Shown here: positions 1 through 64,000 of the stretch, piece by piece | Position numbering within the stretch: the first letter of the stretch is position 1 | Layout: each line of letters opens with the position of its first letter | Assembly: GCA_032718475.1 (NCBI GenBank) | Contig: JAUCBJ010008580.1 | Coordinates: 15,958-79,957 of the forward strand | Reading direction: 5' to 3' | Length of the DNA stretch: 64,000 nt | DNA from: Nemertoderma westbladi | Taxonomy: Eukaryota; Animalia; Xenacoelomorpha | Program-made: the position numbers and the translations under genes | The notes under the pieces: model-generated | Seen by the model: only the letters and a program-made list of their open reading frames with translations | The model's database searches: none | Told to the model about the DNA's origin: nothing

Positions 1-3000
1 TCCAGTGGATAGTCGATCTGTTCTGTGACATTCCGGCCGATAGCTGTAGCGTATAGAGCCACTTTTAACTCCGCTCGAGGAACTCGTAGCTTGTTGTTTA
101 TCAAGGCCTTAGAGGTAACCAAGGCGACTTTAATTCCATCCGGAGTTTCAACTCTCAGGTAGGCTACTATACCTATTCCCATATCGCTGGCGTCCCAAAC
201 ACATGGAGTTGATAGGAATACGTGGGGAGAACATGACCAAAATATGAACGGGAAATTATAAAGTTCTCGATGGATGGTAGAGCATCCCACGAGTGGTTTT
301 CAAGCCACATTTGTTGAACTAAACTCCGAGCGACCAATATAACTGAGCTAATAAATCCCAATGGATCGAAATAAGTGCTCAGGATACTTAGACAAATCCG
401 TTTAGTTCGAACTGGATTATCTCGCTGTTTTAGCTGGAAAAACAGGATATCTCTCTCTGTGTCCCATTTCAAACCAAGCGTCTTGGTTTCTGGAAGATTG
501 TCTTTGATTAGGTCCAGGTCTTTAACTCCTCAGTCTTCTACCGGGATCGATTCCAGAAACTCACGGGAGTTACTGGTGAATTTAGTTAGTCGAAATCCAC
601 CACGTTTCAAACACTCTACCGTTCCCTTGGCAACATCAATGGCTTCTTCCACCAATGGGAGGGACTTTAAATTATCGTCCATGTATATATCCCGTTTGAT
701 GTTGTCGATAACCGCTTTAGAGAAGGCGTCTCGGTTGTCATCAGCAGTGGTGCGCACTACTGAACAGGCATTCGAGGGGCTCGAGATGATTCCGAAAGCC
801 TGGATGGTCATCCAGTACTCCACAGGTTTTTGGCTGAGGTCTCCTTCAGGCCACCACAGAAATCGCAGGCTGTCTCGATCCCTATCCAGCGCCTTAACTT
901 GTAAGAACATGCCTTCTATATCTGAGGCGAAGGCGATCGAATATTGCCGTAATCTTAAGAGTATTCCCAACAAGGATTGGAGTAAGTTGGGTCCCGGCAA
1001 CAACTCCGAATTAAGGGATTGGCCCATGTAAAGGACGGAGCCGTCAAATACCAGCCGAACTTCGTTGGGTTTACCGGGTTTGGGAACGTAATGATGGGTT
1101 AAATAATACATTCTCTCAGTTATGGGTGTTTCTTCCGGTACTCGCTCCGCATATCCCTTATCGATGAATTTCCTCAACTGTGTCTTGTACATCTCTTTAG
1201 ACCAATTTCATACCTCCCTTGATCCCTAAGGAAACGTGTAGTCGTTGCCTGGATCTGCTTGGCTCTTTCCTCCTCGACTGATAGTGCTTTGTCGTAGGAA
1301 TTAGGCTCTACTGCTTCTTGAGTAAAGAATCGTACGGCGTGTTCGTCGCGAATCTTTGCATTATGTCGATCTATCACCTCATTTAACTCATCGTCATAAT
1401 TGAGTTGTCCGCCATGATGGACGAGATGGCAAAGGTGCACTTGGTTTCTCCAAGCTTCACTTTCAGTGAGGAGGTCTATCGTATTTTCCTCGTCAAATAG
1501 CTGGGTAATATCGTCGTTATCTGAGGAGTATGGTGTTCCCTCAGGTGTGATTTCTCCCTCACTGATTTCTTCTTCCCATTCACTCACCTGATGCACTTGT
1601 TCAGTGGGTAATCTTTCCATGAGCGTTCTATGAGAAGGTCCAGTGAAGTACCAACCTACTCTAGTTCTTCCTGCATAGGTTTGCAATGGTTGCGGTCGAG
1701 CAGGTCGTTTCTCTAATGTCTCAAGCGCCTCATGCGCATTTTGGCCGATTAAAATTTGCACCCCTGTGTTGAATCGGTGTTGAATCTAGGGATATTATGT
1801 TGCTGGGTAAAATCGTCTTCATCCCAGTTGTAAGGTTCTACTTGGCTGGTAGCAAAGTTCTTTATCGCCACCATTTTTACTGACCTTATACTGTGTTCTC
1901 CTAGTTCATCTTGGGGAGTGGACAACGCACCTACATAGTAGTCTGTAGCTACGGTAGATTTCTAAACCTGCATAATTCCTGAAAGGTTCAACTTAGTTCG
2001 GAACTTGGGTTGTCCTGCAAAGATGTCCCCGGCTAGTTCTTTATCGATGAACGTTCCTGTGCTGCCGGAGTCCAAGAGTGCGTTGACTATAAAACTCTTA
2101 CTCAACCCATGGACTCTTAGCTGAACTACGGGGAATTCCCGGATTCAGACGTTGGAAGTTGGTGCTTTCCAAGATGGTTGTCGGTCAGGAATAGCCGGGT
2201 GCGCTTCGTTATCGGTTTCAGTCTCATACGTAAGCGCTTGATACACCGCTGTGTTTATTAGATAACAGGATTCGTTTTCGTCGGAGAATTCATCCGTGTA
2301 GAATCCTTCCATCTCAGAACTTTGGTCAGTGTCGTTCACATCACTGAATTGGACATGTAGTTCGGACTCACTTACCTGACTCAGGCTGTTTCTTTCAAAT
2401 TCGGTGTGCAACAAGATATGATGTTTCGCGCCGCACTTAGCACACCTCGCATCAGAGTAACAGGTTCGCCGTTGGTGTCCTTGTCTGAGACAATTATAAC
2501 ACAACCGCTTATCCCACATGACATCACGTCTATCCTTTAGGGATTTCTTTAAGAATTCATCACACACACTTAAACGGTGGGGCCCGTCGCACAATGCACA
2601 TTTTGGTTTGATGTTACTTACTTTACCTTGGGTAATGTTGTGCACACTCGTTCTTTCCTCGGGCTTTCTTCCATGAATTCTCTTAGGAGACGTAGGAGGA
2701 GTTTTTGTTACCTGTTCTCTCCTGTCACTAGTTCGAGATTTAAATTTACTTACATCCTTAGGCGCTTTGTTGACATAGTAAGATCTTTCGGTGTCTTTCC
2801 CGTTGCTCCCCTCTTGAGAGGTCTGGCTTTCACAGTCGTCTGTATAACACACTGGTGTTACCTTTCTCCTAGAAACGGGTTTTTCACTTACCTTATTTTC
2901 CGGTGTCTTCTCTCTGGACTGCTTTAGGAGCTGTAATTTTACCTCTCCATCTAAGAATGACATGAGATCAGCCATGGTAGGGTCTCTTCGTTGTTGTTAC

Positions 3001-5837
3001 ATCATATATAGAACTCTTTTGTCCCAACGAGTACCTACTCCACCCTTCGGCAAGGTAGATGCTACAGCTCCAATAACCATAGAACTCTGATACTCATGAG
3101 ACTTACCTAGCCAATCTAATTGTCTACAAATCTCCTGGATCTCATCGGAAAATTCTATAATCCCGCTGCTAAGAAACTTTCGTGGCGCTACCAATTTCGC
3201 ATACAAATACCTAGCTATGTTATTCCTATTACCATACCTGATGTTTAGTGTATCCCAGACTTGTCTTAATCCCTCTGGATGTCCAATAAACTTTAACGCC
3301 ATTAACTTGGGAGATCCTTCCAAGCACTCGATGAGGAATCTAAGTTTATCTCCATTAGATAGCACAGAGTTCTGTATGTTATCTTTATAATATTCATTAA
3401 AAGGTAACAATTTTATCTCATCTCCGTTGAACTTGACGATCTCTCCCACCTTTACCACTTGTTGGGCTTCGGTTCTAGCCATTTGACGCGTAAAACTTTC
3501 TTGGGCCATCGTATTATTTAATATCGAGTTATCGGTATATAAATTTCTCGGATTAGGATCAGGTCTATATGGGATATCATTATCAACAGGTTTATCGTTA
3601 CCCTTAATAGGGTTTACTATAGGAGTTTCTACTTCACTAGCAGTATAGATGCGTATAGGCTCCACACCTTGCGCATAAAATACTTCAGACCTAACAGGTT
3701 GACACATTGTTACAGGGGGTGGTGTTATACCCCTTTGTATATTTACTAATTTATCGCGTTCTAACGCGATACTCTGCTGCACTTCTTGCAGTTCTAACCT
3801 ACCCTCTCTTACTGTTCCCTTTAACTGCTGCACAGTCCCTTCCATTTCTCGGACGTGTTGGGAGGAACGGATGCGCTGTTCCTCCAATTGTCCGAGCAGG
3901 AGATCCATCCCCCGCCGTCCCTCATCCACCCACTCGACCGCCGAAGCGGGAGCCGCCAACATAGTAGCGGGTAGACGAGGGACGACGGGTGATAAATCAT
4001 TGATGTCTCGCTCGGCGTCCAAGACTGGGACTGTTTCTGCGGCTATTTTATTGGGCACAGGTAATTTAGTACTGTGTAAAGGGAATTTAGAGTTAGGTTC
4101 TGGAAGTACAGGTATCTCCATCACCAAAGGGGTGGCTTCGAGAACAGGCCTAATTATTTCAGGCTCATCTACTATAGTAGGGAGTCTTTCTACTCTAATA
4201 ATTTGGTCTGTGGGTTCTGTACTACCTAAGTCTGCTATAGCTAGTTGCCTTCTCACAGCTGGGGGCAAATTAGGCAATTTCTGATGGTGAGGCATTCTTC
4301 TACATCTGCAGGAACGAGATCTATTTCCTCCACCTTCAGGATCTGTTGTATCGCCTTCATCAGATGATGTAAATCCCTGTCTCTTGGGAGTAGATCGACT
4401 TATCATCTGCATATACTTAGCTGTTCTTTGTTTATTGAAGTGATCTTGCTTCTCTTGAAGATTTTCCAACTCTAGTTGGACTGTCTCTTCAGATGCTCTC
4501 CGTTCTGCTGCTGCCACCGCCTCTGCTGCTTTTCTTTCTGCTTCTGCCGCTGCTACCTTTCTTTCAGCCTCTGCCTCTGCCTCTTTTCTTTCTGCCTCTG
4601 CCGCTGCCACTGCAGCTGCTGCTTTTCTTTCAACTTGTGCCGCTGCCGCTGCTGCTGTCTTTCTGTCTTCTATCCGTTTTTTCTTTAATTGTTCTTCCTG
4701 TTCCCTAGCGATAAGGATGCTTTCATCAAATTTAGCCTGTTCTACGGCTAACATTTCCGCATCTAATGCGTCTAACACAAATTTGGCTCCCTCAGTAGTA
4801 GGATGAAGTCCAGATAGTCGTCTCCTTAGCTCTTTGTCGCCTATAAATCATTGATAGTCCGACAGATAGATGTCAATGGCGTCCTTCTTCTGAGGTTTCT
4901 CTAATGTAACCTCGCTTTCCACCTGAGAAAAGGTAGCGTCTGTAGATTCTCCGTGGGTCGAGCGCTCAGTTAGCTGAATTTTCCATTGGGTAGTCCCTTG
5001 GACTTTAAGACTCACCCGTTGGAACCAGGTCTTTACGGCAACTTGCAACGACGTGTCTTGGCTTTTTTTCGAGGCTTCCTCAAAGGCTGATAGTATTAGT
5101 CGGATTCTTAAGATACGTTCTCTAACTTGATAAAGCAGCTCTCCCTGCTGTTGAGGTCCTTGGGGTTGTTGAAACAGTTGTTCTTCCAATCGCTCCAAAG
5201 AGCTGAAGAATCCCTGTACATATCCTGCTGCCGACCTCTTCCACACAGCTGGATCTCTAGTGTCCTTTACCACTCCCATCCTGTATAAGTCTTCCCAGGC
5301 AGCTTCCGACAAGTTAAACGGGAGTCCAGGTCCGGGGAAGTTCCATTGCGTCTCGACAATAGACTTCAGTTCCTCTATTGTGTATCCCGCATAACTGACC
5401 TTGGTCGTTCGCTTACTTCTCGCCCAATCAATTTGGTGTTCCTCCACTGCAATCAATACTCTAGTGAGTACGGCTTCAGGAAGAATGAGAAGTGGATCCG
5501 AATAAACTGCATCTGCCATCTTTGCTCGGCGCTCGGGTGTCAACTCTACCGTATCTGAGCTACCGGAGCTATCGGGCCGCTGAAAAATAAGTTCTCGGCT
5601 CGGGTGTTGCTGCTGTTTAACAGCTGCCTCTTGGTCCCGCTTGACTTGAGCCCGAGTGCCTATGATAGACCTACGGTGCTTTACTAGCCTAGGGTCTGAT
5701 ACTACTACTGAAGGGATGACCTTTCTTACAGTAGGAGGGGACTTGAACTTCGGTCTCAAGCATTCGGTACTCCTGTCGGAGTCGCATACTGTTCTTTCTA
5801 GGAGACTATCTGACAGAGTTTGCTTTGTGTCAGCCAT
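1..5837 (-). pseudogene. Disrupted BEL/Pao gag-pol polyprotein
   Basis: ORFs 4848-5837, 2997-4778 and 2145-2975 share one frame, broken by stops. BEL knuckles CALCDGPHRLSVC / CYNCLRQGHQRRTC / CAKCGAKHHILLH; protease ALLDSGSTGTFI (~2040-2090); RT FASDIEGMFLQV and IYMDDNL (530-1192); TKRICLSILSTYFDPLG (173-472). Confidence 0.9.
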
Positions 5838-5959
5838 GTTTGATTGTACGATTGAATGCCTACTACTATAACGACAGTTAAAGCAAGTCTAGTAATTCAG
5901 TATCAACTGTTAGCCTAGTAATTAATTACCGATATCGTTACTTAATGTAACGCGATATA

Positions 5960-6230
5960 TATATAATATATTAGAATACCGGTATACACTTATAGTATAT
6001 ATATAAGTATTATTACAGACTAGGGTTTGTCACAGAATACCGGTATATAATTTCAGCACAAATATATATAAATATGTAATAAGCCTACCGTGAATACCGG
6101 TATACAGCTTACACTTATAGTATATATAAGTATAATTATAGACTAGAATTAATTACAGAATACCGGTATATAATTTCAGCATAAATTTATAGAAATAAAT
6201 ATAATAAGCCTACTATAAATACCGGTAATG
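5960..6230. repeat. Degenerate ~120-bp tandem repeats in the 5' UTR of BEL A
   Basis: Recurring AATACCGGTATA and CACTTATAGTATATATAAGTAT blocks. Confidence 0.6.
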
Positions 6231-7802
6231 TCAATTATTTTAGAATAACTGAATTTCTGAATTTTAGGGTTACTTTTCTTTACTTTGTTACTGTTATTAA
6301 GCAGTAGTCCAACTGATATTAAGACCTAATTGATGTATGACAGGCCTACTACTTTATAAATCGGTTTGAGTTGATTTATAATATATATATACCCTTATAA
6401 TGGGTTTTTGACAATATTTGAAATAAATGTTATTATTTCTGGTAAGGAGTCACTACACAGAAGCTGAACGCTCTCAGTGAAGTGCTACTTATTGGACACT
6501 AAAACAAATAATTCTACTTGACTAAGTTACTTATTACTACAAATTACGTACAATTACAGGGTGAGATTACAATCTCTAGATAAATACAAAAATTACACGT
6601 ACAAATTTTTTAGGGTAATTTTACAGGAAATCTACAAACCAGCCTAACAAGGGTTAGAATTTCTGGTTTATTCAACGGACAGGATACTACGGTATTTGAA
6701 AATAATTAAGCAGTAGTAAATAAATTGCGTTGTCCAGATAAGAAAATACCACCGTCTGACGACTTATAGTCTTTAGCTGTACAGCTCTATAAGTACTACG
6801 TTATGTACCCGTAGTGTTCCTACCTAGAAGTTAATTACCGCAGCCAACCAGAGCTAACTTGCCTATTAACCACTTTATAACACAAATATACTGCCTACAC
6901 ACTAATTACCTTCGGAAAGTATTGTACACTAAACCCTAAATTAGGTACAAGTACTTATACAACAAATAACCAGCAGTTAAATATACTTGTACAGCTAAAA
7001 GAACCACGGCATCTGCTGGAGTGACTAGAGCATAAAATCACCAGTCTTTACCTACGCCAAGCAGCCCTGATGCAGTACCGGGGTTAATTTAACTATAACG
7101 GTATGTATAACAAGCACAATTACTGTAGGAATAAACTTGGGGAGTTATGTATGTTGCGAATACTCGCAAATACTCTGAATAATAAATAAATACGCTACCC
7201 GTACAGACTACACAAACAAAATACAAACCAAACGCTGGCATACTACTATCAAGCCTAAATAAACTACAGTATATGCAGACTCCGAAATGGTTAGTTAGTA
7301 TGCGTTCTAACCGAGTAGCACGACTTATTCTTTCGGGGGGGATTTACCTTACAGCACTGGATGCCCCCACCTTCCTAAGTAGTACTTTATCGGACATACA
7401 CTCTACACACACTGCAATCTCTTCAGACTCAACAACAGTCAGACAACAATCCAGCCTACAAATTATTTGTACAATCTGAGCAGGCTTACACACCCTCTGC
7501 TCAATATTACACTTACAAATAAATAAAACTGACAGAAATAAATAAGCTCTAAAAGAAACAAGGGGTGTACAGTACAGTCCCTAATCTCTTAAACAGCCTA
7601 CCTATATACAATATCACAATCGAAATAATACTGGTACCGGTAAGTACCGGTTCGGGTGGTTAGGTAGTTAGGCCTACAGGTTACCGTCCGACTGGTACAG
7701 TCGAATTTATTGCCTACGTGCAATCAAAACATAAAATCTATTACTGTTCTTACCAGAACAGTAGACAACTGTATTTGATGTCTGCTCTGCAATCAGAAAC
7801 TG

Positions 7803-7813
7803 AAATCTATTAC
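7803..7813 (-). promoter_or_regulatory. Non-tRNA primer-binding site of BEL A (GTAATAGATTT, element sense)
   Basis: Directly abuts the LTR terminal CA; does not start with TGG; exact complement lies inside the LTR at 8540-8550. Confidence 0.6.
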
Positions 7814-8962
7814 TGTTCGCGCTTTCAGACCTTTAGCAGTTTAACCCGCCAATTTTAGGTGTCCTCTTATTTATAAATCGACTTTAGCCTATAACAATTA
7901 TTTAATGCACATGAAGTAACATTAGCCGAAGCCAGTCTATGCGCGATCATTCACCCACGGTTAAGGGAGACTGGATTCGGATGCTTTGAAGTGATTGCGG
8001 TGCAGACCTACGGTATTATTCGATTGGTAGTTACTATATAATCTCTGACAATATTATTCACTTTCGGGGAAATATTAACAGTTCCTTTAGGACGTGGCGC
8101 TTTAAGTATAAAACAGAGTTATGACTTACACTAAACACATCGAGATGGCTATTGATTTTCGTAAATGGCGCATTCTTTAGGAGATGCTTTATTATCTGTT
8201 ACACTACTGCATACGATTTCACACTGCTGCACACTGATCTGCCGACCGTCACTGAATTTAATCATATATAAGGAGGATAGCAACTGACACATGTAGGGCT
8301 TATGAAATAGCATTGAATGCACACAAAAACCACTGTAATGTAAGTCGCAATTGCTACCGGTAACCAGTCTCTCTAACCTTTGGTAATCAAGAAGATTGGG
8401 GTTTTATGATTATTTCTCGATATTCTCCAAATATAAAAACATATCCATCAACAGGTAACAATTAATAACCGACAGTAAATAGCAGTAAAATAATGCGGTG
8501 AAATTGGTGCAGTTTGGATTGTTCAGTGTAGTGTGTTTGGTAATAGATTTACGCTTTTATAATCAAAGCCGTCTAATGTTGGCCAAAGTCTGAAACTTCC
8601 AACACAGAAGCACAGAATCATTTCCAAGCAGTTGTTCTCGCTCAGAAAGGTAAACAAAGACCGTCATGCATTGCGCGGTTTTCCGTAGGCCTCTGTGCAA
8701 AATCGCTCTGATTGGTCGAGCGAGCCGAACAAAGGAAGTTAAGAAAGCTCCACATCGACATCAAATCAGCTGATAGATTTCGTCATCTGAACTACACTGT
8801 ATTAAGAGTATTTGGGGTATTGCGGCATAAAATGGCTTGTTATGTCCGCTAAAACACCTACAGAGTACATTGCGGAGAAAATGGCTTGTTATGTCCGCTA
8901 AAACAACTAAACAGTTCATAGCGGAGAAAAAATGACTGGTTATATCCGCAAAAGCTTTTACA
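7814..8962 (-). repeat. 5' LTR of BEL A (~1149 bp)
   Basis: TGTTCGCG...GCTTTTACA termini; colinear homology with 24252-25446 begins and ends exactly at these boundaries. Confidence 0.88.
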
Positions 8963-9620
8963 ATGAGATGGAGAATGAAAATAGTGAGGGTCAGGATGAA
9001 GTTGAAGAGAGTGATGTTGAGAATGAAGAAAGTGAAGATCAGGAAGAGGATGAAGAAAGTGAAGATCAAGAAGAGGGTGAAGAAAGCAAAGGTCAGGAAG
9101 AGAATGAAGAAAGTGAAGAACAGGAAGGGGATGAAGAAAGTGAAGAACAGGAAGAGGATGAAGAAGAGGAAGAGGAAGAGGATGAAGGAAGTGAAGGTGG
9201 GGAAGAGGATGAAGAAAGTGAAGGTCAGAAAGAGGGTGAAGAAAGTGAAGATCAGGAAAGTGAAGAATAGGATGAAAATGTTGATAATGAGGAAATATTG
9301 CGACAACTACTTGAAAATAAGATTAAATTGCAGAAAATTATTAATCATTTGAAGGAAAATGAAGAAAATAAAGAGGTGACATTGACCCAAGTTCTAGGAA
9401 GTAAAATTAAATTACATAAATTTATTAAATATTTAGAAGAGAATGAATAAAGAAGAGATATTGAGGCAAATATTAGTAAACAAAAATCAAATGCGGAAAT
9501 TTATTAAACAAATAGAAGAAAATGAAGAAAATTGAGAAGAAATATTAACACAGGTCCTGGTAAATAAAAGTAAATTATTGAAAATTAATGAACAATTGAA
9601 TAAAATTAAGAAACAGTTGG
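8963..9620 (+). repeat. Purine-rich 27-bp minisatellite able to encode an acidic (EESEDQEED)n tract, followed by degenerate GAA-rich repeats
   Basis: Units such as GAAGAAAGTGAAGATCAGGAAGAGGAT; truncated on the left by the BEL A LTR and on the right by a TTAA element. Confidence 0.75.
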
Positions 9621-9624
9621 TTAA

Positions 9625-11216
9625 CCCTATTAAACCCGGGGGGGGGGGGGGGAGGGGTCAATATGACCCCCCTCGCGGTTTTTTTATTATAATTCTGAAA
9701 CAAACGCAGTTGGGAATCTGAAATTTTATGAATTTTCCTAAAAATCTATTGTCTTCCTAGTATTGAAAATCGTTTTCAAAAATATTGGGTAGTTTTCGAG
9801 TTATAGCACCATTTTTTAACCCTACTTTTGGCACTTTTTTGAGACGTTTTTTGAAAATTACATTTCATTAAATGTTAATTGTAACATCTCTATTATTGAT
9901 TTACACCGGTTTTTTGGTGTTAGAAATTGGATGGATTTCATATAAATTGATTTAGAAATTTCAAACTTGTTTTTTTCGGCGGGTGCCAATTTTTGGTGCC
10001 AGCACCAAATTTTGAAATATGTCAATTTTGTAAATTGATTGTGTGAAACTTGTTTTTTACGCAATTGGGGTTTTTTGGGGTTCTGGTTTCGATGAAATAT
10101 ATACGAGTTGCACCAAGCGTATCAAACTTGTATTTTTCGGTGGTGGGTGCAAATTTTGGTGCTGCACAAAATTTTGAAAATCCATTCAATTGATAAAATT
10201 GTTTGTGACAATTTATTTCTTGCGTTTTAGAGGTTTATGGCTATTCTGAATTGAATGGAATATATAATTTTCGATCTAGGTATCTCAAACTTGTATTTTT
10301 CGGAAGTGGGTGCAAAATGTGGTGCTAGCACCAAATTTTGAAAACCATCAAATATGTCAATTGATTGTGTCACCTTGTTTCTTGCGTTATACGGGTTTGT
10401 GATGGTTCTGAATTCATTGGAATCAGTAAAAATTTCATAAGAGTTCTCAAACTTGTATTTTTCGCCGGTGGGTGAAAATTGTTGTGCCAGAACCAAATTT
10501 TGGAAAATATGCAAATTGATAATTACATAGTATCACCTTGTTTCTTGCGTTATACGGGTTTATGAGGGTCCTGAATCCGATGGAATCAATAAAAACAGCA
10601 CTGGACATCGCAAACTTGTAGTTTTTGGTGATGGGTACGAAATTTGGTGCTAGCACCAAAATTTGCCAAATTACGCCAAAAAATACAAGTAGCAATGATC
10701 TGGCATATTAGAAATGTATTCCATTAGAATCAGCGCCCTCGAAAACCTGAAAATGTGAATTTAAAGCATCGTATAAGTGAAATAAAAATTTTTGTGTTCT
10801 AACTGAAAAGTGCTGGTTACTTGTTTTTTTCATTTTTTTCCTACGCAGAGAGGACTAAACACCCATTTATAGTAATCATATCATTTTTTAATATTTTCCA
10901 ATGTATTTTGCACCCCAGAAAACCTGTATTGAAAAATAATTAGCCGAAAATGTAACTTTCAAATTTGGTGAAAATTGTGCACTACTTGTAATTTTGGTGC
11001 TGCAATATAACAACCCCAGTACATTTTTTCGAAAAATTTTTTTTCGGTCGGATCCAGACAAGTGAAACCTACGTACAAACAAAAAATCAGACGTTTTCGT
11101 AAATATTATTTTGTAGATTTTAGAGGGGGGGGGGGGGGGGGGGGGGGGGGGGTGGGGGGTCAATATGACCCCCCCCCGGTATTTGTACATCATTTTATAG
11201 CCCGGTACTAATAGGG
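9625..11216. mobile_element. piggyBac-type non-autonomous element (MITE)
   Basis: TTAA|CCCTATTA...TAATAGGG|TTAA; subterminal GGGGTCAATATGACCCC palindromes at both ends; internal ~165-bp repeats (AAACTTGTATTTTTCG...GCACCAAA); no transposase ORF. Confidence 0.85.
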
Positions 11217-11354
11217 TTAATGAGGAAGATGAAAGTAAAGAAAATCAACCATCTTTTACTTATTTTCGAAGACCTATGATAAAAAAAACTCTCATACAGT
11301 ATATACCCGCGCAGGAGGACGCTATTGATATTTGTTTGTTTGAGTTGCTTTCAT

Positions 11355-11470
11355 AATAGTATTAGGACTATTTATCCATAACAATTATATTAGTATTATG
11401 AGTATTTATCCATAACAATTATATTAGTATTAGGAGTATTTATCCATAATAATTATATTAGTATTATAAA
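11355..11470. repeat. ~34-bp tandem repeat, 3 copies
   Basis: TATTTATCCATAACAATTATATTAGTATTA repeated. Confidence 0.7.
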
Positions 11471-11541
11471 TATTATTTACCCACAATATTTATTGTGTCA
11501 TACAGTAGATATTGTGTAATAGTCATACAGTAGATATTGTG

Positions 11542-12552
11542 TAATAATAATAATAATAATTGTTTATTCGAGGACCCCCAAGTTTCCCTGGTGTCCCATA
11601 ACGTACATGGCCTATAGTTCTAGCACAAACAAAAAGTAGAGTAAAGTAATGTAGTAAGGAAACACAATTGTATGTACACGTAATAAATTAATAAGACCCT
11701 TATTCAGCCCAATTTCTTAAAACAGACATCCCCATGATTCTACTATGGCAGCAAGTGGTCATAATAGTTGCCTGTACGAGGCTATTCGGGCAACTATAGG
11801 CACGGCCTAAAAAAGACGTTATAGCCCCCGATCTAATATGAATAAACTTTGATAACCCCAGGCTACCAAACATATACGAAGCACTGCACCCCCATGGAGA
11901 TTTGAATAACCTCCTTGCTGTATTATTATACGCTACCCTAAACTTATTATGCACCATACTAGAATAATTTGACCTAGCCCACAGTGAATTACAGTATATC
12001 TGGGTACAAAAACTACGAAATAATTTAATTTTTACCGTAACCGAGCACCCCCCGAATTTCCTAATTATAATATTTGCACGCCTACAAAAACTACGAAGTT
12101 GATTGTAAATATCAAAATCATCATCGGTAGAGCTACACAGGATGTGCCCTAAGTACTTTACCTCTGACACTACTTCAATATTAAGACCATTAATTGTAAC
12201 CTGACCGACATCTGTATTCTTCGCACATTTTGGATAATAAAATAAGCACTTGGTTTTCTTACAATTTACTTTTATACAATGCTCTAATGCGTACGATTCA
12301 AAAATATGAAGTAACTTTTGTAACCCATTAATCGATTTCGAACATATCGCTAAGTCATCCGCGTACATTAAATTATTAATACGGACCCCTGACATTTGAC
12401 ACCCTATCCCCGAATTAGAAAGTTCCTTACTTAGGTCATCTTCATCTATATACACACTATACAGGTACGGCGATAATATCCCACCCTGTTTCGTACCATT
12501 TGAAACCTGAAAACTCTCTGATATGCACTCCCCCCATTTTTCAAAAAGAACC
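11542..12552 (-). mobile_element. LINE 3' fragment (RTE-X-like), RT C-terminal half
   Basis: KQGGILSPYLY upstream of ORF 11700-12455, which has MYADDLAI, VKYLGH and ANIIIRKFGGCSVTVKIKLFRSFC; AATAAA plus (ATT)n tail at ~11542-11570; cut off by a Gypsy LTR at 12553. Confidence 0.82.
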
Positions 12553-12652
12553 TGTGATATGTGTAATGTGTCATATATAGTGTGTTATATGTTATATGAC
12601 AGTCTGCATGTAGACGGGCAATATACAGTTATCTGATACATACTGTACTTCA
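12553..12652 (+). repeat. Probable 100-bp 5' LTR of the outer Gypsy
   Basis: TGTGAT...CTTCA, immediately followed by a TGG-type PBS; the partner LTR is not visible. Confidence 0.6.
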
Positions 12653-12665
12653 TGGCGATGAGGAT
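12653..12665 (+). promoter_or_regulatory. Canonical tRNA primer-binding site (tRNA-Ser-like)
   Basis: TGGCGATGAGGAT, one transition away from the common Mag-type TGGCGACGAGGAT. Confidence 0.7.
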
Positions 12666-15154
12666 GTCAGGATAGGCCTGCAGGTAGTAGGCCACAGTAT
12701 TGCGTTAGGCCTAAGAAACCTGCAAGTAGGCAGGTAGGCCAGGCAAGTAGCCTAAACATGACTGCGAGATAAGCGATATAATAAATAAACTGCCGGCTAA
12801 CTGATAAACTGTTCGATTATTGTTGTTAAACATTTGAATTTATGATTATGGCCCATGGAATTGATCCACGTACATTTATTCTGAAAAAATGTGGTCCAGA
12901 GTTTGATGTTTCATCGGACCGCTTAGATATTTGGCGTGCACGGTATGATGTGAACACAACTGTTAAAATTCATCACTAAGAAGACTACTGAGGATGTAGT
13001 CGATGATGCGGAGTTGGTAAATAATGACGATACTGCTAGTGTAATACTGCAACTTAACGATAAGCTTCCTGTGGCGGATAAATTCGATATCGAATTAATT
13101 TTGAATGGAATAGAGGCACACATCCGGGGTGCAACCAACATACGAGTATACCGAGATGAACTGATGAAGAGAACTCAGAAAAGCAGAGAACGGTTTCGGG
13201 ATTTCCTTCTGGACCTACGAGATAAACTCAAACACTGCGGATATAAAAATGAAGCAGGAGACCCTGAAGACAACCGACTGCTCGATACTATTATATTCAA
13301 CGTCCATGATGGCGAGGCTAAACGTAAACTTCTCGAGAAAGGAAACGATTTAACCATTGATGAGGCTATACGAATATGTGAAGCAGATGAAGCTTCACGT
13401 ATGGATCAGGCAAAATTAACAGGAAATTCACATATTGTTTGAGACAGTCTAAATGATATAAATAAACTCAGTCAGTATAAACAGCCAAAGTCCCCACAAG
13501 AATGTCATCTTGTAATATGAATGCCGGTACTAGAAATAGTTCTGAACCACTCCGGGCCCAGGGCTATGGGCCACGGTGTAGGCAGTGTGCAAGACACCCA
13601 CACAATCCTGGAGAAATTTGTCCTGCTAACTAACAATCTCCGATGCGATAATTGCGGATCGTTCGGGCATTTTCGAGCAGTATGTAGGAATTCAACTTCT
13701 GTATACAGTACACAGAATTTGAATTCCTACATACTGCTCGAAAATGCCCAAACGATCCGCAATTATTGCATCGGAGATTGTGGTGGTGGTGGTCCACCTC
13801 GCCAGACCAGAGCATTCCAAAGTAGTCGAGGTAATCCTCGTTATAACCATGTCCACATGTGCAATGCAGACTATGAACAGGACTATGACAATGAAAGTTA
13901 TCCCAATGTGGGAAATATAGATCTTGATGATAATGTTTATGGTTCATACCATAGTAGCAACACAGAATACAACGAAAATTCTGATGAATCTTTTCTCACA
14001 TCTTTAATCGCTGTTACTAAAAATGCAGATGTAAGAGGCTTGGATGTTCTGTACATCATCATCCGAGGTGCTGGATTACGTGGTCTAAGGGATGGGAGTA
14101 TTTTAGATTTGGTTGGCTACCGGACAGTGGGGCCAATGTCACCACATTGACTATGAAAATATTTCATAAATATGGGGGAATTTATATCAACTCCATGCAG
14201 GAGACAACCCACATGGTCCAGACGGTACACCAGCATCGTTAACCACTATAGGTTTATTTCAGGGGGAGTTATGGCTAGGCACTAAATATTATCATACAAG
14301 TATCATGGTGAGTGAAGGCCTTATAACCCCAATTCTATCACGACAAGGCTGTATTAAACTAGGTTTATTGCCAGAAAGTTTCCCTCGACAACTATTCAAA
14401 ATTCACTCTCAAGGGCCAGCAGTATCCCCTAGCTCTAAACATATCAACATAGATGCTGAATGGCTACGCACTGGTGAACCAGTGCAACTACGCTTTCATA
14501 ATGACATCACTCCAGTAAAAGTATATACTCTACGACAAATACCCTTACCATTACGAGATATTGTAAAATCTGATTTAGCAAAACTCAGTGAAGACTGTGT
14601 TATCGAACCCGTAATTGATGCCCCCGATTGGATATCTCCCATGGTCGCTGTCCCCATAAAGTGACAGCCACAAGAGAAAACTAAAATTAGGTTAACAGTT
14701 GACTTTCAAGCTCTCAATAGAGCTATAGTTCGACCCATATTTCAAATTCGCCCGCCACGTGATATCGTAAGCTCACTACCAGACTGGGCCATGCATTTCA
14801 CAGTATTGGATGGCCTAAAAGGATACAATCAAGTAGGCCTCCACGAGAATAGTCGCCACTTTACAACATTTGTTACCCCATTTGGACTCTACCGTTACCT
14901 TCATATTACCATGGGGATCTCGTCAGCTAGCGATGAGTAGAACCGCCGACTATTTGAGGCTATTGACCCTTTGCCATGCGCAGATAATGTGGTCGAAGAT
15001 ATTATTATTTTCAGCAGCAATGTAGAAGACCACATCCATGATGTTGAATTTATTGAAACAATGTGAACGATTTGCAATCTCACTCAATCCTACTATGGTA
15101 CAATTCTGTCAAACAGAAGTGTCATTTGGCAGTTATAAGGTGTCAAAAGGTATG

Positions 15155-15578
15155 TGTGATGTAATACCAGTCGAGGTTAATGAACTCATAACCTGACATG
15201 GGCGCCAGAAAATCATTATTACAATATTAACTGTAATTCTCAAGAATGATTATTTTCGCTCAGATTATTGACCTTCGGTTAATGTATTATAAACATTAGG
15301 TGATGGGCTTATTGAGTTGGGATATTAGATAGGTATACCATATACTACTACTGTGTAGTTTATTGACCTATGTTTGATGTATTGTAAAACATCTGGTGAT
15401 GGGTTAATTGAGTTGAGATATAGTTTATATCATTATCTTGGTATAAAAAAGATTTATTGTTACCAACACCGATCGTGTTGGATTTAATAATTTCAAAGAT
15501 TAATATAGGTAACATTTATGTTTCTATAAATTATATTTTGAACTTACATATTATGTATCTTATATTGATACCACAACA
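15155..15578 (+). repeat. 5' LTR of inner Gypsy
   Basis: Direct repeat of 20912-21335; preceded by GTATG. Confidence 0.95.
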
Positions 15579-15935
15579 TTTGCGCAGTGTGAGGTGCATC
15601 ATTCAATATATTTGCATATCCTATATTTGCTTTCTTCTTCCGCTCTTGCTTAGAAGTCCAGCAACACGATGGCCGATATAAAATCATTAAAAACAGCCAA
15701 ATCAACTGCTCAATCATGGGTCTCCAGAGCAATTATTAACGAATCGAAGGAAGTTGTTCTTTCATTGTGGTCATCAGATGCATGACGCAAAATTCACATT
15801 CACCGTGCCCTGCGCGATGTCGACCTTATACTACCCCTTATTGAATCTTTTCGGAAAGCCATTGCTGCTTATGAAAATGAAACCCAGATACTAGACGACG
15901 ATGCTCAATATCGTGCAACACGTGCATCTTTAGAA

Positions 15936-17642
15936 GTGGAAGACCTCCGTGTAGAACTCGACGTCATTCTTAATGAAACTAAGGAAAAGATAAAAAATAC
16001 TATTGCAAAGGAAGCAGCGCGTGAGAGAGCAGAAGAAGAAGCTCGAGCTGCAATACACGCAGCTCAACTTCTAGCCATACAAACATCACATCATGGAAAC
16101 ACATCTATTAGTACACAACCTACAAGGAACGTTCCTACACCCCATAAGTTAAATAAAGATACGGATGCGATGTTTTTCACAGATTGGCGCGCCCAATGGT
16201 CTGCATTTGTTCAGGCCTCACATATCCCAGCTCGTGATGAGTTATCACACCTACAACTTTCAATGACTCCAGATTTCTTCAGTATAATCAAAACAAATTC
16301 CCCAACTGTAGATGTTACTACATGTTCTGGAGAAGAATTCTTAAACGCAACTGCTAAATATTTAGAAAATCTTTGTAACACCAACATGTCCTGGAAAAAA
16401 TTACTATCCACGAGACAATCAAACCTAACACCAGGTGAATATAAAAGCAAACTGGTGGCTAACCGTCGAGGCGTTGGACCCATTACTGACGACACTCTAT
16501 TATCTGCTTTATTCATTATGGGTCTTGATGATGAAATTCGTAAACGAGAATTACTCTCTAAACGGCCACCTCTCAACTTCGATGCTACCGCAGAATATGC
16601 AATTACTTTCACTTCAGCATCTGAGGATCCGAAAACGAATACTATAGCCGAGATTAAGGAGATATCTGAAAATGAACTTATTGGTGCTGTGTCAGCATAC
16701 CGTCGGAATAAAGTTACAAATATGACACCACCACCACCAGCAAACAAACCTGGATTTAAACAAAACATCAACCAAATGGGAAAACGACCTACCAGTTTTA
16801 CTCCAATTCATCGAAATGATCCCCGCCCTGCCATGTACACTGCAGAGGCCAAAAATCATGCCCCGGGAACTTGTTTACGCTGCGGACAAATTTATGATGG
16901 GATTGGAGCACACAAGGATTGTCCAGCGAAAGGAACAACATGTGAGTTTTGTGGAAAAGTTGGTCATTATAAGAGAATATGTTTTCAAAGAAAAGCTTCT
17001 CATAACAGCAACATTAATGCCATTACAATTGCTGGTGTTTCAAATAATTGTAAAACTGTAGAACTCGATTTTACAGTAAATGGTCAATATATCGGTAAAT
17101 ATTTAGTTCTACCAGATATGGGAGCAGACGTAACAGTCATGGGAAACGATTTTGCTAGTCAACTGGGTGTCTCAATGGCACCCCTACGTGACAATGACAA
17201 GAGGAAATTCATAACTGTATCTGGACAAAACATAAAAAAGGTTGGTCGAATTGTTTTTACTGCCACATTACATTCAAAATCTGTCAACGTAGATGCCACA
17301 GTCTGTGAGGGAGTTAAAGGTCTGTTCTTGGATTGTGAATGCTGCAGAGCTCTCAATATAATACATGAGCATTTTCCTGAACCAATTTCATTTGATTCCA
17401 TCAACACCATTAATACTGTTGAAGGCCAATCCTATCCTAATGATACTCTTCCTACCAGGTTGCCAGTATATTCAAAAGAACAAACCCGATTATTAATTGA
17501 ATCGTTACCAAAAAACCCAACATCGAGTCAGATATCAACCCTATGGAATAAATTGTTGTATGATTTCTCCACAGTTTTCAATGAATCGGATGAGCTTCAA
17601 CCAATGAGAGGATCTGCCGGAGTACCATGGAAATTCATCTAA
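15936..17642 (+). CDS. Gypsy gag-protease (true start probably upstream, ~15668, disrupted)
   Basis: Mag-type double knuckle CLRCG...HKDCPAKGTTCEFCGKVGHYKRIC; protease-like VLPDMGADVTVM. Confidence 0.85.
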   Translation: MEDLRVELDVILNETKEKIKNTIAKEAARERAEEEARAAIHAAQLLAIQTSHHGNTSISTQPTRNVPTPHKLNKDTDAMFFTDWRAQWSAFVQASHIPARDELSHLQLSMTPDFFSIIKTNSPTVDVTTCSGEEFLNATAKYLENLCNTNMSWKKLLSTRQSNLTPGEYKSKLVANRRGVGPITDDTLLSALFIMGLDDEIRKRELLSKRPPLNFDATAEYAITFTSASEDPKTNTIAEIKEISENELIGAVSAYRRNKVTNMTPPPPANKPGFKQNINQMGKRPTSFTPIHRNDPRPAMYTAEAKNHAPGTCLRCGQIYDGIGAHKDCPAKGTTCEFCGKVGHYKRICFQRKASHNSNINAITIAGVSNNCKTVELDFTVNGQYIGKYLVLPDMGADVTVMGNDFASQLGVSMAPLRDNDKRKFITVSGQNIKKVGRIVFTATLHSKSVNVDATVCEGVKGLFLDCECCRALNIIHEHFPEPISFDSINTINTVEGQSYPNDTLPTRLPVYSKEQTRLLIESLPKNPTSSQISTLWNKLLYDFSTVFNESDELQPMRGSAGVPWKFI

Positions 17643-20600
17643 AACCAAATTATACACCATCATGTATTCGGACGTCCAGATCAATTCCAATCCCATTGAG
17701 AAATGCTACCAACAATGAATTGAACAGGATGGTACGCACGGGCATCATTGAACGTGTTGGATCCGATGAACCTGCGATATGGTGCCATCCAATGGTAGCA
17801 GTCCGTAAGCCAGACAAAACTGTACGCATCTGTGCAGATTTAAAAGCGCTAAATGATCAAGTCTTATCTCCAATTCACCCGATTCTTACACCTGTGGATG
17901 CAGTTAACATAGTAGGATCCGACAACAAATATTATACAAAGCTAGATGCAGCAAAAGGCTACTGGCAGATGCCATTATCAAAGGAATCTCGCCATCTAAC
18001 AACATTTCTGTCTTCAATTGGTCGCTTTCGATACTTACGGTCACCAATGGGATTCAAGAGTACTGGTGACAGTTATGGTGCCCGTGGTGATGCTATATTT
18101 ACAGAAATTCCAAAATTTACAAAAATCGTCGATGACTGCCTGTGCCTATTGGGCGCTAAGACTTTTGCCGAAATAACTCACAACACAATTCAAACATTAG
18201 AAATATGCCATAAGTTTGGTGTCACACTCAAAAATAAAAAATGCCAATTCGCAGTCCCCGAAATAAAATTCGCTGGCATAATCGTAGGCAGAGACGGAAC
18301 CAAAGTAGATCCTGAAAAAATAGCTGCTATTCATAAATTCCCTATTCCCAAAAACATCACGGATATGCATGCCTTTATGGGATTGGCCAATCAGCTAGGT
18401 GGCTTCAGTACACAATTAGCTACAGTAACACAACCACTCCGGGGATTATTAAAGAAGTACACCAATTTTCAATGGTTACCAGAACACCAAGCAGCATTCG
18501 ATAATACTAAATCAGCACTAACTAACTCACCGATTCTAGCCCAATTTAAAATGGACAGGCCAACCAAACTATGGACTGATGCCTCATGTTTAAACGGACT
18601 TGGATTTGTCCTGTTACAGGAAGATGAATCGAAGGAATGGCATCCAATTTCTTGTGGTAGTTGGTATATTTCAGAAACCGAAAGCCGGTATGCCCCTATC
18701 GAACTCGAGGGTCTAGCTATTGTTTGGGCAATAAATAAGGGCCGGATATACCTTGATGGCCTTGATCATTTCATTGTAAAAACAGACCACAATCCCCTCT
18801 GTTCTATTTTCAATAAACAAACCATTGACCGCATTGAGAACAAACGTTTACAAACAATGTGTAGTCGTATTTCTCACTTTAGCTTCACAGTAGAATGGAC
18901 CAAAGGGAAACAGAATCTCGCAGCAGACGCCCTTTCCCGCTATCCAGTACAACAACCAGTAGAAGACGATATAATCATTAATGATGAAGCTGATGTCCTA
19001 TCACCGACACAAACAATTGCTTATTTAGCCAATCTCAGAGAGGACTATGACATCACTAATGCAGCCGTTGAGAGAACCCCTTCCATAGATCTCCGACTTA
19101 ATCGTCTTGTTACTGCGGCAATGGAGGATGATAATTACCAGGAACTCATTACCTCAATTAAGGAACATACAATATCAGTATCAGCTAATGAATATGTACG
19201 ACTTTTTCGCCACTGTTCCAATGAAATGTCTCTAGGAAATGGATTTGCCCTTCGCAATAATAGAATTGTAATTCCTCCAACACATGTTGATCAAACTTTG
19301 AATGATTTGCATCTATCACACCAGGGATCAGAACGAACAAAACGTAGGGCACGTCAGATATGTTTCTGGCCTGGCATGAACAAAGCTATCCAAATTATTG
19401 TCAACAATTGTGAGATGTGCCAGTTATATCAAGCATCACAGCCAAAGGAGGAACTCCAACGCAACAGTCTACCAACCAGACCTTTTGAAGTAGCCTCTTC
19501 TGATCTATTTTCTTTGGATCATGCTCATTATCTCGTATATTCTGATCGGTATTCCGGCTATCCATTTGTCCGACATTTCAATAATGATCTGTGACGGGAT
19601 CCGAGAGGATCCCGGTTTATCCGGTGTCGCTTATGTACGCGTCAAGGGCCGCACCGTTCGGTGGAAAAGATATAGGAGTTTTGCTTGTTCCGACGTTCTC
19701 TAATAACACAGGATAGATAAATATCTGATAGCACGAAATGAGATAACTGATGTACCGGTAGAATGTACTGAGTAAACTGGTGTGGCGATGACAGTCTAAA
19801 TTGTCACCGTACTACCGTGACTGTAGTGACAGACTGAGATAACTGAACAAATGATCACTGTACAGATAATATATACTGCACGGGTTGGCCTCATTGCATT
19901 ACCCAGTCGGTGCCTTCCCCCCATTGGCTAATATCCCTGTTTGTCACCCTTTGCCCCCCTCTGAAGTGCTTCCCTTCGCCCTTGCTATTCTCTCTCTGTC
20001 AGGGGTGTAACCCCTGACCCCTATTGTGCGTTTCTCCTTCCCACTTTATTGGGGTGACACGAGGTTGATATTGGTAATCAAACTCGTGTTCCCAATATTG
20101 CTTAACGGCTCATTTTATGGGGTTTGGTGAGGCGGAATTGATTCGCTAACATGATCCATCAGCACACACGGTCTGTAATGCCTTAGAAGAATGGTTTTCC
20201 ATTACAGGAAATCCTAATGTTTTGAGAACTGATCGCGGACCTCAATATAGGGCAGAGGAAACAAAAACCTTTCTACGCGAACATGATGTATCATGGGAAC
20301 CTTCATCCCCTGGTTGCCCATCTAGTAATGGGCATGCGGAATCATCCGTAAAACTAGTTAAAACCCTTCTTTGTAAAACCGGGGGTAAATTCCAGAGTTG
20401 TTCCTTCATGAAGGGCCTCTTGGAATTGCGAAACACACCGCGTGAAGATGGACTTTCATCAGCCCAACGCTTTCTAGGCAGAACACTTCGTACAGCCGCT
20501 CCAGTTGACCATTCTATTTTAATTAAACCCATCAATACAGACACCATATTGGAAGCAGACCGAATTTATAAGGACAACTTAACCAAGCGAGACACTAACT

Positions 20601-20899
20601 ACAACCTTACAGCTACAACATTAAAACCTTTTGAACAAGGAGATTTAGTTGATGTTCAGAATAAAACAACCCATAGATGGGATCGACAAGGGATTGTTCA
20701 TGAAACCAATGTTCCTCTCCGCACTTATACAGTTGCTTTCAACAATGGGGCACATCTCATACGGAACAGACGATTTCTTCGCCCTTTGTCCAACTTTCAA
20801 CCACCTCCGGGAACTCACCCAAGCACGCTACCAAATCCACCACTACGACGAAGCACACGACTAAGATCCAATCAATATAAAGGTGAAGGGAACCCTTAA
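17627..20899 (+). pseudogene. Gypsy pol (RT-RNase H-integrase) interrupted by a solo LTR
   Basis: KLDAAKGYWQ, IVDDCL, WTDASCLNGLG, ELEGLA, KTDHNPL, AADALSR; HHCC zinc finger; integrase resumes at 20222 (RTDRGPQY, SNGHAES). Confidence 0.92.
19590..20151. mobile_element. Solo LTR (562 bp) inserted in the inner Gypsy integrase
   Basis: TGTGAC...CTAACA flanked by TSD TGATC; splits the integrase core. Confidence 0.88.
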
Positions 20900-20911
20900 G
20901 GGTCGGGGGCG

Positions 20912-21335
20912 TGTGATGTAATACCAGTCGAGGTTAATGAACTCATAACCTGACATGGGTGCCAGAAAATCATTATTACAATATTAACTGTAATTCTCAA
21001 GAATGATTATTTTCGCTCAGATTATTGACCTTCGGTTAATGTATTATAAACATTAGGTGATGGGCTTATTGAGTTGGGATATTAGATAGGTATACCATAT
21101 ACTACTACTGTGTAGTTTATTGACCTATGTTTGATGTATTGTAAAACATCTGGTGACGGGTTAATTGAGTTGAGATATAGTTTATATCATTATCTTGGTG
21201 TAAAAAAGATTTATTGTTACCAACACCGATTGTGTTGGATTTAATAATTTCAAAGATTAATATAGGTAACATTTATGTTTCTATAAATTATATTTTGAAC
21301 TTACATATTATGTATCTTATATTGATACCACAACA
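20912..21335 (+). repeat. 3' LTR of inner Gypsy
   Basis: Direct repeat of 15155-15578; followed by GTATG. Confidence 0.95.
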
Positions 21336-21643
21336 GTATGTTTAGTATTGATCCAGTTCTTACACAAGATATGCGCGATTTCCCTGTACCAAAGAATCGA
21401 ACAGACCTTAGATCCTTTATGGGATTAGCAAACCAATTGGGAGATTTTGACCACAATTTAACAGCCATCCTAGAACCTCTACGTAGCTTAGACCGCAATC
21501 ATTCCACCTTTACCTGGAACAGCATATCAACAAGCTTTCGATGCTGCGAAATGCCTTCTCTCTATGGATAAATTCCTCACCTAATATTCTCCAGACCGGC
21601 AAACACAAATCCACACAGACGCATCTCGAGAGGGGGGGCCTCG

Positions 21644-22739
21644 TGTTGCCGTTATTCCCGACACCATGGGGAAAACGCTGATGCTGGTGGCGGAATTTTC
21701 AGACCACTGGATTCCGGCGAGTCACCGGATATTGGAAATGGAGAAGGAGTCTTTATCTGAGATGCAAGATTGCAGTAGGAAAAAAGTCGCATTGGTTCGA
21801 TATAATCGTTTAATGTAACTTTGAACCTTGATCAATACTGCACCTTGATTGAGAATAATTTGGGCTTCCCCACACCAATATACCAAATATTCACAATAAT
21901 ACACGAACATATAAATTCCTACAGTACATTAATTAATTACCCACTGTTCGCTTTAGATTTTAACCTAACTAATGTTCCCCATTTTCCCTCGGTCCTAGTC
22001 CCGGTACCGTAGTGTCGGCATCGGTCGACCCTGTTGCGTGTCCATCCCACCCTTCCCGAACCCCGAAGGGATCGGTCATCAGGAAAGCGGTAGCTTGGCC
22101 AGGGGTCTGTCAGCCCGTTGTGAGTCCCAACTGTCGGTAGCTTTCTGAGTCCCTTTCAGGCTCGTAGTAATGCCGGTCGTGGAACCCACTCCAGGAAGGC
22201 AGTCCTCTTCGAACCATTCCTCCGTCTAGTCGGTCGATCCGTCGCAAGTCCCTGGCGTAGTCGGCAAGCTTTCTGAGTCCCTTTCAGGCTCGTAATAACT
22301 GCCGGTGACCAGGGACCGCTAAGGATCTGTCTGTCAGTTCCTGTCGCAAATCCCTGACGCAATCAGCAGACTTTCCGAATCCTTTTCAGACTCGTAACTG
22401 CTGTTGGCCAGGAACCGCTAAGGGCAGTCCTTGTCCCTAGGCCTAGCGGGTTACCAAAACTACCTCTACAGGCGGTAGGAAGTTGGCTAGGCCTAATTAA
22501 TTAGTATCAGGTAACCCTGAGTACTGCTTGATTTTACCTCCCACCCTTGGCCCTTAAATATATGATTTGAGTCCCGTGCCCCGTAAGTCGCCCCAATATT
22601 CGCCCATAAATCGCCCCCAGTCCATTGAAAATACCCAAATTCCATGTTCCCGCACCCAGTACTGATATTGGAATATTCATTATAAATAAATCCGAAAAAT
22701 ATTCAACTAACGTTATGAAAAGTTGAAATACCGCGAACA
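21644..22739. mobile_element. Solo LTR (1096 bp) inserted in the outer Gypsy RNase H
   Basis: TGTTG...GAACA flanked by TSD CCTCG; splits HTDASREGGL|GFILSQ; internal ~110-130-bp repeats at 22130-22420. Confidence 0.88.
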
Positions 22740-24251
22740 CCTCGGATTCATTCTTTCCCAGAAAGACCCCAGTGATGGTAAGTGGAAAACGGTTCAGTGC
22801 GGTTCCCGACGATTGACATCAGCAGAAAAAAATTGGGACATAATCGAATTGGAGTGTTTGGCAGTCACATGGGGGGTACTTAAATGTCATATGAATCTGG
22901 ATGGTCTCAACCACTTCACCATACACACTGATCACCTGCCTTTAATACCTATACTGAATAACAAACGCTTAGATCAAATCAATAATATTCGACTATTAAA
23001 AATGCGCACAAATCTCGACAGATTTAATTTCACAGCACACCATGTCCCTGGAAAATGGCACTCAGCTGCTGATGCGCTATCTCGGTTGGAGCTCCATGAT
23101 CCTAAAAGTAATGATATAATTATCAGAGATGACATAGACCATGACCCAATGATTAATATTGCTATATCTGCCCTCCAGCAAGATGTTGTCCCTGCGAATA
23201 TTTCGATAGACCGTATCCAACAAGCTGGTGACAATGATGCCATACACCGCCATTTAAAGCATTACATTCAAATCGGATTCCCTGAACATAAAATGAAACT
23301 AGAGGAGGAAATACGACCATACTGGCATGCCAGGTCCGAACTCTTTACTGACAACACTGGCATTATACTATTCGGACACCGTCTTGTTATTCCCAGATCT
23401 GAAAGATCTCGTATTCTAGAAATACTACATTCATCACATCAAGGACAAACAAAAACCCTTGAGTGCGCAGCTACCTCCGTCTGGCGGCCTGGCATCAGTA
23501 ATGATATACTGCATACTATGGAGAAATGCTATTGCGCCGAATTCCGACTGTCACTTGCCAAAGAACACTTACAATACCACGAACCTGCTACCTGACCAAT
23601 AGAAAGGATCCATGCTGACCTTTTCCAAGTTAACGGATGTCACTTCCTTGCAACTATTGACGAATTTACCAAATGGCCTAATGTACATGATTGCAGAAAT
23701 CATACAACCTCTAAGATTATTCCAGACCAGCTACTCAGTGACTTTCAATTGCTATGTCTGCCATGCATTATACAGTCAGATGGTGGTTCCCCATTCAACA
23801 GCACCAACTACAGCTAATTATTACAACGACGGGACATTAAACAGGAAATTACTTCACCAAGGATGCCAAGAACCAATGGGTTGGTGGAAAATAATGTTAA
23901 AACCTGCAAAAAACTTATTCGTGCATGCTGGGATCCTAGCCACATCACTGTGAATAAATAATCATTTACCCAGTGTTTAATTGCTTTAAGAAATTCCAAC
24001 AGTGATGGTGGTGTGGCTCCATTGGAGAAACTTATGGGGTCACGCCTCCGGGAACTCCTTCGAAGACATGAGCTTGCTTCTGCTATTGACTTCAATAATC
24101 GTATCGAGCGCCAAGCTACATCCAATCATAGGAAAGAAATACGCCAAGATCAATACAACACTCATTCCAAACCATTAAACGAACTACATAGTGGTACACA
24201 AGTTTGGGTGCAAGATGCTATTACTAAGCGTTAGTGTCATGATGACACCAT

Positions 24252-25446
24252 TGTTCGCGCTTTTAGACCTTTAGCAGTTTAACCTGCCAAATTTAATTGT
24301 CTTTTTGTATATCAATTATTTAATGTACTGAAGTTACATCAGCCGAAGCCAGCCTGTGCGCGACCATTCACCCATAGTTAAGGGAGACTGGATTCGGATG
24401 CTTTGATAGTGATTGCAGTGTAGACCTACTGTATTATTCGATTGATCGTTAATATATAATCTCTGACAATATATTCACTTTCGGGGAAATATTAACAGTT
24501 CCTTTAGGACGTGGCGCTTTAAGTATAAAACAGAGTTATGACTTATACTAATCACAACTGGATGGCTACTGAGTTTCGTAAAAAGCGCATTCTTTAGGAG
24601 ATGCTTTATTAACCTTCACACTACTTCACACGACTTCACACTAGTTCACACTACTGCGCACTGATCTGCCGACCGTCACTGAATTTGATCATATATAAGG
24701 AGGATCGCAACTGACACATGTAGGGATTATGAAATAGCATTTAATTCACACAAAAACCACTATAATGTAAGTCGCAGTTGCTACCGGTAAACCTGTTCCT
24801 CTAACCTTTAGTAATCAAGAAGATTGGGGTTTTTATGATTATTCATCGGTATTCTCCAAATATATCAGCAATATACACCAACATAACACCAATTAATAAC
24901 AGAATCAAATAATGCGGTGAACAGTCAGTATGTGTTACTTATGCAGTGTTCCATGTGCAGCAATGCATGAATTGCGGTGTGATGCGGTAGTTGAATCGCG
25001 TTGCGTAGTGCCGCGTTAATAGTTTTACGTTCTTGTAATCAAAGCCATCTGATGTTTCTGATGTTTAGGTCAAAGTCTGAAACTTCCAACACAGAAGTAC
25101 AGAAGAATTTCCAAGCAGTTCTCTCGCTCAGAAAGGTAAACAAAGACAGTAAGGCATTGCGTGGTTTTCCGTAGGCCTCTGTACAAGATAAAATGAAAAT
25201 CGCTCTGATTGGCCGAGCCTGAACAAAGAGAGGCTCCACGTGTACAGTAAATCAGCTGGCAGATTTCGTCATCGGAGTTCCAGTCTTTTAGAGTATTAGG
25301 CGTATTGCGTCAGAAAATGGCTTGTTATGTCCGCTAAAACACCTACAAGGTACATTGCGGAGAAAATGGCTTGTTATGTCCGCTAAAACAACTACACAGT
25401 TCATTGCGGAGAAAAATGACTTGTTTTATCCGCAAAAGCTTTTACA
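24252..25446 (-). repeat. 3' LTR of BEL B
   Basis: Homologous to 7814-8962; TGTTCG...TTTACA; adjacent CCGCTCCC on + is the PPT. Confidence 0.88.
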
Positions 25447-25472
25447 CCGCTCCCAGAAAATGGGATTTAATT

Positions 25473-27077
25473 CTATAAAATATAAAAAATCACAGTTTCT
25501 AAAATATAAAAATACTCTAAACAGTTAGTTCTTCTTACGTGAATGGCGTTTACGCAGTTTTTTGAGGCTAGCAAGAGTCCTTTTCTCTTTGGGGCGAGCC
25601 ACTTTACTTGGAGGGCTATAACTCCTAGGTGAAGGGTGCAATACAATTGCATCAGAAGGTTTAGGGTTACGGTCGGTGTATCCGCCGGTCGAGGTACCCG
25701 GTTGATCGGTATCAACCTCAGCGGAACGAGGTCGAACAACCTTGAGAGCGCGTTTTAAGACAGCAGCTCTTACTGGTCCCTAACGGGTCGTTTGCACAAG
25801 AGCGGTAGGTGGACCGTGTGTAGTAAGAAATTTCCTCGGTTTGATGGTTCTTTCCAACTCGCTCTCGGGCTCTATCGGAATCGATATGCTTCTCCTCGAG
25901 CTGATTTTCCTCCGCTTGTCGTAGGAAGCATTCGTCCAAAACTCTTTCAGAGAGTAGGGTCGTCCAAGTTCGATATCTTCTTAGAGATTCTGGATTTCCC
26001 GATTAAACTGAGATAAAGCTGATTCGTTTACCGCTTGGACTTGCTGCTGCAATTTACGTTTCTCTAAACAATCGTAGGTTCCTTTTTCGATCTTTTGTCG
26101 AATAGTGTCTAACACGTTTCGTACAACTCTCTCCTCCACCTCGGTGACAGGTTGTATCGGGGTTAAACCGGGACGATTAGACGGGTTGAACGGCGATATT
26201 AAATGTCCGCGTCCCAATCCGGCTAGGTAGGATGGGCGAATATCTAGGGAGCCCACAACCGGAGTGCCACTGACTAATTGTTCGGGTAACACTAGATCTT
26301 TGAACAATGAGCACAGCTCAGGAGGATCCATCATACTATTAGGATCAAGAGTCTGAGGTTTCACCAGGGAATGAGGAGGTCTGACCGAGTATTCCGGAAC
26401 TCCAATCAGAGGTTTATTTAAGGATCGTTTGAGTCGAGCGAGCGTAGGTGATAAGTCGAACAAGTTTCGCTCGAAACTCCCGTAAATATAGCAAGTAAAA
26501 CTGTGTTTAGCGCAACGTCTCCGCGGATGTTTATGTCTTTCCGGTCTGTTGGTTGGGTCTAGGGCATTCATCGTAATAATACCAAAGACGCACGTCTTGT
26601 AGGGGAAACGCTGGTGATCTTTCTCCAGTTTTACAATGTCTCTCTCAAGAATTCCAAATATACGTTGAAGTCACTGCGTTTATCCGGTTCTTTAACGTCT
26701 TCTCTTTCGAGTTGGTTTCGAATAGAATTTTCGTGTTCGATTCTCAGTTTATCGTTCCGACTCCGCTGGGTATGATATTTAAATAGGATCATTTCCCTTT
26801 CGGTGTCTACATCGTCCATATCGTGTAAATCGATAGGATGGCCAGTAGTAAAGAAGTCTATATATGTACCATTACGATGCGTATAGCGAGCGGTGAATTT
26901 TCTATAGTCCAATTCACGCGTGAGCTGTTCCTTTGACATTGGCGGTTCGATATAACGGCCATCGTCCTCCGTAGTGGGTGGACTAGCGTCGCCGCGTATT
27001 AAACTATCAACAAACGCTTGCAATGGTAGGGTATATCGCTCCCTGATTCCAAGATCATCTTCTATCAACTCAGTCAT
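25473..27077 (-). pseudogene. Disrupted accessory ORF between pol and the 3' LTR of BEL B
   Basis: ORF pieces 26631-27077, 25981-26571 and 25718-25939; motifs DTE..YHT, DFNVYLEF and RCAKHSFTCYIYGSF resemble the N-terminus of ORF 47383-51135. Confidence 0.6.
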
Positions 27078-27869
27078 AGCTGCTATATGAGTTTATCGAT
27101 ATTATAATTAATTATAATTTAGGCTAGCGGTCGTTGCTGCCTCCCCCTCAATGCCCCCGGACAGCGCAAGCTCCTCAGCGCTGATGTACTGTCGCCGCTG
27201 TGTCTATCGCCAACATAGTAGCTACACAATGACAACAACAACCAGCGCGAGTCACTCCACTGTCCGTCCCAAGGGCTTAGATTTACTTCAGGTTCTTACT
27301 GCAGAGGTAGGGCTACTTTCACAACTGCGACTCGCTACTGTAAACACACTTTAGTAGTAACATTCACCTATAAACGCACAAATTCCACACAACTGTCACA
27401 AATTGTACACATTCGGGCCATTTGTCCGTTAGTCAAGTGCCTTCCAGAATGCCACGTTATTATTATGTATCCCTGGATACTAGCAGTGCGCTATTTATTC
27501 CGTATGCTATTCAATGGGGCAAGCTTTCTATTATTCTTTTAACTCGCTTCTAATTCTAGCGTGGTTGTTGCTATGGTGACATTATGGAAAGCTAGCAGTA
27601 GAATTAGGGTAATTCTCATGCATACAGATCTGGGATGCTATTTAATAGTAATTCTTTAATTGTCAATATTCCCCCTTATACATGATTTTATGAATTTTAT
27701 CGGCTATTGACTATATATTGGAGATTCTCTCACGCTAATATACTTAATAGGGTGAATCTCCGCTCCCATGATCTATTAATTAATGAAATTTTGGGAATGT
27801 TATAAATTGTATAAAATGACAATTTATCAAATTCATGAGAAGATATGAATTTAAATTTATTCCCGTAAA

Positions 27870-28280
27870 TTTTATTATTTAATATTAAAATAGACCAATT
27901 TTATCCAGACATGTCTGGGGACTAGGATCCTTAATTCTAGGAAATTTGTCTTTTTAAGAGTATCGGTAAGTGCTACGATATCTTAATCGACTAGAATTCT
28001 AAAGGATCTGAATTTTAACAGATTTTGATTTATAGATTTTCTTGGTTTACAAACTCCTTAGAGTTTATTGGTCTGCATTTACTCTATTATAACATTTGTT
28101 TTAATAGATTTTTGTAAATATTAAATAGTTAATATTTAAGATGGGCACCGATTTATTCCAGAACTTGTCTGGGGACGTTAACCACTGATTCTAGAATTTT
28201 GTCTTTCAAGTATATCGGTGGGTGCCACGATATCTTAATCGACTAGAATTACAGATGGTCAAAGGGTTTAACAGATTTAT
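27870..28280. repeat. ~250-bp direct duplication in the BEL B intergenic region
   Basis: TGTCTGGGGAC...GATATCTTAATCGACTAGAATT...TTTAACAGATTT occurs at ~27910 and ~28165. Confidence 0.65.
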
Positions 28281-28804
28281 TTTGCGTTTCACGCTACTGT
28301 TAAAGGGACATCACACTACTATATGTATTATTTAATATATGGTATGAGAGCAATATTGCAAGAAGCAATGTCAGTGAGAAGAGGCAAGTCGTTTCCAAGG
28401 TCTACCCAGAGCTTGGTTTAGCCGAGACACGAGGATCTGAACTTTGCATTCCTAATACTCTACTTACCAATAATACTTGAGTATAGTAGGAGCTTTATTG
28501 TACTTTAATAAGTACGGACATTTCATCTTACTGCAGTCACGTATTTATAATATGATACGGACAGTAAGGAAAGAGAAAAGAATTATTTCTCGCCGTTGCA
28601 CTAAATATATAATGTTAAGTAATTAATTAATAAACACGAGTATATATTGCACTAATTCTACTAAATAATCGCTAAAATAACATTCTACTAAATAAAATTA
28701 AAGAAAATGATTATAATAATAAAATTACGTAATAATACATACATAAATATAAAAATAATAAAAATATATAAAATAATGTAGTCACACACCCACTCCAGAC
28801 GCTG

Positions 28805-29325
28805 TTACGTTGGGGAGTCCCTAGATGTTTGTTGGATTAGGGAGGTGGTCGTGGGAAGAGTATCTTGCCTTCCATAGTTTCCGGATAGTTCTCGGTCTCT
28901 TTCCAGTAAACATAAACGACCAACTGGGCGATTGAGTTGTTGTGTTTCGAATAAAGTTCCAGGTTTCTTCTTCGTCCTGGAATAGTGACGATGGAAACAT
29001 CGCTTCAAATACACGACGGCCTTAGAAAGCCGATTCCAGGAGCTATAGTGGTTTATTGCTCTCTGCAGGAGAGGTGAGAGCCCCTGCGAGACGTCTGGTG
29101 TTCCAGATTTCCAGTCTCTTTCTCTGATTTCCACAACAGATTTATTTGTGGCGGGGAGTTTAGATCCACAGCGTCGTCCCCTGAAATGTGTAGTACAGAC
29201 AGATCAATCATGGGTTTAAATAACATTGATTTACTCGTCCGGGTTTTAGGTTTGACTTTCTCCGCTCCCTTGGCTTGTCTAATCTCAGCCGTGGTGAGAT
29301 GAGGAGGCCATTCATCCTCTTCTGC
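28805..29325 (-). pseudogene. BEL pol remnant (post-RNase H linker joined to integrase C-terminus)
   Basis: EEDEWPPHL (~29300), HYSSWNRLSKAVVYLKR, then LNRPVGRLCLLE, which matches the pol end of element C (VDRPVQRLVLLE). Confidence 0.75.
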
Positions 29326-29327
29326 TT

Positions 29328-30602
29328 GTGGTAGCTGCCAAAATATACAATAAAATGATTCTATATAGGATTAGGCCTCACATAGAGAAACTACTGCGTA
29401 AGAGCCAAAACGGATTTCGACCAAGTAGATCAACAATAGCTCAGATACTTGCACTACGGAGACTGATTGAAGGAATCAAGTCAAAGAATCTCCCCGCAGT
29501 CATGACTTTTGTGGACTTCAAGAAGGAATTCGACTCCATCCATAGAGGTAAAATGCTTGAAATCCTAAGAGCTTATGGAATACCAGAAGTAATTGTTGCT
29601 GGCATTGGATTGCTATATTGTGACACAGAAGCGCAGGTACTCTCACCAGATGGTGAAACTGAGTTTTTCTCAATCCTGGCTGGCGTACTGCAAGGTGACA
29701 CATTAGCACCATTACTATTTGTAATTGTGCTGGATTACGCAATGAGGACGGCCACAAAGGGTGAAGATCTGGGATTCACACTTCAAGAACGCAGAAGTAG
29801 TAGATATCCGGCAACTACAGTCACAGACACCGACTTTGCGGATGACATCGCCCTGCTCTCTAATACGCTAGCAGATGCACAGCTTCTACTAAATAAAGTG
29901 GAGAGGGCTGCTAAGGAGGTTGGATTGCATATAAATGCTACCAAGACCGAATTCATGACCTTTAATGTTGATGGAAACTTGACAACCATTGATAATGATA
30001 ATAATCAACTAAGGCAGGTCGATGACTTCCAGTACCTTGGATCATGGATAGAGAGTAGCAAAAAGGACATAGAAGTTAGGAAAGCAAAGGCTTGGGTAGC
30101 TCTATCAAAAATGGATACCATCTGGAAATCAGATCTCTCCAGGCACCTGAAGACCAAGTTCTTTCGAGCCACAGTGGAAAGTGTATTTTTATATGGGGGT
30201 GAGACCTGGACACTGACTAAATCACTTGAACAACGAATTGATGGTTGCTACACAAGACTACTAAGGGCAGCCCTAAACATCATCTGGAGACAACACATGA
30301 CAAACGCCGAGCTTTATGGTACAATACCACCTGTATCAACCACCCTCCGTGAACGCAGATTAAGATTCAGTGGGCACTGCTGGCGAAGTAAAGACGAGGT
30401 CATACCAGATCTACTTCTCTGGCAACCAACTCATGGAAAGCGTAGTCGTGGACGACCTGCCATAACATATATAGATCAACTTGAAAGGGATACTGAACTT
30501 GGGAGAAACGAAATTGCGACAACTATGGAGAATCGGGAAGCCTGGAAGGATCTCATTTCCACTGTCCGAGTTCGCTCGACCTAGTAGTAGAGTAGTAGTA
30601 GA
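29328..30602 (+). mobile_element. 5'-truncated RTE-clade LINE with an open RT-containing ORF (29328-30584)
   Basis: QNGFRPSRST, TFVDFKKEFDSI, GVLQGDTLAPLLF, DFADDIAL, FQYLGS, RRLRFSGHCWR, RSRGRP; (TAG)n tail directly after the stop. Confidence 0.92.
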
Positions 30603-31319
30603 GAAGATGTTAATTTTCAGATAATACACCCTCTAGCGGCAGACTATGGAACTGCAGACGGCTGGATATAGGTAAGAGTAATTAGTAATCAGAGGTGTCA
30701 CGAGAGGGGGGCGGGGCGCTTGGATCCAACTATTATTAAAAACCTGTTGCTTGGTTAAATCTAATTGGGGGTCATAGGTCAACGATACAACTGTCTGGTT
30801 ATAGATAAGAGTAATTACAGTAGTTGCCAGTAAGGGAGCTGTATACTCTAAGGCTAAGTATAACGAGTTGAAAGTCAATGAGGTCATTTAGCAACGGTAA
30901 GTAATATATAAAATAATTAATGTTAAAACTAAAAAAGGAAAACAATATTATAAAGTAAAAGTAATACAAACAAATAAATTAAAATTTAATACAAATAAAT
31001 AAGTATTAATAAATAAAAGAACCGTGGTGTCACTTATGACACCCTCTTGGGCAGCTTTGCGACAGTTGGACATCACTGATAACCATTGCGTGTCGGGGCG
31101 CTAATCGGTCTAATTTAATTAGGATAATCAATTAAACCCTATTTAGGAGTCATAAGACACCTTTTAGGGTTTAATTGTACTAATTAATTGATGACACCAG
31201 TCAATTAGCCTAATTAGGAGGTGTCACTCAGACAGTCTGGCGCCAATGACACCCAATGACACCCATAGGGTGACATTGGGTGTCACCCAGAAAGTCTGGC
31301 GCCAGTCAGTTAGGTCCAA

Positions 31320-31712
31320 GTGTCGCAAAGCCGGCCAATTGTATACTTATTTTGTTTGTGGCTGGCTGAGTTTGTGGCTAGAATGTTTGAACGCTAATAA
31401 GTCGGTCAATAACGAATCAAATAGAACCAAACTTGGTACACATGTAGTCTATTTAGAAATTTAGAAATTATACACAAAGACAGACTTCTATAGTTCCCCA
31501 GTCAGACGCTAGGGGGCGTATTGACAGAAACGTAAAAGTAGCTGTAATAGAACCAAACTTCAGATGCATATGAAATTTGGTTGTAGTAACCTACGAGCAT
31601 TGCTTAATTAGAAATTTTACACACAGACAGACTTTTACAGTTCCTCTGTCTGCTGCTAGGGGGCGAATTGTCCGAGCTCAAGTTCATTGTGCTTAGCACG
31701 GTTTAATTAGTA
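31320..31712 (+). mobile_element. Possible Helitron-like non-autonomous element
   Basis: AACCAAACTTGGTACACA motif, internal ~150-bp duplication, terminal hairpin GTGCTTAGCAC followed by TTAG|T; weak. Confidence 0.3.
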
Positions 31713-31922
31713 AAATGGTCGGGCAGTTTATATGAGAAATAAAATTAACAATAAATGCAAAATATAATAAAATAATAAAACAACACAAAGCGAGCATCTG
31801 CAGGAGGAGTTACCTAAAGAGTACAATAAAAGTGCATTAACGGCACACAAAATATAGCAGGGGAAATTCGTTAATTTGGTGTGCAAAACCAGATCAGGCG
31901 AAATTAGAAGACATTTAACCAA

Positions 31923-32690
31923 TCCTATTAAAACCAGGGGGCGGGGTTGTGCCAATATGAACCCCCGCCCCCCGAGATATTTTTTGTTATAACACTGAAA
32001 AAAACACAGTTTGGAATCTGAAATTTTATGACTTTTACTAAAATCGATTGTCTTCCTAATAGTGGAAACGGATTTCAAAAATATTAGGAAGTTTTTGAGT
32101 TACAGCACCATTTTTAACACAACTTTTAGCACTTTTTATTTAAGACGTTTTTTGAATATTTCATTTCATGAAATCTGATTTGTAACATCTCCATTTTTTA
32201 TTTACACCGGTTTTTTGTTGTTTGCAATTAGACAGAATTCACATAAATTAATTTCGAAATTTCAGACTTGTTTTTTCTGTGGGTGCCAAATGGTGCCAGT
32301 ACCAAATTTTGAAATATGTCAATTTTGTAAATTAATTTTATGAAGAGGTTTTTGGGATTCTGGTTTCGATAGAATATATAGGAGATGCACCAGCCATCTC
32401 AAACTTGTATTTTTCTGTGCTCTGTGCAAAATTTGGTGCCAGCACGACATTTTGAAAATCCATTCAGTAGTTCAATTGATTGTGATAACTTATTTCTCGC
32501 ATTTTATAGGTTTTTGGATATGGGTTCTGAATTCAATTGAATAAATAATTTTCTAACTAGACATCTGAAACTTGTATTTGTCGGAAGTGGGTATAAAATT
32601 TGGTGCCAGCACCAATATTATATCAATTGATAGTATCACCTTGTTTTTTTGCGTTTTACGGGTTTGTGAGGGTTCTAATTTAAATGGAAC
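31923..32690. mobile_element. Truncated copy of the 9625-11216 piggyBac-type MITE
   Basis: Colinear with the left part of the 9625 element (CCTATTAAAACCAGGGG, GAATCTGAAATTTTATGA, GATTTACACCGGTTTTTTG-like blocks). Confidence 0.75.
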
Positions 32691-32987
32691 ATGACCTACT
32701 TACTACTGTATATATACTGTACGACCATGAAAGCTGCATTCTACCTACTAAATTTAGTAGGCACACGTTTTCAAAATTATTTTTCATATATTTGAAGGAT
32801 TTTATAATAAAAGTCTTCTAGAACATTTTTTTATGATTCATTTCAATAGTCAAGTATTATAATTTTGAAACAACTTATTTTAATAGCTATTTTTATGTAT
32901 TATTGGTAATTGCCAGTTCTACTTTGTTGGTGCGTACCTACTGTAAGCCACCTCCTGGAATATTGTGTCTTAAATTCAGTGACTTAA

Positions 32988-34436
32988 CCCTATTACCACT
33001 GGGGTGTTTTGACCATTAGCACCACTGGGGGGGGGGGGGGGGGGGGGGGGCGATTCGGCCCACCCACTATATTTTTGTAGTCGTCTGATGAAATCCTACA
33101 AAAATTGGGCTGTTGGTGAAACAACTATAGATGAACACTACCAAATCTTAAAAAGTTAAAATTTCATAAGCAGGGTCTCATAATTTTGATGAAAAATAAA
33201 AGTAGTCCCAGGACAAAATTACAAAATTTTTCGTTTTATAAAAACTAATAGTGTGGCAGTGTTGGCTAGATTTAGTAGGTTTTTCAAGACGCTGAATCGA
33301 ATGTGATTATATTCCACTTCCAAAAATTGAAGTGGATGCTATTTTTCGTGCACCTAAGAAGTGGGCGTGGCACTTCAAATTTTGAAAAATTAGATATTCA
33401 GAAAATGCCCCTAATTTGTTTATTTCAACGCATCTTTATGGGTTTTCTGGCCGCTGAATCGATTGAAAGTAATATAGAAGCCTGAAGACTGAGTGGTTCG
33501 CCATTTTTGGTGCACCAAAATTAGGGCGTGGCACTTCAAATTTTGAAAAATACGAGATTCGGAAAATAAACCAAAATTGAAATTTTAACGAATTTATATA
33601 GGTTTTCCAGACCGCTGAATCGATTGAAAGTAATATAGAAGCCTGAAGACTTAGAAGTTAGCCATTTTTTGAAATCAAAACTTTAGTGTTTTTTCCGAAT
33701 AAAGAAATTTTGAAAATTTGAAGTGCCACGCCCTAATTTTGGTGCACCGAAAATTACGTACACAAAGGACTTGAGGCTTGCTTGGGGTTCTATATTACTT
33801 TCAATCGATTCAGCGCTCCAGAACACCTAGAAAATTAATTTGAAATCAAAACTTTAGTGAATTTTCCGAATCTCGCATTTTTCAAAATTTGAAGTGCCAC
33901 GCCCTAATTTTGGTGCACCAAAAATGGCGAACCACTAAGTCTTCAGGCTTCTATATTACTTTCAATCGATTCAGCGCTCCAGAAAACCTATAAAAATGCT
34001 TTTCAAATCAAAACTTTAGTGTATTTTCCGAATCTCGTATTTTTCAAATTTTGAAGTGCCACGCCCTAATTTTGGTGCTCCAAAAATGACGTACCACCTC
34101 ACTTACATACGTGTATAGAGCATTAGAGTAATCCAAACCAATAAAAATAAATAAACATAGCCCAAACATAAATAATTACTAAATCACGAATGACTTTGTA
34201 AAATTCGAAAATTTCAAAAAATTTGGTGCTGGAGACCAAATTTTGAGGTGGCACCCACATCGAAAAGTAGAAATCCAATTGCAACGGCGTTTTTTGCAAA
34301 AGATGCGGCATTAAATTTGGCTAATTCTCACAAAAAATTGGGCCGGTACGTAATGTGGTTGCATAGTTACAGCAACTAAAACCTAGGAAGGGGCCGATAC
34401 GCCCCCCCCCCCCCCCCCCCCCCAGTGGTAATAGGG
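32988..34436. mobile_element. piggyBac-type MITE
   Basis: TTAA TSD; perfect 17-bp TIR CCCTATTACCACTGGGG / CCCCAGTGGTAATAGGG; internal ~170-bp units in head-to-head arrays. Confidence 0.9.
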
Positions 34437-34758
34437 TTAAAGGCCACCAATTATTCTACAAATCTTAACGCCTAAGAATATTTATTTTCACTTTCAAACC
34501 TTTTTAACTACAAGCGTTTGAAAAGTGTTTTATTGAGTCTATTTAATTACTATCTATTAGGGAGAAGGGGGGGGGGGGGGGGACTGGACGCAAAACCCCT
34601 TCTTGGCGAATTAATATCCCGCCTTGATGAATTATTTCACTATAAGGTAGCATTTGTAGTTTAACTTTAACGTAAAAACTTTTGAAAATCCGACGTATTT
34701 TGATTAAGTTACAGTAATGTAATATGCCTATTTATATTTGTACACATAAAACCCTTAG

Positions 34759-34849
34759 GTACTCTCGTGGCGTAGTGGTCAGATGGTTAAGGCGTTGGTT
34801 ACATTACGTAGGTTATGAGTTCGAATCCCAGTCGGGAAATTTGTATTTT
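34759..34849 (+). ncRNA. tRNA-like Pol III cassette in the LTR (not a canonical tRNA); second copy at ~51924-52014
   Basis: A box TGGCGTAGTGG, tRNA-Ser/Leu-like TGGTTAAGGCG, B box AGTTCGAATCC, then TTTT. Confidence 0.55.
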
Positions 34850-34883
34850 GGGGCAATTTATTTTCGTGTGGTGCTAATTGATA

Positions 34884-35131
34884 GGCCAATGAGAAGCGTA
34901 CAGCGTAGCGAATAATGAGCCAGGCCAATCATAGGGCATAAATTACCTTATTGCTCAAATGTGAGGCAGTGGAAAATTCTGTTAGGATTCCATGTCCCAG
35001 ATTAGTGTAAGGGCTGGACTGCGTTGAACGATGAGCTGGGCCAATCATAGGGCACGACGCACTTCATTGCTCAATTGTGAAGCTGTGGAAATTTCTGTTT
35101 AGTTTCCATGTGCAATTTCTAGTATATAAGG
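34884..35131 (+). promoter_or_regulatory. Putative Pol II promoter in the LTR: three GCCAAT boxes and a TATA box
   Basis: GGCCAAT at ~34884, ~34923 and ~35039 within duplicated enhancer-like units; TATATAAG at ~35123. Confidence 0.55.
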
Positions 35132-36897
35132 CCGGTTTGCCTTCGGTTATGACTTCTACCCCCTTCGCTTCCAACGTTACTCTATCAGTTTACTTTTGTA
35201 AAATTAGTTAATTCGGTTTCTTGTTGAAACTTGTTTGATAAATCCTTTGTTAAAACTGTAAATATACTGCAATTTCCTGACATGTTTTCCTTTGGTCCGA
35301 CTTCGGGACAGCCGAACACCAGGGAGATGGCAGCCTAGACCGTTAGGCCATAAGCAACGCAGGGAAGGGATGTCCACAACACGCTAGCGCCCACATTGGA
35401 TCGACCGCGCACCCCCTTTGCCCCCCTTCGAAATGCTCAACTTGCCATGCAGCGCCCGCTTTGTGAGAAAGGTAAGACTTTGTTCGACGCCCTTGCCCGC
35501 CGTAAGACCTATAGATCAGGGTAAGCGTGACACCGCACTGGACGCCGCAAATTTAGGATCAAATAATTATATCCAGACACCCCCCCCCCTTCTTGTCAGT
35601 CCTACGAACCCCTGGGTTAACCTGTACTTCCTACAGGTGCGAACTATTGCCATTCGTCAGTACGCGAGTACACATTAGGCACGGACAGCATATGTTCCAT
35701 AATTTAGTGAGTCGTAGCACTGACTGTTTGGTACCGGTTCGCTTTGTAGAACGTACATTAGTACCCCCCCCCCCCCCTTGTCTGGAGTTAGCTATTTGAT
35801 CAGGCAAGGAGTATTTCTGCTACCGGCACACTGCTTGGCCTAGGGAGGTTTATTAATATCCTACCGCGCCTTGCCACGTACTGATAGGTATTGCTGCTAA
35901 CTACCGCAGCAACAAAGTTCTAGAATTAAATTAGTATACCAGATCAGCTAACGTACGGTAGCGATTAACCCCTATTCTTATCTTACAACCAGAATCTGGT
36001 ATTAGTGCCGATCACGGGTGTAGTTACTAACACTGTGGTTGCCCATTGGGTTGTGGATAGGAAGGAGAGAGCTTTGACGTCATTCGTGAGTATAAAGTTC
36101 TACAAACGCGACTAGTTTATTTTAGTAGCTAGCGCACGGTATCATTTTAGTCAGAAAATCACTAAAACCTAGTAAAAGGAATTACCCGAAATTGTTTTAT
36201 TTGTAACACACCCACACACACACGCCCTAAAACATATCGCCCTTAAAGTTCTACTAGCTATAGCGTACTATACATTACGTTAGGTGGAAATTATTTGTAT
36301 TTGTACAATTAGGATCTGATTTGATTGCGGCAAGATAAGGAGTATTTCACTTTCGTTATTAAACTGTTGTTTGTCTGGACAACGGTATTGTTACATTTAG
36401 GCCTGACCCTTTAGACTGATTTCGTACAGGGGGATCAGTTATTGTTACATTTAGGTACGACCCCTTTTCGACTGATTTAGGACTGTCAGTGTTGTTACGC
36501 TAGGTCTGTTAACCCACTAGCTCGTATATAACCCATATAAATCACACCGCGGCAAGTTACTGTATTTAGGACTGTCAGTGATAGTTAGGATTCGCTGCGT
36601 GGGGATTGTTTTCCCGTGAGTTTGGTCTGTTACGGTAACTGTACATCTGCCTCACCGGTTAGAGGACAGGTATCCTTCTGTCTAGTACGTAGGCATTAGA
36701 CCCGCTCACGTACATAGAATAGATACAAGGCTCTGTTCCTCGCCAGTAGTCGTTTGTGTACTATATCTGTTTGTTTAGATATCCTGGACTGGGATTTGTT
36801 TTCAGATACTGTACAAGCCCGTATACATTACTAGAGTCTCATAGTAAGATACATCGTTACTAGGATCTGGTAAGCGGTATACTACTGGACCCTTACA

Positions 36898-36908
36898 GTA
36901 GGAAGTAC
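36898..36908 (+). promoter_or_regulatory. Non-tRNA primer-binding site of BEL C (GTAGGAAGTAC)
   Basis: Abuts the LTR end; exact reverse complement GTACTTCCTAC at 35624-35634 (and 52794-52804). Confidence 0.62.
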
Positions 36909-37803
36909 TATATAAATTAGTTTATAGTATTATTTCGATTGTTAGCTATTGAAAGTAGGAGATATTAAAATTTAAGGTTAGTAAATTTAGTAATTTAGAA
37001 CGTCCCCTGCTTCAGTAGGCTTTTAGGGTAGCTAGTACTTTCGTATTTAATCTTTGACTAGCTAACAGTTAGTTTGTAGCACTTTGTTTTACGCCGTGTG
37101 TGTGCGGTGTTACTTTTCGGTACTTGAAAAGGTACATAGGGTTTAAAGACCAATTTGTATCGGTACCTAGGAAGATTTTTCGTAAGCGTAGAAGTAAAAC
37201 TCTCACCTTCGACCTTTTCAGGACTCAAGGACTCATTTCTGGACCGCTTCGAGGATTAGACCGCTTTTCGCAAAGTTTGGGAGACAATAAATTCGTCCGC
37301 GCCGCCGAAAAACGGAAAGACCCACGTCCGGTTTGTATTTGGGAATTTGTACGACTGGAAGATCAAAGGAACGTAAGTTTTACGACTCGCGTCGTTTAAA
37401 CTTAAGAAAGCACAGTAGTACTCAAAATTTGTGGGTTTCACTGTCTATTAGTAGTGTTGTTGGTACATATTTTCCCTTTAGACGTTGCTGTTTGGCCTAT
37501 TGTTTTACTTGTTGATCTACATTTTGTTAACGTATATCGTTATCTCACTTATTCGTACAAATTTAGCCGGTAGGCTAGATTACTACTTATTTTATTATAT
37601 ACCTTGTTAGTTTATTTGTACCGGTTAGGGTATATATATGATATATATATATATCAAGGTAAGTTTGACATTTGTGCATTTCGACATTTTGACATTTCGA
37701 CATTCTGACTTGTTGATTTATTTGTACCGGTTAGGTAAGTTTGACACTTCAACATTCAGACACTTGACATTTTATTACCCGTACTTGACGTATATAATAA
37801 GAC

Positions 37804-40800
37804 ATGAGTGACACACCCCATTCGACGAGATACCCACCTACCGACTATGACTCGTGCGACCCGGACAGATCGACAGTAGACGAACCTAGAAGGAGAACCC
37901 GAGATTCCACCGATGTCACACCGCTTGCGTCGCCGGTACCCCAAACGGAAATACCGGAAGCCGCAACGCGTGGCGACGGCAGAATCGAAGATTTCCTTAC
38001 CGTCCCGCAGACTAGATCGCGGGAACCGGACATGGTAAGTTCGACTGGGAGCCAGGAGAACGTTATTAGAAGTATAGGAGGACACATGGCCCAGATTACT
38101 CGGAACCTCGGAGAAGGTTTTCGCGTTTTACGCGAGTTAACCGCCCCGATGTCGAGATACGAGTTCTACACCTTACAGGTAAGGATAGAAAGTAGGGTAC
38201 ATGCCTCCGTAGATAAACTTAAAGGTTTGCACGAACTTGCAGAGTTGCGTGGCGACAACTTTACTCAGGTAAAGATAGTGGATAAATTGGTAAGTGCGAG
38301 AGAAAGCATTATCCAGTTTAAGTCGGTAATAAGCTTGGCTCAACAGGAGCAGTTCGACCAACTGCTAGGTGAGTCAGTTTCGGACGCGTTGTTACAACCC
38401 GAAGAGGAAGAAGAACTCTACTGCCTGGACGGAAGGTTGGAAACGCTGACCAATTTTCTTCGTAGATGCGGCGTACCGATCGACGAACCGGAAGTCGAAC
38501 CGCGAGGGACGACGGAAGTTCTCACTACGGAAGGCTCGCGAGCCTACCAACATCCACCACTGGATAGATCGTTCGTTAGCGTACGGAGCGACGTTGGCAA
38601 CGTTGGCGACGTTAGTAGAACAGCGTCTGGAATTACTCGACAACAACAGGAGGTTGCACGCCGACAACAAGTCGCCGAGGAAGAAGCGCGACACCAGATG
38701 GCACAGATCGCCATCGAAGGAGAGAAACAACGTAGAGAAGACGAGGCAAAAATTGCACAACTCAAGGCGCAAGCTGAATTCGAAGCATCAGAAATGCGCA
38801 GATTGGAGGAAGACTTAGCGCGAGAAGCGGCCGCGGCGGCAGCAGCGGACGAGTTAGCACGGAAGAAAGCAGCATCAGACGCTCGTGCCAAGTTGGAGGC
38901 GCGGCAAATAAACGCTCGATTAGCTATACAGGAAGCGGAATTAGCGGCACAACAACAGGACGCAGATCGACGCGAAAGGGAGATGCAACTACAGTTCGAA
39001 TTGAATCGTAGATCGCGCGAGACAGCGAACGCGCAAGCGGACCTCGAACTCGACGCGAGAGATAGATCTATGAGATCGCGGACTGGACACGACTTGTCTG
39101 CCCTGGATCGTATGGAAGCTCGATATCGCGGAATACAGAAGCGGATCGAGGAAGGAAGCGTGGGAGCGATAGATCGAGGAGAGGAGTTCGTCGAGGATTA
39201 CTGTAAACGTTTTCCCCAAGTTATTCCTATGCTCAAACCCACGACTCCGATAAAACCGGTCTTCGTTACGAAACCTAAGGAAATAACGCCAGTGCGTTCG
39301 ACGCAAGGCAACAGGTTTGTTGTGACGGAAATACCGCAACCTAGGGCGACTTCATCGCCAATTTTAGCAGGTAACGTTACTAGTCCACCTACAGTAAGTC
39401 GTAGTCTACTTGTAGGAAGAGAGGAACCTGCGTTTATGACCATTAAACAGGTGAGTAAACCATTACAAGTTAAACCTGTGACGTGCTGTGCAAATCCAGT
39501 TATTTACAGACCGACTACGAAACCCGACTATTTCACTCGACCGTTGACACAATGTTCGACGCAACCTACGACTTCGTGGAAGGCTTGCGAGCCTACCGAA
39601 CTACGAAGGAGGATGGATGTGGGTAGTACTCACGGGATCGGACAACGTATAGCGAGACCTACGACTTCGTGGAAGGCTTGCGAGCCTACCGAACGACGGA
39701 GAGCCGTAGATTCCGGACCACAACGGACGAGACCCAGGATAATACGCCGGACACGAACCCGCCAGCCACCTTATCCGGACGACAGCGATTCATCTAGTGA
39801 CTCGGAGTCGACGGAACGGGAAATATTCCGTACTGGAGCGGCGGAAGATTGTAAACGGGAGGAACGATCGACGAATCCATACATCGACAATCCTCCACGA
39901 GAAACACCCCAACAGAAACCCACGTTGAAACCAGCGGAAACGATCAGCGCTAAACAGTTCACCGAGATGACGGACAGAATAGCTCAACTCGAAGAACGAC
40001 TCGAAGCGCAACCGTCGGATCGATCACGGACCAGCGTGGAATTGGAACAACCTAGACAACATCGACCACCGAGGAGAGAACAGGAGACTAGACGGACTCC
40101 GACACATCGAGAGGAAGATCCCGTTAATAATTCCTACCGACGAACAACGCGCGGAAGGGAGCGACTGGACGACGCCACCGAACAAGGACGCGGACAGTTG
40201 GATTTAGTTAGCGAGATTGCGAAATTCGCGGCTAGACACGGATTACCGGCACAGCAACCGCCGAAGTTCTCTGGCAACGCGAAACACTGGCGCACACTGG
40301 TAGACTACGTAGAGTCCCAGATCGCTAAGTGTGCTTTCACCTCGACGGAGAAGTTTAACTACTTGCTCCAAGTCCTGTCTGGTGAGCCGAAACGATTAGC
40401 GGAAACCTTTATAGGTGTTCCCGATGCCTTCGAGTTGGCGTACGACCGTTTGTATTCGATTTACGGCGGTAATGTCGCCATGGCTAAATCCATCATAGAA
40501 GACCTCTGCAGAGGAGGCAACATTTCGAGACCGATCGATCTTTTACGACTCGCGGACGAAATAAAGAACGCTATAGGGACTTTACGGTCCATTGGGCAAC
40601 TCGAGTACGCTAACGCACCGACGGTTCTCATTCGAATAATCGGTCGACTTCATCATCGACTACGACGAGAATGGCGACGCATCGAGTACCAGCGCGAAGA
40701 GGCCGGAGGGTTATTAAAACTCACCGATGTCTATCAACTTATTTCACGGGAGGCCGTGATCGAGACTCGATCGAACTATACCGATCACCATATCGCGGCG

Positions 40801-43800
40801 GAAGGGATAACTGTTTCTGCGCCGAATCGGACTAAACCATTTCCGACGAACGCGAAAGCCGTTACTTACGCCACCCCTACTGAGACTTCTAAAGTTCTGA
40901 CGCCTATCGGCACCACGCAGCCACGACAACAGTTGCCGGCGGACTTTGTGGGATGCTCATACTGCGAGCGGAACGGCAGAAACCATAGCGGACATAAACT
41001 ACGTGCATGTCGCGCTTTTAAAGAGTTAGGGATCGAGGAGAGGAGACTCCAAATCCGATCTCTAGATTCCTGTTGGAGATGTATGAAGCCAGGACACGTC
41101 CGGAAGGATTGCCCGAGCGATGATACATGTTCTTTGTGTGGACGTAACCATGACGCGTTGCTTCACACAACCAGTCATACTCCGACCCGACGCTTTCGAC
41201 GAGAGCATCCAGATAAAGCGGCTAGATGCGACGCGCTTTATAAGGAGCGTGCGCCGCGCGAGATCCGTACCTTTTATACCGACTGTATGGATCAGTCAGG
41301 ATCATCGGAAGAGGACGAGGAGGAAGACGACACTTTCTACGTGCATGCAGGTGAGGAACAACCATCGATAACGCTCCTCACACAGAACCAATTGAAAGGG
41401 TTTAGCGTGATTCCTATAAAGATTACCGGGACCCGAGGGAGCAAGCGTATATACGCCATCTTAGACTCTGCGTCATCGCATAGCTATGTCGACGAACAAG
41501 TAGCCGACGTAGTTACGGACTTGAGTCAAGGTAAGACTGCTCAGTATACTGTAAGCAGCATGCATGGTAAGAGAGCGATTCCTGTGACAAGAGTAAAACT
41601 AACTTTAGACACTCTTCTTTCCAAAGCGGAACACAGCAAGGAGGAGCGCTCATTACTTCCGGTAAGAAATTTGACCTTTGCAGCTACGAAGGACTTTAGT
41701 AACTTGCTCGGCCCTGTGCCAGAGCAATCTCCGGAAGATCGTAAGTATTTCCGACACCTTGGAATACCGGAATGTCCTGTCAATTATCGTTCCATTGCGA
41801 TGTTAATTGGGACAGACCAGTTTAACTTACATCAGGTATGGGAGACACGCCCATCTGTTATTACAGCGGGCAACCCCTACGCATGTAGAACTCCCATAGG
41901 TTGGTATACTAGAGCACCAATACGTTCACTAGAGGTAAGTGACCAGGAGGACGACGTTTTGAGTACGTGTAGTTTATTGACTAACACGATAGATAATTCT
42001 CCCTCACACTCCTGTGGTCCAATTGTACGGACGGCACTACGACAGACTTGCGTCACTAACGCAGACGCCACCGATACTGACGTAACCGATCTGGACACGA
42101 CCATACGGACCTCTGACTTACAACTACTTGCAGTAGACCAGGTTGTATTGACTACTGAAGACCTGAGGGTTGTTGCTGTGGATGACTCGATGAACGAGGA
42201 TTTTGGAAGGCTTGCGAGCCTACCGAAAAATCCGAAGGTCATTGACCCCACCCACCAGGCTTCGACACCGGTCGTTGATCTTGGAAGGCTTGCGAGCCTA
42301 CCGATAGATCAAGAAGTTGTCAAACCGCCGCACGACAATTCGACGCCGACTAGTGACACCGGAAGGCTTGCGAGCCTACCAGACACATTGACACTAGCCA
42401 CCGCAGCGGACGAAGACGTGGACGAGGACCATGGCGCAGTGCAAGCAGCGCTTGACCGACTGCTGACTGAACGGACCATACAATGGTTGGAACAGGACTC
42501 AGCAGAACCCGGTAGTTACGAGACCGCTATGTCAGAACAGGAAAAACGGTCATTAAATATTATGAGAGATACCATTCGCCAGACCGCGAATGGCCACTAT
42601 GAGGTTGGTATGTTGTGGTGCAATGGACAACCTAAGCTCGTTAACAATTACCCGCTTGCTTTGAGGCGACTCAAATCAATAAGGCAGCGATTGTTGCGAG
42701 ACGAGACGGCCCATATGCAATACAATGCACAACTTCAGACGTATCTCCAAAAGGGATACGCCATTAGGATGTTAAATCCTGAGGTAACTACAGACCAGAC
42801 ATATTACCTGCCACATCATTTTGTTCGACACCCGGACAAACCTGGCAAGGTGCGTGTAGTCAACGACTGCGCTGCACTTTACCAAGGGATGTCTATGAAT
42901 AGCGAACTGATGGACGGGCCGAATATGAACAATTACCTCATGGGAGTCCTAATGCGTTTTAGACAACGCAAAGTGGCTTTCACCTGTGACGTAGAGGCCA
43001 TGTTTCACCAGGTTAAGGCTTTGGAGCGGGACAGGGACAGTTTGAGGTTTCTTTGGTATCCGGACGGAAACTTACAACTTCCGCCAGAAACTTACCAAAT
43101 GCAGGTAAGAGTATTTGGAGCCAGGGACAGCCCCAACTGCACCATGTACGCATTGAAGCAGACAGCATTAGACAGACGAGACCAATTTGACCCAGAAGTA
43201 GTTCGGACCATGGAACGAGACTTCTACGTGGATGACGGCCTCAAGAGTTGTGACACCTTGGAGCGCGCTACAACCGTAGCACACCAACTCCAGGATTGTC
43301 TCGCTGAGGGCGGATTTCACCTGACGAAGTTCGCTTCCAACGAACCCGAACTGGTGAACTCATTTGACCCGATGGACCGTAGCGGAGGTGACTTGGACTT
43401 AGACCTAGAACCTCTGCCGACGACCAAAGTACTAGGACTTAGTTGGGACCCTAACACCGACAATTTTAGGGTACGTGTAAGGTCCAACGACCAGACTAGA
43501 CCTCTCACTAAGAGGACTTGCTTATCGACCATGAGTCGATTGTATGACCCATTGTGTTTCATTAGTCCAGTGATCCTACATGCCAGGATCATACTCCGCA
43601 GCATTTGGCAAGCCGGACTGGAATGGGACGATCCCATCCCAGAAAAGTTAGCTGAGCGATGGAGGGACTGGGAAGCCCAACTGACGTTCCTACAAGACTA
43701 TACCATACCAAGGGTATACTTTCCTTTGCAAACCACCTTTCCTGCCGATTTAGAGCTTCACAGCTTTAGTGACGCTAGCAAGGATGGATTGGGGGTTACT

Positions 43801-46644
43801 TTATACCTTAGACGACAAGTGACATCGGACAGCTACGATGTATCTCTCGTTACTTCAAGGGCTAGAACAATGCCATTGAAGTATATGACTGTACCTCGTG
43901 GGGAGCTGCAAGCCGGGACGATATCCACCGATATTGTCAGTCTAGTTCAACGCGAGCTGGAGGCTAACTTGAAGGTCACATATTGGACGGATGCGACGTT
44001 GGTACTTTGGTACATAAACAACGAAACATTTGAGTTCAAGACTTTCGTAGCCAACAGACGGGCTGAAATACTAGACCGGTCGCTCAAACAAGATTGGCGT
44101 CACTGTCCAGGGAAGCTGAACCCAGCTGACATCGCGTCACGGGGAATGCAACCACTTGACTTTTGTAAACCGGACAATAAATCCTTTTGGTTTAGAGGAC
44201 CCGATTTCCTACAGCGACCATCAGACGAATGGCCACCGTTATTCGACGCGACAACCAACACCATACCAGAGGGTGCCGAGATAAAACTCGACAAGGTTGT
44301 CAAGTCTAAAGCGAAAGCCAACGCCAAGGTCAAGAGGAAAAAGGGACGGACGAAATCTGATGACCTGGACGCCAGACCTGACATTACGCCAGACGTCTCG
44401 CCAGACACTCGACCAGACGCTTGTACGAATCCTTCGCCGGATGTTCCGCGGGAGATTTCACCAGACGTTTCGCCGGATTGTTCACCAGATTACTCGCCAG
44501 ACTATTCACCAGAAGAGACACCAGATTGTTCTCCGGATTGTTCGCCAGATTGTTTGATGGAACTCTCGACAGAATGTCTACCGGACATCTCACCAGATTG
44601 TTCACCAGACATCTCGACCGACTGTCCACCAGACTTTGAATCAGACTTTCTGACAGAAGTTGCGCTAGACAGACTTTGGGACCGACGACCGGACATTTCG
44701 CCGGATGTTCCGCGCTATGTCTCACCAGACGTCTCACCAGACTGTTCACCAGACGCTTCACCAGACTGTCTACTAGATACTCCATTAGAAGACCCATTGG
44801 AGCGGACTTTTAGAGACGTACTAAATTTGACTTCTTTGGACGACAAAGGAGTAGCCACAGGGATTACACTCCGCTCGAAGAAGGTACTTGACTTACCTAC
44901 AGGTAAAGTGGTGACTAAGGTTAGGAAGCTTACAGGCTCACAGGAACACACTGACACTGTAGAGTTGAAACCATTACTGCCAGTCGACATATTAGGTGCG
45001 GACGGCAAAGGTAAGACCGTAGAGATTGACGTACTTGGGGACTCAGACAAACCTACCGGAAGGCCCGTGGGCCTACCAAGTCCAGACAAGTATCCACACT
45101 ACGACTACACCTTACCCGATGACGTCACTAACACTTACGTAGACAGGATAGTGAACCTAACTAGATCATGGACTGACGCGTGCCGCAAGTTAGCATGGCT
45201 CAAACGATTGAGACAATATGCCAGAGGCAAACGCGACTTTCCTAGAAGACTTACCTTAAAGGAAATTGAACACTGTGAAGTTGATATCATTCGACATTAT
45301 CAATTGCGATATTTCGCACGAGAGTTCACAGCGATCAAACAAGGTAAACAGATTAAGTCTTCACCGATTTTGAGTTGGAGTCCGATTATTTACCGGGGCT
45401 TACTTTGTCACAAGTCCAGACTCCAAAACATCGACTTTGCACTTGACTTTAGGTATCCTATCATCATACCGCAACACCATGAGTTACAGCGCGCTATGAT
45501 ACTGGACGCACATGTACAACTCAAACACGTAGGTAGACACCACTGTCTATCACACTTACGCTCGAGGTTTGTACTGATTAGACCTAGTAAGGCACTGAGT
45601 TCAGTAACACGGAACTGTATTATTTGTAAGAAGGTGCACGCGAGGATAGGACACCAAGAAATGAGTGAACTACCATTAGCTAGATTACAGGCATTTAGAC
45701 CCCCTTTCACTGAGACAGGGATAGACTGTTTTGGACCCATAATCGCGAAACGCGGAAGGGTACAGGTAAAACGTTGGGGATTGATCTTCACTTGCATGGC
45801 CAGCAGAGCTGTCCATATAGAGCGAGTGACAGACTTGTCCACCAATGCCTTTATCCTAGCCTTACGGCGATTTATCGCTAGACGTGGATTGGTCAAATCC
45901 ATATACTGCGACCAAGGGACAAACTTTGTGGGTGCACGGAACGAGATAACCAGAGCTTTGAGAAAATTGGACCAAAACCAGATTTCCGAGGAACTACGTC
46001 CTCACCGTATTGTTTGGTTTTTCAATACTCCAGACAGTCCGTGGAGAGGCGGCGTTTGGGAAAGGCTGATTGGCTCAATAAAGACAGCTATGGCTAAAGT
46101 CGTACCGACGCAACACATCTTGACAGACGACCAACTGACGACGTTACTAATAGAAATCGAAGCAATCTTAAATACCAGACCGATCGCTTTGATCCCACAC
46201 AATAACGACGTACAGTTTGCCTTGACACCAGCGCACCTGCTTATGCAGGCGCCGACGACACTGTTGCCCATTTCGGTACCCGTTGATAGTGACGGATACG
46301 GCAACAAGGCTTGGAAAATCACTCAATTACTTGCAAATAAATTCTGGGAAATATGGCAGAAATATTATTTGCCCTCTATTTCGACCAGAACCTCTTGGTA
46401 TATAAATACCCGGTGTTTAAAACGTGGTGACCATGTTTTATTGGCTGAAGCCAATCTGAGAAGACGGTTTTGGCTGACTGGAGTCATTTTGACCACGCAC
46501 CCTACATCTGGTGTAGTGAGGACAGTTACTGTACGGACTATCGACGGACGTACCGTAGATAGGCCTGTACAACGTCTCGTACTCCTCGAGGAGACTAGAA
46601 ACGAGACGGGAGACTACAAATCTCCACCCAATATTAGTAAATAG
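37804..46644 (+). CDS. BEL/Pao Gag-Pol polyprotein, 2946 aa, uninterrupted
   Basis: Gag PKFSGNAKHW..EKFNYLLQVL; three knuckles (CSYC..H..C, CWRCMKPGHVRKDC, CSLCGRNHDALLH); protease AILDSASSHSYV; RT FTCDVEAMFHQV, FYVDDGL; RNase H HSFSDAS, RGELQA, WTDAT, NPADIASRG; integrase HHCC, GIDCFGP, CDQGTNF, WERLI. Confidence 0.97.
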   Translation: MSDTPHSTRYPPTDYDSCDPDRSTVDEPRRRTRDSTDVTPLASPVPQTEIPEAATRGDGRIEDFLTVPQTRSREPDMVSSTGSQENVIRSIGGHMAQITRNLGEGFRVLRELTAPMSRYEFYTLQVRIESRVHASVDKLKGLHELAELRGDNFTQVKIVDKLVSARESIIQFKSVISLAQQEQFDQLLGESVSDALLQPEEEEELYCLDGRLETLTNFLRRCGVPIDEPEVEPRGTTEVLTTEGSRAYQHPPLDRSFVSVRSDVGNVGDVSRTASGITRQQQEVARRQQVAEEEARHQMAQIAIEGEKQRREDEAKIAQLKAQAEFEASEMRRLEEDLAREAAAAAAADELARKKAASDARAKLEARQINARLAIQEAELAAQQQDADRREREMQLQFELNRRSRETANAQADLELDARDRSMRSRTGHDLSALDRMEARYRGIQKRIEEGSVGAIDRGEEFVEDYCKRFPQVIPMLKPTTPIKPVFVTKPKEITPVRSTQGNRFVVTEIPQPRATSSPILAGNVTSPPTVSRSLLVGREEPAFMTIKQVSKPLQVKPVTCCANPVIYRPTTKPDYFTRPLTQCSTQPTTSWKACEPTELRRRMDVGSTHGIGQRIARPTTSWKACEPTERRRAVDSGPQRTRPRIIRRTRTRQPPYPDDSDSSSDSESTEREIFRTGAAEDCKREERSTNPYIDNPPRETPQQKPTLKPAETISAKQFTEMTDRIAQLEERLEAQPSDRSRTSVELEQPRQHRPPRREQETRRTPTHREEDPVNNSYRRTTRGRERLDDATEQGRGQLDLVSEIAKFAARHGLPAQQPPKFSGNAKHWRTLVDYVESQIAKCAFTSTEKFNYLLQVLSGEPKRLAETFIGVPDAFELAYDRLYSIYGGNVAMAKSIIEDLCRGGNISRPIDLLRLADEIKNAIGTLRSIGQLEYANAPTVLIRIIGRLHHRLRREWRRIEYQREEAGGLLKLTDVYQLISREAVIETRSNYTDHHIAAEGITVSAPNRTKPFPTNAKAVTYATPTETSKVLTPIGTTQPRQQLPADFVGCSYCERNGRNHSGHKLRACRAFKELGIEERRLQIRSLDSCWRCMKPGHVRKDCPSDDTCSLCGRNHDALLHTTSHTPTRRFRREHPDKAARCDALYKERAPREIRTFYTDCMDQSGSSEEDEEEDDTFYVHAGEEQPSITLLTQNQLKGFSVIPIKITGTRGSKRIYAILDSASSHSYVDEQVADVVTDLSQGKTAQYTVSSMHGKRAIPVTRVKLTLDTLLSKAEHSKEERSLLPVRNLTFAATKDFSNLLGPVPEQSPEDRKYFRHLGIPECPVNYRSIAMLIGTDQFNLHQVWETRPSVITAGNPYACRTPIGWYTRAPIRSLEVSDQEDDVLSTCSLLTNTIDNSPSHSCGPIVRTALRQTCVTNADATDTDVTDLDTTIRTSDLQLLAVDQVVLTTEDLRVVAVDDSMNEDFGRLASLPKNPKVIDPTHQASTPVVDLGRLASLPIDQEVVKPPHDNSTPTSDTGRLASLPDTLTLATAADEDVDEDHGAVQAALDRLLTERTIQWLEQDSAEPGSYETAMSEQEKRSLNIMRDTIRQTANGHYEVGMLWCNGQPKLVNNYPLALRRLKSIRQRLLRDETAHMQYNAQLQTYLQKGYAIRMLNPEVTTDQTYYLPHHFVRHPDKPGKVRVVNDCAALYQGMSMNSELMDGPNMNNYLMGVLMRFRQRKVAFTCDVEAMFHQVKALERDRDSLRFLWYPDGNLQLPPETYQMQVRVFGARDSPNCTMYALKQTALDRRDQFDPEVVRTMERDFYVDDGLKSCDTLERATTVAHQLQDCLAEGGFHLTKFASNEPELVNSFDPMDRSGGDLDLDLEPLPTTKVLGLSWDPNTDNFRVRVRSNDQTRPLTKRTCLSTMSRLYDPLCFISPVILHARIILRSIWQAGLEWDDPIPEKLAERWRDWEAQLTFLQDYTIPRVYFPLQTTFPADLELHSFSDASKDGLGVTLYLRRQVTSDSYDVSLVTSRARTMPLKYMTVPRGELQAGTISTDIVSLVQRELEANLKVTYWTDATLVLWYINNETFEFKTFVANRRAEILDRSLKQDWRHCPGKLNPADIASRGMQPLDFCKPDNKSFWFRGPDFLQRPSDEWPPLFDATTNTIPEGAEIKLDKVVKSKAKANAKVKRKKGRTKSDDLDARPDITPDVSPDTRPDACTNPSPDVPREISPDVSPDCSPDYSPDYSPEETPDCSPDCSPDCLMELSTECLPDISPDCSPDISTDCPPDFESDFLTEVALDRLWDRRPDISPDVPRYVSPDVSPDCSPDASPDCLLDTPLEDPLERTFRDVLNLTSLDDKGVATGITLRSKKVLDLPTGKVVTKVRKLTGSQEHTDTVELKPLLPVDILGADGKGKTVEIDVLGDSDKPTGRPVGLPSPDKYPHYDYTLPDDVTNTYVDRIVNLTRSWTDACRKLAWLKRLRQYARGKRDFPRRLTLKEIEHCEVDIIRHYQLRYFAREFTAIKQGKQIKSSPILSWSPIIYRGLLCHKSRLQNIDFALDFRYPIIIPQHHELQRAMILDAHVQLKHVGRHHCLSHLRSRFVLIRPSKALSSVTRNCIICKKVHARIGHQEMSELPLARLQAFRPPFTETGIDCFGPIIAKRGRVQVKRWGLIFTCMASRAVHIERVTDLSTNAFILALRRFIARRGLVKSIYCDQGTNFVGARNEITRALRKLDQNQISEELRPHRIVWFFNTPDSPWRGGVWERLIGSIKTAMAKVVPTQHILTDDQLTTLLIEIEAILNTRPIALIPHNNDVQFALTPAHLLMQAPTTLLPISVPVDSDGYGNKAWKITQLLANKFWEIWQKYYLPSISTRTSWYINTRCLKRGDHVLLAEANLRRRFWLTGVILTTHPTSGVVRTVTVRTIDGRTVDRPVQRLVLLEETRNETGDYKSPPNISK
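44371..44770 (+). repeat. In-frame 12-bp minisatellite encoding (S-P-D-x)n between RNase H and integrase
   Basis: SPDV/SPDC/SPDY/SPDI units; TCNCCRGAY repeats. Confidence 0.9.
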
Positions 46645-47382
46645 ATGTGGGACCTTGGTTGGCCGCCACATAGACCTACTGTATTTTAGTTATTTGTATT
46701 TGTATTACTGTACGTGCATTTGTAATCCTCTTCACTGTAGATAGAGACAGCGGTGGAATTCCATTGTCTTTATACGTGAACATGGAGGGTAGTACCCTTA
46801 TGTATCACATAGGAGCGGGATTGTGTGTACAGTAGGAATGGAATTCCACTTGGAACCCACAAGTGAGACATTTTCAAAAATTATTAGACAAATCCATTTA
46901 TTTGGATTTAAATTTAAGAAAAACGATTCTCCAGTGAAAGCAAATTCTAGAATACAGCTAGAAAAAAAAAAAAATTAAAATTGGGGAGGACAAGAGCGGA
47001 TGGAAGGCTTGCGAGCCTACCGATAAATTTTTTTTGGAAAAGAAAATCGGTCTTGTTCTACGTAGTCGTGTCTACTATTATTTTGACCAATTAATTCTCG
47101 ACTGCACTATTTTTCTTGGAAAACGTAGTTTGGGAAATTAAAAGGTGAGTATTTTAGACTCGCGGCTAGTTTACCCGGAATTCGTTTTTTATCGGCACAA
47201 TTTTGGATTAGGAGCCAGTGCGAAATTACGCGAACCCGAAATCATTAGGCAAAATGGGTTGGGGTTTAGAGCAGAGTTGAGCCAAAAGCCGACAAACTCT
47301 GAAGTCACCTCACATCTAACCTCTATTTTGTGCTTCATCTAGTAGAAACGTAACGATATGTAACCACATATATTCGTATACA

Positions 47383-50300
47383 ATGGAGAAGATGTATAAA
47401 GAGTTACGTCAAGGGTTTACGCAAGAACAGGAGCACCAGGCGCCATTTAATCGTTATGGAGCTAAAAACTTTAGTGTGTTTGGAGTGGAGAGTATGGCTA
47501 GGAGTACAGCCAAGCTCGCTAAATCCAAGGCGGACCCGAATGTTACGCGACAGCGGTTGGACGCATACAACAAAAGAACGGAGGAATTACGCGCGGAATA
47601 CAATGCGTTATATCCCTACGATGCGTTATGCGACGCTAGCGACATTTGCGAGGATCCAGACACCGAAATACGCCGATTGTATCATACGCTGCAATATTTG
47701 ACGGTAAACGAACCTTTACCTGCAGCTAGAGACGAATTTGAAGGAATGCATCTTTATAGACGCGCTCGAGGAGCGGATCCAGAGACCAAGGATGCGTTTT
47801 CCGTATATAAACTGTTCTATAAATGCGGAGCGTGTATGCGCGAGCAAGACAACGCGATTCCTATGCGGTTGAACTCGGAGAACCCCGAGCCGATATTAGC
47901 GCGATGTTCACACCACCAAAGTCTACGTTATCAAGAAGGCGGATACCCTTTGACAAACCCGTATCATTCGTTTAAGATGAGTGGACCAAACGCGGGTGAA
48001 ATTGTTATTTACGAACCAAAATTAGTCGAACCAGACGTCTACAGTATGGTAGTGGACGAGTCTAATAAGTCGACACAAGAGAAACGGGAAGCTTTGAGCC
48101 TCTACAGGGCGTACAAGGCGTACGAGAAAGGCGAGATCGAGGAGTTCGGCGGAAGGCTTGCGAGCCTACCATTCTATTGGATATCCCACGATCAAACCGA
48201 ACCCAAGGAGATGACACCCGAGCTCTTCGATAGTATCACCTTTGCTCAGCGTTTGTCGCAGAGACTACAGATACCTCACGTTGAGATGACGCGAGAACCT
48301 CAGCCCCATTCTACTGGAGCAATAGTACCGGTTGCGAGACCAACTAGTTTTCCTATTAGTATACCGACCCGGAAGGAGACAACTTACGAGATCCCTATAG
48401 TTGAACACCCGGAGATCATCTCGAACCTGGATTTCCTCCCATCGGTCACCTTCGGTGATGTGTTAGAATCAACCGAGTTGCGTAAAGTAATAGTTCAAAA
48501 AATCGTACGCAACGTGCCTCCACATATCACGGACTTTAAGGAAGTGGATCGCGCGGGGACGGATATCGCACCTTGTATCTTGCGAGGATATCTGACGAAA
48601 ACGATTCGATTATGGATCGGAGTTGGGACGTTTGAGACCGACACCGATATCGCGACCAATTGGACTGGTAAACCTATTAGTTTCGATGATGAAAAGTCGA
48701 TCGGGAGAATTTGGAACCCTACCGATGATTTACTCGACGATTGGGACGTGACTAGCCGATCTCTAAAAGAGAATGGATATATGTTTTACGATAATGAAGG
48801 AGGAAGCCATCAGCAAAGCCTCACTTCAAAGACGATACAGATTAGAGCACCAGATGGCGTGTTACATGTCTTCAGCCGACAGAGGAGTGATAGGAAGATG
48901 CCTATGCCGGAAGGAACGACGCAAAGACACGCGATGATAAAACGGATAGTTAAATCCATGGACCTGGCTTGTAGCATAGAAGCTAGGATGTTGCCAAAGG
49001 CCGTACGAGACGTTGTGTTGGATAAGAGCATCGTCAAGATCGGATCCGGTGTACGGGATGACCTCATTAGCGACTTTGCAGGGATGCCCACGGAAGAGGA
49101 CCGATTGCCTACGCCATACGTGGATACTAGACCATTGTTGCTTTGGGCTATTAAGCAAGGATACTTTAGAGAGTATAACACGCTAAAAACTGGGACGGGT
49201 TATATCTCATATCTGATGTTCAGTTGGGATTACAAGGAGAGTAAGAGGAACAAATACACGGACGTATACGGAGAGGGAGATACCCCCGGCGTAAACGAGT
49301 TCGAGTCACAGTTGAAGTGGCGAGGTTGCGTGTATTGGGCGATTACTTCACCTCCGCGGATAATCTTGCAATATTATTTAGCGATAGAATCTTCGGTTAA
49401 CGTTTGTTTCATCGCGGACGTAGTATCCAGAACCTTAAAGCGACACCCGTTATGTCTTGGCGAAGGACATACCTTTTACGATGGAGGAAGGACGCATACT
49501 GATGTATTCCGACGATTTCTCCAACCCTTTTATAACACCGATGCGCACTGCGAAGTTTTCACGCGAGCGGGACTTAGCGTTTTCAGGGACGTCTATCTCA
49601 CTCACGCGGGAAGTCTAGTCGACAGACCGTCGATGTTAACGTTAGTACCCTATGACGGGGAACGCCACGCGGAATTCGAACGCCCGGAAGGATCCTGGAA
49701 GGCTCGCGAGCCTACCGCCCATCATGACGATGTGGATCCGACCGAGTTGGCGCTAATAGACGAACCGTTACGGCAACTCATAGAAATAGAAGAGAACCTT
49801 CCAAGGAAGACGCGAACTGAGATACGCGAGTTAGAGAAAAGCGATGCCATGGTTTGTGTACAACCTACGGAGACGAACATACCGACTGACCCGGATGATG
49901 AGAATTATCACGTGGACGGTAGCGCTCGCCCCATCGGAGACCTCATCTATGAGCGAGTTTGGTATCCTGCCAACACTATTTGTGGCAGATGTGGAGCAAC
50001 TGGCCATCACGCAAAGAAGTGCGGAGCGAAGCACATATCTCTACCGGATTTAGTATGCAACTGGTGCGGGGATCAACGTTCGCACACTTTCTACACTTGC
50101 TGGCGTTTCGTGGCGCAGTGTACTTATTGTAATATTAAGGGCCATAGGGCATCGGAATGTCAACTTAGAGACGTCCCCTATGAGCACATGTCAGTTAAAA
50201 TCGTTCGACAATTATTCGACCATTGGGAGGACCTAGCAGACGAGCATGTATCGACGCAGCGACGCCGCTTCCCTATGAGAGCACATTTGGGATTTTGGGC

Positions 50301-51135
50301 CGTAAACCCTCTCATAATGTCAAAGGAAGGATATGTATCGGCTATGCCTCAGTACGATGAATTGTTGGAGGTATTGGATATATTGCCGTTGGACAGTGGA
50401 TTCAAGGTTGTGCGGGATTATTTCTTACAAGTGCACCCCGACAACAAGAATACTTGGAACTTTCAAACTGTGGTGAACAAGATTACCGCCGGAGAATTCG
50501 ATAAACTGCGAGTTGAACAGCGGAATCGAGGAGCCTGGCATTCGATAGCTTGGGCATACCGGAGCGCATTTTATCACAAACGCGTAACCTCGTGCATTCT
50601 GGACGAGACCGACGTTTTGCGTGAGACTGGCTTCAAGGCCACGCCGTTAGCGGAGAAGACGCGTCACCCACAGGATGATCAGCAATTTCGTATACTCAAA
50701 GCCCAAAAGGCCGGACAAGAGATTAAGAAGATAGTGAATGTCGCCGAGAGGACGACATCGAAGTCGCAAATCCGGATGACTCGGGGCACGGTTTCCCTTG
50801 CTAGAGAACCACGCGGAGGGACAGGATACGCTTTGACTGAACCCATTAGGATTCAAACGACGTCAGAGAGCGAGGTGTCAACGGACGGAACAGTCCTACC
50901 CTTTCGACTTCCTCCTAGCGTTGTAGAAACTCGATCCGATATTAAGTCGACAGTTGGAATCGGACGAGGATTTAGAGGATTGAGCGCACGACGGATGTGC
51001 GAAACCCCCGTCGTCCCCTTTCCTAGCGTTTTGGAACCACCGACAACTCGACGCCGAAGTCCGAGCCCTGTTCGACCTCGACCACCCCCCAATCGCACTA
51101 GAGGACGTGGACGAGCCCGCTCAGCGAAGGAATAG
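47383..51135 (+). CDS. Accessory ORF2 (1250 aa): putative DEDDy 3'-5' exonuclease-like domain, 3 CCHC zinc knuckles, Arg/Ser/Pro-rich tail
   Basis: ExoI MFYDNEG..KTIQIRAPDGVLHVF (48781); ExoII LPKAVRDVVLDKSIVKIGSGVRDDL (~48990-49065); YVDTRPL; ExoIII-like W..TSPP..LQYYLAIE (~49335-49390); knuckles CGRCGATGHHAKKC, CNWCGDQRSHTFYTC, CTYCNIKGHRASEC (49981-50160); no signal peptide or TM segment seen. Confidence 0.85.
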   Translation: MEKMYKELRQGFTQEQEHQAPFNRYGAKNFSVFGVESMARSTAKLAKSKADPNVTRQRLDAYNKRTEELRAEYNALYPYDALCDASDICEDPDTEIRRLYHTLQYLTVNEPLPAARDEFEGMHLYRRARGADPETKDAFSVYKLFYKCGACMREQDNAIPMRLNSENPEPILARCSHHQSLRYQEGGYPLTNPYHSFKMSGPNAGEIVIYEPKLVEPDVYSMVVDESNKSTQEKREALSLYRAYKAYEKGEIEEFGGRLASLPFYWISHDQTEPKEMTPELFDSITFAQRLSQRLQIPHVEMTREPQPHSTGAIVPVARPTSFPISIPTRKETTYEIPIVEHPEIISNLDFLPSVTFGDVLESTELRKVIVQKIVRNVPPHITDFKEVDRAGTDIAPCILRGYLTKTIRLWIGVGTFETDTDIATNWTGKPISFDDEKSIGRIWNPTDDLLDDWDVTSRSLKENGYMFYDNEGGSHQQSLTSKTIQIRAPDGVLHVFSRQRSDRKMPMPEGTTQRHAMIKRIVKSMDLACSIEARMLPKAVRDVVLDKSIVKIGSGVRDDLISDFAGMPTEEDRLPTPYVDTRPLLLWAIKQGYFREYNTLKTGTGYISYLMFSWDYKESKRNKYTDVYGEGDTPGVNEFESQLKWRGCVYWAITSPPRIILQYYLAIESSVNVCFIADVVSRTLKRHPLCLGEGHTFYDGGRTHTDVFRRFLQPFYNTDAHCEVFTRAGLSVFRDVYLTHAGSLVDRPSMLTLVPYDGERHAEFERPEGSWKAREPTAHHDDVDPTELALIDEPLRQLIEIEENLPRKTRTEIRELEKSDAMVCVQPTETNIPTDPDDENYHVDGSARPIGDLIYERVWYPANTICGRCGATGHHAKKCGAKHISLPDLVCNWCGDQRSHTFYTCWRFVAQCTYCNIKGHRASECQLRDVPYEHMSVKIVRQLFDHWEDLADEHVSTQRRRFPMRAHLGFWAVNPLIMSKEGYVSAMPQYDELLEVLDILPLDSGFKVVRDYFLQVHPDNKNTWNFQTVVNKITAGEFDKLRVEQRNRGAWHSIAWAYRSAFYHKRVTSCILDETDVLRETGFKATPLAEKTRHPQDDQQFRILKAQKAGQEIKKIVNVAERTTSKSQIRMTRGTVSLAREPRGGTGYALTEPIRIQTTSESEVSTDGTVLPFRLPPSVVETRSDIKSTVGIGRGFRGLSARRMCETPVVPFPSVLEPPTTRRRSPSPVRPRPPPNRTRGRGRARSAKE

Positions 51136-51169
51136 GAAGCGAGTGGAAGGAAGGCTTGCGAGCCTACCG

Positions 51170-51280
51170 ATTTGGATATTATATTTGGATATTATATTTG
51201 GATATTATATTTGGATGTTATATTTGGATATTTTATTTGGATATTTTATTTGGATATTTATATTGGACATTATGTTTGAA
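51170..51280 (+). repeat. 13-bp tandem repeat (TTTGGATATTATA), ~8 copies
   Basis: Directly visible in the 3' UTR of element C, between two hairpin motifs. Confidence 0.85.
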
Positions 51281-51782
51281 TGTTGGGTTTGGAGGAGCGA
51301 GATATGGAAAGGAAGGCTTGCGAGCCTACCGTTAGCAATTAGTGCTCAGGAGAAGATATCCAGACCAGCAGGACGAACTTTTAAGATCGTCAGGAGGACA
51401 TTATTGAAAATTATTAGCGCATTATGTTTATATTATATTTGGACTGATTTAATTTGGTGAAGGTTTATTATGTATATTTACAATATATAAAGATTTATCG
51501 AAAGAGTTGATTTATTTGTTTGATTTGTTTGAATTATTTGTTTTGATTTGTTTATTTGCTTATATTGATAACCGAAAGCCTTTTTTTGTATTTTAGGCAC
51601 TAAAGTTAATTCGTAAATTTGTATGTACGATCGATTGTATTTACGCCGTATCTGCAATATTAAGTATGCAATGATTAGATAGTGATTATATTTTATATTT
51701 TAGGCCCTACCAGTAAATTTAGAAATAGTTTGTAGATATTTTATATTTGATTGGTGAAAACAGTCTTACTTACTGTTTTCAT

Positions 51783-51789
51783 GGAGCGG
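51783..51789 (+). promoter_or_regulatory. Polypurine-like tract before the 3' LTR
   Basis: GGAGCGG|TG; element B has GGGAGCGG|TG at the same position. Confidence 0.7.
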
Positions 51790-54068
51790 TGATGAATTAT
51801 TTCACTATAAGGTAGCATTTGTAGTTTAACTTTAACGTAAAAACTTTTGAAAATCCGACGTATTTTGATTAAGTTACAGTAATGTAATATGCCTATTTAT
51901 ATTTGTACACATAAAACCCTTAGGTACTCTCGTGGCGTAGTGGTCAGATGGTTAAGGCGTTGGTTACATTACGTAGGTTACGAGTTCGAATCCCAGTCGG
52001 GAAATTTGTATTTTGGGGCAATTTATTTTCGTGTGGTGCTAATTGATAGGCCAATGAGAAGCGTACAGCGTAGCGAATAATGAGCCAGGCCAATCATAGG
52101 GCATAAATTACCTTATTGCTCAAATGTGAGGCAGTGGAAAATTCTGTTAGGATTCCATGTCCCAGATTAGTGTAAGGGCTGGACTGCGTTGAACGATGAG
52201 CTGGGCCAATCATAGGGCACGACGCACTTCATTGCTCAATTGTGAAGCTGTGGAAATTTCTGTTTAGTTTCCATGTGCAATTTCTAGTATAAAAGGCCGG
52301 TTTGCCTTCGGTTATGACTTCTACCCCCTTCGCTTCCAACGTTACTCTATCAGTTTACTTTTGTAAAATTAGTTAATTCGGTTTCTTGTTGAAACTTGTT
52401 TGATAAATCCTTTGTTAAAACTGTAAATATACTGCAATTTCCTGACATGTTTTCCTTTGGTCCGACTTCGGGACAGCCGAACACCAGGGAGATGGCAGCC
52501 TAGACCGTTAGGCCGTAAGCAACGCAGGGAAGGGATGTCCACAACACGCTAGCGCCCACATTGGATCGACCGCGCACCCCCTTTGCCCCCCTTCGAAATG
52601 CTCAACTTGCCATGCAGCGCCCGCTTTGTGAGAAAGGTAAGACTTTGTTCGACGCCCTTGCCCGCCGTAAGACCTATAGATCAGGGTAAGCGTGACACCG
52701 CACTGGACGCCGCAAATTTAGGATCAAATAATTATATCCAGACACCCCCCCCCCCCCCCTTCTTGTCAGTCCTACGAACCCCTGGGTTAACCTGTACTTC
52801 CTACAGGTGCGAACTATTGCCATTCGTCAGTACGCGAGTACACATTAGGCACGGACAGCATATGTTCCATAATTTAGTGAGTCGTAGCACTGACTGTTTG
52901 GTACCGGTTCGCTTTGTAGAACGTACATTAGTACCCCCCCCCCCCCCCTTGTCTGGAGTTAGCTATTTGATCAGGCAAGGAGTATTTCTGCTACCGGCAC
53001 ACTGCTTGGCCTAGGGAGGTTTATTAATATCCTACCGCGCCTTGCCACGTACTGATAGGTATTGCTGCTAACTACCGCAGCAACAAAGTTCTAGAATTAA
53101 ATTAGTATACCAGATCAGCTAACGTACGGTAGCGATTAACCCCTATTCTTATCTTACAACCAGAATCTGGTATTAGTGCCGATCACGGGTGTAGTTACTA
53201 ACACTGTGGTTGCCCATTGGGTTGTGGATAGGAAGGAGAGAGCTTTGACGTCATTCGTGAGTATAAAGTTCTACAAACGCGACTAGTTTATTTTAGTAGC
53301 TAGCGCACGGTATCATTTTAGTCAGAAAATCACTAAAACCTAGTAAAAGGAATTACCCGAAATTGTTTTATTTGTAACACACCCACACACACACGCCCTA
53401 AAACATATCGCCCTTAAAGTTCTACTAGCTATAGCGTACTATACATTACGTTAGGTGGAAATTATTTGTATTTGTACAATTAGGATCTGATTTGATTGCG
53501 GCAAGATAAGGAGTATTTCACTTTCGTTATTAAACTGTTGTTTGTCTGGACAACGGTATTGTTACATTTAGGCCTGACCCTTTAGACTGATTTCGTACAG
53601 GGGGATCAGTTATTGTTACATTTAGGTACGACCCCTTTTCGACTGATTTAGGACTGTCAGTGTTGTTACGCTAGGTCTGTTAACCCACTAGCTCGTATAT
53701 AACCCATATAAATCACACCGCGGCAAGTTACTGTATTTAGGACTGTCAGTGATAGTTAGGATTCGCTGCGCGGGGATTGTTTTCCCGTGAGTTTGGTCTG
53801 TTACGGTAACTGTACATCTGCCTCACCGGTTAGAGGACAGGTATCCTTCTGTCTAGTACGTAGGCATTAGACCCGCTCACGTACATAGAATAGATACAAG
53901 GCTCTGTTCCTCGCCAGTAGTCGTTTGTGTACTATATCTGTTTGTTTAGATATCCTGGACTGGGATTTGTTTTCAGATACTGTACAAGCCCGTATACATT
54001 ACTAGAGTCTCATAGTAAGATACATCGTTACTAGGATCTGGTAAGCGGTATACTACTGGACCCTTACA
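51790..54068 (+). repeat. 3' LTR of BEL C (2279 bp)
   Basis: Direct repeat of the 5' LTR; differs in two poly-C lengths and ~4 substitutions. Confidence 0.97.
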
Positions 54069-57000
54069 CGCCTCAATGTTAAATTCTCAATTTAGGGAAA
54101 GGAACAGGTTTCAGTGGCATGTTATTTTAACCAACACAATAAACTAAACACAATAGAACAGGTTACAGTTTTATATTTGAGAGTAATCATCTGTTATTTG
54201 CGTCCAATTTCTCCTGGAGGGGGATGCATTTTTATTGCGTCCAGTTTCCCCTCCTATCTGCGATTAGGACACAGTTTTTATTACATTATCGTGTTCTACA
54301 CTCTGTTCTATACGTGTTCTACAGTAGATTGTTTAGCAATTAAATAGCCTCGAGACGATGCTACATAAAATAATTACACTAATACACTTGCCACTAATAT
54401 TCTACTCAATTTCATTAACATTCAGAGGGGGGTGGGTTGCACTGAATTAAGACAAAAATATATCTTGCATTTTGTATATAATTTTTTGATATTTATGCTA
54501 CTGTAGCAACCATAGCTAGTGTTTTTTTGGGGGCTAGAGTTTTTTTTGAAAGACAGTGTTTTTTTTAACATTGTGTTTTTACTAGCAAATTAGTGAAGAA
54601 AGACAAAAGCAAATAAATAGTTGATAATTGGTTAATCTTGTGGAATGTTTATTGTTTATAATGTTTATCCAAAATAATAATGAGTACCTGTAACACTACA
54701 GTTCTATAATTTAGGCATTATTGTATATACATGACGCTGACGCAGTTTTAATTCTTTTACTGAAAATTCTCTCACTGTCTGGGAGGCTTTGGATCGATTA
54801 TTTACAAATATGAGAGAGTGCAACCACTGGTTCAGCCAAACCACCCAGGCAGCTCCGTAGCCCATCATTGTTCCAATTCTTCCGGTAGGCTAGCATTGCG
54901 GCTCTCCTAATTTGTTTCAAATTTGTTTCACTGGCATACATAGCATTGCAGGTAGGATACCATTACGTGGCTCCTAATATGTTTCAATTATGTTCTAATT
55001 TTGTTTCAACTAACAGAGACATACTAGTGGCAGTACTCCTTAGCTTGCATTATCACACGGGTAAAGTCTGAAAGTAGGCCTACCTATTTGGAAATTGCTA
55101 GACTCTGAAGGCATCTTTTTAGGGGGCCTACTTACGAAGAAACAGTGATAGACGTGTATTATTGCCCCAGGTTGATTTCTATTTGTCAGTTTAACTGACT
55201 AATTTGTAGAGAAGTGTTCCTTCTAAAAGTACCCACTGCTTCCCATGACTTCCAAAACCTTATTTTATAACACCCACAGCAATACGCAATAGTATGGCCT
55301 TCCATTTTGTACAGTAATCACTATATGATATAATATGATGTTGAAATATCATATCAAAGGATATTTTTAAAATGCATTTTTAGTTGATTGGAATGGAACA
55401 AAGTAATACATATTATATGGTATGGCAAATTATTATTTTAGCAATTAATTATTATATTATTTTTAAATAAATTATATTTCAGCCGATTGAAAATTATAGG
55501 TTATTATTATTAGGTTTACATCAATGTCTGGCAGGAATATTACGTAGGTCGCCTCACGGTTAACCAAATTATTGGTACTAACCTTATATATTTTGTACTC
55601 TCGCAACGTGACACCGTCAGACACAGCTAGAGTTTTACCGATGTCTAGAAATTGTTTACCATCATGGATGCAAGTTGCTGTTGTAAGAATGTGCATCGGA
55701 CTGAAGGAGAATAATGAGTTACTGTGAACGGTAAATAAGTAGGCTTAATGTATTAATTGTATTGATATTTCATTGGATCGTAAAGTTTAATTAATATACT
55801 GTATACTGTATAATATATCATATTATCTTGTTTCACAAATCGCATAATGTCTGCTAACTCGTATAGATCGTTTCGATTTGTAAAGTAAATTAAACTTTAT
55901 GGCCATTATAATAATATAAATTATCGATACCTATGTATATATATTTATTTGGAATGAATATGATATATTTAGGTTAGTTTAATTTTTTGTTAGTACAGTA
56001 CGACTCATTTGCATTTCTATCAGTTTGGCATGATCCCATTATTCATCCAAACCGAATATATTATCAATAACTATTTTTAAATTTATGTCAGCGTTTTTAT
56101 TGTTGCGTCGACTTTACTTATATTAGAAATATATACTCTATAGGCTTAGATTTTTTGCGTATAAATTATTATTTATAATCCTTGTTAACAGTAACCTACA
56201 AAGCAACGATATACGTATATTCTCTTATAATTTTCGGCTTAATTAAATCTGTTAGTTTTCAACCATTAAACCTTTTCCTTGACTATAATTTTGGATATTA
56301 TTATTAACCGGCAATTCAGTTAATATTATAGGCCTACAGTACATTATAATACTGTATACAAAGTCCGATATGGTGTTCTACCTCAGGAGATTTGAATTTG
56401 TATTAAAATCAAATTTAAGATATTCAACTTACGTGATTAATATCCCAGTGCATTTAGTTTGCGGTATGGAAACAATATTTGTGTATATTGGATTGTTGTT
56501 ATTAGTCAAATCATCACCACCCTTAGGTGGTTGCATGGCAGCATCAGTAAACATTATGGTTACAAATATAAACCAAAAAAATAACGCCATATTTATTAGG
56601 CCTATAATATTTCTGTATAATTATTACAGTTCTTGATATCCCAGTGGCAGATAACTTCTACTTTTCCACAAAGCAGTAGCTTGACCAGAAGCGGCCAATG
56701 TTTGAAAAAATTGAAAGATTTGAAAGATAAAACCTATTTTCTTGTATTAAGAAGAAAATAATTAAAGAAGATACAACGTCTCATTGGATAATAACTATTG
56801 CGAAACCGTATGTTATTGGCTTGCGAACTTCGATTGAAGTTTTTCAATTGACAAAATAGGCCTGCCTACATTGGTCCAATTATTTGGCCAGCTCTGATTG
56901 GACTTTTTCATGTTTTGTGATACAACCCACTATGGGTTGTATCTTAAGGGGGGTAATTCCTTTACCTTGGATAATTCTAAATTAGGAAAACATTAGGGAA

Positions 57001-58239
57001 ACATATGAAATAAAACACTGTAAAACACCCGGTTGGCACATAACAGTGAAAATATTGAACAGCAAGAAATTTAATACATGGACTACTCTAAGTCAACTTC
57101 TCGCAAAGTACCCCTTAAGTAATCACCTTAAAATAAAGAGAAAACACTATAAACCCTCCGGGAAAAAGTGAAAAAATAATCAGCATTGCATTTTATCTAT
57201 ATTATGCTGCTATAAAATAAATTGAAAGAATCTAATACTAAATAGAGAGCATTGTTGCCAGTCAACCATGAAACAGTAACCAATCAGCAGGCAGCTCGCA
57301 CTATCCTTGTTTTCATTTTTAATGGTCAGCCGATACTGACACATTAGCAGCCCGCATCACTTGCGGATGCATCATCGACCAATCTAAATAACCAACCATC
57401 CACTTCTAGAGGAATAGAAGTTTGGACTCCTCCTATTGGCTTGTTTACTTTGTTGGTGTAATACTCTAGTCTGTTGGGTTTTCATGAAAAATGTTAGACT
57501 AGACTATCTCAAGGTTTACTGTATGCAGTGCTTCCCCAACTGCGGTTGGGTGTGTTCCCTGTGTTGGCCTTTTGAGTTACTGCTATTAATCTGGTAAATT
57601 GTTTTAAGGGGGGGGGGGGGGGGGGGGGGTGTTTTCGTACCCAAAAGTCGAATATTTGAAACATATGCTATCTAATGCAGAATTTCATGCTGAATCAAAA
57701 CATTGAAACCGTTTTCCCATATCTTGCTTAGTGTTCAAGATACCTGGGGTAGAATATACTGGCTCTGATATATCGCAATATCGGTAAAGGCGATGAAGTT
57801 TGGGGTTTGCATTCAATTTCTTGAAATTTATGTGCTCATTGGTGCCAATTGGATGTCTCCACGAGAAAGGGCACAAAATTTAATTGATAAGGTATTTTTT
57901 ATGATTATTGGACCTACTAGTCAGTTGTAAGACAACTTCAAGTCTCCGGAACAATGATGGGATTCTATTTAGCGACTCTGCGGGATTACACATAATCTCC
58001 AGGTCTAGTGGTTGTACAAAGTTCATTTTAGGCTCATTCGAAAGCGCTTTTCTCCCAGAACAAAGTTACAATTTGATTTAAGATAAAATGTCTGTGATGT
58101 AACATTAATTTGGGTAAAACCGGCCAGCTTAACCGGCGGTACAGCCAGCTTACAAGAGTTTGCCAAACCAAATAGTATCTTTGTTCTCTGAGAAAAGATC
58201 TTTCGAATGAGCCTAAAATGAACTTCGTATGATCACTAG

Positions 58240-61200
58240 AACTGGTCACATTTCGAATATCTCCTATGAGCGGTACAATATTTCAACCCCATTTTTCGGT
58301 TTTACCAGTGATATTATTTGTTCCCCACCAATGGACACTCCACCCATGATGCGACACCGCAAAATGTCTGTGAACACCGCTGACCACGAATTGTTGTCTA
58401 CATTGTTAAGGCAAATGCGGGTTGATCCTGAGGAGGAAGTCTTCGATGAGAGGAAGATGTGAAGTGACGACAGCATGAGTTTATTCAGTTAGTTCTACGA
58501 GGAGATGGAAATGTGACACATCAGGTTCGGACTCTGCCCCCGCATGGAGATCAAACCCGAAATCCTAGTGCACGAACATCTCTAACTGCACTCGCCCATT
58601 CTGCTGTGGCTGCCCTTCCAGTTCCTTTCAGGACACATATCCCGATTTTATTGCCTGGAGACAGAATTTTCGGGATTTCACCACACTACAACTACAGCAT
58701 ATGCCACTACTAGATTATGATGAACAGATAGCCAGACCTCGATCAACACTCAGCGATGATTTAAAGCAGATGATTGAACACGATGCAATTGAAATTCAAG
58801 CTGTAAATCCAGATCAACCAACTGTCGATGAAACTGTGGATGCGATTGGTCATTATCTACATAAACGGCAAAATCCATGGGTGGATCATATACGATTTGA
58901 AGCTCGTAAACAATGCCAAGGGGAATCTTTTGATGATTTCTATCTGCCGCTCTGTGATTTGGCAAAAGATGCGGATATCTGCAGTCAGGAATTCCATGAC
59001 AAACGTATTGTGATCTGGATACAAGCTAGCCTTCAGTATAAGGAGGTTGCCCGCCGTCTATCTGAAAAGGAGGAATTCCCAACTCTTCCAGAAGCAGTTG
59101 ATTTCTGACGAAGAGCTGAATCCGCATAGAATAGCGATAAAAGAGGAAGTTCTACTGATAAGTCGAAATTACCACAGAGAGATTTTTCTCCTAGTCGTGG
59201 ATGTGGCAGATGTGGTTATAAGATTCATAAAGGGCCACATTGCCCAGCTGAAAAGAAGAGAATGCAAATACTGCCATGCCCTTGGACATTTTGCCTCAGT
59301 TTGTTTTAAAAAGAAGGCAAACTATTGTGATTCACCCCAGTCTTCGACAGGGTCTGCTAAACCTATCGCAAAGACTTATTCAGTCCAGATATTGAGAATA
59401 ATATCTGTAGTTAATACACCCCAAATTCAGATCATAATCAGTCCAAAAGATTTTCCAGCTATGAGTTGTCATACTCAAGCAACTCCCGATAAAGGAGCAG
59501 AGGTAACGCTGCTTACCAAGCAGAAATTTAAGGACTTTGTTTTAGATTATGGATTACTCTGCCTTTTCTCCTAGTCGTGGATGTGGCAGCTGTGGTTATG
59601 AAATTCATAAAGGGCCACGTTGCCCAGCTGAAAAGACAGAATGCAATTACTGCCATGCCTTTGGAAATTTTGCCTCAGTTTGTTTTAAAAAGAAGGAAAA
59701 TTATTGTGATTCACCCCAGTCTTCAACAGGGTCTGCTAAATCTATCGCAAAGACTTATTCAGTCCAGATATTGAGAATAAAATCTGTAGTTAATACTCCC
59801 CAAATTCAGGTAATAATCAGTCCGGAAGATTTTCCAGCTATGAGTTGTCATACACATGAAACTCCCAATACAGGAGCGGAGGTAACGCTGCTTCCCGAGC
59901 AGAAATTTAAGGACTTTGGTTTAGATTATGGATTACTCCACCCATCAGACCTAAATATAGTTAATGCAAATCAGAAATCTTTGCCTTGTTGTGGAATGTT
60001 TGACAGTATTGTCCAATACAAACATGAACAGGCTATGGTTCAAGTTAATGTTTGTCCAGTTGTCGAAGGAATGCTCCTTGACTGGCAAACTTATAAAAAA
60101 CTAAATATAATCCCACAATCATTTCCAGAACCAATTCCACAGTCAACTATTGTTCATTCAGTTGCGAATACCTGGGACAATCTTCTAGTTGTAACCAATC
60201 AATGGATTTATAATCTCTCTAAAAATCCACTAGAGGTCAAGATTGAGGCAGTGCGGTACAGACTGTTGGATGAATACAAAGATGTATTTAGTTTGGAAGG
60301 TGCTCTGAAACCAATGATGGGGGATCCAATGAAAATTCAAATACGAGACAATGTGTCCTGTTCTGTCTGACATCAGCCCACCAAGTCCCTTTCGCTCTCC
60401 ATAGTAAAGTCCAATCTGAATTAAAGAAAATGGAGGAACAAGGGGTAATTGAGCGTATTGGAGATGTTACAACAATGTGGTACCATCCCCTAGTCAGAAA
60501 AGCAGATGGTGGAATCAGAATATGTATTGATTTTACCCATCTTAATAAAAGTTGTGATAGGCCATATCACCCTCAACGTACTCCGAAAGATGAAGTTGAT
60601 TATGTTAATTCTTCAAATAAATATTTCTCCACCATGGACGGTGGACGCGTATAAGGGATATTGGCAAATTCCTCTAGATGAAAAGAGTCAAGATTTATGC
60701 ACATTTATTTGCTCAGAGGGTAGATTCCGCATCTTGCGTGCACCCATATTGGTGACCTCATATTCTCGGAAGTTGACAATCTCGAAAAAGTGGTCGATGA
60801 TATATTAATACACACTGATACATTCGTAACACATGTTGAAACGGTGATTAATTTCGGAATCACTGCCATCATAATTCTATAACCCTAATTCCAAATAAAA
60901 TTCTATTTCTGGCATACGTGGACTGTTATTCTGGCCAGATGTTGTTTCATTTGGCAAACGTTTTCCAAATCCTCATCACATCTTTAGTTACATTGGGATG
61001 CCAGTAAAGTTGAGATCTGATGGTGGTTCCCAGTTTACTTCTCATGAGTTTGACATCTTTGATAATTGGTGATTGGAATTTCAATCATATTTTGAGTGCT
61101 CCTTGATGTCATCAGAGCAACCTGACTCGCCAAGTCTGCAGTTAAAGTGATGTCTCATTTAGTTGCAACCTTAACATCCAATGGAAATCAGGACATTGAT

Positions 61201-61500
61201 GAATTTCATAAGGGTCTTATCGAATATCGAAATACGCCGAGGGAACATTTCTGGCTCAATTGTTGTATGGTAGACCATTTCACTCATGCATACCCACCCA
61301 CCATTCTGCTTTTGATAAAAAGTGGAAAGAGATTAACGAGTTTAGATGATGAAGAAATGTGTAATGAAGAAAGCGCAAGATAGGTCTCAAATAACACGTA
61401 ATCTTAACCCATTAGATGTTGGCAATATAGTTTGGATTCAAAATAGACTGTCTAGAAATTGGAAGTCTGAATAGACAATACCAACAGGGATTCCCATGTT
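58240..61500 (+). mobile_element. Heavily decayed Mag-like Gypsy element
   Basis: Gag (RFEARKQCQGESFDDF); CGSCG..H..CPAEKTECNYC knuckles; protease-like TGAEVTLL; RT (GGIRICIDFTHLNK, KGYWQIPL, VVDDILI); integrase fragments (RSDGGSQF, GLIEYRNTP); boundaries uncertain. Confidence 0.78.
59184..59938 (+). repeat. 380-bp tandem duplication of the knuckle/protease region
   Basis: TTTTCTCCTAGTCGTGGATGTGGCAG...TTAGATTATGGATTACTC repeated with period 380. Confidence 0.88.
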
Positions 61501-61587
61501 TCTGTAGTATACGAGATAGATCAAGGATCTGGACATCCTCCGTATAAACATATATTGGTGTGAAGAAATAATGTTGTTTCGGATTAA

Positions 61588-62774
61588 CCCTTTCCCGACC
61601 AGGGATCTAAAATTTAGTGCCCGCCAGTGCTCCAACATTTTCAAAAAAAATATTATTGTAATTTAGCTGTGCATAACTTCGGTTGTGGTGGTCCTACGAA
61701 CTCAGTTTTTAGTTTTTTAAAATCAACATAGAATTGTTAACATTAATATTATAATTAATAACAAATTAATTCACAGCAATTCACAGCTTGTGAGTTTGTT
61801 AATTACCAAAACCGCCAGGGCACAATCTTGGTTTATCATAAAAAATAGCAGAATACCATAAAATAGAACACATACAAATCTGATTTTCTTTAATGTTTTG
61901 TTATTTACCCAGTGTCATCATATTTACGCAGTGTCATCAGAGTCTTCTTCCGCATATGCAATATCGCGCCGCCCCAGTCCCAGGTCTCATATATAGATAT
62001 ACTGTATAACAAATCAGTACCAGTTTCACTGTCAGATTCTCTATCGGAATCGGAACCAGCAATTTCGGAATCATCATTCCCCCTCGCTGTTATCCCTGCA
62101 TGCTACATTCCGTCATTGTTTGATTGTCGGTGTCGTCATCATCATCCTTGATCTCGTAGCCATAGCTCCTTGGCGGATTCCGCTAGTATCGGTACAAAAT
62201 TGACACTTTACATCAAGTGCGCAGCTAAGACTGTACAGCAGTATGCAGTAAGTATGAGTTTAGTATGACGGAATGTAGCATGCAGGGATAACAGCGAGGG
62301 GTATGATGATTCCGAAATTTCTGGTTCCGATTCCGATAGAGAATCTGACAGTGAAACTGGTACTGATTTGTTATATATCTATATATGAGACCTGGGACTG
62401 GGGCGGCGCGATATTGCATATGCGGAAGAAGACTCTGATGACACTGAGTAAATATGATGACACTGGGTAAATAACAAAACATTAAAGAAAATCAGATTGA
62501 GCCCCACTATATTGAGCTGTACTGCTGTAGCAGTGCCGTAATTCCGCATTTTCAAATTTATGTTGCTAGGGCAGACTGGTCTGGTTTGCCTACTACAGTA
62601 CTATAAAATTATATTTTTTTACTTATTAACTGCTCCAGTTGCCTATAAAACACACCAGTTTGTGTTCCAACGTCATAGGAATGCCTAAATGTCAGTATAA
62701 AACCCATGGACTACCATGTAGTCCATGGAACAGTCCCTGCATGTACTACCATGTAGTCCATGGTCGGGATAGGT
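61588..62774. mobile_element. piggyBac-type non-autonomous element
   Basis: TTAA|CCCTTTCCCGACCAGGG ... CCATGGTCGGGATAGGT (imperfect TIR; right TSD degenerate). Confidence 0.55.
61877..62498. repeat. Long inverted repeat (~240-bp arms 61877-62116 and 62265-62498, ~150-bp spacer)
   Basis: Arms are near-perfect reverse complements. Confidence 0.92.
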
Positions 62775-62839
62775 TTCCATTACTTTAACTATAACAGATG
62801 TTAGTGATAGTGATACCGGATGGTAATTGCTGGGGTCTG

Positions 62840-64000
62840 CCTTCGATCCTTTTTTTTATAAATAGGTACAATGTGAGCCAAATGCCATGCACTAGGTGAA
62901 CAACTATTATCAAAAAATTGCTGGAATAATCTTTATAAAGGTTCAGCCAACCAGACACTGAGTTTACGCAGCAGAATCGTGGGAATCTTGTCTGGAACTG
63001 GCGACTTGTTTACATTCAGATTTGACAATATCATATAAACATCCACATAATTTAAATTAATGGAAGATATCCACTCAATGGGAATGGGTTTAGAATGCGA
63101 AGGTGGAGGTGGCATGATGCCATTATCCTCAGTGAATGCATCTTTGAATTTTGCATTTAATAGAGGGGCTTGTTTCCTATCCCCAACAGCAGTGTCACTG
63201 ATTGAATTTATCATAGTAGGAAGTGAGCTCTTTCTGAAAAGATTAGATCTGATGTATTTTAATGGTGTATTCTATTTTCACTTATCTACTGGTCATCGAT
63301 GTATATTGACTCTAAAGTTTAGAAGTGAGTGCAGTTACATTGTTATGCAGCATTATTGCAGAACGGGTTGGATCTGTGGTTGTCATTAATTTACTTTTAG
63401 TCCAATGAAGTTTTCTAAGCAATTTCTTTATCCTGGGATTCTCTTTGTACTTGGTTGGCCGGTATATAGGAACAGTCGTCTATGATGGTATTTAGTATAT
63501 AATCTAGTGATTTGATATTTTCCTGTGGGCACAGATTACAGTTTATTACTTCAGCCCAATCAATATGGGATGCGAACCCTCAAATTTCGTCCCAATTTGC
63601 TTTACACCAGTCTCTGCTTTGAGTAGTAGAGTTTATTGGTTCAACAGGTGGAAGATGGCCCCCATTAACTACGAAATTATCACTGCAGACGTCTTCAAAC
63701 ACAAATCACTCACCAATGGACAGACGACCAGTTAAATAAGTCCCATTTGTAATTGTAAGCAACAAATCCAGTGTACCTCCCAGAATATGTGTTGGTTCAT
63801 TTATAAGTTGAGAATGATCACAATCAGATAGCACATCAAGAAAACATTGACTTAACGTAGGTGACAGCTGGAACAAACAGATGGGATGGACCAATCAATA
63901 TGTCGAGAATTGAAGTCTCCAGTTAATATAACCAACCGGGTAAATTCAATAGGGAAATAGTAGTCCGCTTTCCAGTTCGCTTCTTGAACTGGGTTCCAGC
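62840..64000 (-). mobile_element. CR1/L2-like LINE fragment (APE endonuclease end and linker toward RT)
   Basis: LTGDFN (~63915-63930), QLINEPTHILGGTLDLLLT, NVNKSPVPDKIPTILLRK..LAEPL, AHIVPIYKK. Confidence 0.8.

Follow-up and report, generated by a model that had tools for sequence, protein, structure and literature searches.

We identified, in each of two BEL/Pao retrotransposons located in the 64-kb stretch of DNA analysed here (the window, meaning that whole stretch), an 11-nt site that begins at the first base past the 5′ LTR and whose exact complement lies inside the same LTR. In both elements, here called A and C, this pair of 11-mers probably represents a primer-binding site and its cognate primer, serving a self-primed, Tf1-like mode of reverse transcription. 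We reach this reading by weighing the layout of the two elements against chance, against priming by a host RNA and against RNA contacts that serve other ends, and by comparison with BEL/Pao relatives from metagenomes.

The 5′ LTR of element A (7814..8962, minus strand) was delimited by self-BLAST and by alignment to a sister LTR in the window, LTR B, and its ends were read directly. It comprises 1149 nt (8962->7814) with the termini TGT...ACA. Read on the minus strand, LTR A terminates in ...GCGCGAACA at 7814, and the next letters are GTAATAGATTT (7813->7803), which form an 11-nt primer-binding-like site (7803..7813, minus strand) at offset 0 from the LTR end. The internal 11-mer AAATCTATTAC (8540..8550, minus strand; LTR positions 413-423) is the exact reverse complement of this site, so placed that its 3′-terminal C is paired with the first base past the LTR, and it sits in the inverted repeat GTAA-ATCTA-TTAC (8552->8540), which has 4 bp and a 5-nt loop. 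The original prediction had claimed that the LTR end is directly abutted by this site, that no TGG tRNA-type primer-binding site is present, and that the exact complement lies in the same LTR within the GTAA-ATCTA-TTAC hairpin. The abutment was confirmed letter for letter, the post-LTR letters bear out the absence of a TGG site, and the minus-strand read recovers the complement within its hairpin (8550->8540); all of the coordinates given in that prediction proved correct.

The internal coding part of element A (39..5888, minus strand) is collinear with that of element C and extends beyond the window start. Its gag carries DUF1759 and is accompanied by a zinc knuckle and a reverse transcriptase (RT), the zinc-knuckle region being 37% identical and the RT 46% identical to those of element C. 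By these domains (DUF1759, zinc knuckle and RT), found within the portion that the window covers, element A is assigned to BEL/Pao. Because the frame is interrupted by in-frame stops, this copy of element A is defective. Its 3′ LTR falls outside the 64-kb window, and the target-site duplication was examined for element C only.

Element C (34625-54068, plus strand; 19.4 kb) is present as a whole. Its 5′ LTR (34625..36897, plus strand), delimited by self-BLAST, measures 2273 nt, and its 3′ LTR (51790..54068, plus strand), preceded by the polypurine-like GGAGCGG (51783-51789), measures 2279 nt. The two LTRs are 99.56% identical to each other and have TG...CA termini, and the 5-bp target-site duplication CGCCT is found at 34620-34624 and 54069-54073. 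The gag-pol ORF (37801..46644, plus strand; 2947 aa) encodes DUF1759, Peptidase_A17, an integrase zinc domain and DUF5641, and the best database homologues of its pol are BEL/Pao polyproteins from marine invertebrates (40-45% identity). Judged by DUF1759, Peptidase_A17, integrase, DUF5641, the TG..CA LTRs and the short target duplication, element C belongs to BEL/Pao; membership in Tf1/sushi, a Ty3/gypsy chromovirus group, was considered and ruled out by Peptidase_A17 together with DUF5641 and by the BEL/Pao homologues. For ORF2 of element C, a Pfam search at E <= 1 returned a sub-threshold zinc knuckle and nothing else, and an ESM Atlas search returned no match above 0.82.

The layout of element A is repeated in element C in unrelated letters. 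The 5′ LTR of element C terminates in ...CCCTTACA at 36897, and GTAGGAAGTAC comes next (36898..36908, plus strand), again at offset 0. The exact complement of this site, GTACTTCCTAC, lies at 35624-35634 in the 5′ LTR (LTR positions 1000-1010), contained in the hairpin ACCTGTA-CTTCC-TACAGGT (35620..35638, plus strand), and occurs also in the 3′ LTR at 52794-52804. This confirms a further claim of the original prediction, namely that the arrangement recurs in element C (35624/36898) with a different LTR and a different 11-mer. In elements A and C alike, the match is exactly 11 nt long, has offset 0 and is bounded by mismatches on both flanks. In both, moreover, it is the 3′-terminal letter of the LTR 11-mer that is paired with the base adjoining U5, which is the orientation needed by a primer.

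To quantify how often such matches would arise by chance, we used shuffled LTRs and an empirical null. With offsets of 0-6 allowed, a match of at least 11 nt occurred in 7/3000 shuffles of the LTR of A and in 20/3000 of that of C; a second set of shuffles gave 1/1000 and 2/1000, respectively. Among the internal 11-mers of the elements themselves, an exact complement in the own LTR was found for 5 of 7803 in A, two of these being the site copies, and for 3 of 14882 in C, one being the site. The background with sites excluded is thus 3/7801 (A) and 2/14881 (C), and from the empirical rates the joint probability of both matches falling at position 0 is ~1e-7. The site of A has no complement in the LTR of C, nor the site of C in the LTR of A. 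As an in-window control, a Ty3/gypsy element (15154-21335) showed no exact complement of at least 6 nt at offsets 0-6, and no split complement either; a split, intron-spanning complement was likewise sought in elements A and C and not found.

These figures bear directly on the possibility that the pairs are coincidental, or are what is left of an LTR/leader junction duplicated in inverse orientation. AT-rich sequence does lift the random match rate, and the duplex-energy z-score of the A site, taken alone, is just -1.6 (18/300 shuffles); such z-scores separate poorly for this AT-rich site, and exact-match statistics are preferred. The joint probability derived from the empirical rates speaks against chance, as does the recurrence of the same principle in BEL/Pao relatives, and an inverted duplication is contradicted by the lack of any extended inverted repeat, since the flanks beyond the 11 nt mismatch on both sides. 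We therefore regard this explanation as exceedingly improbable and already close to refuted. The expectation that coincidence is unlikely, voiced when the arrangement was originally predicted, is supported by the shuffles, by the empirical null and by the independent BEL/Pao relatives.

The relatives were obtained by scanning metagenome contigs with a pol alignment, which yielded 79 BEL/Pao loci, 27 of them with distant direct repeats, of which 11 had a usable 5′ LTR end; the same type of scan of IMG/VR returned no relative. As judged from complementarity, the self-complement principle recurs among them. In a first pass, 5 of the 11 relatives had a significant self-complement, contiguous in two and spanning a canonical LTR intron in three. 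The contiguous cases are a 10-nt exact complement in the own LTR of L033 (4/1000 shuffles) and a 13/14 complement in L070 (0/300 shuffles). In L013, L027 and L078 the complement is split by a GTAAG...YAG intron inside the LTR (<= 1/300 shuffles); these introns measure 123, 76 and 149 nt, respectively, and have GTAAG donors and pyrimidine-rich YAG acceptors. The LTR ends were then corrected by eye, a post hoc step that brought the count to 10/11. After this post hoc correction, L031 showed a 12-nt contiguous complement (0/500 shuffles) and L017 an 11-nt split complement (2/500 shuffles), L007 carried the same split complement as L017 in its 3′ LTR, and L068 had a 10-nt split complement, which its sister L062 has with one mismatch. 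L058, whose LTR end is ambiguous, is the sole relative of the 11 left without a fit.

The relatives' complements are offset by 0-4 nt from the LTR end. In both L033 and L070, the complementary stretch is found ~40 nt past a TATA-like motif and immediately before AATAAA, which is where R should begin.

Complementary segments of this kind could also mediate a long-range RNA-RNA contact, acting in cyclisation, dimerisation, packaging or help with strand transfer, with some other RNA serving as the primer. Such a role would fit element C, in which either pairing partner can fold into a hairpin and the two 5-nt loops are complementary, as is known from kissing-loop contacts. It would also fit a placement of the 11-mers in U3, which may apply if the TATA/Inr/poly(A) blocks downstream of them are the real promoter; in that case, the RNA would contain the 11-mers only close to its 3′ end. 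Cyclisation alone, however, gives no reason why, in A as in C, the site should start at offset 0 from the U5 end, nor does a contact of this sort account for an LTR-strand 3′ end on the U5-adjoining base or for the sharp stop at 11 nt. No other primer site is visible, whether TGG-type or otherwise, and the relatives' complements likewise keep to within 0-4 nt of the LTR end. On balance, we consider a pure contact function unlikely.

Priming by a tRNA of the usual type finds no counterpart in the sequence. Neither leader, that of A or that of C, starts with TGG, and the 18-nt tRNA-Arg- or tRNA-Gly-type site of the ICTV profile is present in neither element, there being no TGG-type site in them. 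A tRNA gene search of the 64-kb window found none, an Rfam search of the same window matched no family, and none of the 11 metagenomic relatives has a TGG site. A host RNA of another kind, such as an internal tRNA fragment as in copia and Ty5, a mitochondrial tRNA or another small RNA, might nevertheless act as primer, the copy in the LTR being incidental or a mimic. Half-tRNA priming is indeed known in Ty1/copia lineages (PMC6317226), the ICTV profile has Belpaoviridae primed by tRNA-Arg or tRNA-Gly (PMC8742986), and our tRNA comparison was confined to the window. The would-be primers in A and C, however, end in ...TAC and not in CCA, and two unrelated 11-mers would each need a host RNA plus an incidental exact copy in the LTR, at a per-site chance of ~1e-4. 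In some relatives the complement forms only across an LTR intron, which is inexplicable by a host tRNA. Within a single LTR family, furthermore, the site differs from subfamily to subfamily, which would be incompatible with a fixed host RNA. This combination leaves only a slim chance for a host primer.

The variation of the site emerged from public sequencing runs of the same organism (X1-X3), whose contigs and word depth were compared with the window. The LTR A family is extremely abundant in these runs, its summed word depth near the LTR end reaching ~1-2 million, versus a depth of 173 for the contig identical to the window; the depth figures are sums over a very-high-copy repeat family and are used qualitatively. 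In run X1, depth steps down through the site, from 475,000 (7812-7814) to 123,000 (7809-7811), 27,000 (7806-7808), 9,700 (7803-7805) and 876 (7800-7802). Many family A copies have the first four post-LTR letters in common and depart from A at several positions among the other seven. The post-LTR site thus varies between subfamilies of the LTR A family, which is not what a fixed host primer predicts. On the LTR side, no part of LTR A is less abundant in the runs than the segment holding the 11-mer (8526-8633), and none is more divergent between LTR A and LTR B. No single-letter differences are listed for 7776-7856, which we do not read as conservation, the contigs being short and ending inside this stretch. 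In a further run (X6, from another organism and guessed to be RNA), depth over the LTR tracks the DNA depth profile and is uninformative on the start site.

LTR B (24252..25446, minus strand) is ~80-90% identical to LTR A. The original prediction had pointed to two mismatches at its equivalent site and had proposed that its primer-binding site be compared with this variant. The first part stands: alignment places CGTAAAACTATTAAC at 25029->25015, with the variant 11-mer AAAACTATTAA at 25026->25016 differing from the A 11-mer by 2 mismatches. The second part does not, because the surroundings of LTR B mark it as a 3′ or solo LTR, devoid of a primer site. Ahead of it stands the polypurine-like GGGAGCGG, similar to the polypurine tract of element C and to GGGGCCGG of the relatives; the sequence after LTR B is unrelated to the leader of element A; and no BEL/Pao coding sequence was found beside it. 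LTR B was therefore rejected as a test of co-variation between site and 11-mer. The TATAAAAG located just upstream of the A 11-mer is altered in LTR B too, and the two changes of the LTR B 11-mer are not both mirrored among the site variants seen in family A copies.

A second site-like copy had been predicted ~70 nt downstream of the first, and GAACAGTAATAGATTT does recur in the element A leader at 7749->7734. This copy is present at 7734-7749, but it is not a feature of the family. We read 7727..7795 (minus strand) as an insertion of ~69 nt in this copy of the element, comprising a 38-nt filler and a 31-nt near-duplicate of the LTR end, site and leader start, and apparently without counterpart in other copies. 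When the two site copies were aligned, they were identical at 16/16 positions (GAACA plus the 11-mer) and then at 33/58 (Fisher p = 0.0007). In run X2, one contig skips 7727-7794 through a 7726->7795 joint, further joints (7718->7803 and 7726->7803) occur in one contig each, and four contigs depart from the window sequence at 7795. A strand-transfer error in reverse transcription is a possible origin of the insertion.

For self-priming, which is the reading we prefer, the following course can be proposed. The 11-mer would be brought to anneal to the site either by back-folding of the LTR-derived part of the element RNA or by pairing of a second packaged RNA. Cleavage of the RNase H type on the 3′ side of the 11-mer would leave a 3′-OH on its last C, which is paired with the first base past the LTR. 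Extension of this primer would copy U5 and R to give minus-strand strong-stop DNA; once the first strand transfer had taken place, the 3′ copy would serve to restore the part of R located upstream of the cut. Each cycle of plus-strand synthesis would regenerate the site from the primer and would thereby hold the match perfect, with sharp limits. We infer these RNA and enzymatic steps, as well as the position of the 11-mers relative to the transcription start, from what was established for A and C: their sequences, the geometry of the pairs, the improbability of the matches, the BEL/Pao identity and the recurrence in relatives.

Promoter-like motifs give conflicting candidate transcription starts in the A and C LTRs. 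In LTR A, the TATAAAAG nearest to the 11-mer begins 11 nt ahead of it, and a promoter-like block, with TATATATG at 693, TCAGTG at 726 and AATAAA at 770 (LTR positions 693-775), lies downstream of it. In LTR C, a TTATAT/TCAGTC pair would put the RNA start 26 nt ahead of the 11-mer, and a block of TGACGTCA plus TATAAAG is found at 1467, 467 nt past the 11-mer. The clearest promoter-like blocks are thus downstream of the 11-mers and, if used, would place them in U3, which counts against self-priming. The distance from the primer to the LTR end also counts against it, being far longer in A (726 nt) and C (1263 nt) than in the relatives (62-247 nt).

RNA folding was computed for different starts. 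For an RNA starting at the 11-mer, the mean pairing probability between 11-mer and site was 0.83 in A and 0.66 in C, with 8/11 pairs formed in the minimum-energy fold of C; with 26-30 nt of extra sequence upstream, it fell to 0.16 (A) and 0.00 (C). Predicted folding thus favours pairing of 11-mer and site only if the RNA begins at the 11-mer.

If the true promoter is instead located downstream of the 11-mers, which are then part of U3, the primer might derive from the genomic RNA 3′ end or from a second packaged RNA, and the genome would be circularised or bridged by priming across 0.7-1.3 kb of LTR. We hold this version to be of low probability. If true, it would amount to a start of reverse transcription unlike tRNA priming and unlike Tf1-type priming by the RNA 5′ end, in a BEL/Pao lineage self-primed throughout.

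Among known systems, the closest parallel to self-priming in A and C is Tf1, in which the first 11 bases are reported to pair with the primer-binding site and RNase H to cut between bases 11 and 12 (PMC7175516); Tj1 of S. japonicus is reported to self-prime likewise (PMC4600332). Tf1/Tf2 of Schizosaccharomyces pombe, Tj1 and the Tf1/sushi group resemble A and C in having no tRNA site and a short U5-adjoining site complementary to their own LTR-derived RNA, and the match of Tf1, as described (PMC7175516), is also 11 nt long. Unlike A and C, which are BEL/Pao, Tf1/sushi elements belong to the Ty3/gypsy chromoviruses. In Tf1, moreover, the complement is the mRNA 5′ end, whereas the partners in A and C, read from sequence alone, stand 726 and 1263 nt apart in very long LTRs.

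The literature describes or predicts self-priming for Tf1/sushi, Tcn1 and plant TAR elements (PMC6317226; PMC6934838; PMC3601003). For plant Tcn1 (Ty3/gypsy) and TAR (Ty1/copia; Houba, Osr-1), it was, by the account in PMC6317226, predicted from sequence, which is the same kind of evidence as ours. These predictions suggest that self-priming arose in more than one superfamily, although both concern plant elements of superfamilies other than BEL/Pao. Half-tRNA priming, as in copia, Ty5 and plant Bianca/Osser, shares with A and C a non-canonical site without TGG, but its primer is a host tRNA fragment, whereas the complement in A and C lies in their own LTR.

According to the ICTV profile (PMC8742986), Belpaoviridae have an 18-nt site that accepts tRNA-Arg or tRNA-Gly, LTRs measuring 0.2-1.2 kb and genomes 4.2-10 kb long. 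Canonical BEL/Pao elements (Belpaoviridae, genus Semotivirus) share with A and C the gag DUF1759, Peptidase_A17, integrase, DUF5641 and TG..CA LTRs, to which C adds the 5-bp duplication. A and C differ from them in being without the 18-nt tRNA site, and C in its 19.4 kb with 2.27-kb LTRs. A full-text literature search found no paper ascribing self-priming to BEL/Pao, a result that leaves absence unproven since most subscription journals lie outside its coverage. Self-priming thus appears to have been described so far only for retrotransposon groups other than BEL/Pao, and A and C are likely self-primed.

BEL/Pao is the third superfamily of LTR retrotransposons and, in the ICTV profile, is described as tRNA-primed (PMC8742986). 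If self-priming in this superfamily is true, annotation pipelines that seek tRNA sites would miss or misjudge self-primed BEL/Pao elements, and host defences aimed at tRNA-type primer sites, for example 3′ tRNA fragments, would not affect them. How priming in LTR elements originated would likewise have to be re-examined. The window contributes two clean cases whose letters are unrelated and whose LTRs are unusually long, and the metagenomic relatives suggest that the habit is widespread, one of its forms being dependent on an LTR intron.

The window consists of transposable elements nested together. Besides the BEL/Pao retrotransposons A (minus strand) and C (plus strand), it carries pieces of reverse transcriptase or RNase H/integrase from additional retroelements at 11700-12584 (minus strand), 29298-30584 and 22711-23595 (both plus strand), as well as two satellite arrays with a unit of approximately 163 nt (9925-10670 and 31921-32689). 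The plus strand at 15154-21335 holds a young Ty3/gypsy element whose 425-nt LTRs share 99% identity. Its leader begins TTTGCGCAGTG and thus likewise lacks a TGG-type site; a self-complement was looked for in this element and none was found.

Element C (34625-54068) is very large for BEL/Pao, spanning 19.4 kb with 2.27-kb LTRs of 99.56% identity, and an extension of approximately 800 aa with many coiled-coil-like repeats lies ahead of its gag domain. Between pol and the 3′ LTR, a second open reading frame of 1271 aa (47320-51135, plus strand) matched no Pfam family, yielding only a sub-threshold zinc knuckle, and had no relative in the ESM Atlas. The polypurine-like tract of element C is GGAGCGG (51783-51789), and that of LTR B, the sister of LTR A, is GGGAGCGG (25447-25454). 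Among metagenomic BEL/Pao relatives, L013, L017, L027, L033, L078 and L062 share GGGGCCGG in their polypurine tracts directly 5′ of the 3′ LTR.

The layout of element A matches that of element C, and a 9/27-nt minisatellite contained in an open frame (8971-9303) lies directly upstream of LTR A. The LTR A family (7824-8962) reaches very high copy number in three public sequencing runs from the same organism. Depth along this LTR is very uneven: it peaks over 7824-7877 and again over 8040-8093, and dips over 8526-8633, the stretch surrounding the 11-mer complementary to the post-LTR site. This pattern suggests that the family comprises mosaic subfamilies.

In six metagenomic relatives, the primer-site-like sequence following the LTR finds its complement only at the junction that excision of an LTR intron would leave. 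The loci concerned are L013:6955-7495, L027:972-1390, L078:2079-2772, L017:785-1752, L068:7275-7676 and, in the 3′ LTR of L007, near 7647-7810; the introns are canonical (GTAAG/GTGAGT...YAG) and 67-372 nt long. The presence of the complement only at the intron-removal junction suggests that, in these BEL/Pao relatives, splicing produces the primer.

Follow-up and report, generated by a model that had tools for sequence, protein, structure and literature searches.

BEL/Pao retrotransposons usually measure 4.2–10 kb and carry LTRs of 0.2–1.2 kb (PMC3118150). ORFs coding for DEDDy-type exonucleases are described in LTR retrotransposons of bdelloid rotifers (PMC5408684), self-priming is known in the Tf1/Sushi, Tcn1 and TAR lineages (PMC6317226), and dispersed packaging-signal hairpins are documented for icosahedral RNA viruses and HBV (PMC9065705). 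In RSV, the nucleocapsid (NC) protein's N-terminal zinc finger binds G residues within psi SL-C's UGCG tetraloop, and a UGCG to GAGA change in this loop abolishes high-affinity NC binding (PMC5035970). The retrotransposon analyzed here is intact and spans 34625–54068 of the 64-kb window (the whole stretch of DNA that was analyzed). With 19.4 kb and 2.27-kb LTRs, it exceeds the dimensions usual for BEL/Pao (PMC3118150), in line with the first-pass annotation, where typical BEL/Pao elements had been called much shorter. Its additions to the usual BEL/Pao content are an ORF of 1250 aa other than env, 12 hairpins, and a primer site that is not of the tRNA type. The boundaries and main parts were the following:

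34620–34624 and 54069–54073, no strand: left and right copies of the target-site duplication CGCCT
34625–36897, + strand: 5′ LTR, 2273 bp, TG..CA
37804–46644, + strand: ORF1, 2946-aa gag-pol (DUF1759 gag, CCHC knuckle, Pao peptidase A17, RT-RNase H, integrase, DUF5641)
47383–51135, + strand: ORF2, 1250 aa, matching no family in a Pfam search and with no transmembrane-like segment seen
51790–54068, + strand: 3′ LTR, 2279 bp, with a short GGAGCGG as the only purine-rich stretch upstream

The two LTRs were 99.56% identical over 2279 columns (four substitutions and two indels, the latter in poly-C runs), the 5-bp duplication was the same on both sides, and exactly two long ORFs were found, both on the + strand. 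A young element with near-identical LTRs, a perfect target-site duplication, and two open long ORFs, as had been annotated from the start, was thus recovered. DNA contigs matching the element at at least 90% identity numbered 19316 (X1) and 7942 (X3) and fell into three identity bands. They speak for an active, multi-copy BEL/Pao family, of which the element is a young, recent insertion. Among the 29 single-base coding variants listed from DNA contigs, 22 were synonymous and 7 nonsynonymous.

Judged from its Pfam matches, ORF1 is a BEL/Pao gag-pol: Peptidase_A17 (E 1.4e-39), DUF1759, DUF5641, and Integrase_H2C2 were all matched, which bears out the affiliation proposed earlier. The element shares with BEL/Pao (Belpaoviridae) the A17 peptidase, the DUF1759 gag, the PR-RT-RH-IN order, and the DUF5641 tail; its gag-pol is likewise one ORF, its LTRs run TG..CA, and its duplication measures 5 bp. 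PF05380 was present in 120 of the 120 pol relatives listed, and the identity of pol to any sequence found was at most 42% (the top value among those listed). The polyprotein is ~900 aa longer than the listed relatives of 1650–2600 aa.

The 20-mer GGAAGGCT[T/C]GCGAGCCTACC occurred in 11 copies on the + strand, with 0 expected from 100 shuffles. A covariance model added a 12th, diverged copy (23.4 bits, E 3e-4), and the 12 repeated hairpins of the first-pass annotation were therefore counted correctly. All of them lie on the sense strand of the internal region, spread across 12.8 kb; the LTRs and the 44 kb of window outside the element had none. The copies, and a tandem repeat beside two of them, were located as follows:

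38529–38548, + strand: hairpin 1, CGCG loop, ORF1 aa 242, frame offset 2
39578–39597, + strand: hairpin 2, ORF1 aa 592, frame offset 1
39671–39690, + strand: hairpin 3, ORF1 aa 623, frame offset 1
42205–42224, + strand: hairpin 4, ORF1 aa 1468, frame offset 0, first of a trio at exact 78-nt spacing
42283–42302, + strand: hairpin 5, ORF1 aa 1494, second of the 78-nt trio
42361–42380, + strand: hairpin 6, ORF1 aa 1520, third of the 78-nt trio
45058–45077, + strand: hairpin 12, the diverged copy GGAAGGCCCGTGGGCCTACC, CGUG loop, ORF1 aa 2419, frame offset 0, stem U-A changed to C-G
47002–47021, + strand: hairpin 7, between the ORFs, an A run before and T8 after
48151–48170, + strand: hairpin 8, ORF2 aa 257, frame offset 0
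49697–49716, + strand: hairpin 9, CGCG loop, ORF2 aa 772, frame offset 1
51149–51168, + strand: hairpin 10, 3′ UTR, 14 nt past the ORF2 stop
51170–51278, + strand: 13-nt tandem repeat ATTTGGATATTAT, 8.4 copies, separating hairpins 10 and 11
51311–51330, + strand: hairpin 11, 3′ UTR

The motif is a near-palindrome with the core AGGCU-UGCG-AGCCU, and nine copies are identical. Its tetraloops have the form YGYG (UGCG in nine, CGCG in two, and CGUG in one), the second and fourth loop positions being G in 12/12. Translated in frames 0, 1, and 2, the hairpin reads GRLASLP, WKACEPT, and EGSRAY, respectively, and all seven ORF1 hairpins fall outside the blocks alignable with four other BEL polyproteins. 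Since copies are found in all three frames, in the UTRs, and in lineage-specific linkers, selection appears to act on the nucleotides. Comparison of the three 78-nt units showed 20/20 invariant positions in the core and 8/58 in the flanks; an intact core between flanks decayed near randomness argues for long-term constraint and not for recent spread. Stem cells were paired in 77 of 77 cases over the hairpin copies, and the compensatory support consists of one event (the U-A to C-G change of hairpin 12), a level reached in 49 of 500 shuffles. Stems extended into the flanks were not significant by permutation (p 0.12 and 0.066).

Two regions were distinguished within ORF2:

48700–49482, + strand: candidate DEDDy-type exonuclease-like domain, ORF2 aa ~440–700 (D470-N-E472, D559/D560, Y665..E669)
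49981–50160, + strand: three CCHC-type zinc knuckles, ORF2 aa 867–880, 892–906, and 913–926

The three knuckles agree with the earlier description, and their sole PDB profile matches were to retroviral NC proteins, all weak (E 0.67–7). For the nuclease domain that had also been claimed, the outcome was divided: of the 30 ESM Atlas feature hits obtained with residues 400–770, 24 were within the PF01612-carrying set (score 0.91) and the D-x-E / D / Y-x3-E motifs aligned with the one distant homologue (P0003), but the domain was unmatched in Pfam, PDB, NCBIfam, and PHROG, even with HMM searches admitting E values up to 10, and two AlphaFold predictions gave pLDDT of 31 and 29, too low for use. 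The domain is taken as a lead only; it would adopt a DEDDy-type exonuclease-like fold and bind or trim RNA 3′ ends. The final acidic residue of its signature would be E, not D.

By description, ORF2 is like the accessory ORFs 3′ of pol in the bdelloid Juno and Vesta LTR retrotransposons and in Athena/Terminon, which code for DEDDy-type 3′-5′ exonucleases, as ORF2 likely does; bdelloid ORF3 is likewise without a transmembrane segment and has a variant acidic signature, and some Vesta ORFs bear a Cys-His-Cys zinc motif, where ORF2 bears CCHC knuckles (PMC5408684). Homology of the bdelloid ORF3 was strong by HHpred, whereas the ORF2 domain was undetectable by HMMs. The bdelloid ORFs also sit in gypsy-like and Penelope-like elements, ORF2 in a BEL/Pao element, and neither a triple CCHC knuckle nor repeated hairpins, both present here, are reported for the bdelloid elements (PMC5408684). 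The earlier view that such traits lack an explanation in print is partly outdated, namely with regard to DEDDy ORFs, as those of bdelloid LTR elements are published (PMC5408684).

ORF2 would be expressed from a spliced subgenomic RNA, with the donor near 37373 and the acceptor near 47342:

37373–37378, + strand: candidate splice donor GTAAGT, cut after AAC, in the 906-nt leader
47320–47342, + strand: candidate splice acceptor, a pyrimidine-rich tract ending in TCTAG at the cut, 41 nt before the ORF2 ATG

In DNA run X4, a single contig links 37370 with ORF2 through a 28-letter filler that, read by eye, resembles 47341–47373, which places both joint ends 1–3 nt from GTAAGT and the TCTAG acceptor. 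The splice signals claimed earlier thus hold insofar as a donor and an acceptor flank this one DNA-contig joint; the GTRAGT hexamers, however, were judged not enriched, with 14 in 16.3 kb vs ~8 expected from length, which is not beyond chance. Further GTAAGT copies are present in the leader at 37659 and 37735, and a minimal ATG-TAA is at 47358, before the ORF2 ATG.

The sequences relevant to priming were these:

36898–36908, + strand: primer binding site GTAGGAAGTAC, directly 3′ of the 5′ LTR, not TGG-type
35624–35634, + strand: candidate self-primer GTACTTCCTAC, exactly complementary to the primer site, with a second copy at 52794–52804

The missing TGG start confirms the annotated non-tRNA primer site, and no tRNA genes were found in the window (ARAGORN, default settings). 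The exact 11-nt complementarity between LTR and primer site had P = 0.00185 (20,000 shuffles, offsets 0–3), and the candidate self-primer lies within the hairpin CCTGTA-CTTCC-TACAGG (35621–35637). This complement suggests Tf1-like self-priming, where LTR-derived RNA (35624–35634) annealed to 36898–36908 would prime reverse transcription. Against it, the pairing probability of primer and primer site was at most 5% in thermodynamic folding, and the best TATA/Inr-like site lies 26 nt upstream of the 11-mer, which is not at a predicted 5′ end. As with Tf1/Sushi-type self-primers, there is no tRNA-type site and the 11 nt after the 5′ LTR complement the element's own LTR RNA (PMC6317226). Here, however, the complement precedes the primer site by 1274 nt and is at best a putative transcript 5′ end, and the element belongs to BEL/Pao, whereas Tf1/Sushi, Tcn1, and TAR (plants) are Ty3/gypsy and Ty1/copia lineages (PMC6317226). 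Our literature search found no paper on self-priming in BEL/Pao.

The reading that we tentatively favor, as a possibility somewhat short of probable, is that the 12 hairpins of this multi-copy BEL/Pao family are putative RNA sites for the element's own CCHC knuckle proteins. The knuckles of Gag (one, at ORF1 aa 1090) and/or ORF2 would bind the YGYG-tetraloop hairpins acting as RNA, and the bound hairpins would be many marks along the ~17-kb genomic RNA that serve its recognition, its packaging, or the assembly of particles. RSV psi SL-C is similarly a short UGCG-capped stem of a CCHC-encoding retroelement, and its loop G residues stack in a zinc-finger pocket (PMC5035970); it is, however, a single copy in the 5′ leader, whereas the 12 hairpins here, as putative binding sites, are dispersed through coding sequence and UTRs. 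The UGCG to GAGA change leaves the selectivity of full RSV Gag in vitro unaltered, which counts against binding by knuckles (PMC5035970). The dispersed packaging-signal hairpins of ssRNA viruses are also many short stem-loops with a common recognition motif, coding regions included, but they are degenerate and the present ones almost identical (PMC9065705). The putative spliced ORF2 mRNA would retain the four hairpins from 48151 on, so that these alone cannot single out the full-length RNA. Against packaging, retroviral packaging signals are located in the leader, unlike the dispersed hairpins here, and to our knowledge dispersed packaging-signal hairpins are not known in LTR retroelements.

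The motif could instead act by RNA-RNA pairing with no protein, its copies dimerizing or compacting an unusually long genome, which we consider unlikely. Each 14–20-nt copy is self-complementary with G-U allowed, so copies on one or two genomic RNAs would pair; on the sense strand only, the core forms a palindrome that includes two G-U wobbles, the loops UGCG, CGCG, and CGUG are all self-complementary, and one orientation is kept over 12.8 kb. Retroviral and Ty1 dimerization sites are palindromes as well. The duplex would, however, contain a conserved A-A mismatch, and both loop changes are pyrimidine transitions opposite G; as three of the four possible loop transitions keep pairing, loop variation does not discriminate in favor of this reading. 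It is more doubtful still that the motif lacks an RNA function and is either a DNA-level palindromic protein site, comparable to the clustered Su(Hw) sites of gypsy, or a short stretch copied around through gene conversion or template switching in reverse transcription and tolerated in linkers. The near-perfect inverted repeat would suit the former, nine identical copies would also be expected from recent conversion, the ORF1 copies are confined to lineage-specific, probably unconstrained linkers, and a deletion joint in DNA contigs begins at 38550, 2 nt past hairpin 1. A symmetric DNA site, however, has no need of the asymmetric orientation kept by 12/12 copies (A..A mismatch; loop-1 T, not C, in nine), hairpin 12 is altered on both sides of one stem pair, and the 78-nt units retain the core between decayed flanks.

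Two further readings center on ORF2. It may be a hairpin-reading adaptor rather than a nuclease, binding the stem-loops through its exonuclease-like domain and knuckles and driving the nuclear export of unspliced RNA or its transport within the cell, although we would not expect so; Rev/RRE, CERV of Cer1, and Egalitarian are its analogues. The DEDDy-type domain of Egalitarian binds stem-loops, including the I-factor retrotransposon signal, with its catalytic residues dispensable for this binding (bioRxiv 10.1101/2025.08.03.668247), and CERV, made from a spliced Cer1 mRNA, is needed for genomic RNA export (PMC10309623). ORF2 appears to be under purifying selection (4/4 listed coding variants synonymous), but its acidic residues, apparently kept, are equally compatible with an active enzyme, and the exonuclease-like fold on which the adaptor would build is itself a lead. 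Rev/RRE and CERV of C. elegans Cer1 share with the element an extra gene 3′ of pol that would need a spliced subgenomic mRNA, and a cis RNA signal on the genome (PMC10309623). In contrast to them, splicing of ORF2 is only putative, the cis signal is a repeated 20-mer and not one large structured element as in Rev/RRE-type systems, and sequence similarity to these systems is absent, with none of ORF2 to Egl or CERV detected in the searches run. The single integrated system of the first-pass annotation, in which ORF2 knuckles dock on the hairpins while its nuclease trims a self-primer to a 3′-OH or degrades silencing host small RNAs, is speculation and, in our estimate, quite improbable. The non-tRNA primer site with its 11-nt self-complement and the 3′-5′ exonuclease-like lead are in its favor, and for the DEDDy ORFs of retroelements Rodriguez et al. 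considered 3′-end processing as well as a mut-7-like part in silencing (PMC5408684). Hairpin and primer, however, have just 5 nt (CCTAC) in common, and hairpins, ORF2, and primer site are linked only by co-residence in one element. In the known self-priming system, moreover, it is the RNase H of the element itself that makes the cut.

The following features were found in U3:

34762–34850, + strand: decayed tRNA-like segment, exact A box at 34768–34778, B box with one mismatch at 34818–34828, TTTT at 34847
51933 (A box) and 51983 (B box), + strand: the same segment in the 3′ LTR
35567–35601, + strand: candidate core promoter, TTATAT at 35567–35572 and TCAGTC at 35596–35601 (A at 35598)

The Pol III-like cassette of the earlier annotation stands as to its A box, B box, and TTTT, but no tRNA was found in this piece by default ARAGORN or Rfam; relaxed ARAGORN (85% threshold) reported a pseudo tRNA-Pro at 34762–34839. 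Capture of a tRNA/SINE fragment and its subsequent decay are the most likely origin of the piece. Within the 64 kb, the exact A box occurs in the two LTRs only. The core promoter was read by eye, and its two motifs, ~30 nt apart, are presumably TATA/Inr-like, as judged against the consensus.

The element at 34625–54068 (+ strand) is bounded by LTRs of 2273 bp (34625–36897) and 2279 bp (51790–54068), which were delimited by a direct-repeat search and by BLAST of the two ends. The LTRs are 99.56% identical and differ by 4 substitutions and 2 changes in poly-C run length. They end in TG..CA, a CGCCT duplication is located on either side of the element, and the total length is 19,444 bp. As the first-pass annotation had described, the interior contains two long, fully open reading frames, and the only further ORF of at least 150 aa in the element is antisense (164 aa).

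37804–46644, + strand, ORF1 (gag-pol), 2946 aa
47383–51135, + strand, ORF2 (second gene), 1250 aa

The domains found in ORF1 were DUF1759 (gag), a zinc knuckle, the Pao peptidase A17, an integrase zinc-binding domain, and DUF5641, with Peptidase_A17 (Pfam PF05380) in residues 1902–2063 at an E-value of 1.4e-39. A search with its pol part yielded 224 relatives (E ≤ 1e-20); PF05380 is present in 120/120 of those listed, and pol identity is 42% at most among the relatives listed. Compared with four BEL polyproteins, ORF1 gave collinear BLAST blocks in the order gag-PR-RT-RH-IN. Given the near-identical LTRs, the open ORFs, the ORF1 domains, and the pol identity of no more than 42%, the element is an intact and divergent BEL/Pao of very young age, and its earlier description as giant and recently inserted holds. 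The usual size of BEL/Pao elements is given as 4.2–10 kb, with LTRs of 0.2–1.2 kb (PMC3118150); the element is about twice the usual maximum, a descriptive criterion that leaves its membership unaffected. Ogre (16–25 kb) and Burro (>30 kb) elements, both gypsy-like, exceed it in size (PMC6431247). Most of the earlier observation holds, and the element is an unusual one.

In ORF1, residues of about 728–1453, 1551–2161, and 2431–2931 align to four ordinary BEL polyproteins (BLAST). No alignment was obtained for the N-terminal ~730 residues, a PR-RT linker of ~100 residues, and an RH-IN linker rich in S-P-D repeats, which is short in BEL relatives and ~300 residues long here. The remaining excess length is made up by a 906-nt leader, a 738-nt spacer between the ORFs, ORF2, and a 654-nt 3′ UTR. 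Inside the RH-IN insertion, 12/24-nt tandem repeats at 44457–44771 (ORF1 aa ~2220–2320) encode an S-P-D-type low-complexity peptide.

The peptides GRLASLP and (S)WKA[C/R]EPT occur in both ORFs and are two readings of one string, GGAAGGCTTGCGAGCCTACC. With up to 3 mismatches, the string was found at 11 places on the + strand (38529–51330; 0 expected from 100 shuffles), and two additional minus-strand matches were the two CGCG variants, which are fully palindromic. A covariance model made from the 11 copies, run on both strands of the window with no filters, gave one more site at 45058–45077 (23.4 bits, E 3e-4) and, besides palindromic echoes, nothing else under E 1. The count of 12 reported earlier was thereby reproduced. 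All 12 copies are on the sense strand; both LTRs and the leader are free of the motif, and so are the remaining 44 kb of the window, which are transposon-rich.

The hairpin has a 5-bp stem (AGGCU/AGCCU), below which lie an A-A mismatch and then GG/CC; its tetraloop is UGCG in nine copies, CGCG in two, and CGUG in one, a YGYG pattern in which 12/12 copies retain both G residues. Five copies are in frame 0, three in frame 1, one in frame 2, and three are non-coding; since the motif is read in all three frames and also outside coding sequence, selection is on the hairpin nucleotides and not on the peptide. Three units are spaced exactly 78 nt apart, and among these the 20-nt core is invariant, compared with 8 of 58 flank columns. 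In hairpin 12, the diverged copy, both sides of one stem pair are altered (U-A to C-G). The stem cells are paired in 77/77 cases, a figure reached by 49/500 shuffles and including one compensatory event only. Flank-extended stems were no better than those with swapped flanks when all copies were considered (p 0.12 and 0.066), although copies 4 and 5 look convincing. All seven ORF1 hairpins are within segments not aligning to other BEL polyproteins, and the two in ORF2 are located upstream of the exonuclease-like region and between that region and the knuckles, respectively.

In Rfam, the whole window had no match at the gathering score; with the threshold relaxed to E 10, the 3′ UTR, the LTR/leader, and the inter-ORF spacer also remained without one. 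The hairpin motif was not found in Rfam, nor its string in the literature searched, and viral contigs contained no match to the 20-mer. Public metagenome contigs yielded two single matches to it; one of these contigs (L001) is ORF-dense and resembles a bacterial contig, and the two matches were taken as chance and rejected as relatives.

ORF2 matched no Pfam family, no homologue was obtained by word search among 6069 candidates, and no relative was found in viral contigs. A search against 1.84 billion representatives returned one weak match (E 1.3e-4), a 558-aa metagenome singleton (P0003) for which no relatives were found. This distant homologue is collinear with ORF2 in two blocks, 485–656 (E 3e-9) and 867–1000 (E 7e-7), the latter comprising the knuckles plus the following stretch. 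In the ESM Atlas, the best match of the whole ORF2 (0.82, weak) was a cluster with PF01612 and zf-CCHC, and when residues 400–770 were used alone, 24 of 30 matches were in the PF01612 set (0.91). The consensus of DEDDy/DnaQ-like 3′-5′ exonucleases (PF01612) consists of D-x-E in Exo I, D in Exo II, and Y-x3-D in Exo III, and candidate positions were aligned by eye against this consensus.

Candidate exonuclease signature in ORF2 and its distant homologue P0003, read by eye
Exo I: ORF2 D470-N-E472; P0003 D71-T-E73
Exo II: ORF2 D559/560; P0003 D140
Exo III: ORF2 Y665..E669; P0003 Y247..D251 (ORF2 has E in place of the final D)

The Exo II-III spacing matches between the two proteins (105 in ORF2, 107 in P0003). 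The PF01612 profile gave no match to either at E up to 10, NCBIfam and PHROGs contained nothing meaningful for the exonuclease-like domain, and PDB sequence and profile searches with ORF2 returned NC knuckles only (E 0.67 or more). AlphaFold2 models of ORF2 had a pLDDT of 30.9 (single sequence) and 29.1 (2-row alignment), with all residues below 50. ORF2 probably contains a DEDDy-type exonuclease-like domain, which is kept as a lead because the HMM libraries see nothing and the AlphaFold pLDDT is low. The knuckles proposed earlier for ORF2 are confirmed (three CCHC), whereas the nuclease domain is a candidate from the ESM Atlas and the motifs with no HMM match. RNase D-like DEDDy ORF3s are described in the bdelloid LTR elements Juno and Vesta and in Athena/Terminons (PMC5408684; PMC6431247), and for the bdelloid ORF3s the acidic signature is likewise described as altered, with a Cys-His-Cys motif present in some of them (PMC5408684). 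No transmembrane-like segment was detected in ORF2 (top 19-residue Kyte-Doolittle mean 1.48), and for this reason its identity as an env of the kind found in env-carrying BEL/Pao or errantivirus-like elements was rejected; no viral glycoprotein family was matched in Pfam.

One canonical knuckle is encoded in Gag, and ORF2 carries three. In RSV, the N-terminal CCHC finger of NC is reported to bind psi stem-loop C through the G residues of its UGCG tetraloop; changing this loop to GAGA removes high-affinity NC binding and leaves the selectivity of full Gag in vitro unaltered (PMC5035970). The element hairpins share with the RSV psi hairpin a stem-loop with exposed tetraloop G residues, whereas retroviral psi is in the leader and the element has no hairpin copy between 36898 and 38528. 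In its many-site layout, the element is nearer to the dispersed packaging signals described for small RNA viruses (PMC9065705) than to the retroviral leader psi. Because the YGYG G residues are kept, the RSV UGCG loop offers a precedent, and the element encodes knuckles of its own, we tentatively read the hairpins as sites on the genomic RNA to which zinc knuckles bind. The knuckles of Gag and/or ORF2 would bind them along this RNA, leading to its recognition, packaging, or particle assembly.

Several other explanations compete with binding by knuckles. The copies might pair with one another as RNA, since on the sense strand, and on that strand only, G-U pairs make the motif complementary to itself. 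They could also recruit a transport or export adaptor, Egalitarian- or CERV-like, or take part in the primer trimming or anti-silencing suggested in the first-pass annotation. A site acting at the DNA level, or neutral spread of the motif, is a further rival to the knuckle-binding reading. The hairpin was also considered as the primer and rejected, as it shares just 5 nt.

A tRNA-complementary primer binding site is usual in BEL/Pao. Here, the 5′ LTR is followed by GTAGGAAGTAC..., not by TGG, and no tRNA gene was found in the window by ARAGORN at default settings. The first 11 nt of the primer site (36898–36908) complement LTR positions 35624–35634 at 11/11, as well as the equivalent 3′ LTR site; matches of at least 11 nt at offsets 0–3 were obtained with 37 of 20,000 shuffled LTRs (P = 0.00185). 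The missing TGG start and the exact 11-nt self-complement in the LTR agree with the non-tRNA-type primer site noted earlier, and the site bears a sequence signature of Tf1-type self-priming. Self-priming is known in the Tf1/Sushi, Tcn1, and TAR lineages (PMC6317226), and no description of it in BEL/Pao was found in the literature searched. The 11-mer at 35624–35634 is part of a 6-bp hairpin, and a TATA-like plus TCAGT-like (Inr-like) site, recognized by eye, would set the transcript start 26 nt upstream of the 11-mer and put it near the RNA 5′ end. In folding, the long-range pair between the primer and the primer site had a probability of 5% or less, which counts against self-priming.

Taken singly, the traits all have known analogues in other systems; as far as our searches reach, the combination in BEL/Pao is new, above all the frame-independent 12-copy hairpin. 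At its widest, and this we consider unlikely, the element would be a self-priming BEL/Pao with its own RNA-recognition system, in which a dozen knuckle-binding hairpins, placed in tolerant linkers and in all three frames of the 15-kb interior, are read by an element-encoded exonuclease-type RNA-binding fold and three knuckles as a multi-site packaging or transport code. If true, this would be a multi-site code such as small RNA viruses have, with no LTR retroelement case described so far, and it would extend both self-priming (Tf1/Sushi, Tcn1, TAR) and exonuclease-type accessory genes (bdelloid elements) to the least-studied LTR superfamily. A cis-acting 20-mer identical within coding sequence in three frames would be a rare and clear example of codon choice yielding to selection at the RNA level, and the element would provide a directly testable model of how a retroelement twice as large as usual labels and manages its genomic RNA of ~17 kb. 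Its small size makes the hairpin-knuckle pair accessible to simple binding and structural studies.

Splice signals for a subgenomic mRNA had also been proposed. GTRAGT was counted 14 times in 16.3 kb (~8 expected), and the motifs alone therefore mean little; both a donor and an acceptor of consensus type are there, without enrichment. One DNA contig from the sequencing run X4 joins 37370 to 47419 via 28 letters that, by reading, resemble 47341–47373, and the joint ends would then be within 1–3 nt of AAC|GTAAGT (37373) and the TCTAG| acceptor (47342). The joint, in one diverged DNA contig of one run, would fit a reverse-transcribed spliced ORF2 mRNA. None of the 15 joints listed was of the GT..AG type, and 37 further joints are outside that list. 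The leader contains a duplicated block at 37611–37745 (TTTATTTGTACCGGTTAGG...GTAAGTTTGAC), the two copies being separated by a 16-nt GACATTT repeat. As each copy ends in the consensus GTAAGT, the block may represent alternative donors or a leader intron.

The Pol III-like cassette noted earlier is located in the U3 of the 5′ LTR.

34768, + strand, A box, exact
34818, + strand, B box with one mismatch (10/11), 50 nt downstream of the A box and followed by TTTT at 34847

By spacing, the two boxes and the T run are a tRNA-like unit; these parts of the cassette are present, but default ARAGORN and Rfam did not recognize them as a cloverleaf. ARAGORN called no tRNA in the U3 piece at default or at thresholds of 90–95%, and made a call at 80–85% only; at 80%, 22 of 30 shuffles yielded one or more calls. 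Rfam tRNA gave no match in the piece at E up to 10. The piece is read as a putative decayed tRNA or SINE fragment, to which a mosquito gypsy LTR with a tRNA-derived insertion is a published parallel (PMC3286476). One of the four LTR substitutions (5′ LTR T at 34816, 3′ LTR C at 51981) is in the T-arm-like part, two bases before the B box.

Sampled words of 42000–51789 were present at 59–72% in four DNA runs of one organism label (A) and at 33% in X5, guessed to be an RNA run, of a second organism label. The contigs aligned to 35500–51210, 19316 from run X1 and 7942 from run X3, covered all 30 bins, their summed depth not being equal to copy number. Their identity to the element fell into three bands (99+, 95–99, and 90–95%), and therefore many diverged copies of the element exist. 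Among the best-supported 40 of 557 differences between copies, 22 of 29 single-base coding differences were synonymous and 7 were not; those in ORF2 were synonymous in 4/4 cases, a small sample. The predominance of synonymous differences indicates that both ORFs are under purifying selection across copies, the ORF2 sample being small. A deleted form joining 38550 to 47137, in which ORF1 is removed and the ends are not GT..AG, was present in DNA contigs of X1 and X3, and another joining 47942 to 51007 in DNA contigs of X4. The left break of the former falls 2 nt beyond hairpin 1. In the ORF1-ORF2 spacer, contigs of X1, X3, X4, and X5 depart from the window at 46643, 46746, and 46822, and the spacer therefore varies between copies. 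It also contains two palindromes centered on GGAATTCC, ~85 nt apart, at 46754–46856.

The window is a nest of transposons. Another BEL/Pao family, distinct from that of the element, is represented at 1–5888 (− strand) by a fragment that the start of the window truncates; the RT of this fragment is 46% identical to ORF1, DUF1759 was found in its ORF at 2997–4847, and it contains neither the hairpin motif nor ORF2-like sequence. Further retroelement pieces at 11700–12584 (−), 15786–23595 (+), and 29298–30584 (+) consist of RVT_1 fragments and a gypsy-like RT/RNase H/integrase series split over several ORFs. At 33660–34097, ~530 nt upstream of the element insertion site, there are three tandem copies spaced 162–171 nt apart and 80–100% alike over 105 nt.

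Follow-up and report, generated by a model that had tools for sequence, protein, structure and literature searches.

Results

Retroelements in the window

The window, a stretch of 64,000 nucleotides from the Nemertoderma westbladi genome, carries a young, intact BEL/Pao retrotransposon, here called element B, as well as related and unrelated elements (Table 1). The two LTRs of element B are only 4 substitutions and two poly-C length changes apart, and the end of its 5′ LTR is set by the 3′ LTR copy and by the CGCCT target-site duplication (TSD) on either side. Its gag-pol frame encodes, in order, DUF1759, a zinc knuckle, a protease with DSAS, a reverse transcriptase (RT) with YVDD, an RNase H with DASK, Peptidase_A17, an integrase and DUF5641; the Pol motifs lie at residues 1222, 1809, 1991 and 2642-2754, in the order PR-RT-RH-IN. 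Peptidase_A17 was matched in Pfam with an E value of 1.4e-39, DUF5641 and DUF1759 were likewise found, and PF05380 is present in all of the 120 Pol homologues listed. Among the matches listed, the closest RT-region homologues are BEL/Pao polyproteins with at most 46% identity, and those that are named come for the most part from marine invertebrates. By its Pol domains, together with its LTR pair, purine tract and TSD, element B belongs to BEL/Pao (Belpaoviridae).

Several further features of element B were noted. Between RNase H and integrase, Pol contains a long insert of four-residue repeats of the SPDx type (44300-44800). An 81-bp block containing CCAAT is duplicated upstream of the TATA box (34915-34995 and 35031-35111), and U3 holds a tRNA/SINE-like stretch (34757-34840) with A-box and B-box-like motifs recognized by eye; neither ARAGORN nor Rfam called this stretch, and the 11-mer described below is absent from it. 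A second open reading frame, ORF2, follows gag-pol and resembles, by eye only, a DEDD-type 3′-5′ exonuclease. Searches with ORF2 gave no Pfam match beyond its zinc knuckles, none in PDB or among longer proteins, and no homologue among 1.84 billion representatives except one spurious match. That match, P0123, was dropped because it covers a 40-residue repeat, and the predicted model of ORF2 (pLDDT 32.5) is unusable.

Elements A and C lie on the opposite strand. A and B are sister lineages (SH-aLRT 98 in a quick tree) whose LTRs do not align, and a 34-nt leader motif is the only notable likeness between their non-coding 5′ regions. Between pol and 3′ LTR, element C retains ORF remnants (25981-27092, minus strand) with no tblastn similarity to ORF2 of element B, and its pol remnant is adjoined by a LINE-type RT (29298-30584). 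A Gypsy element (15154-21335) has 425-bp LTRs that are 99% identical and begin with GTGTG. Long inverted repeats at 61877-62498 and 33331-34097, of 240 bp at 96% and with nested units of 160-300 bp, suggest MITE- or foldback-type elements.

Table 1. Coordinates of the features of elements A, B and C within the window.
Feature	Position	Strand	Remarks
Element B	34625-54068	+	19,444 bp in total
TSD CGCCT, both flanks of element B	34620-34624 and 54069-54073
5′ LTR of element B	34625-36897	+	2273 bp, TGATG...CTTACA (TG...CA)
TATA-like box TATATAA (TATAAAA in 3′ LTR)	35123-35129	+	predicted start near 35150
Splice donor AAG/GTAAGA	35469-35477	+	joined to 37222 in one run X4 contig
Further donor-like sites	35502 and 35521	+
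Strongest acceptor-like site of transcribed LTR and leader	35583-35599	+	24 nt upstream of primer; candidate only
7-bp hairpin around primer	35620-35638	+	-7.2 to -8.3 kcal/mol; not significant, not general
Candidate self-primer GTACTTCCTAC	35624-35634	+	LTR position 1000-1010; ends in AC
Candidate primer-binding site (PBS) GTAGGAAGTAC	36898-36908	+	flush with LTR end, zero spacer, no TGG
Leader motif common to B and A	36926-36959 (B) and 7632-7601 (A)	+ (B), - (A)	82% over 34 nt, E 0.002
Splice acceptor, pyrimidine tract and CAG	37200-37221	+
gag-pol of element B	37801-46644	+	uninterrupted, 2947 codons
ORF2 of element B	47320-51135	+	1271 codons, two zinc knuckles
Purine tract GGAGCGG	51783-51789	+	flush with 3′ LTR; same motif precedes element C LTR
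3′ LTR of element B	51790-54068	+	2279 bp; second primer copy at 52794-52804
gag-pol of element A	39-5888	-	stops, frameshifts; cut by window end; RT 46% identical to B
PBS of element A GTAATAGATTT	7803-7813	-	flush with LTR end; second copy 7744-7734 within 69-bp duplication
5′ LTR of element A	7814-8962	-	1149 bp; end set by 80%-identical LTR of element C
Candidate primer of element A AAATCTATTAC	8540-8550	-	LTR position 413-423
3′ LTR of element C (element A LTR family)	24252-25446	-	5′ end and PBS absent from window

Primer-binding sites that match their own LTRs

An initial annotation, made from the letters of the window, placed the end of the 5′ LTR at CTTACA and noted that the site that follows without a spacer is not the usual TGG. 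The 3′ LTR and the TSD confirm this boundary. No TGG follows the LTR in either A or B, and the 18-nt tRNA-Arg or tRNA-Gly site described for BEL/Pao is found in neither. Because the CCA end of a mature tRNA needs TGG at the PBS to pair, it cannot pair in these elements. A missing TGG alone proves nothing, since the Gypsy element in the same window also lacks TGG after its 5′ LTR and has no self-match longer than 4 nt.

As had been proposed, the site at 36898-36908 is the exact reverse complement of 35624-35634 upstream in the LTR, and also of 52794-52804 in the 3′ LTR; these are the only three matches with at most one mismatch in the whole window. The duplex is exactly 11 nt, with no extension on either side. 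It closes with C35634:G36898 directly beside the LTR end, the point from which minus-strand synthesis has to start. Of 8000 dinucleotide-shuffled LTRs, 6 contained the 11-mer. The first-order Markov expectation of 0.0010 is about twice the chance of about 0.0005 given in the initial annotation. Out of 14,802 internal positions, the PBS among them, only 3 are complementary to the LTR over 11 nt. A primer built by splicing was rejected for both B and A, in which the best spliced matches at offset 0 (9 and 6 nt, respectively) are shorter than the contiguous 11.

The LTR of element B is densely covered by contigs of four runs, and the family was found in DNA runs of several studies, none of the listed runs being recorded as RNA. 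No variant site falls inside the primer or the PBS among 40 of 219 variant rows listed, which is uninformative. In run X4, four contigs diverge from element B at 36890, 7 nt before the LTR end; they possibly belong to a sister subfamily whose LTR end and PBS are different.

The initial annotation stated that element A has this pattern too, and it does: its LTR (8962-7814) is followed by a site at 7813-7803 with an exact 11-nt complement at 8550-8540, found in 5 of 8000 shuffles. The PBSs of A and B differ at 6 of 11 letters, each of which is exactly matched in its own LTR; this covariation is one between families and not a column-by-column aligned test. The PBS of element A and the last letters of its LTR are repeated at 69-bp spacing (7813-7734), and this duplication is present in runs X1, X2 and X3 (three runs, two studies). 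Another candidate PBS for element A, GGTAGGAACAC near 6830, was discarded, being a 7-nt match found by eye away from the true LTR end at 7814. In element C the site equivalent to the primer differs from that of A. A correspondingly shifted PBS for the C subfamily, predicted beforehand from the C LTR, was not among 24 of 62 loose-end rows listed, C being a degraded copy. These rows indicate A-family members that keep the first four PBS letters of A and diverge further on, in contigs that are unphased to the primer site.

Self-matches among outside relatives

Metagenome contigs were scanned for further BEL/Pao elements, and the best 79 of at least 511 confirmed loci, from at least 600 candidates, were retained. 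Twenty-five loci with a distant repeat were inspected, and 10 were kept in which a second LTR copy sets the 5′ LTR end; for L014 this end was taken from the sister locus L016, itself excluded as a duplicate. LTR pair identity is only 74% for L004 and 84% for L051, and the LTR ends of L051 and L065 were placed by eye, within 2 nt. A match was counted if at least 10 nt paired at offsets 0-6, either contiguously or across a GT-AG junction. A viral contig set yielded no relatives.

Self-matches of 10-12 nt occur in 6 of the 10 relatives. Two are contiguous and 11 nt long (L004, L058), and four, of 10-12 nt, span a GT-AG junction with a canonical donor and a pyrimidine-rich acceptor (L014, L025, L029, L056). 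With A and B included, the 5′ LTR end is mapped in 12 elements, and 8 of these match their own LTR over at least 10 nt, whereas only 1 of 132 cross pairs reaches 10 nt and none reaches 11. Under this looser rule, shuffled sequences matched in 1/300 to 8/300 trials over the elements (B, 4/150; A, 2/150; L025, 8/300). As the match rule was fixed after a first look at the spliced matches, these numbers are somewhat optimistic. The matched stretch ends in AC in seven of the eight cases, and in the eighth (L029) too if its twelfth pair is left off. Among the other relatives, L038 has no self-match and carries a TGG site 5 nt after the LTR end, and for L036, L051 and L065 no TGG site or self-match was found at up to 6 nt from the LTR end. 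The covariation among relatives that self-priming would lead one to expect is thus seen between families (A versus B; 8 of 12 own versus 1 of 132 cross pairs), but within families no phased change was obtained.

An exploratory set of nine loci without an independent LTR end gave junction matches of 10-11 nt in six, versus 3 of 72 cross pairs; two of the six are sisters of families already counted, and the filter demanded a GT start. Contiguous and junction primers are interleaved on a quick tree, where primer type is not clustered. In six self-matching relatives the gap between pol and the 3′ LTR is only 59-276 nt. Hence a second ORF is not needed, and RT/RNase H is the common candidate nuclease.

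Transcription start and splice signals

The TATATAA at 35123 lies 501 nt upstream of the 11-mer. Elsewhere the distance from TATA to primer is 31 nt (L025), 122-124 nt (L058) or 11 nt (A, not kept in C), and no such box was found in four elements. The initial annotation had cautioned that transcription might start about 470 nt upstream of the primer, which would then be internal. A splice-like joint, 35471/37222, lends weak support to that caution, and together with the TATA box it points to an upstream start. The joint has GT..AG borders, its donor is strong and its pyrimidine tract long; it occurs in one X4 contig, with 25 letters on its short side and a likeness of 80, in a class that is often unreliable and a run whose type, DNA, is only guessed. 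If the joint is real, an intron at 35472-37221 would take out primer and PBS together, and transcription probably begins upstream of the donor, leaving the primer internal.

Each of the four contiguous primers is preceded, at a distance of 9-24 nt, by an acceptor-like site, a regularity noticed post hoc against a density of such sites of 0.9-2.0 per 100 nt. ATTAAA signals follow 301 and 734 nt beyond the start of the primer. In one deep X4 contig the primer region seems to be missing (joint 35490-35667, 26-letter side), which possibly reflects a deleted LTR or a subfamily that uses a different primer site.

RNA structure around the paired sites

It had been suggested that the primer is displayed in a hairpin, ACCTGTA-CTTCC-TACAGGT, and that the PBS forms another, AGTA-GGAAG-TACT, giving complementary loops. 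The first can be formed on paper, but at 35620-35638 it is not better than shuffles (z -1.08, 30/200), and this primer-display hairpin is absent in A, L058 and L004. The second amounts to a marginal -0.5 kcal/mol and differs from the predicted local fold. A mechanism of hairpin display and complementary (kissing) loops is therefore unsupported: it lacks significance in B, is missing from A, L058 and L004, and local folds in 6 of 6 regions are no better than shuffles. Local stems are predicted where a flanking structure like U5-IR might be sought, and these too do not exceed shuffles (z -1.05 and -0.31).

The 11-bp duplex itself has an energy of -15.9 kcal/mol in B and -9.6 kcal/mol in A, and when the whole region is folded, the pairing of primer with PBS has a probability of 0.000 for B and no more than 0.004 for A. 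In a cofold of B, local hairpins win and both sites are hidden, so that annealing would need a chaperone such as Gag.

Discussion

Self-priming as the preferred reading

Although the pairing described here was read from sequence, we consider it very probable that element B is self-primed in some form. The suggestion of the initial annotation, that priming in this BEL/Pao element is independent of tRNA, is supported by the family assignment, by the letters of element A and by 6 of 10 outside relatives. It is supported also by the geometry of the duplex, whose end is flush with the LTR end as in Tf1. As for the form it takes, a Tf1-like process with an internal primer freed by cleavage is the one we favor, with some reserve. 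Transcription would start near 35150, as the TATA box and the one splice-like joint indicate, and the 11-mer would lie several hundred nucleotides inside R. In the particle, 35624-35634 would anneal to 36898-36908, probably with help from Gag as a chaperone, and a cut after C35634, by analogy with Tf1, would free a 3′-OH paired to G36898 beside the LTR end. The RNase H of Tf1 cuts between bases 11 and 12 (PMC7175516, PMC4600332), and in element B the RNase H of the element's own reverse transcriptase would probably be the cutter. Strong-stop DNA would then copy 36897 back to 35635 and transfer to the 3′ R. An internal primer presents no problem as long as R extends past 35634. The plus strand would recopy the PBS from the primer, and the two sites would therefore stay matched as their letters drift; in Tf1, a PBS copied into DNA is present on about half of the cDNA (PMC11042837). 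Were 35471 spliced to 37222, the resulting mRNA would lack primer and PBS alike and could not be copied.

Other mechanisms could produce the same sequence pattern. For example, element B might be primed exactly as Tf1 is, with a second start, at 35624 or slightly upstream, giving the packaged RNA and the TATA box at 35123 driving only the spliced mRNA. The primer is of the same length, 11 nt, as that of Tf1, the L025 primer begins 31 nt after a TATA box, and alternative start sites of Tf2 decide whether its RNA is copyable (PMC5341516). We nevertheless hold this to be unlikely, as none of B, A, L058, L004, L014, L029 and L056 has a TATA box 25-35 nt before the primer; the spacings observed are 501 nt, 122-124 nt and, in A but not kept in C, 11 nt. 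Still less probable is that the pairing serves as a conserved RNA switch, or as a packaging or dimer contact, and that something else primes. Both sites do sit in alternative local hairpins and the self-priming reading rests on sequence, but against such a contact stand the duplex, which in B, A, L014, L056 and L058 stops precisely where the LTR does, its near-constant length of 10-12 nt, its AC end and the fact that no other primer site is visible. A shade lower we would place priming by the copy in the 3′ R (52794-52804), in which the 3′ part of the RNA pairs with the PBS and is trimmed by a 3′-5′ exonuclease encoded by ORF2. The primer is indeed present in both LTRs, upstream of ATTAAA signals; ORF2 has exonuclease-like motifs by eye, and the DEDDy ORF3s of rotifer LTR elements have been suggested to process element RNA ends (PMC5408684). 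However, ORF2 is without Pfam, PDB, homologue or usable model support, and an ORF of this kind would not fit into six of the self-matching relatives.

The LTR match might also be incidental, with priming left to a host tRNA fragment or some other small RNA. The family is described as tRNA-primed by the ICTV (PMC8742986), half-tRNA primers exist in Copia lineages (PMC6317226), and L038 has a TGG site. This would nonetheless demand that each of eight different sites have its own host RNA as well as a chance copy in its own LTR, four of them only after splicing, and A-family members vary within the site, unlike a site renewed from one tRNA; we therefore give it little credence. Finally, the match was found post hoc in a 2.3-kb LTR and might reflect chance or an assembly artefact. 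That is scarcely believable given a joint strict probability for A and B of about 1e-3 x 7.5e-4, the recurrence of the pattern in outside loci and the presence of the family in the DNA of several studies.

Comparison with known systems

Self-priming is a known mechanism, and what may be new is its likely occurrence in BEL/Pao, a superfamily described as tRNA-primed. Tf1/sushi elements have been described as self-primed, and the same has been predicted of Tcn1 and the Copia TAR lineage (PMC6317226, PMC4600332). As proposed here for element B, Tf1 and Tf2 of Schizosaccharomyces pombe, Tj1 of S. japonicus, Tf1/sushi elements and Tcn1 (Ty3/gypsy) use no tRNA, and an 11-nt LTR RNA is complementary to an LTR-adjacent PBS (PMC7175516, PMC4600332). 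Two hallmarks of Tf1 are found here, namely a complement of about 11 nt in the LTR to an LTR-adjacent PBS, and letters that change together across families. In contrast to Tf1, element B has a BEL/Pao rather than a Gypsy Pol and falls outside the Tf1/sushi clade, its primer is probably internal and not the first 11 nt, no stable flanking structure was detected, and the primer of its relatives is often split by an intron. The TAR lineage (Houba, Osr-1) of plant Ty1/copia elements offers another parallel, in that self-priming was predicted from sequence in an otherwise tRNA-primed superfamily; it belongs to a different superfamily and host kingdom, and the excerpts of PMC6317226 make no mention of an intron-built primer. 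Rotifer Juno/Vesta LTR elements resemble element B in having an extra non-env ORF after pol, in their case a DEDDy ORF3 (PMC5408684). The Cer7 element of C. elegans may combine a tRNA-like primer of its own with an exonuclease ORF, which the literature searched here did not confirm.

Element B shares with the Belpaoviridae (genus Semotivirus) its TG...CA LTR ends, 5-bp TSD, gag-PR-RT-RH-IN order, YVDD motif and Peptidase_A17, DUF1759 and DUF5641 domains. The ICTV describes the family as having an 18-nt PBS for tRNA-Arg or -Gly, LTRs of 0.2-1.2 kb and genomes of 4.2-10 kb (PMC8742986), whereas element B has no such PBS, LTRs of 2.27 kb, a length of 19.4 kb and an extra second ORF, the ICTV range being descriptive only. 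Since a tRNA PBS is a described trait and not the basis of the family's phylogenetic definition, element B marks a variant within BEL/Pao. The titles and abstract openings searched contain no report of self-priming in BEL/Pao; most subscription journals and repeat-database annotations lie outside that search, and an earlier mention is possible. A term search of two BEL/Pao papers (PMC3118150, PMC554778) likewise found no mention of PBS, tRNA or priming.

Implications for BEL/Pao replication

BEL/Pao replication is poorly understood and is called tRNA-primed by the ICTV (PMC8742986); how reverse transcription begins in this group has so far been assumed rather than shown. It may be that self-priming is an unrecognised norm over a broad part of BEL/Pao, with a primer of 10-12 nt ending in AC that lies inside R, at or just after the 3′ end of an intron, and that is built by host splicing in many families. 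A further splice, in element B, would delete the primer along with the PBS, leaving the spliceosome to decide between genome and message. We consider the arguments for and against this broader proposal to be evenly balanced.

If self-priming in element B is true, it would occur in a third LTR superfamily and on several distant branches of the tree, which bears on the choice between an ancestral mechanism and repeated origins. For a primer that is internal or built by splicing, the RNA would have to be cut within a capped transcript. Self-priming elements may furthermore be beyond the reach of silencing by tRNA fragments, and the use of such primers would explain why annotation based on tRNAs would overlook these sites.

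What the first reader, a model, noticed from the sequence alone, without database searches (positions are those of the whole stretch)
38529..51330. Twelve copies of a 20-nt stem-loop overprinted on coding sequence in all three frames
Seen: GGAAGGCTTGCGAGCCTACC (GG-A-AGGCT-[TGCG]-AGCCT-A-CC) at 38529, 39578, 39671, 42205, 42283, 42361, 45058, 47002, 48151, 49697, 51149 and 51311. All are in sense orientation and I noticed none in the LTRs. It is read as EGSRAY, WKACEPT or GRLASLP depending on frame and also occurs in non-coding spacers, so the constraint is on nucleotides, not protein. Variants change only the loop (CGCG) or swap a stem pair compensatorily (AGGCC-CGTG-GGCCT at 45058). Copies stay exact while flanking repeat units diverge (78-nt spacing at 42205/42283/42361). 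Inference: a multivalent cis-acting RNA element (packaging, export/localisation, or a binding site for Gag or ORF2 knuckles), or a near-palindromic DNA site.
Basis: partly seen in the sequence, partly recalled or inferred. Interest (0 to 1): 0.88.

Follow-up and report, generated by a model that had tools for sequence, protein, structure and literature searches.

The report
Twelve self-pairing hairpins along a retrotransposon
A young, intact jumping gene carries twelve near-identical copies of one 20-letter self-complementary sequence spread along its whole interior, and these likely act as repeated landing sites on its RNA for a protein, probably one that the element encodes itself.

Summary
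Twelve copies sit at the stated places, all on the + strand, inside one young 19.4-kb BEL/Pao LTR retrotransposon; no other copy exists in the window. The constraint is on nucleotides: three reading frames plus spacers, identical cores in repeat units whose flanks are only 29-64% alike.

Corrections: coding copies lie only in poorly conserved linkers; the one 'compensatory' change is weak evidence; shared orientation does not separate RNA from DNA. The outer 14 letters, including an A-A mismatch, never vary; only the central six do, the reverse of typical protein-bound hairpin arrays. Each copy can also pair with any other copy.

The element has a second ORF with a DEDDy exonuclease-like domain (assigned through one homologue) and three zinc knuckles, a plausible reader. 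Best reading (0.45): a dispersed RNA docking signal that coats and routes the element's RNA. Main rival (0.25): an inverted-repeat DNA site. Conservation in other families was barely testable; nothing is shown experimentally.

No paper with this motif was found. This scan noted hairpin arrays in other retrotransposons before, mostly with conserved loops rather than conserved arms.

The parts
38529..38548 (+). copy 1 (C at position 9), ORF1 N-terminal extension, phase 2
39578..39597 (+). copy 2, ORF1 N-terminal extension, phase 1; 93-nt duplication with copy 3
39671..39690 (+). copy 3, phase 1
42205..42224 (+). copy 4, protease-RT linker, phase 0; first of three at 78-nt spacing; caps a predicted longer stem
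42283..42302 (+). copy 5, protease-RT linker; caps a predicted longer stem of different sequence
42361..42380 (+). copy 6, protease-RT linker
45058..45077 (+). copy 7, divergent centre (4 transitions), RNase H-integrase linker, phase 0
47002..47021 (+). copy 8, non-coding spacer between ORF1 and ORF2
48151..48170 (+). copy 9, ORF2 residue 257, phase 0
49697..49716 (+). copy 10 (C at position 9), ORF2 residue 772, phase 1, between exonuclease-like domain and knuckles
51149..51168 (+). copy 11, 3' untranslated region
51311..51330 (+). copy 12, 3' untranslated region
34625..36897 (+). 5' LTR, 2273 bp, TG...CA, preceded by a 5-bp target-site duplication; no motif copy
51790..54068 (+). 3' LTR, 2279 bp; 4 substitutions and 2 small indels against the 5' LTR; followed by the same 5-bp duplication
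37804..46644 (+). ORF1, uninterrupted gag-pol of 2946 aa: DUF1759, zinc knuckle, protease motif, RT, Peptidase_A17, integrase, DUF5641 (BEL/Pao)
47383..51135 (+). ORF2, 1250 aa, no transmembrane stretch (highest 19-residue hydropathy 1.48); candidate reader of the motif
48760..49392 (+). DEDDy (RNase D-like) 3'-5' exonuclease-like domain of ORF2, acidic motifs D-x-E, D, Y-x3-E; assigned through homologue P0121
   Evidence: direct profile tests not significant
49981..50160 (+). three CCHC-type zinc knuckles of ORF2
47315..47342 (+). predicted branch point, pyrimidine tract and AG upstream of the ORF2 start: ORF2 would be made from a spliced RNA (inferred from sequence only)
   Evidence: sequence

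Best explanation
The twelve copies lie in the linkers and untranslated gaps of one intact BEL/Pao retrotransposon, keep their outer 14 letters unchanged, and likely fold in the element's RNA into a short stem with a fixed A-A mismatch that a protein would read, most likely the element's own ORF2 product (exonuclease-like domain plus three zinc knuckles), so that the long RNA would be coated at intervals of 1-2.8 kb and routed for export and particle assembly. Shown: the copies, their placement, the invariance of the arms, the homology of ORF2 to a DEDDy-fold protein. Predicted: the hairpin (pair probabilities mostly above 0.8 in context), and that any copy can instead pair with any other copy into a 20-bp duplex that presents the same mismatch helix twice, which would let copies cross-link one RNA or two.
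For: Cores identical across three frames and spacers; given the peptide, the chance of these exact codons is 5e-5 to 1e-3 per site. Cores fixed while repeat flanks decay. All changes fall in the central 6 of 20 letters (p about 0.001-0.003); A3 and A18 are fixed in 12 of 12 though they cannot pair, which pairing alone does not explain. All three centre variants keep the hairpin and stay self-complementary on the + strand with G-U pairs; homo-duplexes are 13-20 kcal/mol more stable than two hairpins on +, and weaker on the minus strand for the two non-perfect variants. In 5 of 12 copies the own 25-nt flank extends the stem best of all 12 flanks (permutation p 0.038). Eight clusters are more evenly spaced than random (p 0.006). 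None lies in the LTRs. ORF2 matches P0121 (E 1.1e-4 among 1.84 billion; 30% over 178 aa and 28% over the knuckles), whose domain is RNase D-like. Precedents: a DEDDy domain binds a stem-loop with base-specific contacts in Egalitarian (10.1101/2025.08.03.668247, passages); a zinc knuckle binds a UGCG tetraloop in Rous sarcoma virus (PMC5035970, passages). One joint in run X4 (47909 to 49696, shorter side 21 letters) fits a relative that keeps the 20-mer amid unalignable flanks (a hint only).
Against: Covariation is one pair in one copy (46 of 500 shuffles reach it); two transitions at those positions are expected with p 0.4. Self-complementarity survives random transitions 33-67% of the time. 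The flank signal is absent at 15 nt (p 0.71), similar on the minus strand, and p 0.01-0.86 across 12 simulation settings; duplicated units are not independent. Even spacing partly reflects where linkers are. The loop is the variable part, so a loop-reading knuckle as in Rous sarcoma virus fits poorly, and in that virus the loop mutation did not reduce Gag selectivity. Direct profile tests of ORF2 against 25 bacterial PF01612 domains were not significant (hmmsearch E 0.21, hhalign 5%) and both folds failed (pLDDT about 30). None of 130 retrieved proteins carries the motif peptides, so the motif is not shown outside this family. No binding, structure probing or expression data.
Confidence: 0.45

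Rival explanations
1. The motif is a double-stranded DNA site, two 7-bp inverted half-sites around a 6-bp spacer, bound by a dimeric protein (ORF2 or a host factor) that keeps the integrated element open or transcribed along its length, as VANC proteins do for VANDAL transposons.
For: Invariant arms with a variable centre is the layout of a dimer operator (general knowledge). VANC21 motifs are arrayed in one orientation at high density and spread by tandem repeats (PMC5735166 abstract and section 8), so orientation does not exclude DNA. RNA covariation is weak.
Against: No copy in the LTRs. ORF2 has RNA or single-strand binding modules (DEDDy-like domain, CCHC knuckles), not a recognisable double-strand DNA binding fold. 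The half-site asymmetry is fixed in 12 of 12, and the two loop changes are those that G-U pairing on the + strand tolerates (weak, about p 0.2-0.25). Some copies cap bulged longer stems, which mean nothing in duplex DNA (borderline).
Confidence: 0.25
2. The copies work by RNA-RNA pairing alone: hairpins convert, with the Gag chaperone, into copy-to-copy duplexes that dimerise or compact the long genome at many points, like a distributed version of the retroviral dimer initiation site.
For: Any-to-any pairing needs identical arms, which explains invariant rather than covarying stems. Duplexes are favoured over hairpins, and neighbouring copies pair with each other in the minimum-energy folds of 3 of 3 multi-copy regions. 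HIV-1 DIS is a pseudo-palindrome that forms kissing and extended dimers (PMC7599994, passages).
Against: It does not explain why the unpaired A3 and A18 never change. The divergent copy at 45058 pairs less well with the major variant (7.4 against 15.5 kcal/mol gain). Tetraloops kiss weakly (general knowledge).
Confidence: 0.15
3. The hairpin is an RNA signal read by a host protein (transport, export or stability factor), and ORF2 is unrelated to it.
For: Egalitarian carries stem-loop RNAs including the I factor retrotransposon. ORF2 could simply be a captured exonuclease, as in rotifer LTR elements (PMC5408684, passages).
Against: Those host signals are 40-65-nt stems with little shared sequence; here the sequence is exact and family-specific. 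No Rfam family matches.
Confidence: 0.1
4. The copies have no function and are kept alike by recent duplication or template-switch homogenisation.
For: Three clusters arose by local duplication; all copies sit in regions of low protein constraint.
Against: Eight separate sites with unrelated flanks (median flank identity 26%), sharp 20-nt borders, and changes confined to the centre. Twelve direct repeats should cost deletions during reverse transcription (inference).
Confidence: 0.05

Closest known systems
BEL/Pao LTR retrotransposons (Belpaoviridae)
   Same: Single gag-pol ORF with DUF1759, Peptidase_A17, RT, integrase, DUF5641; TG...CA LTRs; 5-bp target duplication; 39-46% identity to the best 120 homologues over RT-RNase H.
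   Different: 19.4 kb; ORF1 2946 aa against mostly 1700-2200 aa in those homologues; long linkers holding the motif; a 1250-aa second ORF; no tRNA-type primer site.
Dispersed packaging signals of single-stranded RNA viruses (MS2 and others)
   Same: Many small stem-loops spread along a genome, also within coding sequence, bound cooperatively (PMC8472981, passages).
   Different: Those are degenerate low-affinity copies of one site; here copies are nearly identical, the arms are fixed and the loop varies, and the carrier is a retrotransposon.
Rous sarcoma virus psi SL-C (UGCG tetraloop bound by a zinc knuckle)
   Same: Same loop letters in 9 of 12 copies; knuckle proteins are encoded (PMC5035970, passages).
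   Different: One copy in the 5' leader there; twelve outside the leader here, and the loop is the part that varies.
HIV-1 dimer initiation site
   Same: Pseudo-palindromic hairpin able to form an extended intermolecular duplex (PMC7599994, passages).
   Different: Single site with a six-base loop palindrome; here twelve sites with a four-base loop.
VANDAL/VANC anti-silencing system of Arabidopsis
   Same: Transposon with an accessory protein and a family-specific motif in many same-orientation copies, partly spread by tandem repeats (PMC5735166).
   Different: 9-bp non-palindromic DNA motif in non-coding regions of a DNA transposon; here a 20-nt inverted repeat, mostly in coding linkers of a retrotransposon.
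DEDDy exonuclease ORF3 of bdelloid rotifer Juno and Vesta LTR elements
   Same: Extra 3' ORF with an RNase D-like domain in an LTR retrotransposon (PMC5408684, passages).
   Different: Other lineages; no triple knuckle and no repeated hairpin in the passages read ('hairpin' and 'stem-loop' occur 0 times in that text).

Membership tests
BEL/Pao LTR retrotransposon | Peptidase_A17, DUF1759 and DUF5641 in one gag-pol ORF, order protease-RT-RNase H-integrase | tested here: met
BEL/Pao LTR retrotransposon | TG...CA LTRs and target-site duplication | tested here: met
BEL/Pao LTR retrotransposon | placement in a named BEL/Pao clade by phylogeny | not tested
   no tree was built; most homologues carry no clade name
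Retroviral psi-type packaging signal | located in the 5' leader, on unspliced RNA only | tested here: not met
   no copy between the 5' LTR and 38529; 4 of 12 lie downstream of the predicted ORF2 acceptor; the splice itself is only predicted
Retroviral psi-type packaging signal | specific binding by Gag nucleocapsid | not testable with these tools
   needs binding assays
Dispersed packaging signals of RNA viruses | many stem-loops along the genome | tested here: met
   12 copies in 8 clusters; hairpin predicted
Dispersed packaging signals of RNA viruses | shared loop motif on freely varying stems | tested here: not met
   6 of 7 stem pairs never vary; variation is in loop and closing pair
Dispersed packaging signals of RNA viruses | coat-protein binding that drives assembly | not testable with these tools
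   needs experiments
Dimer initiation site (DIS-like) | self-complementary hairpin able to form an extended duplex | tested here: met
   predicted for all 3 variants on the + strand
Dimer initiation site (DIS-like) | drives genome dimerisation | not testable with these tools
   needs gels or probing
VANC-type DNA target array | many same-orientation copies of a family-specific motif | tested here: met
VANC-type DNA target array | bound as double-stranded DNA by an element-encoded protein that lifts silencing | not testable with these tools
   needs EMSA, ChIP, methylation data
DEDDy 3'-5' exonuclease family (ORF2 domain) | RNase D-like fold | tested here: inconclusive
   met for homologue P0121 (feature score 0.94, 25 of 30 hits PF01612; TM 0.57-0.61 by query); direct tests on ORF2 not significant and folds failed
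DEDDy 3'-5' exonuclease family (ORF2 domain) | D-E-D-D acidic tetrad with Tyr in motif III | tested here: inconclusive
   aligned to P0121, ORF2 has D-x-E, D and Y-x3-E, the last Asp read as Glu; two-sequence alignment only
Any Rfam family | match above gathering score | tested here: not met
   5 weak hits in 34000-55000, none near threshold, none a family for this motif

The most novel reading that the evidence does not exclude
A BEL/Pao retrotransposon has evolved its own self-recognition system: an accessory protein built from an exonuclease fold and three zinc knuckles reads a mismatch helix written twelve times into the element's RNA, and the same self-complementary sites cross-link the genome. 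This would be a retrotransposon counterpart of the accessory protein and response element pairs of complex retroviruses, but dispersed along the whole genome, and a natural multivalent RNA tag with its cognate binder.
Probability: 0.25. Interest if true: 0.85.

Novelty: new variant of a known kind. Interest (0 to 1): 0.62.

Why it matters
How BEL/Pao elements pick out, export and package their own RNA is, to my knowledge, largely unstudied; the searches here found no paper on RNA signals in this group. An exact 20-nt motif repeated twelve times, next to a candidate reader in the same element, makes the question testable with short RNAs and single protein domains. It would also give a job to the exonuclease-like extra ORFs of LTR elements, whose role is open (PMC5408684). 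If the DNA reading wins, it would be an animal retrotransposon analogue of the plant VANC anti-silencing system.

Tried and rejected
No genome is held for this window, so no genome-wide count. Pattern scans: 37 metagenome and 4 viral loci, each with one match, mostly GC-rich, none with a tblastn hit to ORF1 or ORF2; 120 prokaryote stretches (80 listed), each with one match: chance. No related locus in viral contigs for RT-RNase H or ORF2. ORF2 searches: none at E 0.001, one hit; no PDB, NCBIfam or PHROGs assignment, two non-significant phage hits for P0121. Both AlphaFold models unusable, so no fold search was run. Atlas search of the knuckle region gave leads under 0.9 only. Sequencing runs: no RNA holder listed. 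The read lay covered 36900-51190, 11 of 12 copies; only 40 of about 1625 differences were shown, none in a copy, but about 0.6 would be expected, so it is uninformative. Excess of 5' splice-site-like words in ORF1 (13 against 2.9 expected) is nearly matched on the antisense strand (10), so it was dropped. Protein-level constraint rejected (three frames, spacers). A shared orientation as proof of RNA rejected. The Gypsy element and the other BEL fragment in the window show no dispersed repeated hairpin. Host CpG decay does not obviously explain the centre changes: the internal region has CpG observed/expected 1.24. A tiny mobile insertion was considered: flanks show no shared duplication and there is no copy outside the element.


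Full report
Observation. The 20-mer occurs at all twelve stated places, on the + strand. Nine copies are exact, two have C at position 9, and the copy at 45058 has four transitions in the central six letters. Nothing else in the window comes within 6 mismatches, shuffles give none, and a covariance model finds no thirteenth copy: next best 11.6 bits against 34.5-41.5. No Rfam family covers it.

Carrier. The copies lie inside one LTR retrotransposon at 34625-54068. Its LTRs (2273 and 2279 bp, TG...CA) differ by 4 substitutions and 2 small indels and are flanked by a 5-bp duplication, so the insertion is young. ORF1 (37804-46644, 2946 aa) is an unbroken BEL/Pao gag-pol. Its best 120 homologues are 39-46% identical over RT-RNase H and mostly 1700-2200 aa long. 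Related sequence is laid in all four runs tried, with many variant contigs in X1 and X3, which fits a multi-copy family.

Placement. Nine copies are in coding sequence, in all three phases, and three are non-coding. All seven in ORF1 fall where at most about 10 of 120 homologues align: the N-terminal extension, the protease-RT linker and the RNase H-integrase linker. The two in ORF2 fall outside the stretches shared with its homologue. Merging copies closer than 200 nt gives eight clusters, 1.1-2.8 kb apart, more even than random (p 0.006), though the domain layout imposes part of that. None is in the LTRs or the leader.

Constraint. Given the peptides, the exact codons have a chance of 5e-5 to 1e-3 per site. 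In all five neighbouring pairs tested the cores are 20/20 identical while flanks are 29-64% identical; the median over all 66 pairs is 26%. The outer 14 letters never vary, including A3 and A18, which cannot pair. All changes lie in the central six (p about 0.001-0.003). This is the reverse of the usual protein-bound hairpin array, where the loop is kept and the stem covaries.

RNA or DNA. The hairpin is predicted at -7.6 to -9.6 kcal/mol and mostly survives in context. All three centre variants are self-complementary on the + strand if G-U pairs are allowed, so two copies can form a 20-bp duplex that is 13-20 kcal/mol more stable than two hairpins; neighbouring copies do pair with each other in 3 of 3 regional folds. 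Hairpin and duplex present the same mismatch helix. Against over-reading: covariation is one pair in one copy (46 of 500 shuffles; p 0.4 given four central transitions); random transitions keep self-complementarity 33-67% of the time; extension of the stem by the flanks is borderline (p 0.038 at 25 nt, 0.71 at 15 nt, similar on the minus strand; p 0.01-0.86 in simulations). Shared orientation does not decide, since copying during reverse transcription keeps orientation (inference) and the VANC21 DNA motif is also arrayed in one orientation (PMC5735166, abstract and section 8 read).

Candidate reader. ORF2 (47383-51135, 1250 aa) has three CCHC-type knuckles and no transmembrane stretch. It has one homologue among 1.84 billion representatives, P0121 (E 1.1e-4), which matches in two separate regions in the same order. 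The first region of P0121 is RNase D-like by features (0.94; 25 of 30 hits PF01612) and by predicted structure (TM 0.57-0.61). Aligned to it, ORF2 shows D-x-E, D and Y-x3-E motifs. Direct tests on ORF2 were not significant and both folds failed, so the assignment is transitive. A branch point, pyrimidine tract and AG precede ORF2, so a spliced RNA is inferred; it would keep four copies, and the unspliced genome all twelve.

Relatives. None of 130 retrieved proteins holds the motif peptides; all but cluster mates of the top hits are distant, so this shows only that the motif is not general to BEL/Pao. Scans of metagenome, viral and prokaryote collections gave single chance matches. The read lay covered 11 of 12 copies but listed only 40 of about 1625 differences, too few to test constraint. 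One joint in run X4 (47909 to 49696, shorter side 21 letters, the length of the motif plus one) fits a relative that keeps the motif amid unalignable flanks; which side is the short one is not stated, so it is a hint.

Mechanism. I favour (0.45) an RNA docking site: a protein reads the fixed mismatch helix, and twelve sites coat the long RNA for export and assembly, with copy-to-copy pairing as a possible extra. ORF2 is the likeliest reader because it carries two kinds of RNA-binding module and is as family-specific as the motif (inference). Precedents: Egalitarian binds stem-loop signals through a DEDDy domain with base-specific contacts, without needing catalysis (10.1101/2025.08.03.668247, passages); a Rous sarcoma virus knuckle binds a UGCG loop, although that loop was dispensable for Gag selectivity (PMC5035970, passages). 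Rivals: an inverted-repeat DNA site (0.25), RNA-RNA pairing alone as in HIV-1 DIS (0.15; PMC7599994, passages), a host reader (0.10), neutral homogenisation (0.05).

What is known. The carrier is a BEL/Pao member. The array works most like dispersed packaging signals of RNA viruses (PMC8472981, passages) but fails their shared-loop feature, and it fails the leader location of a retroviral psi. DEDDy extra ORFs are known from rotifer LTR elements, with function untested (PMC5408684, passages). The motif and its commonest peptide occur in 0 papers of the held library; searches for such arrays or such an ORF in BEL/Pao elements found nothing relevant in their listings. Subscription journals and supplements, where repeat libraries are often deposited, were not searched. 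This scan's own unchecked notes describe hairpin arrays in other retrotransposons, mostly with conserved loops on covarying stems, and none for this sequence.

Verdict. A real, strongly constrained, undescribed motif in an unusual giant BEL/Pao element with a plausible cognate reader. The RNA-versus-DNA question and the function remain open. New variant of a known kind; interest 0.62.

Noticed in passing
window 36898-36908 and 35624-35634: The element has no TGG-type tRNA primer site. The 11 letters right after the 5' LTR are exactly complementary to 35624-35634 inside the LTR; only 2 of 9702 other 11-mers of the interior have such a match in the LTR. This suggests Tf1-like self-priming (PMC6317226, passages). 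The scan noted the same in other BEL/Pao elements.
   Followed up: partly
window 35472-35637: Apparent intron inside the LTR (donor at 35472, acceptor ending near 35637); the 11-mer that matches the primer site lies two letters before the acceptor end. An initiator-like word at 35596 with a TATA-like stretch about 30 nt upstream is an alternative reading.
   Followed up: no
window 34760-34835 and the same place in the 3' LTR: tRNA-like stretch with A-box and B-box-like words in the LTR; ARAGORN makes no call and it does not fold as a cloverleaf. Possibly a captured Pol III promoter or SINE head.
   Followed up: partly
window 47383-51135: ORF2 is a near-orphan DEDDy-like plus triple-knuckle protein; P0121 (unnamed, 558 aa) has the same layout. 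Possibly an undescribed accessory protein family of mobile elements.
   Followed up: partly
window 44385-44790: 12-nt repeat encoding (S/C)PD-rich tetrapeptides inserted between RNase H and integrase.
   Followed up: no
runs laid on window 47942-51007: Run X4 holds a form that skips about 3 kb of ORF2: a possible internally deleted derivative.
   Followed up: no
window 15154-21335: A Gypsy-type LTR element with 425-bp LTRs, 99% alike, gag and pol in separate frames.
   Followed up: no
window 39-5888 (minus strand): A second, interrupted BEL/Pao element, 46% identical to ORF1 over RT, without the motif.
   Followed up: partly
window 9643-10665, 31937-32689, 33331-34101: Two satellite-like repeats of about 162-163 nt, one in mixed orientations, flanked by long G runs.
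   Followed up: no
window 61877-62498: A 620-bp element with long terminal inverted repeats, MITE-like.
   Followed up: no

Follow-up and report, generated by a model that had tools for sequence, protein, structure and literature searches.

What might a protein of 1250 amino acids do that is encoded behind gag-pol in an LTR retrotransposon, at the place where some elements carry an env gene? The question is raised by a 64,000-nucleotide stretch of the Nemertoderma westbladi genome (GCA_032718475.1, contig JAUCBJ010008580.1), here called the window, whose positions are used throughout. An original prediction, made from the sequence of the window, had proposed that a BEL/Pao element encodes there a DEDDy exonuclease-like protein with zinc knuckles in place of env, possibly acting in primer or RNA end processing or against silencing. 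How BEL/Pao elements replicate is, by published account, poorly understood, with tRNA given as the primer (PMC8742986), and the accessory protein offers a concrete handle on the role of non-env third genes in retrotransposons.

Results

A young BEL/Pao retrotransposon houses the accessory ORF

The open reading frame at 47383-51135 is housed between the LTRs of an intact BEL/Pao element of 19.4 kb, laid out as follows.

34625..36897, forward strand: 5' LTR, 2273 bp, TG..CA, with a TATA-like box at 35123 and multiple splice donors and acceptors
37804..46644, forward strand: gag-pol, a single ORF of 2946 aa with BEL/Pao domains
47383..51135, forward strand: accessory ORF, ATG start, 1250 aa, no stops, closely preceded by splice-acceptor-like sites (47342 and 47345)
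51790..54068, forward strand: 3' LTR, 2279 bp, with a short purine tract before it and the target duplication after it

The two LTRs are 99.56% identical and end in TG..CA, and the 5 bp CGCCT is duplicated at the target on either side of the element. Gag-Pol matches the Pfam families Peptidase_A17, DUF1759 and DUF5641 in the domain order of BEL/Pao, and Gag carries zinc knuckles of its own. The element is a young BEL/Pao retrotransposon, and the predicted identity is borne out by the Gag-Pol domains and their order, the paired LTRs and the target duplication. Its reverse transcriptase region is 41-47% identical to the best matches and sits on a long branch; as the grouping of the query with P0018 by FastTree risks being a long-branch artefact, no clade name was assigned. 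Rfam and ARAGORN searches returned nothing real.

The accessory ORF follows the gag-pol stop (46644) and precedes the 3' LTR, and its frame is open throughout, as had been predicted. The notion that it stands in place of env holds for its position behind pol; as to replacement, nothing indicates that an env was displaced. The ORF matches no env family and contains no hydrophobic segment above 1.5. Its highest 19-residue hydropathy (1.48, at aa 660-678) is under the usual level of a membrane segment, in agreement with the prediction that none is present, and the N-terminus is hydrophilic. For 11 relatives both ends could be defined; in these, the gap from Pol to the 3' LTR measures 55-771 bases, which leaves no space for a third gene in any of the 11.

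Other copies of the element bear on its coding state. Of 124 indels, the 12 with the best support comprise 11 that lie in non-coding sequence, which makes up 24% of the stretch, and one that preserves the reading frame. Three substitutions between copies (2 silent, 1 replacement) fall in the ORF among the 40 listed of 1579 rows, too few for dN/dS. Joints within the ORF that have short sides were attributed to divergence between copies or to the hairpin repeats. The element family is abundant in sequencing runs from three studies, and none of the runs listed as carrying it is an RNA run.

The middle domain is likely a DEDDy-type exonuclease

The motifs named in the original prediction are all there and in the order given: ExoI (D470/E472), ExoII (aa 537-561, with D559/D560), VDTRP at 580, W652 and Y665-x3-E669.

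48703..49452, forward strand: DEDDy-like 3'-5' exonuclease domain, about aa 441-690, with D470, E472, D559/D560, Y665 and E669; fold predicted from sequence

The predicted family emerges from two different methods. Language-model features (Atlas) of aa 430-760 retrieved PF01612 3'-5' exonucleases in 24 of 30 matches, with a score of 0.92, to be read against shuffled proteins that attain 0.9 in 4-10 of 100; the shared features numbered 162, vs 170 typical for true family members. A DEDDy profile was built from 30 bacterial EXD2/WRN-like proteins and picks out WRN, Mut-7, EXD2, NrnC and Rrp6 in the PDB. Against this profile the domain scored 8.1 bits, a value reached by none of 2000 shuffles (best 2.6) and owed mostly to ExoII, and the best of the Pol controls among those scoring was 1.7 bits. 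The Atlas score and the profile score, both modest, support a remote similarity to the DEDDy family.

The ExoII block stood out within the ORF with a z of 7.0, the next best position having 3.3. The whole ORF was also searched for ordered blocks, with gap limits fixed after the sequence had been seen. This search selected the predicted ExoI and the two strands that come after it, ExoII, and the strand with VDTRP, a result equalled by 0 of 150 shuffles; when ExoII was left out, the score was matched by 22 of 150 shuffles and was thus not above chance. D470 and E472 were chosen as the ExoI acids by the ordered search and lie outside the top four positions for the ExoI block alone. ExoIII, 13 residues past W652 and with Glu replacing Asp, was placed by eye only, and the block scans did not recover it.

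Library and structure searches returned no counterpart. PF01612 was not matched in Pfam by the whole ORF or the excised domain at E up to 10, a PDB sequence search gave no exonuclease, and phmmer over 1.84 billion proteins found no exonuclease and a single knuckle-only match. None of 4776 candidates from a word-index search was related to exonucleases, phage tblastn gave matches at E 7-10 only, and scans of viral and metagenome contigs were blank for exonuclease. The hhalign probability was 3.8%. Two AlphaFold models were unusable, one made without an alignment (pLDDT 32) and one from 30 bacterial DEDDy sequences misaligned by MAFFT at ExoI and ExoIII (pLDDT 44), and fold searches with the latter gave helix matches only, uninformative on the fold. 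The predicted DEDDy fold with three knuckles thus has two sequence-based tests on its side, and neither a structure nor a library HMM; we regard the middle domain as likely to be a DEDDy-type exonuclease.

Zinc knuckles, a basic tail and an array of hairpins

Further features lie around this domain and along the element.

47824..47916, forward strand: possible extra zinc site in the N-terminal part (C148, C151, C175, H177/H178), seen in the sequence
49981..50160, forward strand: three CCHC zinc knuckles, aa 867-926
50923..51132, forward strand: Arg/Pro/Ser-rich tail, with 15 Arg, 11 Pro and 7 Ser in the final 70 aa
38529..51330, forward strand: 20-nt hairpin array, 12 copies (11 near-exact and one variant), all on the sense strand

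Both the tandem knuckles and the tail are as had been predicted. The knuckles start at C867, C892 and C913, and their excised region scores 22.3 bits against zf-CCHC, over a cut-off of 20.8. The N-terminal part with the possible zinc site matched no family, and an Atlas search with aa 40-300 gave no usable match. The near-exact hairpins are at 38529, 39578, 39671, 42205, 42283, 42361, 47002, 48151, 49697, 51149 and 51311, and the variant at 45058 has a paired change in its stem. Copies within coding sequence are read in three frames.

A distant BEL/Pao family, L089/L090, contains an ORF of matching layout without the catalytic acids. It is under purifying selection: silent and replacement codons number 8:1 in the exo-like part, 16:3 in the knuckle part and 21:18 in the following 140 codons on the tail side. 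On the DEDDy profile this ORF scores above 1000 of 1000 shuffles; compared directly with the exo-like part of the accessory ORF, its own was equalled by 57 of 1000 shuffles, which is not significant. With no catalytic acids in the L089/L090 protein, activity may be dispensable.

The element likely starts copying from its own RNA

No TGG follows the 5' LTR, and an 18-nt site for the 3' end of a tRNA is missing; the lack of TGG speaks to tRNA 3' ends and not to internal stretches of host tRNAs or snRNAs. The position can pair with RNA of the element's own LTR.

36898..36908, forward strand: primer-binding site position, TGG start absent, complementary to LTR RNA of the element itself
35624..35634, forward strand: exact 11-base complement of the primer site; its end lies 2 bases short of an AG acceptor (35636)
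35258..35599, forward strand: candidate intron within the LTR, with GTAAAT as donor and a pyrimidine run ahead of the acceptor; splicing putative

Eleven complementary bases were attained by 13 of 2000 shuffled LTRs, and those found here lie about 500 bases downstream of the TATA-like box. In Tf1-type self-priming, RNase H frees the opening bases of the transcript as the primer. Excision of the candidate intron, whose donor pattern was relaxed after the site had been seen, would join up 9 bases able to pair with the primer site. Across 18 BEL loci tested, the primer site pairs with the locus's own LTR RNA in 15, 12 of them across a putative splice junction; the window's other BEL element showed no such pairing in an unanchored screen. 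From these complementarities the element likely starts copying from its own RNA. A joint at 36084-37215 (run X1) was discounted as splicing: it begins at a donor and is 7 bases off the best acceptor.

The guess that the accessory protein processes primers gains from the missing tRNA site and from the ability of the primer site to pair with the element's own RNA. It loses because relatives without the accessory ORF show the same pairing, so that the ORF is dispensable for priming in general. A stricter version, in which an intron-tail primer could not be used without trimming by the exonuclease, lost weight on the same ground, and is also weakened by the 9-base splice-built primer within the same element.

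What the accessory protein may do

We tentatively favour, with a confidence somewhat short of even, a divergent DEDDy-type 3'-5' exoribonuclease whose three knuckles would bind the element's own RNA and which would trim RNA 3' ends, for example that of a self-made primer. The protein would be expressed from spliced RNA through the acceptors at 47342/47345. Its knuckles would hold element RNA, with the 12 hairpins as obvious candidate sites, and the nuclease would strip unpaired 3' bases up to the duplex, on the model of the trypanosome RNase D with CCHC fingers that acts on guide RNAs. One substrate could be the 3' end of the primer likely made from the element's own transcript, where trimming would be needed because the complementary copy ends 2 bases before the splice acceptor. 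This would be an accessory step aiding a genome of twice the usual size, and would not be essential to the clade as a whole. The explanation draws support from the working RNA-trimming design that an exonuclease with C-terminal CCHC fingers represents in Trypanosoma brucei RNase D, TbRND (PMC7797062), from the same layout under purifying selection in a second BEL/Pao family, and from the retained ExoI acids together with the Atlas and profile results. It is weakened by the lack of a Pfam, PDB or phmmer exonuclease match, by the two unusable AlphaFold models, and by a link between protein and hairpins that is purely conjectural in an element whose Gag has knuckles of its own.

The nuclease and knuckles might instead act on 3' ends or precursors of host piRNAs or siRNAs and so shield the element, which we find rather doubtful. 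The closest solved relatives of the DEDDy profile include Mut-7/Nibbler and EXD2, a silencing-related role has been raised for rotifer DEDDy ORFs, and relatives can replicate without the ORF, a dispensability often seen in genes in conflict with a host. Very fast evolution, indicated by the lack of a relative among 1.8 billion proteins, and the abundance of the family in runs of three studies also fit; the same rotifer work reports no clear link of the ORFs to copy number (PMC5408684). A non-cutting domain, in a protein that attaches to the hairpins and serves to package, transport or stabilise the long RNA, would be comparable to the dead DEDD domains of EXD1 and Maelstrom, both named as inactive derivatives (PMC5408684). 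The apparent Glu at the last catalytic Asp, the conservation of the L089/L090 protein despite its lost acids and the 12 strand-specific hairpins distributed along the RNA speak for such a scaffold. We nevertheless hold it to be unlikely: D470, E472 and D559/D560 are kept in a domain otherwise very divergent, and Asp-to-Glu at one acid is also reported from rotifer ORFs considered intact (PMC5408684).

Another possibility is that the middle domain is not DEDDy at all and its likeness to ExoII arose by chance in an orphan knuckle protein, as the blank library searches and AlphaFold models and the chance-level score of the other blocks would allow. The agreement of two different methods on a family named in advance and the independent score of the L089/L090 ORF on the DEDDy profile make this very unlikely. 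The nidovirus ExoN proofreads large RNA genomes, and a separate 3'-5' exonuclease could likewise excise wrongly inserted bases while an oversized genome is being reverse transcribed. PF01612 takes in polymerase proofreading domains, and the element measures 19.4 kb, vs 4.2-10 kb for its family (PMC8742986). Yet the knuckles and basic tail suggest RNA binding, the candidate relative L089/L090 has no catalytic acids and contact with the reverse transcriptase is conjecture, so that we consider proofreading extremely improbable.

The preferred RNA-trimming explanation can be extended to a whole lineage. A BEL/Pao lineage would have dropped tRNA priming and would use host splicing to assemble a primer out of the LTR RNA of the element itself; in its giant member a knuckle-guided DEDDy exonuclease would dock on hairpins and trim the primer, possibly an excised-intron tail two bases too long, with active and dead versions of the gene across distant families. 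As a whole, this scenario is quite unlikely.

Discussion

The element is twice the described BEL/Pao size and has a nuclease-like accessory gene, of a kind that we found reported only for rotifer retroelements. Together with its relatives it points to priming by own spliced RNA, and the primer duplex, the 20-nt hairpin and small RNAs are candidate substrates for the protein.

DEDDy cargo is already known: a DEDDy ORF3 is described from the Juno and Vesta LTR retrotransposons of bdelloid rotifers and from Athena/Terminon elements (PMC5408684, PMC6431247, PMC5718144), with 3'-end processing of element RNA as its proposed role. Compared by description, the accessory ORF resembles it as a separate non-env ORF behind pol that is DEDDy-like, has no membrane segment and has one catalytic Asp changed to Glu. 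The rotifer motif is stated as DEED, whereas the accessory ORF is changed at the fourth acid. Unlike the element described here, the Juno, Vesta and Athena carriers lie outside BEL/Pao, and a triple CCHC knuckle is undescribed in rotifer ORFs, the term 'CCHC' being absent from the main text of PMC5408684. We found no report of the combination of BEL/Pao with knuckles.

In TbRND, tandem CCHC fingers that follow the 3'-5' exonuclease domain boost RNA binding and cleavage (PMC7797062), an order that is predicted for the accessory ORF too. TbRND is described as a cellular mitochondrial enzyme of ~350 aa with four fingers, whereas the accessory ORF has three knuckles and ~440 extra N-terminal and 320 extra C-terminal residues; it gave no sequence match to the TbRND chains in the PDB.

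With Belpaoviridae the element shares the Gag-PR-RT-RH-IN order, Peptidase_A17, DUF1759 and DUF5641, TG..CA LTRs and the optional third ORF behind pol (PMC8742986, PMC3118150). It differs in size (19.4 kb with 2.27-kb LTRs vs 4.2-10 kb with LTRs of 0.2-1.2 kb; PMC8742986), in a third ORF that is not env-like and in the missing primer site, which in Belpaoviridae is 18 nt complementary to the 3' end of a host tRNA (PMC8742986). In its pairing of ~11 bases of its own RNA with the primer site, with no tRNA, the element is like the self-primed Tf1/sushi, Tcn1, TAR and Houba/Osr-1 elements (PMC7175516, PMC6317226).

An intact BEL/Pao element with a long accessory gene

The BEL/Pao element at 34625-54068 (+ strand) is intact and recent, and behind its gag-pol frame it carries a long accessory ORF.

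34625-36897 and 51790-54068, LTRs, 99.56% identical, with TG..CA ends and a 5-bp duplication on both flanks
47383-51135, + strand, accessory ORF, 1250 aa, ATG start

The element measures 19,444 bp, against the 4.2-10 kb described for the BEL/Pao family, whose LTRs are given as 0.2-1.2 kb long (PMC8742986). Gag-pol is one ORF of 2946 aa that contains the BEL/Pao marker domains and ends 738 bases before the accessory ORF, whose coordinates and length are as originally predicted. Named Pol relatives are mostly cnidarian, mollusc and echinoderm (best matches 41-47% identity), and the element forms a long branch in a tree of 121 rows. From the end of Pol to the 3' LTR we counted 5146 bases, versus 55-771 in 11 other loci with both ends defined.

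Contigs from sequencing runs of three studies reach every one of the 30 bins into which 34625-51150 was divided and carry many variants, which places the ORF in a multi-copy family; one of the runs may come from the window's own source. Of 124 indels, the 12 best supported include 11 in the non-coding 24% of this interval, and the remaining one adds 3 bases, a distribution consistent with selection on both reading frames, with the caveat that AT-rich non-coding DNA tolerates indels more readily anyway. At 44385-44790, 12-bp tandem repeats give rise to an SPD-rich insertion at the RNase H/integrase boundary. A tRNA-like fragment in U3 (34765-34840 and the matching part of the 3' LTR) was seen by eye and drew no ARAGORN or Rfam call. 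The window holds further repeats:

2145-5888, - strand, second BEL/Pao element, broken by stops and extending past the window start
9640-10665, 31937-32680 and 33278-34101, a 162-163-bp repeat in arrays, with one array forming an inverted pair immediately left of the element's insertion site
22711-23595, + strand, gypsy RNase H-integrase fragment
29298-30584, + strand, non-LTR reverse transcriptase fragment
59184-59938, 380-bp tandem duplication with short ORFs matching no known family

The middle domain resembles DEDDy exonucleases

Searches of Pfam, PDB sequences, a word index and 1.84 billion proteins (phmmer) with the ORF returned nothing beyond its three CCHC zinc knuckles, and two AlphaFold models gave no usable fold for the exonuclease-like domain. 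Language-model features of aa 430-760 scored 0.92 to the PF01612 3'-5' exonuclease cluster (24 of 30 matches), a level to be read against shuffled proteins, which score 0.9 in 4-10 of 100 trials; the match gains weight from the family having been named beforehand. We also built a DEDDy profile, using 30 members of a set of 120 EXD2-like proteins from bacteria; this profile recovers WRN, Mut-7, EXD2 and Rrp6 from the PDB. On the ORF region it scored 8.1 bits, reached by none of 2000 shuffles (best 2.6), with the best Pol control at 1.7 bits; the match covers aa 537-561, which form the helix and strand of ExoII (z 7.0).

An ordered block search, with gap limits chosen after the sequence was seen, put ExoI at 465-474 between a leading strand at 441 and two strands at 482 and 493, followed by ExoII and a strand at 577 (0 of 150 shuffles), as originally predicted; with ExoII unscored, 22 of 150 shuffles equalled it. 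The DEDDy assignment itself is partly supported, by the feature match and the profile, against blank library searches and an ExoIII block that the ordered search did not pick up. D470, E472 and D559/D560 are retained, and the fourth acid reads E669. Taken on its sequence, the domain very probably has a DEDDy fold, and its chances of being catalytically active are near even. The ORF is a real accessory gene, probably a DEDDy exonuclease-knuckle fusion.

A second exonuclease-like knuckle layout in BEL/Pao

We surveyed 95 BEL/Pao loci, 17 of them with enough DNA past Pol to examine. Two, 29% identical to the element in the RT region, have a comparable gene:

L089 6616-9009 and L090 5459-7843, ~795-aa ORF downstream of pol and separate from it

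Its order matches that of the window ORF: exonuclease-like strands, an ExoII-like block, a helix, three knuckles and a low-complexity tail. On the same DEDDy profile the exonuclease-like part scores 6.0 bits, beating 1000 of 1000 shuffles, and the knuckles resemble those of the window ORF (2 of 1000 shuffles). Direct comparison with the window ORF fails for the exonuclease-like parts (57 of 1000 shuffles) and for the stretch that follows the knuckles (330 of 1000), tblastn at E up to 1 missed the gene, and the catalytic acids are absent from it. Between L089 and L090 the exonuclease-like part differs by 8 silent codons and 1 replacement, versus 21 and 18 in codons 521-660; the ORF is under purifying selection. 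The arrangement thus appears more than once in BEL/Pao and is under selection, having arisen either by common descent or through separate capture.

The L089/L090 ORF is low-complexity at both ends and belongs to a 21-member cluster. In L088 (~4730-8270) the integrase extends in frame by ~1180 residues, comprising an acidic linker plus a region that is rich in cysteine and contains hydrophobic segments; the extension has no Pfam match and is likely an env. Contigs in prokaryotic genome bins (L074-L095) carry animal-type BEL/Pao, most likely host contamination.

The primer site pairs with the element's own LTR

TGG is not present after the 5' LTR of the element. Bases 36898-36908 are exactly complementary to LTR bases 35624-35634; a complement of 11 bases arose in 13 of 2000 shuffled LTRs. 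The LTR end is defined in 18 BEL loci. In 15 of them the primer site pairs over 10-14 bases, contiguously in 3 and across a GT-AG junction in 12. Besides the window element these are L021, L024, L031, L035, L049, L052, L068, L078, L079, L080, L083, L092, L009 and L076, the 15 representing about 11 families. L003, L057 and L075 lack pairing, L075 by one mismatch. Loci whose LTR copy stops at a contig end or breaks off (e.g. L022, L028, L061) were excluded, as was one L078 LTR pair not flanking Pol; L031 was retained because L052 defines the same end, and ends are less secure in L009, L083 and L092.

Three of five loci added once the idea existed pair. When LTRs and primer sites were swapped, 8 of 342 combinations reached 10 bases, all among related families. 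A further 20 loci, many of them lacking a complete LTR, yielded 3 matches in an unanchored screen, versus 0.1 expected. Primer letters vary among families, with paired changes between L079 and L080. In these relatives, pairing of the primer site with the carrier's own LTR RNA is the general pattern. The Ty3/gypsy-type element at 15154-21335 (LTRs of 425 bp, 99% identical; gag and pol frames differ) has neither a TGG start at the primer position nor pairing with its own LTR.

The window element also has a 9-base splice-built complement (donor 35258, acceptor 35599), which emerged only after the donor pattern was relaxed. A single contig of run X1 connects 35490 with sequence like that from 35637 on, the joint expected if a diverged copy were spliced at acceptor 35636, but the run is guessed to be DNA and the contig is the one example. 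Splicing there would excise the 11-base copy within the intron, two bases short of its 3' terminus.

A hairpin array in the internal region

The 20-nt sequence GGAAGGCTTGCGAGCCTACC occurs in 11 copies with at most one change; chance expectation is none.

38529-51330, all sense strand, hairpin array, 12 copies, confined to the element's internal region
45058, + strand, hairpin variant, stem change paired

All 12 fold alike, into a 5-bp stem with a 4-base loop and an A-A mismatch, though most 40-base pieces are barely more stable than shuffles. Copies sit in linkers of both proteins, in three reading frames, and in non-coding parts; being read in three frames argues that selection acts on the nucleic acid. 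The hairpin was not found in 102 related loci. The copies look like putative protein binding sites, with the Gag nucleocapsid and the ORF's knuckles as candidates.

Possible roles of the accessory protein

In trypanosome RNase D, CCHC fingers boost RNA binding and exonuclease cleavage (PMC7797062). By analogy, we tentatively favor an accessory protein whose knuckles would bind the element's RNA and whose nuclease would trim free 3' ends, with the self-made primer as its most evident substrate. Relatives without the ORF indicate that it is not a general requirement of self-priming. Anti-silencing by the protein is a weaker candidate, somewhat unlikely in our estimate. Slightly less likely again is a dead RNA-binding scaffold, a reading to be set beside E669 at the fourth acid and the three retained acid positions. 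It is improbable that the fold call is wrong, given the profile score on one side and the blank searches on the other, and proofreading seems very improbable.

Comparison with known elements

Self-priming is on record for Tf1/sushi, Tcn1, TAR, Houba and Osr-1 (PMC6317226, PMC7175516). For BEL/Pao, we found no report of an exonuclease ORF or self-priming in the main texts of mostly open-access papers; term look-ups in PMC554778, PMC3118150, PMC8556966, PMC12440569 and PMC9094657 gave neither. Besides its probable exonuclease-knuckle gene, the element stands out in two other respects. For nematode Cer elements, early papers reportedly mention an accessory domain that resembles an exonuclease; in that case an exonuclease in BEL/Pao would not be new, and any novelty would lie in the fusion to knuckles, in size and in context. 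DEDDy third ORFs occur in the rotifer elements Juno, Vesta and Athena, and the functions guessed for them are the same as those proposed here (PMC5408684, PMC6431247, PMC5718144).
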